NCBI GenBank assembly: GCA_040954595.2
Contig: CM082590.2
Location: forward strand, 5,766,001-5,830,000
Source: Balanoglossus misakiensis
Taxonomy: Eukaryota > Animalia > Hemichordata
Direction: 5' to 3'
Length of the DNA stretch: 64,000 bases
Under the pieces are notes generated by a model. The model was given only the letters and a program-made list of their open reading frames with translations, did not search any database and was not told the origin of the DNA. The position numbers and the translations under genes are program-made. How positions within the stretch are numbered: the stretch's first letter is position 1; each line of letters starts with the position of its first letter. Positions 1 through 64,000 of this stretch are shown piece after piece.

Positions 1-1630
1 GGCTCACCTGTAACACCTGCTTAACTCATTAATTATGTGCATACCTAATTCCAGGCTAACTAATACGGCTAGAGGTTTTGTTCTTGTGGGACATGGACCA
101 GTATGGGGTTAAAATTTCTTGCCAAATTTTGGGTGACCTCAGGTGACCTTTGACCTACTTTACCATATCTCGGCAACCAGCGCAGATACAGCCTTGGCAT
201 TTGGAGGCATGGAACTCCTAATGAAGCCTTATACTTTACCTCATTAATTATGTACATATCTAATTCTAGGCGAACCAATAGGGTTAGAGGCCTGATTTTT
301 GTTGGACCTGGACTGGTATGGGGTCAAATTTTTTTGCTAAACTTTTGGATGGCCTCAGGTGACCTTTGACCTACTTTCCTATATCTCGGCATCCAGAACA
401 GGTACAGCATTTGTGTTTGGATGGATCGTACTATTGATAGAGTCTTACACTTTACATCATTAATTATGCGCATATCTAATTTCAGACAAACCAATAGGGC
501 TAGAGGTCTGGTTTCTGTTGGACCTGGACTAGTATGGGGGTCAAAACTTTTTGCCCAATTTTTGGGTGACCACATATGACCTTTGACCTTCGGCTTAAGC
601 TTGTGCCCGTCATCGCTGCTTGCAGCTATATTTCTTCTTTCTTCTTGAGTCGTTTTTTTGCTCCCGTTTTTCTCTGAAATTCCGGCACCTGCGCCTATGA
701 AGTTTGGCACGATGATTGGGGCCCATGAGTACTAGTGCACCTGCCCTTTGAATTTGTAATTAGTCACGTGACTTGGTGGCTATAATCGAGCGAAATTTTC
801 AAATTGACCTAATTTGCACGTTAATGGGGGAATGTACATTCTTTTCGCGATTTTTGTAGACCATGTGGCCAAAATCCCCTGTGCCAAATTTCAAGGTCCT
901 AGGCCACGTCGATTTTGAGAAGAAGATTTTTGTAATATTTTTCGCATTTTTGGTGGGCTGAGGACGGACACTGGGGCATCGGACTTTGACCGTCATTACG
1001 TAATGTTGTGGAGATCTCATTAGCACGCTACTCACTTCTGGCGGGTTGCAGAAGTCCTTGGAAAATCGGCTGAAATACGTAAACAGACCAGTGATTATTT
1101 TCCACGGAATGAATTTTGGGATAACACATTATCGGAGTTCAGGCTGTGTTAGGGCGTTTTATTGAATTACGCTGAGTTTGTTAGCTGTTGCCGTTCAAAT
1201 GTTTCTATCTAGACCCGGCTACACTGGTTAACATTCAATGTAATGCGGCAGCGGACTTTGACCCTCAGTCGCTAATGTGGCCGAAATACGTCAGCAGACC
1301 AATGATTTTCTTGCACGAAGGGAGTATGGTACCAGCAATAATCAGAGATCAGGCTTCTTTGCCGTTCAACACTTCCTACTTCAGTCGTGACGTTGCAACT
1401 GAACGTTCAATATGGGGTTCGGCCCGCAGGGGGCCGTGGGGGTTATCAGGTCCCCCGTAATGGCACGCAGCTTCATGCAGCTGTATGGGACCAAAATAAT
1501 ACGCCCGATTCGGGGGTCACCTGTGACACCTGCGTAACTCAATTATGAGCATGCGTAATTGTGGGGTCAATGAAAGGGATGCTAGTGTGGTATTTGTTGC
1601 AAATGGATCAATATGAAGTCCGATTTTCCT
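1..1630. mobile_element. Degenerate interspersed/tandem repeat fragments (Helentron/HINE-like family, tentative)
   Basis: Imperfect ~220-bp reiterations (cattaattatg.gcata.ctaatt...gacctttgaccta) and the terminal motif gctgcttgcagct(a/t)t at ~616 and ~3341. The same family appears inverted at 34909-35335. The family name is an inference. Confidence 0.45.
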
Positions 1631-1639
1631 GTCAAGTTA

Positions 1640-2382
1640 GGCTGCATTCACAAAATCCTCAGGAGGGGGGGGGGGGCAGGAGAATTGAGGGGGGGGGGAT
1701 TTGAAAAAATTGAGGGTATGTAAGGGGGGGATTTGAACTAATTTAGGGACTGAAAGGGGGGGGGACTTGAAAACTAAAAGACGACTAAATATTTATTTTG
1801 AGTCCACAAAAATGCAGTTTCGCGCCCTTTATTTTACAAAATTTTCTAATGAAATTGGGGGGGGGGGGGAAACCCCTCCCACACCCACCCCCTCCATTCA
1901 TCAACACCTTTCAATCATTGATTGGTTTATCTAGTGTCCCAGGTTTGGGGACTTGCCCCAACCCCATGATAACTCTGAGCGTCGACGGTTAAATTTGTCC
2001 TCCCCAACATACCGGTAGTTGAGTTAATTTGCCTTTGCCGGGTTCATTAAAATGCAGCTTTGAGCTCTGTATTTGATAAAATTTTCTTATGTGCACACGC
2101 TCAAAAACCCACCCCCTTCAATTCTCGGTTTACAATGTCTCCCAACACAGGATACAAATACTTAAAAAATGGGAGCGCTGTTTTTCTTTTTTTACAAGAT
2201 AGATACTAGGTGATCTGTTTTGCTCTGTGAAAGAAAATGGGGAGGGGGGATTTTAAAATTTTGGCAGTTCGGAAGGGGGGGATTTGAAATTTTTCGGGTT
2301 GTGTACGGGGGGCATGTGAAAATTAGCGGTAAAAAAAATTGAATTCTCCCCCCCCCCTCAAGAGGTGTTTGTGAATGCAGCC
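1640..2382. mobile_element. PIF/Harbinger-like MITE
   Basis: TIRs GGCTGCATTCACAAA / TTTGTGAATGCAGCC flanked by TTA on both sides; G-run-rich non-coding interior. Confidence 0.75.
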
Positions 2383-2389
2383 TTATGGG

Positions 2390-3357
2390 CGATCTTATGT
2401 GACATTTCACCTACTTTTGCTTAGTGAGCATCCACAGCAGATGCATGCAGCTTTGGCGTGGTGGTGGGGGGGGGGATATACGGATGGGACCATAAAGATA
2501 TACCAAAGGCGGGGTCACCTGTTGCACCTGCCTAAGTCATTGATTTTGTACATTTAATTGGACACTAACCAACAGGGCGATAGGTGCGGTTTTTGTTCCA
2601 CAGGGACGAATGTAAGTGTCAGTTTGTTTTTGCCCAAATGTATAAGTTGATTTGGATGACCTCTGTCGTACAGTGCCATATCTCAGCCCGTTGTACAAGT
2701 GCAGCTTTGGTATTCGGAGCGAAACTATCATGAAATGCCAAATACAGGGGGATACCTGCGACACCTGCTTGATTCATGTATTACGTGCATACCTAATGGT
2801 AGGCAAAGTGAAAGGGCTGCAAATGTAGGATTTGTTGCACATGACATAAACAGGAATGAACATTTTTTGTCAAATTTTTGGGTGACATCAGGTGTCCATT
2901 GACCTGCTTTCCATATGTTAGCATGCACATCATGTATAGCCAGGTGTTTGGAGGGGTAGGGTAGGACCCTCTGCGTCATGAAATGCTAAATTTTAGGGGC
3001 TACCTGTAACTTACTTGCGTAACTCATTATTATAGCCATATCTAATTTGACAAACCCAAACAGCGAGGATTTTCCGTTGTCTTGAATATGAACAAAATAA
3101 GAATCCTAATTTTTGGCCCAATTTTTGGATACCCTCAGCTGACCTTTGAAGTAACTGAAGTACTTACAACGTAGAAGTTCACCTTTGGTTGTTGTGTTTG
3201 TATTTGTAAGACATCCATTTCGGGTGGTTGCCTACTTCCCCATATCTCCACATCCAGAGCAAATACAGCCTACGCATTTGAATGGTACAACCCTGAATGG
3301 AGTCTAATGGTTATTAACTCTATGCCTGGGCCCCTTCAACGCTGCTTGCAGCTTTAA
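2390..3357. mobile_element. Continuation of the HINE-like repeat family
   Basis: Same motifs as 1-1630 (ggggtcacctgt, cattaattatg); ends gctgcttgcagctttaa at 3341-3357. Confidence 0.4.
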
Positions 3358-3467
3358 TCATTTCTTGTTGTTAACAAGAAATGAATATTAGATTGAGCAG
3401 TTGACACATTTCAAGTATCAGACTGGTGATGTCATTTTTATTCCAACTTTAAACCTCTTCATTCCAG

Positions 3468-3566
3468 TTGGGTTACACAGCATTGCATTCAACGTCCAGC
3501 AAAGGTCAATTGGATGCTATGAGAGAGTTGATTAGCCATGGTGCAGATGTCAATGCGAAGAATGTG
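3468..3566 (+). CDS. ROCO exon A1: one ankyrin repeat (LGYTALHSTSSKGQLDAMRELISHGADVNAKNV)
   Basis: ttcattccag|...|gtacgt, 99 nt, phase 0/0, 33-aa ankyrin consensus. Confidence 0.9.
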
Positions 3567-6500
3567 GTACGTGAACTGACTTATTACTTCATTATGGATA
3601 ACATGGCTACATGTGTATGTAACCTCACTCACAATTACATATAATACAAAAAGGGCCCTGGTGGCATTGCGGCACCTTCGCTCCACACTACTCAATCAGA
3701 TACAACAAGAAACAATTTTCTCTCTCTGATAAGTTCAAATATAAAAGAAAACCTCGACAGCACTCAATCTCTGAACCGCGTCAATATCAAAGAACAACAA
3801 AATCAAGCAATTCGATACTGATCACACTAGGTGCACCTTTTTACCACTGAATGTGCACTGCAAAAAGAAAATGAAATGTTAATCTGTCTCACTGGTAATA
3901 CAAAAGGAATAAAAGTTCGCTATCAATGTACGTAGCTGTATAAATCAATGTACTCGGCAGTAGAAATCAGCGTACTCCGCTGTATAAATCAATGTACTCG
4001 GCAGTAGAAATCAATGTACTCCGCTGTATAAATCAATGTACTCGACAGTAGAAATCAGCGTACTCCGCTGTATAAATCAATGCACTCAGCAGTAGAAATC
4101 AGCGTACTCCGCTGTATAAATCAATGCACTCGACAGTAGAAATCAGCGTACTCCGCTGTATAAATAGGTATCCCAAGCACTGCATGCACAGAGGTGTACA
4201 ATGTATCCATTGATGAAAAAAATTAAAAAATGACGATTTTTAAACAGTTGTAACTTGTCCGTAGTTTTGAAAATGTTCACAAAATTAGCACTATATGAAA
4301 GTAAATTATTTCAGCTTTCTGGTGATATAAGTGGTTTTTATGTGAAATTATTAAAAATTTGTGAAAAACGTGCATAAACGCGTGTAGTCACACGCGATCT
4401 CGGCAGTGACGGCCGCTCTGAACGCGCTTCTCAAATCATGAATTTCAACTACGTCGTGCATCGCCCTCTTGCGCTCCTTGTTGGAAAGGCAAAGGGCCTT
4501 TTAACTGTCATTAAAATAATCTCTGAATTCAGAGCTGTTGATTCGTGCATTTTTTTCTTGTTAACTGTACCGACTTCCTGGCGAAAATTTGATTCAAAAA
4601 CTTTAAAGTGTCCGCAAATCTCGCAAACTTTACCATTTTCGATCGAAAAAAATATATTTCAAAAGCTCATTTAGTAATTTTTTCGAAAATGAACTTCGTT
4701 TTTCACTACCCGCGATCATCACGGAGCGCCACTATTGAATAGGGTGCTATGTATGCGCAAATCGTGTAAGATCCGTGTTAGCAGAAAATGGCGGCAATAG
4801 GCGATTCGTTTGAACCCGTTCGCTGTTCTGTGTCACCTTCAAAAATGGACGAGATAATGACACTATATTCTGAAATAAGTGAGTATGTTATGAAATAAAA
4901 CAGTTTAAAGCTATCCAATCTTATTTTGCTGTCATGAATTCAGATTTACAAAGACTCAGATAAAATGATCGTACGCGTGTGAGTGTTCCTGTGGTACTTT
5001 ACTGTGTTACACAGGATTGATAGCTCAAATGAACGGCCGATTTCAGCTGAGCGGTCTCGAGTTTCGGCAAGCGAAAATACACTACTGATATGAATATCGA
5101 CCCGAAAAAAAATATGAATGATGCTAAGACGTAGAATAAAACGATCGTAAACTATTTTTCGGGAACATTTCAACATATGCATTGTAAGAAAACATATTTA
5201 TTTCATCGGATATATATTTCCAGTCTAGACTCTAAGATGGCGTCCAGTGTTGATTGACCACAGTCACTCATTATCAGGGGGACCGTTGATTACTAAACTT
5301 TTGCTAACTTGCATCAGCGAACGAATTTTCCACAGCATTAACAAAAAAGGGTCAATATTTGATAACACAAAAAACGTGAAAACTTGGAACATTAAAATAA
5401 ATTTTCTCTGTATTTTTAAAATTTTGGATTAATTGTCTTTGGTATTTTAACTTCGACATTTTTTGTCTTTTTGTGTTTCGATCTCATTTTCCTGTCCCTC
5501 TAACTTCTTCAGCTTTCTCAAGTTTCTTTTATAGTTCACTGTGCCTTTCACTTGTCTAAGCTCTTTTTGGATGTTTCTCACCACTTTCTCCTTTGCAACA
5601 ATTCTTGCTTTCAGAACTGACTGTTTTGTCTCTATGTTTTGAATTACTTTGGTCTTCCCTTCAATGCATTTTGACAGCTTGTTAACTTCTTTCTGCTTTT
5701 CGGTGACAAGTTCTGTCATGGCAGAAATTTGAATCTTAAGTGTTTCAGTGGCACTGTCATCTGACAAAACACTCCTGTTATCGGATCTGGAACATTTCCT
5801 CTTTTTCTTCTGTGGTTTTGATGAGGTGGAACTGGAAGGAGCAGCCTGACTGCAATCTACACGGAAAATCTCCTCTTTACCAAAAATTGTAAACATACTT
5901 CATCATGTATTTTCCTGTAGAAAACAACCTATTAAATGTCATTTTAAAATTGAACAGCATGTTTAAAGAGGAGTTTTAGGGCAAATCACTACCAAAAAAT
6001 GACAAAAACTCAATTTTGTGCAATGTGAAAATACCAAAAATTGGCCTTTCGGGCATTTTCATAGTTCTCTAAAAAAAAATGTTTCAAAGTTAGGAGTCTA
6101 AAACTGATTATAGTCTTACTAAATGTTACCCTTAAAATGCCTATTTTTTTCTGTGTACAAAAAATAACTGTAACTGGGAGAAAAATGGGCCTGAAAATGT
6201 TAATTTTGCCAATTTTACTTAGTGATAAAATGTGCTAAAATTTACCAAAAATCGCAATTTTCAAATGCGCATAAAATCAAAACCATACAAGCTAATCACA
6301 TGAAACTTTCAGAAGACGAGAAAACTGCAACGAGGTTGAACTGCAGCGATCATTTATGAAACACATCTGGACAAGTTAAACACAAATTTGGCACTTCTGA
6401 GTCTGACAGCGTCCAAAACAAGCATCTTTTGTCTAACAGTCCGCGTATTTGACAAGGCTGTGAGCTAACTGTACTGAGGGTTGCCTGGCGTCGTCAACCA

Positions 6501-9500
6501 TGAGAAACCAAGATGGCGGCCATAGCGCACACGTGCAAAATCCACCCAGTTTGTTTACAAATTGTTTTCGTGAAATCTGTTTTATTGTTCACGCACTGCG
6601 AAATAAAATGCCCCTAAACCACAATTTTTGTTTCAATGCTTCACGCAAACACAAAATTATTACGAAAAGTGTCAGCATTACCAAGAAATATGAGTGCCCA
6701 GTAGGACATGCAAAAAACATGGATGATTTGTTTACACTTTTTAAATGAAGCTTGTGGCACTAGAAATGACCGTTCAACTGACAGACGAACACCAAACCAT
6801 AATAATTAGCACAGACAACGTAATACTTTTTGAATTTTAGAAAAAAACGCAGTGGCTGCTGAAATATAGGAGTGCCAGTTTGGTGGCAAGTTTTCACATC
6901 ACTGGTGGAGTCGACATGTGCAGAAGTAAGGAAATCATTGTCCAACTGTCCTGGGTGTTAATTATATGCAAAAGAACATTGTCATACCAATAATCCCCAA
7001 ACCCTTTGATCTATGCCGCAGTTGCGCGTCCTTCTTTCTCTAGGGTCTGTGGTTATGGTGCCCCTACCTGATTTTGTTAATTTGGATTTGATCGGGTCAT
7101 AAATATGCAAATTAGATCTAAAAATAGAATTTTGGTCAAAAATCTTCTCCATAACTACATGTACCACATCAACACGCCATTGGACATCATCAACTCAGTT
7201 CCACAACAGCTAGCCAAGCATTGACCTTTCCGCTTAACAAAGACTCTTCCTTCAGGACACTTCGAAGGTACAATGGAGCTGCAATTTGGTAGGAATGTGT
7301 GTTATGGTGCCCCTATCTGATTTTGTTAATTGGAATTTTGATGGGGTCAGGAAAATGCAAATTAGAACCTTGGTGCTTCCTTTTGATGTTGTTCTTTAGA
7401 ATTCAATTCTTTCTTCTTTTAGCACAATGAATCAAGCTGAATTTGGATAAATACTTGTGATGTCTATGTTTGGTTTTGTTCAATAGAATACAATAATTAT
7501 GAATTAAAACCTTGTGTATTCATATCATTGCCCAGGTTACACTGTTAAAGTCAGCAGAGCTCTTTTGACCAATAGGTCACTTGTTTTCTTTAGCAGGCCA
7601 CATGCTTGCCGCTGCCCTGGAAACATAGCTCAGAAGATATATTTGTGAATGAGTCAATATCAGACACAAACTTATTTATTGGCACATTATCACTGAGAAT
7701 CTGTTTCAGTTTATCTTTAGTTGCTGAAACCATGCTTGCAATGAGGGAGAAGTTAACTTGATCTCTTTGAAACACAAGAGACAGCTCTGACAAAATGGAC
7801 AATACAGACTGCAATATATACAATGTGCCAACAAATTTAACCGACTTTATTTTCTTTAGCAGGCCACATGCAAGTGCATCATCTTCAAAGTCATTCAGAG
7901 TAAGGAGCAATGCCTCCAAATCCCTCAGAGTTGCCTCTACAGCTAGATTGAAACTCAACCACCTGGTGTTGCAAGCTTTTCTAAGTCTGTGCATGACAAT
8001 TTTCTGACTCTTGTCAGAGGTTAACTTTATTTTTGCAAGCTTTTCTTGCATTTTCAGATATGCTGCTAACCTCTTTGGGGAATTTTCAAAGAACTGCCAA
8101 AGCTGCTGAATTATTGTGGACACATCCTTCACATACTTTATGTTTGTATTACTGTCAGTACAAGCCAATGCCAACCTGTGGCAAACACAATGCACACTAA
8201 TGATCAAATTATTGTCAGACTTAAATTTGCTTGCAACACCACTTCTACTGGCAACCATGACAGCAGCCCCATCTGTTGACAACCCCTTACAGCTTTTCAC
8301 TGACAGATCATTAGATTCTATTTCTTTTTTCAGCAAGGGATATTTCATTATAACGTGGCTACATGCGTACTTACAACTTCATGACCACAGTGGAAACTTT
8401 TGATGATTATTTTATTGACACTCAGATGGAAATCATGAAACATTTATTTGTAGAGTCAAATTCTTTATCTTGCTGCTAGGAGTGTGTGAATATTCATTTC
8501 TTGTTGTTAACAAGAAATGAATATTAGATTGAGCGGTTGACACATTTCAAGTATCCGATTGGTGATGTCATTTTTATTCCAACTTTAAACGTCTTCATTC
8601 CAGGATGGTTGGACATCATTGCATGTAGCGTCCTTGAAAGGTAAATTGGATGCTGTCAGGGTGTTGATTAGTCTTGGTGCAGATGTCAATGTGAAGGATA
8701 GGGTACGTGAACTGACTTATTACTTCATCATGGATTACATGGCTAACATATATGAATAATTTTAAAAAATGCCTTTTAAAAAGACTTATTACAACACTAT
8801 ATTATTTTCATCCAAAATTACTTTGCATGATCCAAATTCAATGGGAAGAAACAAGCTAACCCCTTAACAAGAAGAGGGAAAATCCAAAAATTATTATCCG
8901 TACTGATTTACTTTTACTGACCATGATGATAGCCTTGGGATCCAGCCATAGGAAGGACAGTAGGACACATTGTACTCTAAATTTAACTCTCTTTACAATT
9001 TGGCCAAAGAAGTTGACACAGTTTGTGCCCGAATGAATAAATATGTTCCAGAAATTAAATTTTTATGGATTTTTTTTGTGTTTTGGGTTTTCAAGCCATC
9101 TCTGAAATGTTGCTGGCAATCTTTTTTTTTAATCTTCCAGATCCCTCCCACCCTGAATATCAAATGGTCCACCCCTAACTCAGCTATGGAGACTAAAACA
9201 TCCATTATCAAATCTATATCACCGATCAAAGCGTTTTCCTCGCTGTTAGAATCAATTGAGATTCTTCACTGTCATACTTGAATCTGTATTCACTTTAACA
9301 GTCGGCAATTTTCATTTTGTGTGTGGAAGGACTGTGGATTATCCTTTCAAATCAGTCAGTATGCTATTCTTGGTTGTTTTTGCAATATGGCTGATACTTT
9401 TGATATTTTTATTTATTTATCTGTTGGTTTATTTATTGTTTGTTTGTTTACACTTCACATTACATTTTTATATTTATTTGTTTGTTTTATGAAACCTCAC

Positions 9501-12500
9501 ATTACATTTCAAATTCTATGACATTGTCAGTGTTTTTGTTAATTAAGGGCGGTACCTAGGTAAAATCTACCGGAGTTCCCCGGTCATTTTACTGGGTGTA
9601 TCAATGTAGTTACCGTACTTGCCCGGGTAAGAACCCCTGCGCGGGCAAACGCCCCCCTGTGGTTTTAGGGCCCATTTGAAGATCGAGGTTATATCCGGTC
9701 GAATATTCATTATTCACCCCTTCCTCGTGTCCCTAGCCCCTTATTTGCAGAAAAGTTGAGGTGGTGCCCTGGCAAACCCCCCCCCCCCAGCCCCTGTTTT
9801 TTTTCGTTACTTTGGGGGCCCAGCACGTGGGGGCAAGTACGGTACATTAGGGGGTTGTAGAAATGTTACCGGGGTTCCCAAGTCCATTACCAATGTTCCC
9901 CAACCTTAGCAAAAACACTCATGCTCCTCCTTCATTACTTACAGAGAGGAGACATCCCTTTGCACACTGCAGCAGAGTATAACAATGAAGGCGGTGTCAG
10001 ATTGTTATTGAAACACAAAGCTGATGTGACCATACAAAACATGGTAAATACCTACCTGGCTTCTGCAGGTTAATTCTATCAGTTTAGAAACATTTATTTG
10101 TTTGTTTATTTGTTCGTTTAGGAAACCTCACAGAACATTTCAAATGTTATGACATTGTTCTCATGCTCCTCCTCCATTACATACAGAAATACTCACCAGA
10201 ACGGTATTGGCAAGAAATTAAGTTACTCACAAGGAAACTGCTTCATAATAATGGATGACCACAGACAAGTTCTGTACCTCTGATAACGATACCAGTAACT
10301 TAGGTGCTCTATGCGAATCAAAACACAGTATTTTACTCAAACAAACACTTTCTGAACATTAATGGTCATCAAAGTAATCTCTAGTCTTTTGTCTAAATAA
10401 AGATTCCCCATCCATGTACATTTTATGGTCTTATGCAGATCTTTACAAATTGATCCAAATCAGTTTTTCCCTCAAAACTGTCAAGATGAATAAAGGCACA
10501 ATCTACTACCCATATTTTCTTTAAATTGTTCATCGTTATGAGGAAATTTATCATCCTAGTACTGTTGAAAAACTAGAGTTTAATTATCAATTCAGTGTTA
10601 CAGTTGGTAGTCTGTTTGGTTGCGCTGTTTATGCATAACTTTTGTTGTTGTACCTCTTACATGATGTTGTCTGTTTTTGTTTCTTGGATAGGATGGCAAC
10701 ACAGCACTTCACATGGCAGCAATGGGCGGAGAAATTCGGGGGGATTATGGAAAAGTTGTGAAACTATTGTTGCAATATGGAGCTGATATTGACTGCAAAA
10801 ATAAGGTATAATCGTCCACTTTTATATTTTATTCCATGACACTCTAGACCTACACCATGTGTTCTGATCAACTCCCATTTTCTCAAGTAGTTAATCTTCA
10901 TAATCTTTGAATTTGAAATGCACAATTTTATCAAAGTCTTGAAATTTCCTGAACACTATTTTAACCAAGCACTCCTAAAACAGTATGAGTTTGCACAATG
11001 GTCTTCTTTCCAATTGTGGTTTTTGTGGTAAATTTTGTTGAGGATTTGTATCTATTTGCCATTGTCCTTTGAATCAAAAGTACTCCCTCTATCAGTTTAG
11101 GTGTTGTACAGGCAGGTGTTGACTCATGACGGTCGATGCCAATCCTATCTTTGAGACTTTCTATCTCCACTTTCAGTGATGTGGAGAGTATCAGATAGGG
11201 TGATTGTCTGTCGGACTCCAGCATCTGGCAACTCCTGTCTGTCACCTAATACAATTGATCATAAGGAGGTGCCATATAATTTGTCAATGTCCGTTGAATC
11301 AAAACTACTCCCTCTATCGGGTCAGATGTTGTACAGGCAGGTGTTGACTCATGACGGTCGATGCCAATCCTATCTTTGAGACTTTCTATCTCCACTTTCA
11401 GTGATGTGGAGAGTATCAGATAGGGTGATTGTCTGTCGGCCTCCAGCATCTGCCAACTCCTGTCTGTCATCTAATTCAATTGATCATAAGGAGGTGCCAT
11501 ATAATTTGTCATTGTCCTTTGAATCAAAACTACTCCCTCTATCGGGTCAGGTATTGTACTGGCAGGTGTTGACTCATGACGGTCGATGCCAATCCTATCT
11601 TTGAGACTTTCTATCTCCACTTTCAGTGATGTGGAGAGTATCAGATAGGGCGATTGTCTGTCGGCCTCCAGCATCTGCCAACTCCTGTCTGTCACCTAAT
11701 ACAATTGATCATAAGGAGGAGCCATATAATTTGTCATTGTCCTTTGAATCAAAACTACTCCCTCTATAGGGTCAGGTGTTGTACAGGCAGGTGTTGACTC
11801 ATGACGGTCGATGCCAATCCTATCTTTAAGACTTTCTATCTCCACTTTCAGTGATGTGGAGCGTATCAGATAGAGCGATTGTCTGTCGGACTCCAGCATC
11901 TGCCAACTCCTGTCTGTCATCTAATTCAATTGATCATAAGGAGGTGCCATATAATTTGTCATTGTCCGTTGAATCAAAACTACTCCCTCTATCGGGTCAG
12001 GTGTTGTACAGGCAGGTGTTGACTCATGACGGTCGATGCCAATCCTATCTTTGAGACTTTCTATCTCCACTTTCAGTGATGTGGAGAGTATCAGATAGGG
12101 TGATTGTCTGTCGGCCTCTAGCATCTGCCAACTCCTGTCTGTCACCTAATACAATTGATCATAAGGAGGTGCCATATAATTTGTCATTGCCCATTGAATC
12201 AAAATTACTCCCTCTATCGGGTCAGGTGTTGTACAGGCAGGTGTTGACTCATGACGGTCGATGCCAATCCTATCTTTGAGACTTTGTATCTCCACTTTCA
12301 GTGATGTGGAGAGTATCAGATAGGGCGATTGTCTGTCGGCCTTCAGTATCTGCCAACTCCTGTCTGTCACCTAATACAATTGATCATAAGGAGGTGCCAT
12401 ATAATTTGTCATTGCCCATTGAATCAAAACTACTCCCTCTATAGGGTCAGGTGTTGTACAGACAGGTGTTGACTCATGACGGTCGATGCCAATCCTATCT

Positions 12501-15500
12501 TTGAGACTTTCTATCTCCACTTTCAGTGATGTGGAGAGTATCAGATAGGGCAATTGTCTGTCGGCCTCCAGCATCTGCCAACTCCTGTCTGTCACCTAAT
12601 ACAATTGATCATAAAGAGGTGCCATATAATTTGTCATTGTCCTTTGAATCAAAACTACTCCCTCTATAGGGTCAGGTGTTGTACAGGCAGGTGTTGACTC
12701 ATGACGGTCGATGCCAATCCTATCTTTGAGACTTTCTATCTCCACTTTCAGTGATGTGGAGAGTATCAGATAGGGCAATTGTCTGTCGGCCTCCAGCATC
12801 TGCCAACTCCTGTCTGTCACCTAATACAATTGATCATAAGGAGGTGCCATATAATTTGTCATTGCCCATTGAATCAAAACTACTCCCTCTATAGGGTCAG
12901 GTGTTGTACAGACAGGTGTTGACTCATGACGGTCGATGCCAATCCTATCTTTGAGACTTTCTATCTCCACTTTCAGTGATGTGGAGAGTATCAGATAGGG
13001 CGATTGTCTGTCGGCCTCCAGCATCTGCCAACTCCTGTCTGTCATCTAATACAATTGATCATAAAGAGGTGCCATATAATTTGTCATTGTCCTTTGAATC
13101 AAAACTACTCCCTCTATAGGGTCAGGTGTTGTACAGGCAGGTGTTGACTCATGACGGTCGATGCCAATCCTATTTTTGAGACTTTCTATCTCCACTTTCA
13201 GTGATGTGGAGAGTATCAGATAGGGCGATTGTCTGTCGGCCTTCAGTATCTGCCAACTCCTGTCTGTCACCTAATACAATTGATCATAAGGAGGTGCCAT
13301 ATAATTTGTCATTGCCCATTGAATCAAAACTACTCCCTCTATAGGGTCAGGTGTTGTACAGACAGGTGTTGACTCATGACGGTCGATGCCAATCCTATCT
13401 TTGAGACTTTCTATCTCCACTTTCAGTGATGTGGAGAGTATCAGATAGGGCGATTGTCTGTCGGCCTCCAGCATCTGCCAACTCCTGTCTGTCACCTAAT
13501 ACAATTGATCATAAGGAGGTGCCATATAATTTGTCATTGCCCATTGAATCAAAATTACTCCCTCTATCGGGTCAGGTGTTGTACAGGCAGGTGTTGACTC
13601 ATGACGGTTGATGCCAATCCTATCTTTGAGACTTTCTATCTCCACTTTCAGTGATGTGGAGAGTATCAGATAGGGCGATTGTCTGTCGGCCTCCAGCATC
13701 TACCAGCTCCTGTCTGTCACCCCTAATACAATTGATCATAAGGAGGTGCCATATAATTTGTCATTGTCCTTTGAATCAAAACTACTCCCTCTATCAGGTC
13801 AGGTGTTGTACAGGCAGGTGTTGACTCATGACGGTCGATGCCAATCCTATCTTTAAGACTTTCTATCTCTACTTTCAGTGATGTGGAGCGTATCAGATAG
13901 GGCGATTGTCTGTCGGACTCCAGCATCTGCCAACTCCTGTCTGTCATCTAATTCAATTGATCATAAGGAGGTGCCATATAATTTGTCATTGTCCGTTGAA
14001 TCAAAACTACTCCCTCTATCGGGTCAGGTGTTGTACAGGCAGGTGTTGACTCATGACGGTCGATGCCAATCCTATCTTTGAGACTTTCTATCTCCACTTT
14101 CAGTGATGTGGAGCGTATCAGATAGGGCGATTGTCTGTCGGCCTCCAGCATCTGCCAACTCCTGTCTGTCACCTCATACAATTGATCGTAAGGAGGTGCC
14201 ATATAATTTGTAATTGTCCTTTGAATCAAAACTACTCCCTCTATCGGGTCAGGTGTTGTACAGACAGGTGTTGACTCATGACGGTCGATGCCAATCCCAT
14301 CTTTGAGACTTTCTATCTCCACTTTCAGTGATGTGGAGAGTATCAGATAGGGCGATTGTCTGTCGGCCTCCAGCATCTGCCAACTCCTGTCTGTCAATTA
14401 ATACAATTGATCATAAGGAGGTGCCATATAATTTGTAATTGTCCTTTGAATCAAAACTATTCCCTCTATCGGGTCAGGTGTTGTACTGGCAGGTGTTGAC
14501 TCATGACGGTCGATGCCAATCCCATCTTTGAGACTTTCTATCTCCACTTTCAGTGATGTGGAGAGTATCAGATAGGGCGATTGTCTGTCGGCCTCCAGCA
14601 TCTGCCAACTCCTGTCTGTCAATTAATACAATTGATCATAAGGAGGTGCCATATAATTTGTCATTGTCCTTTGAATCAAAACTACTCCCTCTATCGGGTC
14701 AGGTATTGTACAGGCAGGTGTTGACTCATGACGGTCGATGCCAATCCTATCTTTGAGACTTTCTGTCTCCACTTTCAGTGATGTGGAGAGTATCAGATAG
14801 GGCGATTGTCTGTCGGCCTCCAGCATCTGCCAACTCCTGTCTGTCACCTAATAATCTAACAATTCATTATTAGGAGTTTTTTTCATTGTTTGAGATGTTT
14901 GAGTTTATGAAGACTATTTGTTGTTTGTTTTTTTATTCATTTGATCATTTTTAGAAATTAACTCATGTGACATTTCAGTTTTCTGACATCCTCATCATGT
15001 TCCTCCTTCATTACTTACAGGTTGGAAACACCCCTTTGCATGATGCAGCAGGGTCTAACAAAGAAGGCTGTCTCAGATTGTTATTGGAACACAAAGCTGA
15101 TGTGACCATTCAAAACAAGGTAAATACCAACCTGGCTTCTGCAGGTTAATTCTTTTAGTATAGAAACATTTATTTGTTTGTTTGTTTGTTTAGGAAACCT
15201 AACAGTGTGTTTCAAATGTTGTGACATTGTTCTCATGCTCCTCCTCCATTACATACAGAAATACTCACCAGAACGGTGTTGGCAAGAAATTAAGTTCCTC
15301 ACAAGGAAACTGCTTCATAATAATGGATGACCACAGACAAGTTCTGTACCTCTGATAATGATACCAGTAACTTAGGTGCTCTATGCGAGTCAAAACACAG
15401 TATTTCACTCAAACAAACAATTTCTGAACATTAATGGTCATCAAAGTCATCTCTAGTCTTTTGTCTAAATAAAGATTTCCCATCCATGTAAATTGTCTGG

Positions 15501-18500
15501 TCTTACGCAGATCTTTACAAATTGATCCAAATCAGTTTTTCCCTCAAAACTGTCAAGATGAATAAAGGCACAATCTACTACCCATATTTTCTTTAAATTG
15601 TTCATCGTTATGAGGAAATTTATCTGTTGTCTGAAATTCAACATTCTGACATGGTGGACGAAATACACACAATGCATTCATTTAATTCAACTCTATCATT
15701 TAAAGCTACATTGACGTGGAGACATCCAACTCAAAAATGATATAAGCATCCAAAGTATTGTTGAAAAACTAGAGGTTAATTATCAATTCAGTGTTAACGT
15801 TGGTTGTATGTTTGGTTGCGCTGTTTATGCAGAACTTTTCTTGTTGTACCTCTTACATGATGTTGTCTGTTTTTGTTTCTTGGATAGGATGGCAACACAG
15901 CACTCCACATGGCAGCAATGGGTGAAGAGTATCGGGGGGATTATGGAAAAGTTGTGAAACTATTGTTGCAATATGGAGCTGATATTGACTGCAAAAATAA
16001 GGTACAATCTTCCACTTTTAAATTTTATTCCATGACACTCTAGACCTACACCATGTGTTCTGATCAACTCCCATTTTCTCAAGTAGTTAATCTTCATAAA
16101 CTTTGAATTTGAAATGATTAAACCCCGGTGCGGGGTATAAAAGACCCCCCAAATCAGTGGCGAATCTTAATGCCGTTTGACTGACAACAGACAACACCAA
16201 CGATCTTGGCTCTATGAAAATCGGCCCAAACAGGTCCAAGCATAAAGAATTACACCACACAACGACAGTAGTTGGCTTTATAAACACACACAACATAAAG
16301 TTATCAACGAAAAAGTACACAAGCTTTTGAAACAACGATGATTTTGGGAGAAATCTGGTGTCAGTGCTTTTCAGAAGCGTCCCTGGGAAACAATAACCAC
16401 GCCATTCAAACAGTTGTCAATCGCGTGGAAGTGTGAAGTATTCAATTATTTTCTGTGTACATTAGAGCAATTACACAGTCATTATGCACGACGACCACTC
16501 CCAAATGAACAACTATACAAACACACGTTAATCCAAACCCCGGTACTTTCCGCACCGGGGTTTAATGTTTATGCACATTTTTTCAAAGTCTTGAAAATGC
16601 CTAAACACTATTTTATGAGTTTGCACAATGGTCTTCTTTCCATTGTAGTTTTTGTGGTAAATTTTGTTGAGGATACAATGTATCTATTTGCCATTGTCCT
16701 TTGAATCAAAACTACTCCCTCTATCGGGTCAGGTGTTGTACAGGCAGGTGTTGACTCATGACGGTCGATGCCAATCCTATCTTTGAGACTTTCTATCTCC
16801 ACTTTCAGTGATGTGGAGAGTATCAGATAGGGTGATTGTCTGTCGGCCTCCAGCATCTGCCAACTCCTGTCTGTCACCTAATACAATTGATCATAAGGAG
16901 GTGCCATATAATTTGTCATTGTCCTTTGAATCAAAACTACTCCCTCTATTGGGTCTGGTGTTGTACAGGCAGGTGTTGACTCATGACGGTCGATGCCAAT
17001 CCTATCTTTGAGACTTTCTATCTCCACTTTCAGTGATGTGGAGAGTATCAGATAGGGCAATTGTCTGTCGGCCTCCAGCATCTGCCAACTCCTGTCTGTC
17101 ACCTAATAATCTGACAATTCCTAATAAGGAAATTTTTCTTATTTGTGTTTTAAATAATTCTGTACTTTTGATACAGTGTGATGGAAAAGAGGAATCAGTG
17201 TTAATTTTTTTTAGATGAATGTTGATTTTGTGAAATTCAGTTTTTGTTCACTATTAAACATGTCACTTGATGTGGTTATTTTTTTCATGAAAAATTTAAA
17301 ACAAAACTTTAAAATTACATTAGAATTTAATGAATTTTGAATTATGGTATTTCTTACATTATTACTACTTTTATAAATATTAAATCATAATGTTTGAATT
17401 CTTTTTATCTTAAATAATTAGACTGGAAAGACACCACTTGATGTCGCTGAAAAAGAGTCTGTTAAGAAGTTGCTGTTGGATTACATTCAGGTGAGTGTAA
17501 TTTTTATATTATCATGAATTTTAATAATATACAACCTGAAATGTGCTCATTCTTATTCATCTTGAATTAAAAGTGTCCATTGATTTCAGTGTGATATAAA
17601 TTACTTAATGTGGTGTCACTCTTAACTGTACTCTCCAAACCCACAAATAAAATTGTATTTTTATGATTTCTTTATTCAACCAGAGACGAAATGAGTTCAA
17701 GGTCCTGATGATGGAACCAGGTGTGAAATGTGACACTTTTAAGTTGTTCTTCGCTGGAGATGGTGGAGTTGGTAAGACTACATTATTGGAGTCACTTCAG
17801 AGGGTATGTTGATATTTTTGTTTCATTTGCGTTAAAGTTCTAGTAGGCCATATTACAATAAATGAAGGGTTGTTTGTGTGAAACTTGATGGGCCAGAATG
17901 AATTCTTAATAAACCCTTACTCACTCTGTCCTCAAAATGTCATTTTCTGTGATTTGTGAAGCAAGAGATGTCTGTCATGTGATAAATATATAATCCCCAT
18001 GATATTTGTCTTTGTTTAACGTCATTGTATACTCGTGGTTTTCACGGAGGTGTACAAGTTCTCATCTACGGCTCGAAGTTGCACGACTCCCCAAAAACCA
18101 CTCATATAGGATGACATCAAACAAAGACAAATATCGTGGGATTATATGTAATTTTTTCTTTCACTCCCCCTTATCAAAGAGTGAAGAAACAACCCTGGAA
18201 TCTGAAGAAAGTGAACACATTCCCACACCTGGTATTGATGTCCAAAGTGTTCATATTCCTGACGTAGGCAAAGTCAGTGTTTGGGATTTTGCCGGCCAGG
18301 CTGAGTATTACATCACTCATAACATGTTTCTGGGAGCACCCAATGCTGTCTCCATATTGGTGTTCAAAGCTACAGACGAGAATGGTAAACTCAACACCTT
18401 TGATCGTGTGTTCCCACAGGTAAGAATCTTCACAGGAAAGTTAAATCGTATTGTTTATCACTTTCCAAGTTTTTTCTGTACGAATGGAATATATAGCTGT

Positions 18501-21500
18501 TTGAGAAAGTATATTCCATGTACAACACTATCTCGGTCACCATTCATGGCTTTTTGAAAGAGTTGCAGTTATTTCTATAATTAGTCTCCTGCAGATGTTG
18601 TTCAATAATTAAATTATTTCACATTGTTTATCGCATAGCTCCAAATATTACCTGAATCCTGAGAAATCTCATTGGATTCAATTCATGATCCCTTGGACTC
18701 AAAAATAATACTTTTCACAAATATTCTCATTTGTAGATTTTGTTTTGGTTGCGGTTTCTGAAAGGAACAACCCACATGGACAGGTATTCATTTGATAAGT
18801 CAGGAGAAGGATACGAGAAACCAGTGGTGATATTGGTTGCAAGTCGAGCTGATAAGTTGAAGAGAATCGATATGGCTCTAGGTTAGTGTTGTCAGCTTTT
18901 TCATATATCAAATAATATCTGTCATTTGTCCAAGTGTGTGTATGTATGTATGTGTGTATGTATGTACATACGTACTTACGTATGTGTGTGTATGTATGTA
19001 TGTATGTGTGTATGTATGTACGTACGTACTTACGTATGTGTGTGTATGTATGTATGTATGTATGTATGTGTGTATGTATGCACGTGTATGTGTGTATGTA
19101 TCTATGTGTGTGTATGTATGTTTGTTTGTTTGTTTTTTCACCATGCAGTCAGCAACAGAATACTTAGCATTTCAATATGAGTAGAACGTAGTTAGTTGAT
19201 TCACAAATCACAGTTTGGAAATAATCATAAAAAGCATTTAACCATTTCACCACCATGATTCAGTCCAAACCAATTGTTTTCTATGGTAAGGTTGGACCTC
19301 TAAAGAGGGAACTGGGGGTGAAAGGGTTAATGACTATTTTATGCCCAATAGAGAGAGAGAGGTTTACAGCAGAATTTTTTTTGCCATAGTTTCTGCATAT
19401 GGAGTTCTGTACATTGAATACTTACCCACCAAACTTTCGGGAATTAATACCTCAGGCTCCGTTAATTGCAAGATTAGAACTTTTAGCCTAGACTATCCTG
19501 TGACCTGGGTCACAGGACCCCCTAGCTCCTCAGTTTAATACCTTGCAGAGACTGCATCGGACATCTCTGTTCTCCGCTCCGTGCAAGTTCCTTCGTCGCG
19601 GCTGCTTTTTCTGCTCTAGGATCGACAGCTAAGTGATTTTTCCCTTGTTGGATATCATATTTCGTTGATCTCTGTTAGCGATTCCGCTAATTTTGTCTTT
19701 CAACGATTTTTTTTGGACTTTTTTGCCGTGTCCGCGTGTGATTATTTCGGCGGTACACGCAGCTTGCTTAGACGCTATATACGTTGTTTTTTCCACTCGG
19801 CGCGTTTTTCACGTCGACCGAGTTTGTTTACGGTTGCTTATAGAGGATTCTCTAGTATTCATAGACCGTTTTCAGTGTTTCTTGAATATTTTATTGTTAT
19901 TTTGGTCATCACTCGTTCCGATTCCTTGCCGATCATGGCTTCTCATTCGAATCGAACGTGTGATTGTGGTCAGCAGTTCTCACTGCTAGATAAGCATCGT
20001 CTGTGTTCCTTTTGCCGAGCATGCAAACAGGCTCAGCCTTGTGACATTTGCTCTTCGTGGACACAGAAAGATTGGTCTAATTTCGCCCCCTCGCTCGACG
20101 TTGCCACCGCGGACATCCCCGAGGCTGGCCCGTCATTGTCAATCTCTGACTTGCGAGGCGTTGGTCACGATCGTGCTCATTCGGCCGACAATACCAACAC
20201 TGAAATTAGTGCCATACAGGGCAGGCAAACTCCTAAGAAAACGGACGTATTGCCTTCCCGTCATACGGTAAGTGATGCTAGACCACTATCGGAATTTTCC
20301 GAAGGGTTTATTAACCCCGGTGAGACAACTCAGTTGTCTTCTCCCGTGGTTTCTGCCCGTGATATTTTCGCGCCAAACGGAATCACTTGTGTACAAGGTA
20401 GCAATTCCGTTCCTGCGCAATCTGCCCATGATATTTTCGCGCCAAACGGAATCACTTGCGTACAAAGTAGCAATTCCGTTCCCGCGCAATCTGCTTCCGT
20501 TGCTAGGGCACCCGAACCGACACGTACTGTGACAAATAATCAGGTTTTCGGGGGGCCTTTTCAGCAACACACTGGAGCAGTTCAAACAGGGCCTGCCCCA
20601 GCTGAGGTATTTCCAGGTTATCCTAACGTCAACCAATACCCTATACGGTACCAAGGTTCGATGTTTTCTCATGGTATACCTACTCAGGGCAATTTTCAGA
20701 GGGATTTCCAACAATCCGGCACTTTTCAGCCGTATGGAAATTATCCCCAGGTGTTCCATCCGGGTATGTATTATCAGCCCCCGGTTTGGAATTACCCTAA
20801 CCCTTATGTCTCAGGACAACAAATGTCGTACCGCCCTCCAAATGAGTCGAACGTTACGCAACCAGGGTTTCAGCAGCCTATCCCCATGGCAACAGGGCTT
20901 CCTATGGGAACCCCAGACCAGATTGGGACTGTACCGCTGCAAAGTCAGCCGTCTTCGACGGGAAGGCCTACCTCTCGGCAGACTCATCGTTCTGCCTCAG
21001 CGAGCATAGGACATAGCGGCAAACGCGCACACGTCCCTTCTGCTAGTGTTAGTCGTCCTGGCGCCCCTAGCAACGGGTCAAGTCAGTCGACACATAGTGT
21101 ACATACTGTTTCGGCAGGACAACCTTCAGCGGATAGATCCGATTATCAGGTTGCACGCGCCGTTGCTAAGAAACATACGTCTCAGTCTCGCGACGCACTT
21201 CAGCGTTATGCTTCTCCGGCGTCCAGTGAGGATGATGATGACGATATTGAATCATCAGTCTCCCCCTCTCGCCGTAATGTCGTCGACCCTGACTCCCTTT
21301 CCGTACGCGCTCCCTCCGAGGACCGCGAGTTGGAGGGTAATGAGTCAGACGCGGTCGCTATCCAGTCGGTTGCCAGCGAAGCTAGGTCAACACAACAGGA
21401 AGTCGACAGTTATGACACACAGTCCAACATTGGAGATACTGGGTCAAGAAAGTCAGACAGTTATTTCCACCGTTGCTATGGGTATGTTTATGAGACGTTC

Positions 21501-24500
21501 GGGGAGGAATGCCCTCCCCCTCCACTACCTCCTCGGCCTGAATCTCATGTGTTGGCGTTTGTCGATCCAACAAAGAAACAGACCGATCTCCGTTCACTGC
21601 CTAATTCTCTTGCGCTGAGTACCACCATAGAGAGAGTACAGCGAGAGATAGCAGGAACTAGCCCCAACACGCTGCCATTACCTATCGGTAGACTACCGGC
21701 AGCATCCAGTCTGTTGCGCAACAAGCGATATAAGACGCATGACTCATTGTTTTCGGCTGGCCTCCCTAAATTAGATGAGGACGCCGTCAAAGTGGATAAT
21801 CAAGCTGGAGCATTTAAAACTGTCCCAATTGACCGCACGGCATTGCGGATCCTTGGACAGTCTGTTAATGCAACGGTGCGGACAATTTCTCATTTGGACT
21901 GGTTCGTGGCACAATTAGTGCGCATCGCAGAGTCCCCTGAGCACCCCAGTCAGTTTGCGGACTTAACTCGAGCTATCGGTAATACCCTAGTGCATAGTCT
22001 CGAGTTTTCCGTTCGTAGTCATGCCATGCTTCAATTATTGGAACGAGATGCATTTCTCAATCGCCCCTCCGTTCAATTAACCGACGAGCTTAAAGCCAAA
22101 GCACGTGTAGTGCCATTGGACCCTAAAGCTCTGTTTGCTGGCAAATTAGCCGGTTTCGCCAAGGAAGCCACTAAAGCCGTTCAGAGTAACGCTTGGCTAT
22201 TTGGACGAAACGGACAGAAAGTGCAGGACACAGGCGCGAATACAAATCGCCCCAAGCAGTCCTCCAAAAAGCCTAAAGCCGGGGGTAAGGCACAGTCTAA
22301 GTCATATAAACCTCGTGCCCAACCCTACAACAAAGGCATTCGAAGTAAGCCGAAAAGGGCATTTCCTACTTCGACACCTACAACGTCTGGCCAGAAAGGT
22401 CAGCGCTCCTGACTACCCAATATCGCTACCTCCCATTCCATCACCGGACATTCAAGTGGGAGGGCGCCTTCGTCACTTCGCCAACGAATGGCAGAAAGTG
22501 ACAGACGACCAATGGGTGTTGTCAGTCGTTCGAAACGGGTTCAAACCAGAGTTTCTGACCGATCCTCCATTATCTTGGGACCCACCGCGTTTTGCCAATC
22601 GGGCAGGGCCACGCACGTCGGCAATTGCCGAGGCAGTGCAAGGGCTGTTATCAAAAAATGCGGTACGGATTGTAAACCCGTCTATAGACGGACCGGGATT
22701 TTACAACCACTTGTTTCTCGTTCCCAAAAAGACAGGGGGGTGGCGGCCGATTCTAAATCTAAGACCTTTAAACCGGTTTCTCCGCATAGAATCTTTTTCA
22801 ATGGAAACCACTCGGTCCATACTGGCCGCGGTACAACCCGGCGATTGGATGGTTTCCATAGATCTCAAGGACGCGTACTTTCATATCGCGATCCACGAGG
22901 ATTTCAGAAAATACTTCCGGTTTTCAGTAAACGGAATCGTTTACGAATACACGGCTCTTCCGTTCGGCCTAGCGTCAGCACCTCGCGTGTTTACCAGAGT
23001 AGTGTTAGAGCTAGTAGGGTTTCTTCATCGCCAATCTGTCAGAACGCATCCGTATCTCGACGATTGGCTGCTACCCAATCTAAGAAGAGACGTACTCGAG
23101 AAGCATGTCTTTCTAGCTTGGTCCATTCTCCTTCGCCTCGGCCTCATTCCGAGTCTGGAGAAGTCAGCCCTCACCCCATCACAAGACATGGTATTTGTTG
23201 GGATGAGACTTATGACACACGCAGGAATTGTTTGCCCTACCCCAGATCGAGTGGACAGACTTTTGGCTGTCATCAACTCAATCCTGTCTCGCACATCTAT
23301 CCCGGTCAGGCTCCTGTTGGAGGCTATCGGGGTGATGGTGTCTATGTTGGCAATCATTCCCTGGGCACGCCTGCGTCTTCGACCAATTCAGCTGTACTTA
23401 CTGGCCCTTTGGCGGCCATCTCGACAGCCGATAGATCACATTATTCATGTACGACCGGCTCTCCGTGTCCACCTATGGTGGTGGCTAGACACAGAGAATC
23501 TGCTGAAAGGTGTTCCCCTACGGGTACCACCACCCACTCAGTTTCTGTTCACGGATGCTTCAACAACAGGTTGGGGAGCGCATCTGGACGAACTGACTGC
23601 ATCGGGCAGTTGGTCAGTCGACCAACAAGAGCATCACATCAATTGGTTGGAACTCCAAGCTGTGTTTCTGGCTCTCAAATGTTTTCAGCGGTCGGTCACC
23701 AACCAGCATGTTCTGGTCAATTCAGACAATGCTACAGTGGTGGCTTATATAAACAAAATGGGGGGGACCAGATCCCCAACCCTGTGTTACCTGACTTGGG
23801 AATTGTTCATGTGGTGCAAGAACCACAATATTCTCCTTCGAGCCCGTCATCTGCCCGGCAAACGGAATCACGTTGCCGACGCTCTGTCACGAGACCGCAA
23901 GGTGGTCCCGACGGAGTGGGAAATTCCCCAAGAAATAGCCAATCAGATTTTTGCGAAATGGGGAACTCCCATGGTGGACTTGTTTGCGACGTTTCAGAAC
24001 CGCAAACTGCCTCGGTTTGTGTCGCCAGTCCCAGACAGCAGAGCTCTAGCCGTCGACGCATTGTCGATGTCGTGGAAAAGCCTACTTCTGTACGCGTTCC
24101 CACCACTGCCTCTCTTACCACTAGTCTTAAGGAAAATAGTGGACGAGGAAACAACTGTGATTCTAATAGCACCGGTCTGGCCGAAGCGCTCATGGTATCC
24201 GATGCTACTGGACTTAATGATAGATCGACCTCTGGAGTTACCTCTCCGCGAGGATCTACTGTCCCAGGGTCCTCAACTGATTCATCCCGACCCAAGCGTG
24301 TTCAGACTTCACGCGTTCAAGTTGTCGAGCAATCCCTCATTGCGAGCGGATTTTCTGAGACAGCTGCCGCCACCATCGCTAGACCTCAGAGAGCCAGCAC
24401 CTTGGCAACTTATGAGGACAAGTGGACAAAATTCTGTGATTGGTGTGATAAACGGAGTGTTGATCCACTCACAATTTCTGTTAACCAACTAGCGGAATTC

Positions 24501-27500
24501 TTTTTATTCTTACATAATGTTAAGAAATTCTCCCCGAGCACTTTGACTGTTTATCGTACCGCTATTGCAGCGACGATCAGAAGTGTCGGGGGTCCTGATT
24601 TTAGTCACAATGCAGCTTTATCTGCAATGCTCAAGAATTTCAAGATTGAGAGACCCCCGTCGAGGCGGTTGGTCCCTCAATGGAGTTTGTCCTTGGTTCT
24701 AAGCGGGTTACAACAACCTCCTTTTGAACCATTAGCTTCTATCAGTTTAAAGGCACTTACCCTTAAAACTGTCTTTCTTGTAGCGTTGGCATCTGGCAGT
24801 CGCAGAAGCGAGATTCATGCTTTTGGTGCCACTGATGGCTTGTTGACTATTAGTAAGACGGAGGCAGTCTTACGTACTAGACCAGGTTTTTTGGCTAAGA
24901 CCCAGGTGCTTGGTTCTGTAGCCACCCCTTTTTCCATTAAAGCTCTTGACTCCCTGACAGGGCCGGATCCACAAGAGCGTTTGTTATGTCCGGTACGTTG
25001 CCTTCGCTGGTACTTGAAACGAACCGAGTCCTTTCGTGCGGGTAGGACTAGACTTTTTCTACCTATTCCCCCCACTCCCAAAAAGGATATTTCAAAGTCC
25101 ACCATTTCTAGTTGGCTCACTAAAACGGTTCGTTGGACTTATGATGAGAGTTCAGAAACTGACCGTCGCCTTACCAGAGTGACAGCCCATGAGGTTAGGG
25201 CTATCTCTGCTTCACTGGTGTATTCAGCTGGTGTTCCTGCTGACGATGTCCTTCGTGCAGGTACATGGCGCTCACCTAATTCCTTTGTCAGTTTTTATCT
25301 TCGGGATATGGCTTCAGAATCGGACGGTTTGTTTTCCCTTGGTCCGATTTCCGTTGGCCAGCAGGTTGTCATTCCTGGTAAATAAATAATGGATTCCCCA
25401 CCTCCGAAGGTCTGTCGGATTCTGTTATTTTCCCGAAAGTTTGGTGGGTAAGTATTCAATGTACAGAATTGAAGTTTATTTCTAAACTAATTTCTGTAAC
25501 ATTAGAATACTTACCCACCATTCCCACCCGCCTCCCCACTAGGTGTTGTCTGAATATTTATTTTACCTGGGGACGTTTTTGTTATTTATGGTCAAGCCCG
25601 TGTTGGTGACCACCTGTACTCCCCACCAGGTATTGTTCGGATATTTTATTTTACCTGGGGACGTATTATTACCATAGACAGTATGTCTATGTTATTACTT
25701 AACGGTCAAGCCTGTGTTGGTGACCACCTCTATAGGAGTGATCTCCTCGATATTATGGTCACTTTGTTTTTGTCTGCCTATGCAATTACATGTGCATTTA
25801 TTGACTTGTCTATTTAGACCACCTGTCTATTACGGCCAGTTTAGGAGGTCCGTTGACAGACAGGACCCTCTGGGCTATTTTTGACTGTTAGTTTTTTGGT
25901 GGGTGTATTATTGTTTCTACGAACATATGGATCACCGTTCTTGTTTGCTTTTGGCACCTGGCGGTTATCTGGGTTTTTTGTTTGTGGAATTATCATTCTC
26001 TAGCTGTCGTACTCTAAAGAGCGCATTCATGCAGTCTCTGGCGGAGTATAAACTGAGGAGCTAGGGGGTCCTGTGACCCAGGTCACAGGATAGTCTAGGC
26101 TAAAAGTTCTAATCTTGCAATTAACGGAGCCTGAGGTATTAATTCCCGAAAGTTTGGTGGGTAAGTATTCTAATGTTACAGAAATTAGTTTAGAAATAAA
26201 CTTCAATTATCTGGCTATTAATATTGTCATCTCTTTATAATTTACAGCTCGTCATTTGCTGAAGGAAGTTCTGACAGAAGCCCAGACTATGTTTCAAGAT
26301 TATTTAGACATAGTGAGCGACATATTTCCGTTGAATTGTCGTGATTCTACAGACAGTGAAATGAAGAAACTCCGTGATTGTTTAAATCAGAAAAAGGTAA
26401 CAATATTTCGCTGTAGTCATTTGCCTCTGAATTGTTAAGTTTTATCAGCACAGATACACTATAGCACTGCAGTATTGGTGTACAACTACAAGATTCATGA
26501 AGAATATATATCTGATTGTGTAAAACATTACATCCTCATCAAGTTGTACAAGTACTAGTTGATATTAGAATTCTGGCAAAAGTAACATTTTCAGTAATTA
26601 CAAACGAAAAAAATGTCGTCTCGAATGCATTGTTATTATATTATACTTGCATGGCCAGTCATGGTTTTATTTAATATTTCTTTTTTGTGACACAGTCCCT
26701 AAATTGACTGAATATAATGTTTGGCTACTTCCAATTATTTCATGTTATCAATTTATTTTTATTCTTAGAAAGTGAAAATGCTTCCAAGCGTGTGTGCCAA
26801 GATAATGGAAAAGAAGAGGGAATTATATGATGACTTCCCTGCTCTTTATTGGACAGAATATGTGGCGAAAATCAAAGAAATATACCCCACGATTGACGAA
26901 AGCTTCTTACGAAAAGCCACCAACTATCTGCATGACATAGGAGAGGTCAGTAACAAGGAACAACATGTTGCTCATCCATTCTCTGTTAGTACAAATTCTG
27001 GGATGAGTGTATGTGATACATCAAACTTGACAAAATGAATTTATCAGCGTTTAATGCAGTTGATTTATAAAAGAGTTACAGATTGTTCCTTCCATAACAA
27101 TTTTTCACGATATTTTTTCTTGTTTACAGCTTTTGTTTGTGAAGAAGTCATCTCTAGAAAGAAAAGATGTCGTGGTATTGGATCCAAACTGGTTGTGTTC
27201 CAGGATGTTTGGACCAATGTTGGCTACCCCTTTATTTGCACAATTCAGTTCCAGGTTCAAGAGAGATTGTTTTCAGTCAATGGACACAATCGAAGATGTA
27301 CTTGGTAAAGGTGTTAACAGCCAACTGATCGTCGACCTTCTAGAGGATTTTGAGCTTCTCTGTCAAGCACATGATATCACAGAGACGGGAGAGAAACTTT
27401 TCGTCATACCAGGGCTTCAAGACGACGATATGCCTGAAGGTCAATGGGAGGTGAGCCGAATGAAGACCATCTACATTGGAAGACGTTTTGAATGCCACGA

Positions 27501-28503
27501 TGAAACAGATTCCTTTACGGCAGGCTTTTTCCCAAGATTACAGACCCGTCTATATAAGCATTTCACAGAGCTTGGCCAGCCACCCAGTGGCTTATGGAAA
27601 AATGGTATCAAAGTGTGCCATGATGTTGAAGGTCTTGTCTTTATGACCAATGGCAGAAGGGCAGTCAATGTCTGCGTACGAGTTGAAGACAAGAAGTCGA
27701 TTGGTGAGGGCTACAAGCTTCTTGAGATGGTTTCCAAAGACATACAGGATGTCTTCTCGATCGCATGTCCAGGCAACAGGATGAATCAGCTTATCCTGAG
27801 TGCAGATTCTCTTGCAAACCACAGCAACATGGAAAAAGTAGAGTTTTACACTCTCGATGAGGTGCTACGTGCAGAAGACATGGGAAAGAAAGTGTACAAC
27901 CAAAAAGTTGGTAAAGCAGAAGATGTTTGTGACCTGCTTTGTCAAGGTCATGACACAACGATCTTACGAAGGAAGTGGAAACGCTGTGATATCAAATGGA
28001 TGCTTGAAGATACCAGACGCAAATTGACCATGGGAATGGACATTGAGCGTGGACACCCTTCCTTGCACTATGCCACCATGGCCGAATGGATGGGAATCGG
28101 GTACCAGGATGTCAAGGCACTGGAAAAGGTGGCAAGTCTAACAGGTCGACAAGTTACAGACTGCATCTTCGAAGAGTGGTGTCGCAGATGGATGAAACAA
28201 CATCAAAGTGGAAAAGACACAACTACAGCTGCAGGTGCCAGAGCCATGTCACATGACATCGATGCCACCAAAAGTCGTATGGCAAAAATGTCACTGTCAT
28301 CAACATCGTCAGCCCCGCAAGATTCAAGTGAAGAAGCAAAGGCTCAGAAAACAGCAAGACAGAAGTATCCATGTGTAGAGGGACCCCTCTTCGAAAGCAA
28401 CTTTGAGAATCTGTTGGCAATTTTCCAGACCATGGGAAGAGACGACATGGTAGCGTTGATTGAAGAGATGTTCGAAGAAATTGCGAAAACACAAATGAAA
28501 TGA
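3468..28503 (+). CDS. ROCO-family gene, DAPK1-like (ankyrin repeats-ROC GTPase-COR-death domain); 13 exons in window, 5' end outside window
   Basis: Exons 3468-3566, 8604-8702, 9945-10043, 10692-10805, 15021-15119, 15888-16001, 17422-17490, 17684-17803, 18180-18419, 18737-18881, 26248-26396, 26769-26945 and 27130-28503 all have AG/GT boundaries and join in one frame. Motifs: ankyrin TALH/TPLH, P-loop GDGGVGKTT, TPGI, WDFAGQ, VASRAD, COR YLHDIGE..VLDPNWL, C-terminal death domain. No kinase exon seen in the window. Confidence 0.9.
3923..4165. repeat. Minisatellite, 44-bp unit (two 22-bp subunits), about 5 copies
   Basis: gctgtataaatcaatgtactcggcagtagaaatcagcgtactcc recurs at 3935, 3979, 4023, 4067, 4111, 4155. 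Confidence 0.9.
4190..6950. mobile_element. Probable decayed DNA transposon material, including Lys-rich coiled-coil ORF 5447-5896 (-)
   Basis: Intronic insertion with a truncated basic coiled-coil ORF and promoter-like aagatggcg motifs; termini not resolved. Confidence 0.3.
7590..8348 (-). mobile_element. hAT-superfamily transposase fragment (ZNF862-like)
   Basis: Motifs STDGAAVM, HCVCHRLALA and TRWLS typical of the hAT catalytic core; truncated at both ends; intronic. Confidence 0.85.
8604..8702 (+). CDS. ROCO exon A2: one ankyrin repeat (DGWTSLHVASLKGKLDAVRVLISLGADVNVKDR)
   Basis: ttcattccag|...|gtacgt, 99 nt, phase 0/0; flanking introns paralogous to exon A1. Confidence 0.9.
9528..9920. 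mobile_element. MITE (hAT-like CAG termini) just upstream of exon B1
   Basis: cagtgtttttg...caaaaacact inverted ends; interrupts the gacattgt|tctcatgctcc sequence seen intact at 10151. Confidence 0.55.
9945..10043 (+). CDS. ROCO exon B1: one ankyrin repeat (RGDIPLHTAAEYNNEGGVRLLLKHKADVTIQNM)
   Basis: ttacttacag|...|gtaaat, 99 nt, phase 0/0. Confidence 0.9.
10692..10805 (+). CDS. ROCO exon C1: ankyrin repeat with 5-aa insert (DGNTALHMAAMGGEIRGDYGKVVKLLLQYGADIDCKNK)
   Basis: ttggatag|...|gtataa, 114 nt, phase 0/0. Confidence 0.9.
11056..14853. repeat. Intronic satellite, 225-bp unit, about 17 copies
   Basis: Exact 225-bp periodicity (11246, 11471, 11696...), with one 2-bp insertion near 13721. 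Confidence 0.97.
15021..15119 (+). CDS. ROCO exon B2: one ankyrin repeat (VGNTPLHDAAGSNKEGCLRLLLEHKADVTIQNK)
   Basis: ttacttacag|...|gtaaat, 99 nt, phase 0/0; duplicate of B1. Confidence 0.9.
15888..16001 (+). CDS. ROCO exon C2: ankyrin repeat with insert (DGNTALHMAAMGEEYRGDYGKVVKLLLQYGADIDCKNK)
   Basis: ttggatag|...|gtacaa, 114 nt, phase 0/0; duplicate of C1. Confidence 0.9.
16118..16565. mobile_element. TTAA-targeting MITE
   Basis: TTAA-ACCCCGGTGCGG ... CCGCACCGGGGT-TTAA; absent from the paralogous intron at ~10915. Confidence 0.8.
16686..17105. repeat. Second array of the 225-bp satellite, about 2 copies
   Basis: Same unit as 11056-14853, in the paralogous position after exon C2. Confidence 0.95.
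17422..17490 (+). CDS. ROCO exon: C-capping ankyrin half-repeat (TGKTPLDVAEKESVKKLLLDYIQ)
   Basis: aattag|...|gtgagt, 69 nt. Confidence 0.85.
17684..17803 (+). CDS. ROCO exon: ROC P-loop (KLFFAGDGGVGKTTLLESL)
   Basis: aaccag|...|gtatgt, 120 nt, Walker A motif. Confidence 0.92.
18180..18419 (+). CDS. ROCO exon: ROC switch I/II (TPGID, WDFAGQAEY)
   Basis: atcaaag|...|gtaaga, 240 nt. Confidence 0.92.
18737..18881 (+). CDS. ROCO exon: ROC G4 region (ILFWLRFL...VILVASRADK)
   Basis: ttgtag|...g|gttagt, 145 nt, phase 0/1. Confidence 0.9.
18934..19135. repeat. (TATG)n/(TG)n microsatellite
   Basis: Read directly. Confidence 0.95.
19238..19330. mobile_element. Tiny piggyBac-like MITE
   Basis: TTAA-CCATTTCACC ... 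GGTGAAAGGG-TTAA. Confidence 0.6.
19935..22412 (+). CDS. DIRS ORF1 gag-like protein
   Basis: ATG at 19935; N-terminal Cys/His cluster (CDCG..DKHRLCSFC..CDIC..W); 69-bp internal duplication at 20361/20430. Confidence 0.85.
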   Translation: MASHSNRTCDCGQQFSLLDKHRLCSFCRACKQAQPCDICSSWTQKDWSNFAPSLDVATADIPEAGPSLSISDLRGVGHDRAHSADNTNTEISAIQGRQTPKKTDVLPSRHTVSDARPLSEFSEGFINPGETTQLSSPVVSARDIFAPNGITCVQGSNSVPAQSAHDIFAPNGITCVQSSNSVPAQSASVARAPEPTRTVTNNQVFGGPFQQHTGAVQTGPAPAEVFPGYPNVNQYPIRYQGSMFSHGIPTQGNFQRDFQQSGTFQPYGNYPQVFHPGMYYQPPVWNYPNPYVSGQQMSYRPPNESNVTQPGFQQPIPMATGLPMGTPDQIGTVPLQSQPSSTGRPTSRQTHRSASASIGHSGKRAHVPSASVSRPGAPSNGSSQSTHSVHTVSAGQPSADRSDYQVARAVAKKHTSQSRDALQRYASPASSEDDDDDIESSVSPSRRNVVDPDSLSVRAPSEDRELEGNESDAVAIQSVASEARSTQQEVDSYDTQSNIGDTGSRKSDSYFHRCYGYVYETFGEECPPPPLPPRPESHVLAFVDPTKKQTDLRSLPNSLALSTTIERVQREIAGTSPNTLPLPIGRLPAASSLLRNKRYKTHDSLFSAGLPKLDEDAVKVDNQAGAFKTVPIDRTALRILGQSVNATVRTISHLDWFVAQLVRIAESPEHPSQFADLTRAIGNTLVHSLEFSVRSHAMLQLLERDAFLNRPSVQLTDELKAKARVVPLDPKALFAGKLAGFAKEATKAVQSNAWLFGRNGQKVQDTGANTNRPKQSSKKPKAGGKAQSKSYKPRAQPYNKGIRSKPKRAFPTSTPTTSGQKGQRS
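22201..24492 (+). CDS. DIRS ORF2 reverse transcriptase-RNase H-adenine methyltransferase-like
   Basis: IDLKDAYF, LPFGL, YLDD (RT); FTDASTTGWG, ELQAV, DNAT (RNase H); DLFAT..YAFPP (MTase). The true start is uncertain. Confidence 0.95.
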   Translation: MDETDRKCRTQARIQIAPSSPPKSLKPGVRHSLSHINLVPNPTTKAFEVSRKGHFLLRHLQRLARKVSAPDYPISLPPIPSPDIQVGGRLRHFANEWQKVTDDQWVLSVVRNGFKPEFLTDPPLSWDPPRFANRAGPRTSAIAEAVQGLLSKNAVRIVNPSIDGPGFYNHLFLVPKKTGGWRPILNLRPLNRFLRIESFSMETTRSILAAVQPGDWMVSIDLKDAYFHIAIHEDFRKYFRFSVNGIVYEYTALPFGLASAPRVFTRVVLELVGFLHRQSVRTHPYLDDWLLPNLRRDVLEKHVFLAWSILLRLGLIPSLEKSALTPSQDMVFVGMRLMTHAGIVCPTPDRVDRLLAVINSILSRTSIPVRLLLEAIGVMVSMLAIIPWARLRLRPIQLYLLALWRPSRQPIDHIIHVRPALRVHLWWWLDTENLLKGVPLRVPPPTQFLFTDASTTGWGAHLDELTASGSWSVDQQEHHINWLELQAVFLALKCFQRSVTNQHVLVNSDNATVVAYINKMGGTRSPTLCYLTWELFMWCKNHNILLRARHLPGKRNHVADALSRDRKVVPTEWEIPQEIANQIFAKWGTPMVDLFATFQNRKLPRFVSPVPDSRALAVDALSMSWKSLLLYAFPPLPLLPLVLRKIVDEETTVILIAPVWPKRSWYPMLLDLMIDRPLELPLREDLLSQGPQLIHPDPSVFRLHAFKLSSNPSLRADFLRQLPPPSLDLREPAPWQLMRTSGQNSVIGVINGVLIHSQFLLTN
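22488..25385 (+). CDS. DIRS ORF3 tyrosine recombinase with long N-terminal overlap on ORF2
   Basis: RRSEI, LCPVR, HEVRAISAS, GTW..FVSFY catalytic motifs in the C-terminal ~350 aa. Confidence 0.93.
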   Translation: MAESDRRPMGVVSRSKRVQTRVSDRSSIILGPTAFCQSGRATHVGNCRGSARAVIKKCGTDCKPVYRRTGILQPLVSRSQKDRGVAADSKSKTFKPVSPHRIFFNGNHSVHTGRGTTRRLDGFHRSQGRVLSYRDPRGFQKILPVFSKRNRLRIHGSSVRPSVSTSRVYQSSVRASRVSSSPICQNASVSRRLAATQSKKRRTREACLSSLVHSPSPRPHSESGEVSPHPITRHGICWDETYDTRRNCLPYPRSSGQTFGCHQLNPVSHIYPGQAPVGGYRGDGVYVGNHSLGTPASSTNSAVLTGPLAAISTADRSHYSCTTGSPCPPMVVARHRESAERCSPTGTTTHSVSVHGCFNNRLGSASGRTDCIGQLVSRPTRASHQLVGTPSCVSGSQMFSAVGHQPACSGQFRQCYSGGLYKQNGGDQIPNPVLPDLGIVHVVQEPQYSPSSPSSARQTESRCRRSVTRPQGGPDGVGNSPRNSQSDFCEMGNSHGGLVCDVSEPQTASVCVASPRQQSSSRRRIVDVVEKPTSVRVPTTASLTTSLKENSGRGNNCDSNSTGLAEALMVSDATGLNDRSTSGVTSPRGSTVPGSSTDSSRPKRVQTSRVQVVEQSLIASGFSETAAATIARPQRASTLATYEDKWTKFCDWCDKRSVDPLTISVNQLAEFFLFLHNVKKFSPSTLTVYRTAIAATIRSVGGPDFSHNAALSAMLKNFKIERPPSRRLVPQWSLSLVLSGLQQPPFEPLASISLKALTLKTVFLVALASGSRRSEIHAFGATDGLLTISKTEAVLRTRPGFLAKTQVLGSVATPFSIKALDSLTGPDPQERLLCPVRCLRWYLKRTESFRAGRTRLFLPIPPTPKKDISKSTISSWLTKTVRWTYDESSETDRRLTRVTAHEVRAISASLVYSAGVPADDVLRAGTWRSPNSFVSFYLRDMASESDGLFSLGPISVGQQVVIPGK
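25430..25520. repeat. DIRS internal complementary region (ICR)
   Basis: ttcccgaaag...gtacagaa|ttgaag...cccacca is complementary to the left-ITR start and to the right-end extension. Confidence 0.95.
26248..26396 (+). CDS. ROCO exon: ROC C-terminus (IFPLNCRDS..MKKLRDCL)
   Basis: tttacag|ct...aag|gtaaca, phase 1/0, compatible with the exon before the DIRS element. Confidence 0.88.
26769..26945 (+). CDS. ROCO exon: COR start (…ATNYLHDIGE)
   Basis: ttcttag|...|gtcagt, 177 nt. Confidence 0.9.
27130..28503 (+). CDS. ROCO terminal exon: COR plus death domain
   Basis: tttacag| acceptor; VLDPNWLC, FFPRLQ, LWKNG; death-domain-like TRRKL..EW..LLAIFQTMGRDD; TGA at 28501-28503. Confidence 0.92.
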   Translation, partial: LLFVKKSSLERKDVVVLDPNWLCSRMFGPMLATPLFAQFSSRFKRDCFQSMDTIEDVLGKGVNSQLIVDLLEDFELLCQAHDITETGEKLFVIPGLQDDDMPEGQWEVSRMKTIYIGRRFECHDETDSFTAGFFPRLQTRLYKHFTELGQPPSGLWKNGIKVCHDVEGLVFMTNGRRAVNVCVRVEDKKSIGEGYKLLEMVSKDIQDVFSIACPGNRMNQLILSADSLANHSNMEKVEFYTLDEVLRAEDMGKKVYNQKVGKAEDVCDLLCQGHDTTILRRKWKRCDIKWMLEDTRRKLTMGMDIERGHPSLHYATMAEWMGIGYQDVKALEKVASLTGRQVTDCIFEEWCRRWMKQHQSGKDTTTAAGARAMSHDIDATKSRMAKMSLSSTSSAPQDSSEEAKAQKTARQKYPCVEGPLFESNFENLLAIFQTMGRDDMVALIEEMFEEIAKTQMK

Positions 28504-28619
28504 ACAGATAACATCATGGGCATAACAATTATTTCTACTGTTATGCAAATTTGCCACCATCATAATTTCTGGGACGAACACTGGAGTTTAATCTGTCCTC
28601 GTCTCGATGCCTATGGACA

Positions 28620-31600
28620 CATCACATGGACATAAATGCAAGAATGGACACAGATCATTTATGAAGTCAATGTGAACAACTTTACTTGAAGTCAGTACAT
28701 TGTAAACAGAATACCAGAGTTGTAATAATTTGTCTGATCACAATATGTCTATAGACACATCACGTACATGGACATGAATGCAAGAATGGACACAGATCAT
28801 TTATGACGTCAATGTGAACAACTTTACTTGAAGTCAGTACATTGTAAACAGAATACCAGAGTTGTAATAATTTGTCTGATCACAATATGTCTATAGACAC
28901 ATCACGTACATGGACATGAATGCAAGAATGGACACAGATCATTTATGAAGTCAATGTGAACAACTTTACTTGAAGTCAGTACATTGTAAACAAAATACCA
29001 GAGTTGTAATAATTTTCTGATCACAATATGTATATAGACACATCACGTACATGGACATGAATGCAAGAATGGACACAGATCATTTATGAAGTCAATGTGA
29101 ACAACTTTACTTGAAGTCAGTACATTGTAAACAGAGTACCAGAGTTGTAATAATTTATCTGATCACCATATGTCTATAGACACATCACATACATGGACAT
29201 GAATGCAAGAATGGACACAGATCATTTATGAAGTCAATGTGAATAACTTTACTTGAAGTCAGTACATTGTAAATAGAATACCAGAGTTGTAATAATTTTC
29301 TGATCACAAAATGTATATAGACACATCACGTACATGGACATGAATGCAAGAATGGACACAGATCATTTATGAAGTCAATGTGAATAACTTTACTTGAAGT
29401 CAGTACATTGTAAACAGAATACCAGAGTTGTAATAATTTGTCTGATCACAATATGTATATAGACACATCACGTACATGGACATGAATGCAAGAATGGACA
29501 CAGATCATTTATGAAGTCAATGTGAACAACTTTACTTGAAGTACATTGTAAATAGAATACCAGAGTTGTAATAATTTTCTGATCACAATATGTATATAGA
29601 CACATCACGTACATGGACATGAATGCAAGAATGGACACAGATCATTTATGAAGTCAATGTGAACAACTTTACTTGAAGTCAGTACATTGTAAACAGAATA
29701 CCAGAGTTGTAATAATTTGTCTGGTCACAATATGTCTATAGACACATCACATACATGGACATGAATGCAAGAATGGACACAGATCATTTATGAAGTCAAT
29801 GTGAACAACTTTACTTGAAGTCAGTACATTGTAAACAGAGTACCAGAGTTGTAATAATTTGTCTGATCACCATATGTCTATAGACACATCACATACATGG
29901 ACATGAATGCAAGAATGGACACAGATCATTTATGAAGTCAATGTGAATAACTTTACTTGAAGTCAGTACATTGTAAACAGAATACCAGAGTTGTAATAAT
30001 TTGTCTGGTCACCATATGTCTATAGACACATCACATACATGGACATGAATGCAAGAATGGACACAGATCATTTATGAAGTCAATGTGAATAACTTTACTT
30101 GAAGTCAATATATTGTAAACAGAATAGCAGAGTTGTAATAATTTGTCTGATCACAATATGTCTATAGACACATCACGTACATGGACATGAATGCAAGAAT
30201 GGACACAGATCATTTATGAAGTCAATGTGAACAACTTTACTTGAAGTCAGTACATTGTAAACAGAATACCAGAGTTGTAATAATTTGTCTGATCACCATA
30301 TGTCTATAGACACATCACGTACATGGACATGAATGCAAGAATGGACACAGATCATTTATGAAGTCAATGTGAATAACTTTACTCACGGTTACTAGAAGAA
30401 GACGGTTAGGAAACTATTTTTTCTCCATTGTTAGATGCTCGCCTCGGTAAACACTTAGTGTAAACGAAAGATATCAGGTGCTAACGAGCCTGGCCATACG
30501 AATAATGACGTCATTCCCCCACAATCCAAAGCAAACCATACTCGTGTTTACGGAATTGCTTGCACGCACAGTACGTATACCACCAGATTTGAGGAAAACA
30601 GAACAGAGAGTGGATAATTTATAAAGTCACAGCACATTTATGACAATTTTGAACTTTCAAGGACATGATGAAGCCATACATTCTTTGTCTTGACTGTGCC
30701 CTAGAGATTCGATGCGAACCAAAACAAACAAGATGGCCGCCAAAGGCTATATCGATAATGTTAACGACTGTATCGAAATGGGTATGCAATCTCAACGAAA
30801 TATTCCAATTGGAATAAACGAAATAGGCCATGCAATACAAAAAGGTGTAAAATATCTAAATATCTAAAAAAAAACAGAAATGCGACCATCAGGGTTGAAT
30901 TCTAGGGGTTCAAAATTCGACGCTATTTGAATCTGGATTTTAAGTTAACCACCCAAGAAACAATGGTAGAGTGTCGCAAGCCCAACAGACTATGACCGTG
31001 CACTCCATAAGCCTATATGGAACTCGTACAAAAAAAAGTGGCGCTGTACTCTGACGAAAAAGGGCAGATGAAGGGGTTCAAAAATTAGCTACGTTCCCCA
31101 ATACACAACCCCACATAGCGGTTCGGACATGGACTCTCCTAGCTAACACCTCGTTCACACCTTCCGAACAATAGAGTTTCCTAACCGTCTTCTTCTAGTA
31201 ACCGTGCTTTACTTGAAGTCAATATATTGTAAACAGAATAGCAGAGTTGTAATAATTTGTCTGATCACAATATGTCTATAGACACATCACGTACATGGAC
31301 ATGAATGCAAGAATGGACACAGATCATTTATGAAGTCAATGTGAACAACTTTACTTGAAGTCAGTACATTGTAAACAGAATACCAGAGTTGTAATAATTT
31401 GTCTGATCACCATATGTCTATAGACACATCACATACATGGACATGAATGCAAGAATGGACACAGATCATTTATGAAGTCAATGTGAATAACTTTACTTGA
31501 AGTCAATATATTGTAAACAGAATAGCAGAGTTGTAATAATTTGTCTGATCACAATATGTCTATAGACACATCACGTACATGGACATGAATGCAAGAATGG

Positions 31601-31808
31601 ACACAGATCATTTATGAAGTCAATGTGAATAACTTTACTTGAAGTCAATATATTGTAAACAGAATAGCAGAGTTGTAATAATTTGTCTGGTCACAATATG
31701 TCATATAGACACATCACGTACATGGACATGAATGCAAGAATTGACACAGATTGTTTATGAAGTCAATGTGAACAACATTACTTGAAGTTAGTACATTGTA
31801 AACAGAAT
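28620..31808. repeat. Satellite, ~142-bp unit, about 16-17 copies, interrupted by a MITE
   Basis: gacatgaatgcaag at 28771, 28913, 29054... Confidence 0.97.
30384..31206. mobile_element. Non-autonomous DNA transposon with 32-bp perfect TIRs and 7-bp TSD
   Basis: CACGGTTACTAGAAGAAGACGGTTAGGAAACT and its reverse complement; CTTTACT duplicated at 30377-30383 and 31207-31213. Confidence 0.92.
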
Positions 31809-32182
31809 AATGTGAATAACTTAAAATTAATTCCTTTATTGTCATATATATCTCTGAAAGAATCTCAGCAAATACTTACTAGTATGTTTTTAATTGTCGA
31901 ATGATTTCTTTCTAGCAAAATATCTATCCACAAATTTCATAAACACAACAGTTTAACATCATAGTTTTTTGTTGTTGTTTTTTGGGGGGAGGGTGATTGA
32001 TTGGCTGTTTATTTTGGTATTTTTGTTTTATTTCTTTCAATAAATTACTTGCCACAAATATTAGTATGTTTTTCTTATTTTCATGTTACCAACGAAATGT
32101 GGAATACATTACATCTAAAGGAAAAATTATTTTTCTGAAAATCTGTCCGGACACATAAGTGAACAGCCCAGATACAGTGCAT

Positions 32183-34151
32183 GATAGATAGATAGATAGA
32201 TAATTTTTATTATAGTGACTAGTGTTTTTTCAACACCAAGCCACAACGGGCTTATTAGTCACTTTAAACAAAAAGAAATACATATTCATCTGAGTTGCTG
32301 TTCATGATACACACACAAAAATGAAGTAAAAACTACACAGGTATCTGAAAAATCTCGCACAGAAATTGCAGACAAAAAATGTAGGTTGTCAGCGTACTTC
32401 GTAGAGTACAGACTGCCGTTTCCAATAAGCTTTAGCAATAAATTTTGATGTGCTTCGACTCATTTCATTGAGGAGCAGTTTTAGTTTCTCTATTTCTGAC
32501 AAATCTTGGAACTCTGAAAAATGCTTACTGGTAATATCAAATAAATGCTCTCGATATTCAGTATATAAGGTGCAGTGCAAAAGAAAATGAAATTCGTCTT
32601 CCACTGCATTCTCTGAACAAAATATGCAAGTTCTATCATTTAAAGCTTCCCCTCTAAATCTGCCTGTTTCTACTCGTAATGGCAAAATTCCTAATCTGAG
32701 TTGAGCTAGGAAAGAGCGTTTACCAAGATCCAGAATACATGAAAGATATGATTCTTTTCCATAGCACGTTTTAAAATGTCTATAAGTACGCAGTTTTGGA
32801 ATGTTAATAATATTGTTTGACCAAGAAGCAATTGTATCAGCATGGAGCTTTTCTTTTAAGTGATCAATGTCACAAATTCCCCCATTTTCTAGTACATCAA
32901 TGTCCACAGAATTAAAAATTTCATTCATTTCAAAACTCCAATTATTTATGCATAACGAATTATCCCACATGAAAATACGCTTACACAATCTTTGTTCGTC
33001 CATTTTGACCAACCTATTCCAAAGTCTAGCCATGTTAACATAATGCCTAGTTTTTGACGATATCCAGCCAGTGTCTCCAACCACTGCTGCAGTAGGTGCA
33101 AATCTATGTACACCAAGATAAAATCTAAGAGCTCTTAATTGAATCTTATTACTATTCATGGAATTATTAAAACCCCATATTCCTGAGCAGTAATCCATAA
33201 TTGGAACGACACAACTGTCATAAAGTTTTGAAAATGTCTTAAATCCCATGTTCTTGATGGATTTAAATTTAGAACAAATATAACCTAGAGCTCTATTGGC
33301 AGATTCTGATAATAACTCCGACATAATTCTGAAATTTAAACATTCATCAAATATAACCCCGAGATATTTACAATTCTTAACATAATCAATTTTCACTCCT
33401 GACATATAAAACATGAAATCACTTCTAGCATATGACCTTTTTCTAAAATGAACAACGTGAGATTTCTTGATATTTATCTGAAGTCGCCACTTTATACACC
33501 AGTCCGTAATAAAATCCAACATTTGCTGCATATTTTCTTCATTATCAGAGATAACTGCAATGTCATCAGCATATAACAAGATAGACACATTATCACCACC
33601 GATCTGTACTCCTTTTTGAAGATTTTTCAGACCAACTGCCAAATCATTGATAAACAAAGCAAACAACGTTGGTGATAAGTTGTCACCCTGTCTAACACCA
33701 ATGTCTGTGTTAAACCAATCAGAATAACAGTTGTTAACCTTTACACACGCTGAAGTATTTGAGTACATGGCAGAAATCGAATTATACATCTTACCATTAA
33801 TGTTGTTAATTAAAAGTTTATAAAGAAGAAGGTTTCTGTCAACAAAGTCAAAGGCCTTTTGTAGGTCAACAAAAGTAACAAAGGTGGAAAGATTATTGTT
33901 AAGCCTATTTCTAATAATAGAGGTTAAAGTATAAACATGATCTTCACATGACCTATCTTTACGAAACCCATTCTGTTCATCTACAAGCAAATTGTTGTTA
34001 TCAAGAAAACATATTAATCTATTGTTTAATACAGCACTATATATTTTTGAAATTACAGAAATTAAACTTATACCCCTGTAATTAAGTGGGACTCTAGCAT
34101 CACTTGTTTTACATTTCAAAATCGGTAAAATGATTATGGCATACCATAGTC
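32183..34151 (-). mobile_element. 5'-truncated LINE (CR1/L2-group-like) with open RT ORF 34151-32389
   Basis: NYRGISL, DLQKAFD, GVRQGD, YADD, C-terminal CxxC..EDEFHFLLHC; (TATC)n 3' tail at 32183-32202. The ORF's first residues come from the adjacent MITE. Confidence 0.92.
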
Positions 34152-34499
34152 TTAAAGGAACAAAGTCTCTCTCTCGCTGCCCCTTTTTCATTAATTATGT
34201 TTGATACAAGACACTGTTTATGTTATTCTACATGTGGATATATAGTGAATCAATGTTCGACCACACACAACTTCCATCCCACTTGTAGACACGAGAGTTA
34301 AAAAACTCGCCAAAAAGAATAATCAGTGTTTACCATTTATTCATTTTGGTGAGATTTTCACTCTCATATCCTACAAACGGGATGGAAAATGTGTGTGGTC
34401 GAACGTTGATTCACTATATATCCACATGTAGAATAACATAATTATCAAACATAATTAATGGAAAAAGGGCAGTGAGAGAGAGAGACATTGTCCCTTTAA
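34152..34499. mobile_element. Kolobok-like palindromic MITE, family 1
   Basis: TTAA-AGG(G/A)ACAAAGTCTC ... GTCCCT-TTAA; further copies listed below. Confidence 0.8.
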
Positions 34500-34800
34500 G
34501 GTAAGGTAAAGTTAGGAAGGTACTGAAGGCAGGATTCTGTGCCTCTATATTCAGCTTCAAATCAGTCTGTCCTTGGAGTGGTTTTGTCGGATCTGATTTG
34601 CATGATTTAGCTTTCAGAGTAGTTGTATTTCATGGGTGGTTTTGGCAGAAATTTATCGAGACGTTCTTGAAAGAGTTCACAGAATTTGTGGTGACAACAT
34701 GGTCCAGTAGGTTGTTCCAAATTGCAGCTGTCCTATTTGTGAAGAAATTTCTTCCGGTGTTCTGGTGTTTAGTCTTATAGTCATATAGAATTTTGAGAAG
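34500..34800 (-). mobile_element. CR1-type LINE 3' end fragment
   Basis: Minus-strand translation FFTNRTAAIWNNLLDHVVTTNSVNSFK resembles the CR1 ORF2 C-terminus; short cctta(c)-type tail. Confidence 0.65.
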
Positions 34801-34908
34801 AGTGTTGCAATATTATCGTCCTATTCCAGGATGCTGTGATTCTTCCCAGCCGAACTAAGCTATCGCAAGAAAAGACAAAATGTTCCCTTGTAGTCATAGG
34901 AATAAATT

Positions 34909-35335
34909 AAAGCTGCAAGCAGCATTGATGGGACCCAAGCAAACTGAGGTAATCATGACAAAATGGATGGGTTATAGGCTCATGTAAATTGTCAAAAACT
35001 GACAAATTCTGGACTTTGCGCATTTGGGTGATTTTGTCATTTTTGGACATTTTTCATGGGTTATAGCTCATGAAAATCATCAAAAAATGAGGTCACCCCA
35101 AATTTGGGATAAAAGTTTAGACTCCATATTGGTCCATATGCAACAAAAGCCAGACTTTTAGCCCTTTTGGTTAGCCTGGATTTAGGTATGCACATAATTA
35201 ATGAGTTAAGTAGGTGTCACAGGTGACCCCCGAATTTGACATTTCATTATGGTCCCATCCCTCCAAGCGCCAAGGTTGTATCTGTTCTGGATGCCTAGAT
35301 ACGGGAAAGTAGGCCAAAGGTCACCTGAGGTCACT
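34909..35335. mobile_element. HINE-like family fragment (inverse orientation to 1-3357)
   Basis: Starts ttaaagctgcaagcagc; contains cataattaatgagttaag and aggtcacctgaggtcac; interrupts the first 196-bp satellite unit. Confidence 0.55.
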
Positions 35336-37797
35336 ATGAGCCGCAGTTGTCTGTAACATGCGCACAGTACAGTAGGGTACACACACAAAGGCAGTAACGG
35401 GATTAAACCATTTCAGTTACAGGGGAACATACTCCTATTCCAAGCTGTAGTGATTCCTCCAAGCCGAACTAAACTATGGCAAGAAAAGACAAAATGTTCC
35501 CTTGTAGTCATAGGAATAAATTATGGCACCTATGAGCCACGGTTGTCTGTAACACGCACACAGTACAGAAGGGTACACACACAAAGGCAGTAACGGGATT
35601 AGACCATTTCAGTTACAGGGGGACATACTCCTATTCCGAGCTGTAGTGATTCCTCCCAGCCGAACTAAACTATGGCAAGAAAAGACAAAATGTTCCCTTG
35701 TAGTCATAGGAATAAATTATGGCACCTATGAGCCGCGGTTGTCTGTAACACACACACAGTACAGAAGGGTACACACACAAAGGCAGTAACGGGATTGAAC
35801 CATTTCAGTTACAGGGGAACGTACTCCTATTCCGAGCTGTAGTGATTCTTCCCAGCCGAACTAGTCATAGGAATAAATTATGGCACCTATGCACCGCGAT
35901 TGTCTTTAACATGCACACAGTACAGAAGGGTACACACACAAAGGCAGTAACGGGATTGAACCATTTCAGTTACAGGGGAACATACTCCTATTCCGAGCTG
36001 TAGTGATTCCTCCCAGCCGAACTAAACTATCGCAAGAAAAGACAAAATGTTCCCTTGTAGTCATAGGAATAAATTATGGCACCTATGAGCCACGGTTGTC
36101 TGTAACACGCACACAGTACAGAAGGGTACACACACAAAGGCAGTAATGGGATTAAACCATTTCAGTTACAGGGGAACATACTCCTATTCCGAGCTGTAGT
36201 GATTCCTCCCAGCCGAACTAAACTATCGCAAGAAAAGACAAAATGTTCCCTTGTAGTCATAGGAATAAATTATGGCACCTATGAGCCACGGTTGTCTGTA
36301 ACACGCACACAGTACAGAAGGGTACACACACAAAGGCAGTAATGGGATTAAACCATTTCAGTTACAGGGGAACATACTCCTATTCCGAGCTGTAGTGATT
36401 CCTCCCAGCCGAACTAAACTATGGCAAGAAAAGACAAAATGTTCCCTTGTAGTCATAGGAATAAATTATGGCACCTATGAGCCGCAGTTGTCTGTAACAC
36501 GCACACAGTACAGAAGGGTACACACACAAAGGCAGTAATGGGATTAAACCATTTCAGTTACAGGGGAACATACTCCTATTCCGAGCTGTAGTGATTCCTC
36601 CCAGCCGAACTAAACTATCGCAAGAAAAGACAAAATGTTCCCTTGTAGTCATAGGAATAAATTATGGCACCTATGAGCCACGGTTGTCTGTAACACGCAC
36701 ACAGTACAGAAGGGTACACACACAAAGGCAGTAATGGGATTAAACCATTTCAGTTACAGGGGAACATACTCCTATTCCGAGCTGTAGTGATTCCTCCCAG
36801 CCGAACTAAACTATGGCAAGAAAAGACAAAATGTTCCCTTGTAGTCATAGGAATAAATTATGGCACCTATGAGCCGCAGTTGTCTGTAACACGCACACAG
36901 TACAGAAGGGTACACACACAAAGGCAGTAATGGGATTAAACCATTTCAGTTACAGGGGAACATACTCCTATTCCGAGCTGTAGTGATTCCTCCCAGCCGA
37001 ACTAAACTATGGCAAGAAAAGACAAAATGTTCCCTTGTAGTCATAGGAATAAATTATGGCACCTATGAGCCGCGGTTGTCTGTAACACGCACACAGTACA
37101 GAAGGGTACACACACAAAGGCAGTAACGGGACTAAACCATTTCAGTTACAGGGGAACATACTCCTATTCCGAGCTGTAGTGATTCCTCCCAGCCGAACTA
37201 AACTATGGCAAGAAAAGACAAAATGTTCCCTTGTAGTCATAGGAATAAATTATGGCACCTATGAGCCGCGGTTGTCTGTAACACGCACACAGTACAGAAG
37301 GGTACACACACAAAGGCAGTAATGGGATTAAACCATTTCAGTTACAGGGGAACATACTCCTATTCCGAGCTGTAGTGATTCCTCCCAGCCGAACTAAACT
37401 ATGGCAAGAAAAGACAAAATGTTCCCTTGTAGTCATAGGAATAAATTATGGCACCTATGTGCCGCGGTTGTCTGTAACACGCACACAGTACAGAAGGGTA
37501 CACACACAAAGGCAGTAACGGGATTAAACCATTTCAGTTACAGGAGAACGTACTCCTATTCTGAGCTGTAATGATTCCTCCCAGCCGAACTAAACTATGG
37601 CAAGAAAAGACAAAATGTTCCCTTGTAGTCATAGGAATAAATTATGGCACCTATGAGCCGTGGTTGTCTGTAACATGCACACAGTACAGAAGGGTACACA
37701 CACAAATGCAGTAACGAGATTAAACCATTTCAGTTACAGGGGGACATACTCCTATTCCGAGCTGTAGTGATTCCTCCCAGCCGAACTAAACTATCGC
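35335..37797. repeat. Satellite, 196-bp unit, about 12-13 copies
   Basis: ctcctattccgagc at 36181, 36377...; partial unit at 34818-34909. Confidence 0.97.
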
Positions 37798-38104
37798 CAA
37801 AAAAATAACAGTCAAGAAAAACATTCCCTTTTAGTCACCTGTTTATTGCACACAAAAATAAACACACCCTTGATTACATTACAGCAATACCAGTTACCCA
37901 ATAAACAAGACATAACTTGTATTTACAAAATCCATCATTAATTTAGATAATAATGTTACAATGCATATACATGTATAGCAAATACACAGGGGGGTGGGGA
38001 TTTCATGTGTGAATATATTTATCATCGACAAAAACTAACAATGTTATACAAAATTGCATTGGTCTGTACATGTTATTGTGGAGTTACTTTCTATCAGATA
38101 TAGC

Positions 38105-38305
38105 ATGACAGCCAATTAGGTTTTACTTGTGACCAGACAGCCAATCAGGTTTCATGTATAAAACCAAATAGCCAATCAGGTTTCTTGTATAAAACCAAAC
38201 AGCCAATCAAGTTTCATGTATAAAACCAAACAACCAATCAGGTTTCATGTATAAAACCAAACAGCCAATCAAGTTTCATGCATAAAACCAAACAGCCAAT
38301 CAGGT
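38105..38305. repeat. 31-bp minisatellite carrying CCAAT boxes, about 6-7 copies
   Basis: ccaaacagccaatcaggtttcatgtataaaa repeated. Confidence 0.85.
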
Positions 38306-39361
38306 TATATTTATTACTTCCCTCACAAATATGAGTTCAAAGTAACACCCTTGATGTGATTGGTCAATATATGGCCTTGCATTGAATTCAACTGAATGAT
38401 GGCTGTGTGAGGGCGCTCGACTTACGAAATGGATGTATGCAAATCTGCATTGAAGCTGTTGCTTGCTGAAGTTACCGGGGGCAACAAGGTCATTGAACTG
38501 AACAACTGCAAAATCTCATTTTCAGGTAGCCTGTAATATTAACTGTAATATCAAAATATTTTGTAAAAATAAAGACATTATGAATATAACAGCTGTCAGT
38601 CAATAGGCCATTTTCATGACCCCTGAGTGACCTTACATCTTGGTGTATTGGTGGTATGACATCATCATTCAACATTTACATACAAGATTCAGACAATTTT
38701 TTGTTCTAGGTTGAGAAATTTGACCGATAGACGAATCAAGCGTTTAAACCCCAAGTGGTAAACTCATACCTGGAAATTGCCAGGATGTAAAGGTCATAGA
38801 GAGGTCATTTCACACAGACATATATGAGCGAACCACTGAGACCATGTTTGAATGCCAAACTTTCAGAATGACACGAACTGTGAAAAAAAACTTCACTTAG
38901 AGATAGTAATTACTGGTTACATAGTGGTAATAACTGGTAGAGTGTGGTAAAAGGTAGTTATTTGTCCAGCACATCAGACCAAACTAGTTCCTGCACAGAC
39001 CAAAATAGTGAAACAAAAATCAAAAGTTACAACCACTCTTCATTTACACATATGCAAATTTTGCCCTTCTTTTTCTGCGGATTTTTCTAGTGGTAATGGT
39101 AGTTTTATGGTAAATAAAAGGGAAACAAAAGTATTCACACACAAAAGTTTTTTTGACAAGACCAAATTGTCCAGAAGACTTTAAAATGGCTAGTATGATG
39201 ACCCCCTAAGTGACCTTTAAATCCTGGTGTTCTGTTGATATCAGACACTATTCAACGTTACATTAACATCAATATTATTTAACAATAAAATTCTATTTTG
39301 TTTTAGTTCTGGGATGAGTGTGAGTGCACAAACTCAAAAGTATGAATAACTGTCCAAGAGC

Positions 39362-39753
39362 TTAAGGATGTACACGCAGAACATAAACTGATAAACAGTG
39401 CATGTGTGTCTTTTGCCCATAGGATTACATTAATATTTGCTAGAAAACAAACTTCTACTATTGTCATTTTCACGAAATTTTACACATAAATATGTAATAC
39501 AGTATTAATATAAATTCATTGGTCAAATAAAATCGCGTGGTCACCGCGCTCTATTTTGAGATAAATTTTGTTAAAATTTTTGCCCATAGACAAAGCATTG
39601 GTGAAATATGCCGAGTCAGCAGTTTTTTTCTATTATCGATTAAATTCATGTCTCTGTGTTTCGGGTTTTCATTATACATACACAGGATAATCCAAAAATC
39701 AACAATTAAAAAAAATGACAATACTTTCAATTTTACTTAACGTACATCCTTAA
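39362..39753. mobile_element. Kolobok-like MITE, family 2
   Basis: TTAA-GGATGTAC ... GTACATCC-TTAA; related copies at ~43937-44346, ~44781-44996 and from 51352. Confidence 0.75.
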
Positions 39754-41063
39754 AACTCAAAATGGTCAACTCATATCGACAAAATGCCAGGATGTAAAGG
39801 TCATGTAGGGGTCACGAAAGTGGCCATTTTGAAAGCTGTGCGACACAGCACGCCAGATCAAAACTGAAACAGAACACAACTTACAATGAGACACAAAAAA
39901 ATATTCTTGTACAAAAAAATGAACGCTTACAAAAAATGCTTGGAATGAATTCTCTACAGATTTTGGTTGTCCCTCTGGGGTGACATCTGATAGCTTTGTC
40001 ACCCCTACCACCCCTGTTCCTTGTAAAGTGGTTTCAACCATACCATTGACATTACTAGGGTTACACCAATGCCTGATAGTGATGGGTAAAACAGAAATCA
40101 CATGTTCCAGACATGATGTTTGATAGTGTCATGAAATAAAAACATGAAACAAAATTTAAAGGTATTCAGTCACCTATGCAAATTTAGCTACAGTTGCCAT
40201 GGCAAATTAAGATCTAGCCAATCACAGATTTTCAGTGGGTGGCACATGAAAAAAAATAGAGCCATCATATGTTCTTTAGAACACTAAAATACACCATTTC
40301 AGCCATATATGGGCATATGTAAATTAAAGGTGACTGTATACCTTTAATGGAAGCACTACAGTTTTGTATCAAAATAACAAGAATGTAGTAAACACAGATG
40401 GAATTGGACAGACCTATATGTTGGTGGTTTTTAAAAAGAACAAAACTATTTCCGAGGCCAGCTTGTTGAAAACTGGGATGATTCTACTATTAACTACAGA
40501 CTTGGCTGAAAACAGTTTACAAAAAAATGCTAAATAAACTCTATACATGCAAAAAACTGTAAATGAAAAAAAAAATTAAATAAACCAATAAGATATCACA
40601 ATAATTTGATATCAGCTCTTTTCAAGAGAAAATTACATGCTAAACAATTACAATCGAAATAATGTTTTAAACTTGTATCTTTTTATTCTATTTTATCATT
40701 GAAAGTAAATTGTAAATGGGCATTAATTTGTTACGTTTATCCCACGAGGGCGGTGTTGTGGAGAGCGCCCTCATATGACAAACCTTGGAGACTAATTGGT
40801 GTGCACTTCAATGTGATTAGTTTTGTGTATTTGAATGTAATTTGCATATTTGCTGACTTAGTTTGAATCGGCCATCTTGGCTTCTTGATTTAACACCACA
40901 TTTCTGTATCAAAATCTCTGTTAGGCATTTCATCAGTATTATTGGGGATTTACTTGGCAGAAAAACTTCCACCTAGACAATATTTCTGATCAAAAATAAT
41001 CCTAATATTATGAAGCTTCAACATATTTCATACATCATCATATAATAATTAAAGTGAAGAACT

Positions 41064-41262
41064 ATGTATGTATGTATGTATGTATGTATGTATGGGTGTA
41101 TGTATGTATGTATGTATGTATGTATGTATGTATGTCTGTCTGTCTGTCTGTATGTATGTATGTATGTATGTATGCATGTATATATGTATGCATGTATGTA
41201 TGTATGTATGTGTGTGTGTGTGTATGTACATACGTGTGTGTGTATGTGTGCATGTGTATGTA
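41064..41262. repeat. (TATG)n/(TG)n microsatellite
   Basis: Read directly. Confidence 0.95.
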
Positions 41263-43256
41263 TAAGTGTGTAAATGAGTCCCCAGTGTGGGGGTATATGC
41301 ATCTGTATGTGTATAACCCTATGTACTGGGGTGTCTGTGTGGCTGTATGTCAGATAATATGTAAAGGTATCAGGCAATCTGAGTGGCAATGATGGTGTTT
41401 GGCAACATTGAATGAGTGTGGTTATAAAACACAACAAATATTAACATGTCTATAGCTTGAAAAATTCGGTGAAAACATTCAATTTACAATTTATCACAAG
41501 TAATATTAAACCATATACTCAAATCACCCTGATTTTTTTTTCTCCAAAAATTTTGTTTATGCGAATGACATACACAAACACAATGTAAGTGTTGATAATA
41601 CCGTCAACCTTGCAATAGTTTTTCTTGCCATGGCAGACATCTTGTTTACAATATGTTTAAAATGGCATTTAAGGTCTCTCAGACAAACAAGAAATTACTC
41701 AGAAACTTATCCTACATTATTGTTACGAATCAAAAATATCTTCAGACAAACTATTGCAATATACAAATGTTCCTCAATTCTTGCTGCCTTAGATAGGTTT
41801 TTGCTTCATGCTAGGGGGTCAAATCACATTATAATAATTGCATTCTGGGTAAAAGGTCGACAATTCACTGTAGTTAAAAATAGAAGAAATAATATAAATA
41901 ATAATTTTAACTGCATTTCATGACTTCCTTTGGTCAAACATTTCTGTCTTTGTAGTTGACATATTAAAGTCATTCTTTTTCATATTTTTTTTTCTGATAC
42001 AATGTGTAAGAATGCCCAATTATCACTGAAGCTTATGAACATTCATTTCTTAAACTTAGCAAAAATTGGCCATCTTGAAATTGTGTCGACCATGTGAAAT
42101 TTTCATCACTCACCTAGGTAGCAAAAACTTACTTAAGGCAGCTAGAATTACACATGGATGTTAGCACACATGGATATTTCATATGTTGGACATTATCGTT
42201 TCCACATCGAGGTTCTGAGACAAAACATGGTTAAAGGCACACAGTCACCTATGCAAATTTCGGCCACCATTACTGTAGAAAATTGAGATCCAGCCAATCA
42301 CAGTTTTTTTGCGGGCTGACTCTGTGATCACTTGAAGACCTGGACATGCTCTTTTAACCATAAATGGGCATATGTAAATTACAGGTGCTTGTGACTGTAT
42401 ACCTTTAAGCCAGGCAGTATCATTGGATATCTGTACAACTGGTACTGACAAATTGGAAGACAACAGATGTAATGAGTACACTTTTGAATGCAAATGATAT
42501 ATGTTCATATGCAAACATATACCTTTACATGCAAATGAATATAGTCATATGCTAATGAGTACATTTTAGAATGCAAATTATAATTTCATATGCAAACATA
42601 TACGTTTGTATGAAAATGAATATACAGTCATATGCTAATGATATACTTTCATATGCAAATAGAAGTATCTACAATAAATGCAAAGCTGACAATAACACTC
42701 ATCAAAAAAAGAGTGATTATTTGGATATAATTACAACAAATTCACACTATTTTTTTTACAGTTATTACAAATTAACTTGCGTTAGGGCTTTATATCAAAG
42801 AGAAATATTGTTATCAATTTTATGAAGACTAAAATCATGCTGAGCTTCCAGAGACGACTGCGTCAATATAGGACTTGTTGCTACGACAACAATGTTACTG
42901 ATCATTCTGAGGAAAGTCAACATTTGGATATTGCTATGACAACCACGACATATCCAGGTATTTGTACTGTTAGTATATTTGTTCACATCAGAAAATTTGC
43001 AAAATAAATAAACAAATGTTGCAGATATAAACATAATTTTACACCCCATCCCCCCAAAACAAGCTTCCACTCCAAAATGAACATGAAAAGTCAATTGGGT
43101 AATGGCCTTTCCATCCCTTCTCTTGCAATGGAACAGTGCTTGGACCACACCATATCATTGGGTCAACAGGTCAATTTAACTGTAGAATTAGGTCTTGAAT
43201 CCACTGCACTGGGCTAAACCAATATGTCAAGGAGGGTAAGGTCAGGTATTTCATAG

Positions 43257-43472
43257 TTATTTGTCGTCTGTATGTATAAATATTTGGATGTCATTTTCGG
43301 AATTTTGCAAGGGTTGATGAGCAGCAGCTTTCTTGGCGGCCATGAGTCTTTTTCTGGCTTCTTCTCGGGCTTCTTTGGCTTTGCTTGTTGTTGTTGTTGT
43401 TGTTTTGCCCGTTGTTTTCTTGGCTACATTCTTGTCTGTATTACTGACTCGCATCGGTTTCCGTGTTTTACT
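43257..43472 (-). CDS. DLGAP: DLGAP terminal exon
   Basis: tttttgttgcag| acceptor; EAREEARKRLMAAKKAAA; TAA stop. Confidence 0.9.
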   Translation of the reverse strand, partial: SKTRKPMRVSNTDKNVAKKTTGKTTTTTTSKAKEAREEARKRLMAAKKAAAHQPLQNSENDIQIFIHTDDK

Positions 43473-46400
43473 CTGCAACAAAAATGGTGACATAGTTGTG
43501 AATGTTCACATTTTATGCAAAGTAGGGTTATAGTTTGTAACAAAGTAGCTCCATTGTTGGAAATGGTCACATTTTATGCAAAGTAGGGTTATAGTTTGTA
43601 ACAAAATAGTTACATTGTTGGAAATGGTCACATTTTATGCAAAGTAGGGTTATAGTTTGTAACAAAATAGCTACATTGTTGGAAATGGTCACATTTTATG
43701 CAAAGTAGGGTTATAGTTTGTAACAAAATAGTTACAATACATTGTTGGAAATGGTCACAATTTATACAAAATTGTTTTGTTTTGGATGATACGTTCTTAT
43801 CACTTAAGCATTCATTGCAGTCTGGATCACAGGTGGCTTTTCATTTTAGGGCGTGGCGCAGACACTTAAAGATAGGGAGAATTGTGTCAACCATCCAAGA
43901 TTTTTATCACTCACCTAGGGAGCAAAACCCTATTTCAGGATGTACGTTCAGTAAAATTAAAATTAATGTCATTGTTTTAATTGTGGATTCTCCTGTGTAT
44001 GTATAATGAAAATCCGTAATAAAATATAGGGGTCACCGCGCTTGTTTTTGAAATACAGAGCCATGAATTTAGTCGAGAATAGAAAAAACTGCTGACTCAG
44101 CATTTTTCACCAATGGTTTGTCTATGGGCAAAAATTTTAACAAAATTTATCTCAAAATAGAGCGCGGTGACCACGCAATTTTATTTGACCAATGAATTTA
44201 TATTTACTGTATTACATATTTATGTGTAAAATTTGGTGAAAATGACAATAGTAGAAGTTTGTTTTCTAGCAAATATTAATGTAATCCTATGGGATAAAGA
44301 CACACATTCACTGTTTATCAGTTTATGTTCTGCGCGTACATCCTTAAGCTCTTGGACAGTTATTCATACTTTTTGAGTTTGTGCACTCACACTTATCCCA
44401 GAACTAAAAAAAAATTGAATTTTCTTGTTAAATAATATTGATGTTAATGTAACGTTGAATAGTGTCAGATATCAACAAAACACCAGGATTTAAAGGTCAC
44501 TTAGGGGGTCATCATACTAGCCATTTTAAAGTCTTCTGGACAATTTGGTCTTGTCATAAAAACTTTTTTGTGTGAATACTTTTGTTTCCCTTTTATTTAC
44601 CACAAAACTACCGTTACCACTAGAAAAATACGCAGAAAATTAAAAGAAGGGCAAAATTTGCATATGTGTAAATGAAGAGTGGTTGTAACTTTTGATTTTT
44701 GTTTCACTATTCTGGTCTGTGCAGGAACTAGTTTGGTCTGATGTGCTGGACAAATAACGACCTTTTACCACACTCTACCAATGGTTTGTCTATGGGCAAA
44801 ATTTTTAACGCAATTTATCTCAAAACAGAACGCGGTGACCCCTATATTTTATTTGACCAATGAATTTATATTTACTTGGACTGAGCTATGTGTGAAATTT
44901 CGAGAAAATGACAACAGTAGAAGTTTGTTTTCTAGCGATATCAATGTAATCCTGTGCGCAGTGTTTCCGGTTTATGTTCTGCGCGTACATCCTTAACGTA
45001 GAAAGAAGTGCGAGGACTTACTTGTTTTGATCTGCTAGGATTTTGTTGAGCTGGTAACTTCCAGCCATTTTGTTTCAGCAGACGGATTTCGTCGAACATT
45101 CGGTTCACGTCCTCCACTTGTATCATCACCATGTCCCAGAAGCCAGCCAAGTCTGAAGATGTCGTCTTCAAAGATGTCGATGGATCCGGGCTCTAGGTTC
45201 ACACAAAAACCAAAAGTATTGACTTGTAACAGATACAGTCAAAACCTGTGTACATGTATAGTGGCCAGTGTACCGTAATCTATCCTTCGGTTCGACCAGG
45301 AAAAAATAATTATTCTTTACAAAAAGACGAAACAATGGGGGTAAAAATGAGTCAAAGTGCCAGAAGACCCCCTCGGACATTTATGCAAATTAGGTTCAAA
45401 TAGGCTTCATGGTGCGATTGAAAATCAACGACACATTTCGCCACTTGTCCCATTTGTTGTTCCACATCAAATAAATGGAAGATCCGAGAAAATCCACACT
45501 TTTCCAGTTTTTGTACAGTCATCCTATAAGTATAAGCACTTCTACGGTACCGCCTGTGAGTCTTACAGCTTTGAAACCAGTGCATAATATAAAAGCATAG
45601 GGATGTGGGAACTTGCTTTGAGTTGGTCCCTTGGGACAAAGACGTTTTTAATTTATTCACGCACAGGGATGTATTTTTAGCCAGACAATGGCAAGACCTA
45701 GTTGCCTAGCAATTATCACCATGAACTTTGCTACAAGTTTCACTATCACTTCCACTGGGCGTCTCAATTTTTTCAGCAGAGCCCCAGCTGCAGTAAGTTC
45801 CGACTACCTCAAGGCTTTGCCTGTAGGTTTTGGGGCTCCTCATTTTACTGATGACCATCAGCAACAAGGCAAATTGACCGTTGACTAAGCAAGGTGCTAA
45901 ACATCACTCTTTTCAGAGGGGTAATTTTACATGCAAGCTCATTAGAAACTGCCACTTGTATCCCCTCAATTTTCAGCCACCCCCCTGTTACAAAATGACC
46001 CCTTTCCTTAATTAACTATTCACGCCTGATTTGAGGTCAGACAAGGGTCATTCATTCATGGCGGTTTGAGCTCAGGCCAAGGGGAAAACGGTTACGCGTT
46101 TAGCACTAGGCGAAATTGTAGGGGTTGTAAAATAATTAATTACCGGAAAAATAGTGGGTGGGCGAACTAATGGAGTGGTCGAACTGATAGAACGATTACG
46201 GTAGGTCATGTGCTGTTTCAACTTGCAAGTCTTGCTCAATATAATTTGCACATCTCCAGTGGATAAAGTCAATTTGCGTACTGGTATACGCGTACATTAT
46301 TTTTGCGTAAATATGGTCAGATATGCATTAAACATGCAGGATTTTGCATTAAAGGGACAAAGTCTTTCTCTTGCTGCCATTTTTCCATTAATTATGTTTG

Positions 46401-49400
46401 ATACAAGACACCGTTTATGTCACTATACATGTGGATATATAGTGAATCAACATTCGATCACACACACCTCCCAGGACAAAGTCTCTCTCTTGCTGCCCTT
46501 TTTCCATTAATTATGTTTGATACAAGACTCTGTTTATGTTATTCTACATGTGGATATATAGTGAATCAATGTTCGAACACACACAACTTCCATCCCACTT
46601 GTAGACACTAGAGTGAAAAACTGAATAATCAGTGTTTACCATTTATTCATTTTGGGCGAGTTTTTACTCTCATATCCTACAAACGGGATGGAAGTTGTGT
46701 GTGGTTGAACTTTCATTCACTATATATACACATGTAGAATAACATAAACAGTGTCTTGTATAAAATATAATTAATGGGAAAAGGGCAGCGAGAGAGAGAG
46801 ACTTTGTCCCTTTAAGAAAAAAAATAGCACATAGGTATTTAAAGGGACTTGACACTCTAAAGAGATACGACACGTACCCAATAGCATTAGGGTTAAAGGT
46901 ATACAGTCACCTCCAATTTACATACGCCCATATATAGCTGAAATGGAGTATTTGTGCGTTCTAAAGAACATATGGTGGTGCTCTTTTTTTCGCATGTGCC
47001 ACCCACTGAAAATCTGTGATTGGCTAGATCTCACTTTGCTATGGTAACTATAGCTTATTTTCCATGGGTGACTGTGTACCTTTAAAGCAATACTTACTGT
47101 ATTTTGTAGACAGAGTCCTTTGAACTGCTTGAATTTCTTCCGTGTGAGTAACTGTCCTTTGCCAATAGAAGAGCGGATTTTTCCACTAACTGTCAAAAAA
47201 AAAAAATAGTGTTCATTAGTGTTTATACACCATGCCTCAAAGCCTCTAGAGCTGCCACTTATGGCATTATTTTCATGATATTATTTTCAAACTTCAATTG
47301 GTCCATCTAAATAAGCTTACTGATAGGTTAGACTCTCTCACAGCCCCCGGTTCACTACAAGGCTCTTCAATGATGCGCCCTCAACCGTTCAGCAAAGGAG
47401 AAGCCCCATATGGTGTTGTGTAGCTAACCTCTCACCGGGCACACATGCAATCAGTCCATAAGCCTGCATGGACGACGAGAGGGGCTGTGAGAGAGTCTAT
47501 CAGTCCATTAGACTCTCTCACAGCCCACGGTTCACTACAAGGCTCTTCACTGACGCGCCCTCAACTGTTTAGCAAGGGAGAAGCCCCATATGGTGTTGTG
47601 TAGCGAACCTCTCGCCGGGCACACATGCAATCAGTCCTTAAGCCTGCATGGACGACGAGAGGGGCTGTGAGAGAGTCTAACTGATTGGTATACATGAACA
47701 CCTTATCGATGCCCGATTGTGACTGCATGTTGCAATTTGAACACGCTATGTATTAAACAGGTGCCACACCAATTTAATCAGCATCCATACAAACAGTATT
47801 CAGCTATCATGGTATGCGTCGAGTTGAAAAACTGAACTGCAAATATTATGGCTTAATGGTGAGGATTTTATAGGATAGGGAATATATTTGAAGTATTTTA
47901 TTGTGGAAAAAAATATGTGAAATTTGGCAGCTATAGGGGCTTCAAGGAAAAAGGTGGACAAATTTGACTAATTTTGTTACCATATGAGAAAAAGAATCTC
48001 ACACACCAAGGATCTGGGATCATATTTCTCACACTCGTCGGGGATATTTTTTTCCCCAAAAATCCCCAACTCGTGTGAGATATATGATCCCAGGTCCTTG
48101 GGAGTGTGGGATTCTATTAAAGGGACAAAGTCTCTCTCGCTGCCCTTTTTCCATTAATTATGTTTGATACAAGACACCGTTTGTGTTTTATTTTACATGT
48201 GGATATATAGTGAATCAATGTTCGACCACACACAACTTCCATCCCACTTGTAAACACAAGAGTGAAAAACTCGCCAAAATGAATAATCAGTCTCTACCTT
48301 CTATTCATTTTGACCAGATGCTTACTCTCATATCCTATAAATGGGATGGAAGTTGTGTGTGGTCGAACGTTGATTCACTACATATCCACATGTAGAATAA
48401 CATAAACGGTGTCTTGTATCAAACATAATTAATGGAAAAAGGGCAGCGAGAGAGACTTTGTCCCTTTAATCTTTACCAAAAAGAGAAACTGCAAAAATCA
48501 CTCACCCTCCTCCGACAGTTCATTCCGGTGCAAGTCCTCTTCAGCATCTTGGCAAAGTTTGTTAAGTCTCTCCTCCTCTGAAGTCACCACTTTCATGAAG
48601 AAGTGGCCATCTTTGTCCTCTTTCGGCGACTTGACAAGATTCCTCGGTTTGTGCGAGCTATCCACCTCGTCGAGTACCTCGTTTCCTTGTGTGTCAGATT
48701 CGGGTAACGTCGGGCTTGTTTTGGGAGTCGTGTCCGTGGGAGATGTCCTTTTCACGAGAACTACAGGTGAAGATTTTTTCTCTAGGGGGCTCGTTGGGGA
48801 TGTACGCTTCTCTACAGAGCTTAAAGACAACGTTTTCTTCTCGGTAGAACTTGACAAGGTCTTATTCTCCAAACCGACGCTACTTGAAGTTTTCCGTTCG
48901 ACAGACGCAGTCGGCGAGGATCTCTTGTCTGTGAGACCGGTCGGAGAGGCCCTCTTCTTGGGCACCTTCACGTCGGGCTTGACCGGGACGGGTGGGGGTG
49001 TCCGTCTTTTTGCTGTTGTACTTTTACCGGGAAAGTGTTTGAATGTTCCGCTCAGTTTATCATCGGATTTCCGCAGGTTTGAAGGCGGGGCCGACTTCGA
49101 CGTCGGGGAGCGAGCGAGCGATTGCGACTTCGACGTCGGCGAGCTACGCAGATTTGATGTGGATGGCACCGATAACGTGGTTGCCCCTGTGAGTGAGGAC
49201 GTCTTCAATGTCGGCGAGCTACGCAGATTTGATGTGGATGGCACTGATAACGTGGTTGCCCCTGTGAGTGAGGACGTCTTCAATGTCGGCGAGTTGCGAA
49301 GACCGGCAGTGGACGAGGCAGACAACGTCCTCCGTGAGCCGTCACCCTTGCCTGGCACTGACGAGTGACCGACTAAATTCCGATTGGAAGCGATGAAGTC

Positions 49401-50870
49401 CTTCCGCACCGACGTTTTGGGTCTTGTCGCCATACCGACAGAATTGGACGACGCCTCTCTCCGGGTCGGCGTCGGTGGCAACGTCCGTCTACTCGGCTCC
49501 TGGGCGCCGTTCTTTTTCGTCGGTTCCTCGCTGCTGGTCACGTTGCCTAGCAACATGGCTTTCCTCTCAGCAACGAGCGATTTTCGTTTCCCTGACGTTT
49601 TCCTCTGTATGGGCTGATCGTCCGGTTGCTTGGGCGACCATTTTTCCTTCTCGTTGGCCGTTTTGGCTTCCCACGCTGCTTTCTTCTGCTGCACACTGAC
49701 ACCCTTATCCCCGTTCTGTTGTAACAACACACTGGGACCGACACTACGACTACGCACACTCTTCCCGCTGGCCGATCTTCGATACGTCCCTTTTGGGGGC
49801 GACATACTTCCTGTACGCACGTGCTGCTCCTGCTGGGAGCTTTGTGCGCGACTCTCTCGCGAAGAAGTTCTTGTCGCTTGAGTCGGTGACGACGTTTTCC
49901 TCGCACTTCCCGCCGATCGGATCTTTCCCGCCCCCTCGGCGCTATTCCTGGAAGAGTAGGCGTTTCCGGACTTGGAATGATCTCTGGGCGGCGGACTTCC
50001 GGCGTCTTTGCCGCCCAGGGTAATCTCCACCGTTGTCGTGTACTTGGAACATTTCCTGGTGGCTCCGGGAGACGTGGATCCCAACGACTGTCGGCTGCCG
50101 GTTGGCGGCAAACCACTCCGGCTCTGACCGTTCCCGGATCGCGGTCCTCCGTTCTCGCTGCAGGTTTTCTTGGCGGCCATCTTGGAGTGCCTCCGGGCGC
50201 GGTCCTCGGCCGGACTGGCGACTTCGCCGCCCTTCTTGCCGGCCGAGGGACCGACCTGGAACATGGCGCTCTCCGCCGACCTGTTGCCGGTTCTCTGTGC
50301 ACACACCACGCTTCCATTGTGGTTGATCTCCGCATCGTTCGTGTCGCGGCGAATCTCATTATCGGTCGGGCACTTTGGCGCCCTCTGAACCTCGTTGCCA
50401 GTTCCACATTTGACCCTCTCCGCACACTCTGTGTCATCATCATCATCATCATCAGACTCGTCCGCATACTTGAAATTCAATTTCTTCTCCCAATCCGTCT
50501 TCTCCGACCGACAGTCATCATTCCCGTCCTCCTCCTCCTCCTCCTCATACGTCAACTCCCACTCTTTCATTCCGTTCTCCTCGTGGTCACAGCACATCAA
50601 TCTCCACTCCTTCTCCCCAAATTTTTCCATGGTGTACTTGTCGTTCACACAGTCGTCAACAACCTGCGTTTGTTCCTGTCGTCGAAACTGCCTCGCTAGA
50701 TGTTCATTGTAGTCCACGATGGACGAAAACTCTTCCCCGAACAGTTCCTTGGGCGATTTCATACACAGGTTCTCATCCAAAAGTTTATTATTATTCTCTT
50801 GATTGGCTGCAGATCTGCTGCTATCTATATCTACAGAATCATCTAACACTGGTCTGGCTCTTTCTTCCAT
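43257..50870 (-). CDS. DLGAP: DLGAP/SAPAP/GKAP-family protein (vulcan-like); exons 50870-48506, 47189-47098, 45192-45022, 43472-43257
   Basis: GKAP homology domain: DGHFFMKVV..EEERL..LC, GKIRSSIGKGQLL..KKFKQF.GLC, DLAGFWDMVMIQVEDV..MFDEI..LKQNGW, EARKRLMAAK. Splice phases are compatible (1,0,0). The start (ATG at 50870) is uncertain. Confidence 0.88.
43500..43765. repeat. ~61-bp tandem repeat, about 4 copies
   Basis: cacattttatgcaaagtagggttatagtttgtaac repeated. Confidence 0.9.
45022..45192 (-). CDS. DLGAP: DLGAP exon (GKAP domain core)
   Basis: aacctag|...|gtaagt, 171 nt, DLAGFWDM. Confidence 0.92.
46349..46815. mobile_element. Kolobok-like MITE family 1 with internal duplication
   Basis: TTAA-AGGGACAAAG ... 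GTCCCT-TTAA. Confidence 0.8.
47098..47189 (-). CDS. DLGAP: DLGAP exon
   Basis: ttttgacag|...|gtaagt, 92 nt, SGKIRSSIGKGQLL. Confidence 0.92.
47329..47679. mobile_element. Tandem pair of ~171-bp MITEs
   Basis: Each copy runs TAGACTCTCTCACAGCCC ... GGGCTGTGAGAGAGTCTA. Confidence 0.75.
47993..48115. repeat. Imperfect foldback palindrome (MITE-like)
   Basis: agaatctcacacaccaaggatctgggatcatat ... atatgatcccaggtccttgggagtgtgggattct. Confidence 0.7.
48117..48469. mobile_element. Kolobok-like MITE family 1
   Basis: TTAA TSD and long TIRs. Confidence 0.85.
48506..50870 (-). CDS. DLGAP: DLGAP large exon (acidic, then Ser/Thr/Lys-rich disordered region, start of GKAP domain)
   Basis: About 790 open codons; donor g|gtgagt at 48505; candidate acceptors at 50887 and 50871. 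Confidence 0.88.
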
Positions 50871-50989
50871 TCTGAAGTAACTTACATCTGTCAAAACAAC
50901 GAAAGAAAAATAAGGACCATCAGTGTACACGTCCATGCTGTGATGGATAATACATGATGACATACAAGTTGACATTGGCATTGAATAGG

Positions 50990-51355
50990 TTAAAGGGACA
51001 AAGTCTCTTTCTCTCTCACTGCATTTTTTCCATTAATTATGTTTGATACAAGACACCGTTTAATGTTATTCTACATGTGGATATATAGAGAATGAACATT
51101 CAACGACACACAACTTCCATCCCGTTTGTAGGATATGAGTATGAGAGTAAAAATCTCACCAAAATGAATAAATGGTAAAGACTGATTATTCATTTTGGAG
51201 AGTTTTTCACTCTCGTGTCTACAAGTGGGACGGAAGTTTTGTGTGGTTAAACGTTGATTCACTATATATCCACATGTAGAATAACATAAACGGTGTCTTG
51301 TATCAAACATAATTAATGGAAAAAATGCAGTGAGAGAGAGACTTTGTCCCTTTAA
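50990..51355. mobile_element. Kolobok-like MITE family 1, abutting a family-2 element at a shared TTAA
   Basis: TTAA-AGGGAC ... GTCCCT-TTAA-GGATGTACG. Confidence 0.85.
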
Positions 51356-51789
51356 GGATGTACGTTCATCAAAATTGAAAGTATTGTCATTTCTTTTTGG
51401 ATTATCCTGAGATGTATAATGAAAATCTGTGATAAAATATAGGGGTCACCGCGCTGGTTTTTGAAATACAGAGCCATGAATTTAGTCGATAATAGAAGAA
51501 TACTGCTGACTCAGCATTTTTCACCAATGATTTGTCCATGGGCAAAAAAAATTAACGCACTTTTTCTCGAAATAGAGCTTTTTCTTGTAATTGTGGATTT
51601 TTGGATTCTCCATATGTATAATGAAATTGTTTTCGAAACACAAGGACGGAATTTTGTCATAATTGAAGAAAACTCACCATTTTTGGCTGGTGATTTGTCT
51701 ATTGTCAAACCTGTCTATATTGGCCAGTCAAGGGACTTTCCAAAACTGGCCTTTACAGAAAGGTCAATTAATGCACATGTAAATTACAT

Positions 51790-52210
51790 AGGGACTGTAA
51801 CAAAGTGGCCACTATATACAGGTGGCCACTAACACAGGTTTGACTGTACATGTAAATTGCACAGGGACTGTAACAAAGTGGCCACTATATAGAGGTGGCC
51901 ACTAACACAGGTTTGACTGTACATGTAAATTGCACAGGGACTGTAACAAAGTGGCCACTATATAGAGGTGGCCACTAACACAGGTTTGACTGTACATGTG
52001 AATTGCACAGGGACTGTAACAAAGTGGCCACTATATAGAGGTGGCCACTAACACAGGTTTGACTGTACATGTGAATTGCACAGGGACTGTAACAAAGTGG
52101 CCACTATATAGAGGTGGCCACTAACACAGGTTTGACTGTACATGTGAATTGCACAGGGACTGTAACAAAGTGGCCACTATATAGAGGTGGCCACTAACAC
52201 AGGAGGGACT
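51790..52210. repeat. 73-bp tandem array, about 6 copies, derived from a MITE end
   Basis: agggactgtaac at 51790, 51863, 51936...; each unit contains aggtttgac, the inverse of gtcaaacct at ~51704. Confidence 0.9.
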
Positions 52211-52228
52211 GTAACTGTTTGTACTTAC

Positions 52229-58761
<6,533 letters not shown>

Positions 58762-59319
58762 ATTTAAATGTTGGCGGATAAGATTCATTGTGTCGTCCTG
58801 ATTGTCACAACCACAGACTACCGGCTACAAAGTCATACCCATATGTCTTATCCTCTTGAAGGCTACCATTTCTATACCATCACAGCCAATACCAGCAAAT
58901 CTGTGAAATTACCATATAAAAAGTCTGCAGTGAGGTTTGCGCTGGTTATGGGAGGACAATATTCTCATCAAGGGGGGGGGGGGGACACCAACGCGATGAC
59001 CCCCTCACTTTACTAGCTAAATTTCATGATGACCCAGAATCACCTTTCATTTCAAATCAAAAAGTTCATCTGTGTGGTAGCTGTCAAATACATTATCTTC
59101 AATAATAACAAAGCTCTTCTATTTGCATATCTGGCGCTTTTTTTCCCATGATTCAAATTACAGTAAACGCCACATTGGAAATTCTGCCAACTTTCCCTCG
59201 ATTTTGTAAAAAATCGTGCGACTTATACATGGCGAATATGTTTTTTTTTTCTGAAAGAGTGACCTCAAAGCTATAAAATTATGTAGAAATCAGCTAGGCC
59301 GGATTTCCCCTTTAATGTA

Positions 59320-59580
59320 CAGTGTTTCATCCAAGATGGCATCAACAGGGCAGGGGGGATAGGTCCCCCCATTGCCAGAATATTTTTTTTTCGAGGGAGG
59401 GGGGGGGGGTCCGCTTTGGCAAGGGGGAATGTAATATATCCAACATGTGAGTCACATCACTTTAAGGGGTGCTGGTCCCCCCCCCCCCCCGGGACAATGT
59501 CCAACGGGGTGCCAATATGTCAACAGGGGGTGAATCCCCCACCCCACCCCACCCCAGCCAGGAGCCAGGATGAAACACTG
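59320..59580. mobile_element. hAT-like MITE
   Basis: CAGTGTTTCATCC ... GGATGAAACACTG. Confidence 0.7.
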
Positions 59581-59583
59581 TAA

Positions 59584-59839
59584 AGGCTGCCGCACACGAG
59601 AGAAATCAGCTGAGCAAAAAGTCATTCGAGGAATTTTGCTCAGCAATTTTCCTTCCGTGTGCGGCCGATTTTTCCTGATCTTTTTACTTTTGCGCCGCGG
59701 ATCACGATATTCAACATGTTTGATATTTTTTTCCTCGCGAGGAAAATTACTCAAGACCACCGCACACGAGAGAAACTTGCTGAGCAAAATTCCTCGAATG
59801 GCGTTTTGCTCAGCTGATTTCTCTCGTGTGCGGCAGCCT
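59584..59839. mobile_element. PIF/Harbinger-like palindromic MITE
   Basis: AGGCTGCCGCACACGAGAGAAATCAGCTGAGCAAAA TIRs with TWA flanks. Confidence 0.8.
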
Positions 59840-60382
59840 TTAGTATGCACATAGATGAAGCTAAATACACTATAGAACTCATATTGCAATCTTGTTTAAA
59901 TATTTATGATACTGCAATGCATTGTTTTGTAGTGGGACTTTTACAAACATTGTGAAATTCTACGAACTCTGTCCTAAATACCGCGTTTTAATGGACAGTG
60001 GTTTTGTTTCTGGGACGTGTGATGACCTGGTCGCTGGTTTGGACATACCACTCAGGCCACAACTTGGTGACCTCTGGACTGACAGGACAAACAAACGCTG
60101 AGTTGAAGGCAAAGCTCCTTTGTTTACCAACACCACCCCAATCGCCATAGCTGGCTGTATGTTTTACTGTATCGTCACCAGGCAGTTTTCCAACGACGAT
60201 GGAAACATCCAAACATGTGCCACACCACTGTGTGTGAAAACCCGACAATCAGGAAATCGGGGCGATGCATAGACCAGCTGTTTGGGGGCAGGGGTGGGTC
60301 TGCGTTCGAGGAAGACATTGTCAGGACATGTCCCATCATGGACCGTTCACCTCTCACGTGGCACAGAAGCAACTAAACTTAC

Positions 60383-60730
60383 CTGGTTTACACTAACTCT
60401 TGTAACTTATGTTGTGGGGGAAGACGGTCCGATCTTGCGTCCAAATCTTTACCGATCCACGAAAACAGAGATCGAGATCCGCAATGTTATACAAAATGAA
60501 GTCTTCAAGAAACCGTGTAAGTTTTGACCCCTTTGAGTGCTGTATCGTAACGTAGATGGCGCACTTTGGGATGGGGCATTGTCATGCAAATTGCACGATC
60601 TGACCCCACCTTTATCTGACCCTGAAACTTTTTAGAGCTTCATAAACCGGAAGTACGAATAACGATGCAAAATATACGAAATCTATGAAAATTGCGAGAA
60701 TCACGCAAGAACGTTAACTATGACGTCATT
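60383..60730 (-). promoter_or_regulatory. Probable CDK4/6 promoter and non-coding first exon
   Basis: Donor cag|gtaagt at 60382; YY1-like CGCCATCT (60554-60561), ETS CCGGAAGT (60647-60654), CRE TGACGTCA (60721-60728); CpG-enriched. Confidence 0.5.
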
Positions 60731-60961
60731 CTTCTACACGACGGCGGCTAAAGATATAAAAAAAATTGCAAAATAAAAAAAATTCCCTACCTACCTACCC
60801 TAGTTTTGAAAACCATGTAATCGGAACAGCACATATTTTTTTATTCCGTTCAGTGTTTGCGTGAATTGTATCTCAAAACCTTTCCGGATGTGTAAGACAT
60901 CCTGTACAATTAATATTTTGTGATTATGATGATGATTTACGGAGCTGCATTGTAGCAGGTG

Positions 60962-61054
60962 TAGCTCTGGACTTATGCGCTGTTTGGGTCTACGCTGCTC
61001 TCCGTGGGGGACGGAGAGCAGCGTAGACCCAAACAGCGCATAAGTCCAGAGCTA
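60962..61054. mobile_element. 93-bp perfect foldback element with 9-bp TSD (Mutator-like MITE)
   Basis: 44-bp perfect arms, GGGGG loop, TAGCAGGTG at 60953-60961 and 61055-61063. Confidence 0.88.
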
Positions 61055-62178
61055 TAGCAGGTGCTGCTAGGTTTTACGACAAAAAGACGATGGATTTTCT
61101 TTGGAGATCGAGTAAACACCCTTGGGGGGGGGGGCATTCGATGTAGACCTGGTACAGCTGTACTCTTAGACTTGCTCCAAGTCTATGGGCTTCATTGTTT
61201 CATTATAAATACAAATTAAATGTACATATGTTTCGAGTCTCTCTATGTTTAGCGTGTGTGGAGTAAACGTCAGCGAGTACGTGCGCGTATGTGTACGTGT
61301 AGGCATGGACGTCTTTTTGACGTGGAACCGTGAGCTCAGTCCCAAATTCGAAACTAAACTCACATTCAAAAACATGCTTAAAGCAAGCACGCACGAAAAA
61401 AGTATTGAAAATATTTATTAAGACAAAAAAAACACCGAAAACACAAAAAGTATTGTGATTTAAAAATCAAGCGACTAGTGGGCTAGTCTACTAGTGTACT
61501 CTATCAAAGTCGGGCTTCAGAAGTTGTCGTTCAGTTTTTAAAAAGTGGTGAAAAGACTTCATTTTATCCAAAATTGTCAAAAGTCTGGACGAGGCAAAAA
61601 AGTGGGAGCCCCATATTGTAGTCTGCCCCCCCCCCCCCGGTCCCATTTATTTCTAGTTTCGCGTTTCCTCCGAAACCACGTGACAAGACGACGCCATCTT
61701 TGGATCTAAATCAACCACATGGATTTATTCAGGGAAAGTAGCTGGATACTATTACTAATATAATAGAAACTAAATAAGTTTTGTTGTCAAATTCTGATTT
61801 TTCCCTTAACAACAAGATTCTCTAACCGGAACATTCTGGTTTTTCTTTGCAGCGTAAACACCCCGGGGGAGACTCAGCTGTAAAAACTCAAAAACACAAA
61901 CTCAATTGTCGGTCAAAATCCGGCTTCAAAAGTCGTCCTTCAGTTCAATACTGGTCAAAAGACTTCATTCTATCCAAAATCGGTGTGTCAAAAGTCTAGA
62001 CGAGGCCTTAAAGTGAGTGCCCCACCTGGGTTCAAAATTAGTAGTCTGTTCCCCCCTGTCCCTCATTTATTTGAAGTAGCCCATTTCCTCCTAAATCACG
62101 TGACAAGACGACGCCATCTTGGAACCAAAGGACTTTCACTTGTGGGGTTATATAACTGGACGTTCGAACAAAAGACGG

Positions 62179-62950
62179 CAGGCCTCGATAATTCCTATCG
62201 CCCGACGCCCGTGGCAAGTGTATTTTTAGCCCGGACAAGTGAAAAATAAAAGTCTTTTGTCCGACGGGCAAGTGACCTTTACCCTGTACTAAACTTGCGA
62301 GATCGTGGTTTACACCATGGTGATTACTTGTACCGTCTGCCAAGTACAATGGATGACCTTACGACCTTTATCTACAAAGTTGCAAACTTAGTTTATGGAC
62401 GCGACGCATTTGACTTAGATACATTTTAGTTTTTACCTACAACATTGTAACATGCTGATGGCCTATGAGACTAGGGCCTATGCTTAAACAGCTGCTTCTG
62501 AAACCATGCTGAAACTGACTGATCGCCACCATAGGTATCAGCAGTCCTAGGTTTTGTTGAAAAGACATCTTCTGATGGGAGTTTCAATATAGATTTCACT
62601 GCATATTTCTGGATTTAGACTGGGTTAAGACAGTATTATTCCTATTGCATGCTTACATCAAAGGGTCACACACATGCCCATTCAAGGAGGGGCATTTTAT
62701 TTTTCAATTCAAATATGTCTTGGATTTATAGAATTTTTTGACATATTGCCACTTTTTAGCTTGGAAATTCTTATGAATTTTTCAAAGGCCAATATTGCAG
62801 TATTGCACATGCACGCCGAAATACACATACTGTATGCATATGAAAAAATTGTCAAATTGAAGGGCAAGTGTAATTTTCTGAAGGACAAGTGAAATTGTAA
62901 AGTCACTTGCCCTGTGGCAAGTGACTTTGTGAAAAATTTTTCGAGGCCTG
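62179..62950. mobile_element. hAT-like MITE with 6-bp TSD
   Basis: CAGGCCTCGA ... TCGAGGCCTG; AGACGG on both sides; subterminal g(g/a)caagtg repeats. Confidence 0.7.
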
Positions 62951-64000
62951 AGACGGGTGCTAAATGATGTAATTTGTGAATGAATGCCAAGGCCAATGTA
63001 AATGACATAACAATGGCTTCCCAGGAAGATAAAGATCCAGAGGTAAGTGACCCTTGAACTGAACGGGCAACAGTGTCTGAGTTTGTAGAATATTCCGTCT
63101 CTGGTCATGGACGCCCATAATCTAATCAACAGGTGTTTCAGAATAAATATCCGTCTGCTGAGATTATTCATGTTTCGGGTGGACTGAAACGTTTGAAGGA
63201 CAAAATTTACAAATTACCGCTCGGACAGAAAGTGTCACAGCAGTTGTAAAAAATTGACAAATTGTCGATGAAATTCAACACTGCACACAACAACTTGTAG
63301 ACACGGCAATATATGTGGGCTCCTATCACAGGGGCCTCTCCCTCCGCGATTTTGTATTTGTTTATTATGCCAAAAATCATCAACAACAACAACGACAAAC
63401 AAACAAAATCGCGGAGGGAGATGCCCCTGTGCTCCAATTGCAAGTCAGCTCCAACCAGCTCTGTGCTATGCGTGTATTGTATCCCTAAAATGTTTGTCTA
63501 CACGCGAAGCTCTGATTTGTTCTGCATGACAATGACTGTCCAAACATGTGTGGAATTCAGTCAGTCAATCCGTGAGTTCTGAGTGAGGTGTCTGTGTGGA
63601 TCGAGAGACTGTGGGTGGGGCACACAACTTGTAACAATTAACATCACGGAAAGTCCCGAAACTGTTCGTTGTTTGTGCTGGACGTACAAAGATTTGACTC
63701 GTAATAAACTGCTCGTCATATTTTATCATCACAATCAATCGTTTTCAATCTATGTCTGTATTACTGTATAGTCAATCATTCCAGAGTCTGATTAGCATCT
63801 CTACAGTGGCTCACTCCACATAGAGATACCAATTACCATATCAAAAGACAATGACCTTTCTGACCTGTACGCAAGTTCATTCAAGGTGACACAAATGTCG
63901 ATTGTAAGCGAAGGGTGTTTCAGCCGCACTCAGTTTAATGTCATGCTAACCTTTAATCACTTTGTTTTTGTAGCAGTGATAGAAAATTATTCATATCATT

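What the first reader, a model, noticed from the sequence alone, without database searches (positions are those of the whole stretch)
3468..28503. Candidate diversifying immune receptor: ROCO gene with a modular array of one-repeat ankyrin exons, hypervariable at DARPin-like positions
Seen: six ankyrin repeats, each on its own phase-0/0 exon (99 or 114 nt), in the order A1-A2-B1-C1-B2-C2, followed by a cap, ROC, COR and a death domain. Any exon can be skipped, duplicated or lost without a frameshift. In both 99-nt duplicate pairs the changed codons include exon positions 1, 3, 8, 11, 14, 18 and 33. Established: positions 1, 3, 8, 11, 12 and 33 lie on the beta-turn/first-helix binding surface, most of which is randomised in DARPin libraries. 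Brown-algal LRR-ROCO genes show one-repeat-per-exon shuffling and were proposed as pathogen receptors, and the sensor-NTPase-death domain layout parallels NLRs. Inference: an animal ankyrin-ROCO receptor family that diversifies by exon duplication, alternative splicing and positive selection.
Basis: partly seen in the sequence, partly recalled or inferred. Interest (0 to 1): 0.88.

Follow-up and report, generated by a model that had tools for sequence, protein, structure and literature searches.

The report
Acorn-worm ankyrin-ROCO receptor under diversifying selection
A gene, most likely from an acorn worm, joins six single-exon ankyrin repeats to a LRRK2/DAPK1-type GTPase module and a predicted death domain, and its recently duplicated repeats differ mostly on the face that is predicted to bind targets, so it is likely one member of an overlooked, fast-evolving family of invertebrate immune sensors, although its ligand, expression and splicing are untested.

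Summary
Thirteen AG/GT-bounded exons give 965 codons with no internal stop: six one-repeat ankyrin exons (A1-A2-B1-C1-B2-C2), cap, Roc, COR and a death-domain fold (Z 11.6 to MyD88 DD) with a ~60-residue insert. The 5' end is not in the window. In the A and B exon pairs, non-synonymous divergence at DARPin-randomised positions is 0.54 per site, against 0.12 at synonymous sites (p 7.5e-5), 0.046 in flanking introns and 0.10 at outer-helix positions. The C pair shows no excess. The gene sits in a hemichordate clade of kinase-less ANK-Roc-COR-death proteins labelled 'DAPK1-like' (15 clusters in Ptychodera flava). Amphioxus and echinoderm relatives swap the tail for CARD, caspase or GT4, and amphioxus repeats show the same hot positions. 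Supported: exon duplication, surface diversification, an expanded family, very probably not DAPK1. Not shown: alternative splicing (1 of 7 relatives' isoform pairs drops whole repeats, in amphioxus), exon-number polymorphism, expression, ligand. Phase 0 is not special to the repeats (11 of 12 introns). The selection test rests on two pairs. Verdict: an animal counterpart of brown-algal LRR-ROCO and fungal ANK-NLR receptors; new variant of a known kind.

The parts
3468..3566 (+). ankyrin exon A1 (99 nt, phase 0/0); first exon visible in the window, no start codon
   Evidence: Pfam Ank E 3.4e-8
8604..8702 (+). ankyrin exon A2; duplicate of A1 with flanks (3355-3609 vs 8491-8745)
   Evidence: 23 of 99 nt differ, 13 non-synonymous and 2 synonymous codons; flanks 7 of 156
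9945..10043 (+). ankyrin exon B1
10160..10186 (+). orphan copy of the B acceptor with about 100 nt of its upstream intron and no exon behind it (possible empty cassette); copied again at about 15232-15258
   Evidence: 26 of 28 nt identical to the B1 acceptor; upstream match score 91 vs best shuffle 44; no likeness to a B exon downstream
10692..10805 (+). ankyrin exon C1 (114 nt, 5-residue insert after helix 1)
11054..14853 (.). 225-bp tandem array (16.9 copies) in the C1-B2 intron; 1.9 copies at 16686-17108 after C2; marks the end of the duplicated B-C unit
15021..15119 (+). ankyrin exon B2; duplicate of B1
   Evidence: 16 of 99 nt differ, 11 non-synonymous and 2 synonymous codons; flanks 24 of 531
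15888..16001 (+). ankyrin exon C2; duplicate of C1
   Evidence: 6 of 114 nt differ, 2 non-synonymous (both in the insert) and 3 synonymous codons; flanks 12 of 249
17422..17490 (+). capping half-repeat exon (69 nt)
   Evidence: same place as the cap of P0154
17684..17803 (+). Roc exon 1 with P-loop GDGGVGKTT
18180..18419 (+). Roc exon 2 with G2 (TPG) and G3 (WDFAGQ); acceptor is the least certain, relatives have about ten more residues here
   Evidence: (Roc E 1.2e-6)
18737..18881 (+). Roc exon 3 with G4-like VASRAD
19405..26208 (+). DIRS-like retrotransposon in intron 10 (inverted ends; three long open frames: gag-like, RT/RNase H/methyltransferase, tyrosine recombinase); passenger
   Evidence: the name DIRS is recalled from this layout
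26248..26396 (+). Roc exon 4
26769..26945 (+). COR-A exon
27130..28503 (+). last exon: rest of COR (fold matches C. tepidum Roco and LRRK1/2 COR) and death domain (about 27985-28500) with a low-confidence insert at about 28219-28401; stop

Best explanation
This is a kinase-less ankyrin-Roc-COR-death-domain gene of a likely acorn worm whose duplicated single-repeat exons differ mainly on the predicted binding face, and it likely works as an NLR-like intracellular sensor. Shown: exon layout, open frame, intact GTPase motifs relative to its family, COR and death folds in predicted models, excess amino-acid change at concave-face positions, an expanded family with varying repeat numbers and tails. 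Inferred: the ankyrin groove binds a variable non-self ligand (a microbial protein or a modified host protein); binding shifts the GTP/GDP-dependent Roc-COR dimer; the death domains are thereby clustered or freed and recruit a death-fold adaptor or caspase, giving cell death or NF-kB-type signalling. New specificities would arise in the germ line by tandem duplication and loss of one- or two-exon units followed by selected point changes, possibly with exchange between paralogous exons.
For: Selection: at positions 1, 3, 11, 12, 31, 33 (fixed in advance from DARPin libraries) pN 0.54 (16.1 of 29.6 sites) vs pS 0.12 (5.4 of 44.4), p 7.5e-5; vs introns 43 of 936, p 1.8e-13; still p 0.012 without the two junction codons; outer-helix control pN 0.10, p 0.69. 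Same hot positions in relatives' near-identical repeats: hemichordates 21 vs 9 changes in 11 disjoint pairs (p 0.032), amphioxus 39 vs 2 in 12 pairs (p 1.3e-5). In true ankyrins this groove is the target-binding surface and is nearly invariant (PMC4358367, passages); in fungal NLRs it is where positive selection maps (PMC4986451, passages). Family: 15 Ptychodera, 6 Saccoglossus and 2 Glandiceps clusters; 6 of the Ptychodera clusters lie on contigs of one length, i.e. probably one chromosome; window sister to P0006/P0154, support 0.998; P0154 has the same B-C-cap order. Relatives end in death, CARD, caspase or GT4-conflict domains. No kinase motif in any of the fetched proteins. Contigs of another sample stack on the A and B exons (13-19 and 20-22 contigs).
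Against: Only two informative exon pairs; the third (C) shows pN below pS. Whole-exon pN vs pS is not significant (A+B p 0.083). Framework sites have pN about equal to pS (0.14 vs 0.12), and synonymous sites diverged more than introns (p 0.02), which points to relaxed constraint or exon-limited gene conversion. B1 carries Ile at the conserved Thr of TPLH where all laid contigs have Thr. Many Ptychodera models are truncated. The starfish relative is conserved between species (11 differences in residues 1-330), so not all members diversify. 0 of 3 hemichordate isoform pairs differ by ankyrin repeats. No RNA, ligand or functional data; 5' end unseen.
Confidence: 0.6

Rival explanations
1. The ankyrin face diversifies under selection, but the protein is not a pathogen sensor: it is a host signalling adaptor escaping a pathogen's inhibitor, a decoy, or a self/non-self or gamete recognition factor.
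For: The selection signal shows conflict, not its direction. The architecture is that of DAPK1 without its kinase, and DAPK1 repeats bind host proteins (PMC13755220, passages).
Against: Escape would need few changes at one site; here several positions across the groove change in many paralogues and lineages, repeat number varies, and tails are swapped among immune effector domains.
Confidence: 0.2
2. A redundant or decaying paralogue: the exon differences come from relaxed selection plus gene conversion with older copies, and they fall on surface positions only because those tolerate change.
For: Framework pN about equals pS; synonymous sites exceed introns (p 0.02); Thr-to-Ile in B1's TPLH; transposons and arrays fill the introns; many truncated models in Ptychodera; many A- and B-like contigs that could be donors.
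Against: Relaxation cannot push a site class 4- to 7-fold above the synonymous rate; equally exposed outer-helix positions stay at the synonymous level; conversion from older copies needs donors that already differ at the same positions; 965 codons remain open with GTPase motifs and a confident COR/death model.
Confidence: 0.15
3. An ordinary DAPK1 orthologue whose kinase exons lie upstream of the window.
For: Same order ANK-Roc-COR-death; databases name the relatives 'DAPK1-like'; upstream DNA is not held.
Against: Close relatives with complete N-termini start with an ankyrin cap (P0001, P0156, P0157, P0168, P0017); no kinase motif in any fetched protein; no kinase-bearing DAPK1 among the 150 best of 214 hits; the family is multi-copy.
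Confidence: 0.04

Closest known systems
Hemichordate 'DAPK1-like' database models (Ptychodera flava XP_070550841.1 = P0154, XP_070549583.1 = P0006; Glandiceps XP_077996865.1 = P0001)
   Same: ANK-Roc-COR-death-like, no kinase; 43-52% identical over the last exon; P0154 has the same B-C-cap order
   Different: Only automatic names; I found no paper describing them (10 searches). Their exon structure could not be fetched.
Brown-algal LRR-ROCO candidate receptors (PMC3341825, passages; PMC11378527, first part of the text and passages)
   Same: Repeat sensor before Roc-COR, one repeat per exon, exon duplication, positive selection on the concave face
   Different: LRR instead of ankyrin, no death domain; those genes show orphan and inverted exons in introns and alternative splicing, of which this window shows neither, apart from one exon-less acceptor
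Fungal NLRs with ANK repeats (PMC4986451, passages)
   Same: ANK repeats with high internal identity, positive selection on inner helix and beta-hairpin
   Different: NACHT ATPase, effector at the N-terminus; repeat-number polymorphism was shown there and is untested here
Vertebrate DAPK1 (PMC13755220, passages)
   Same: Ankyrin repeats, Roc, COR, C-terminal death domain in this order
   Different: DAPK1 has an N-terminal Ca/calmodulin kinase and eight repeats; this family has no kinase and is multi-copy with variable repeats
Trichoplax ROCO expansion (PMC4104024, passages) and bacterial LRR-AP-GTPase conflict systems (PMC8195603, passages)
   Same: Expanded repeat-Roc-COR proteins with CARD/death or varied effector tails
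   Different: TPR or LRR sensors; no exon-level or selection analysis in the passages read

Membership tests
ROCO proteins | Roc GTPase domain with G1-G4 motifs | tested here: met
   Pfam Roc E 1.2e-6, above cut-off; motifs match relatives; GTP binding itself not tested
ROCO proteins | COR domain directly after Roc | tested here: met
   Pfam COR-B E 2.1e-8; Foldseek to C. tepidum Roc-COR E 2.5e-9 and LRRK1/2
DAPK1 orthologues | N-terminal Ca/calmodulin-regulated kinase | tested here: inconclusive
   No kinase in the window or in any fetched relative, but the gene's own 5' end lies outside the window
DAPK1 orthologues | Single conserved gene that groups with DAPK1 | tested here: not met
   Nested in a multi-copy hemichordate clade, support 0.953 and 0.998; no named kinase-bearing DAPK1 was available for the tree, so its exact relation to DAPK1 is open
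DAPK1 orthologues | C-terminal death domain | tested here: met
   Predicted model, Z 11.6 to MyD88 DD, 14 best rows all death domains; no Pfam hit
Brown-algal-type shuffled ROCO receptors | One repeat per symmetric exon | tested here: met
Brown-algal-type shuffled ROCO receptors | Repeats are LRR | tested here: not met
   They are ankyrin repeats
Brown-algal-type shuffled ROCO receptors | Positive selection on the concave face | tested here: met
   Counting test on two pairs, protein-level support in relatives; no codon site model possible with so few copies
Brown-algal-type shuffled ROCO receptors | Orphan or inverted repeat exons in introns | tested here: not met
   No further repeat on either strand; one exon-less acceptor
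Brown-algal-type shuffled ROCO receptors | Alternative splicing of repeat exons | not testable with these tools
   No RNA of this gene was examined; 1 of 7 relatives' annotated isoform pairs lacks exactly three repeats (amphioxus)
NLR/STAND receptors | NACHT or NB-ARC ATPase | tested here: not met
   The nucleotide-binding domain is Roc; NB-ARC and NACHT score below cut-off on the P-loop only. The claim is 'works like', not 'is'

The most novel reading that the evidence does not exclude
Acorn worms and amphioxus keep a natural DARPin library: a genome-wide pool of tens of single-repeat ankyrin exons that are copied, lost, exchanged between ROCO genes and combined by splicing, giving each individual a different set of GTPase-switched intracellular receptors wired to death domains, CARDs, caspases or GT4 enzymes, a receptor class parallel to NLRs in invertebrate deuterostomes and now hidden under the label 'DAPK1-like'.
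Probability: 0.22. Interest if true: 0.87.

Novelty: new variant of a known kind. Interest (0 to 1): 0.64.

Why it matters
It would extend the repeat-sensor/Roc-COR receptor idea, so far argued for brown algae and bacteria, to the closest invertebrate relatives of vertebrates, with ankyrin repeats diversified at the positions protein engineers randomise. It names a testable family (dozens of mis-labelled 'DAPK1-like' models) and bears on what ROCO GTPases such as LRRK2, MFHAS1 and DAPK1 did ancestrally in immunity.

Tried and rejected
No whole genome is held, so upstream exons and genome-wide paralogues could not be read. Runs X4/X5 covered the exons barely and were not used. Per-site variation among B-type exons of the same species remains unmeasured. 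Pfam, phmmer against PDB, Foldseek (best E 2.9) and the Atlas (score 0.76, Death cluster, lead only) did not by themselves establish the death domain; only the VIA-align search did. The idea that the sequence after the orphan acceptor is a B donor or a decayed B exon was tested and rejected (scores 15, within shuffles). One ATG-led candidate first exon at 863-931 is unlike relatives' N-caps and was rejected. Terminal repeats of the transposon remnant between A1 and A2 were not found. Joints (3611>8802, 9527>9918, 10186>9985) each rest on one contig with 20-37 letters on the short side and are taken only as hints of other exon arrangements. Tree: 54 of 57 proteins kept, P0155, P0176, P0188 dropped for short matches; FastTree, midpoint root, no named DAPK1. 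Two searches for a paper on ankyrin exon phase and two reads for DARPin position numbers gave no such passage, so both points are recalled. Earlier-findings look-ups by place and by sequence were empty. No supplements were read; supplements of the brown-algal and TRADD-N papers may list animal ANK-ROCO architectures.

Full report
Gene model. A scan for AG/GT-bounded open exons found the six ankyrin exons at the stated places. With seven further exons the model has 2898 nt, 965 codons, no internal stop, and canonical splice dinucleotides throughout. Each repeat exon passes Pfam Ank; Roc and COR-B pass their cut-offs. tblastn of three relatives confirms every Roc and COR exon in order, and a profile of relatives' repeats finds six and only six repeats in 64 kb. 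No start or N-cap exon lies in the window and no genome is held, so the gene is incomplete at the 5' end. Introns hold a transposase remnant, a 225-bp array and a 6.8-kb DIRS-like element. Eleven of twelve introns are phase 0. From memory, vertebrate ankyrins and DAPK1 also place introns at repeat borders; I could not confirm this in print. The modular layout is thus permissive, not proof of shuffling.

Domains. A model of the last exon (pLDDT 87.9) matches COR of C. tepidum Roco and LRRK1/2. The last 172 residues, modelled alone, match death domains: MyD88 Z 11.6, rmsd 3.2, 99 aligned, and the 14 best rows are all death domains. A low-confidence insert of about 60 residues interrupts the domain, which probably explains the Pfam miss.

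Duplication history. A1 and A2 share 255 nt with flanks; the B-C unit (about 9919-11475) is repeated at about 14995-17107. Flanking introns differ by 4.5-4.8% in all three pairs (7 of 156, 24 of 531, 12 of 249), but the exons by 23 of 99, 16 of 99 and 6 of 114. Behind B1 lies a second B-type acceptor with its upstream intron and no exon, which may be the trace of a lost or partly copied cassette.

Selection. To avoid picking positions after the fact I used the DARPin-randomised set (exon positions 1, 3, 11, 12, 31, 33; recalled; 3, 11, 12 and 31 visibly vary among DARPin modules; PMC8229355, one passage, places the randomised positions on the concave face). Against this: the C pair has pN below pS, whole-exon pN vs pS is not significant (p 0.083), framework pN about equals pS, and synonymous sites exceed introns (p 0.02), so relaxed constraint or exon-limited conversion probably contributes. 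At protein level, disjoint near-identical repeat pairs of relatives change more at the DARPin set than at outer positions: 21 vs 9 in 11 hemichordate pairs (p 0.032) and 39 vs 2 in 12 amphioxus pairs (p 1.3e-5); echinoderms gave 0 close pairs, and two starfish orthologues differ at only 11 of the first 330 residues. True ankyrins keep this groove nearly invariant (PMC4358367, passages); fungal NLR ankyrins diversify it (PMC4986451, passages).

Family. The nearest proteins are hemichordate: 52% identity to P. flava P0006, 47% to Glandiceps P0001; the window's organism is therefore likely an acorn worm, not identified further. Searches give 15 Ptychodera, 6 Saccoglossus and 2 Glandiceps clusters at 90% identity; some may be fragments of one gene. 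The P0006 cluster has five members on four contig lengths, most truncated. In a COR tree (54 of 57 proteins kept) the window is sister to P0006/P0154 (0.998) inside a clade whose named members are all hemichordate (0.953). Ankyrin motif counts run from 3 (P0157) to 15-16 (P0001, P0156). No fetched protein has a kinase catalytic motif; 1 of 30 scanned has a C-terminal kinase fragment, 0 of 15. Amphioxus and echinoderm relatives end in death, CARD, caspase or GT4-conflict domains, the effector swapping typical of NLRs and of bacterial LRR-AP-GTPases (PMC8195603, passages).

Same-species data. The best DNA holder has 0.51 of the sampled words. Its two runs (one sample) lay 13 and 19 contigs on a site in A2 and 22 and 20 on a site in B1, with summed depth 1,862 and 18,972 in X1 against 144-242 on long intronic pieces. 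The tool warns that depth is no copy number; I read it as a hint that A- and above all B-type exons occur many times elsewhere, not necessarily in ROCO genes. All those contigs have Thr where B1 has Ile in TPLH.

Splicing. No RNA of this gene was examined. Of 7 annotated isoform pairs of relatives, one (amphioxus P0166/P0167) differs by exactly three repeats; the three hemichordate pairs differ in Roc exons or the N-terminus. Alternative splicing is possible, not shown.

Literature. Ten searches found the brown-algal ROCO papers (PMC3341825 passages; PMC11378527 first part and passages), the Trichoplax expansion (PMC4104024 passages), Aplysia and anemone TIR-ROCO genes (PMC9334734, PMC5094078 passages), DAPK1 architecture (PMC13755220 passages), and no description of an animal ankyrin-ROCO family with exon-level diversification. 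PMC11378527 notes about forty domain combinations in animal ROCOs, so the architecture itself is probably catalogued. PMC11463336, PMC8602657 and PMC12314368 (passages) added nothing on this family. The library lacks most subscription journals and no supplements were read.

Verdict. Real gene, real surface diversification on a small sample, real kinase-less family. It most likely works like an NLR with a GTPase switch; it is a ROCO, not an NLR, and very probably not DAPK1. New variant of a known kind; interest 0.64.

Noticed in passing
window 19405-26208: DIRS-like retrotransposon with three long open frames and 95%-complementary inverted ends inside intron 10; looks young
   Followed up: partly
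window 7590-8378 (-): Transposase-like open frame between A1 and A2, hAT/ZNF862-like by recalled motifs; no Pfam hit, ends not found; may have taken part in the A duplication
   Followed up: partly
window 28624-30383 and 31207-31809: 142-bp tandem array starting about 120 nt after the stop codon, interrupted by an insertion of about 800 nt; may lie in the 3' UTR
   Followed up: no
window 17996-18140: Small inverted-repeat element just upstream of the Roc exon 2 acceptor, where the protein lacks about ten residues found in relatives
   Followed up: partly
window 28219-28401: Disordered insert of about 60 residues inside the death domain, longer than in the four relatives aligned
   Followed up: partly
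window 48498-51032 (-): Large exon of a GKAP/DLGAP-family gene (Pfam GKAP E 5.5e-7) with a 75-bp coding tandem repeat
   Followed up: no
window 32389-34194 (-): Reverse-transcriptase frame of a LINE-like element (Pfam RVT_1 E 3.4e-36)
   Followed up: no
window 57815-58132 (-): Exon resembling a CDK4/6-type kinase (recalled motif), on the opposite strand and downstream, unrelated to the ROCO gene
   Followed up: no
proteins P0021-P0031, P0178, P0185: Amphioxus and echinoderm ANK-Roc-COR proteins with CARD, caspase or GT4-conflict tails, several annotated as DAPK1; the amphioxus set has the strongest surface hypervariability and one repeat-skipping isoform, and may be the best system to study
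   Followed up: partly
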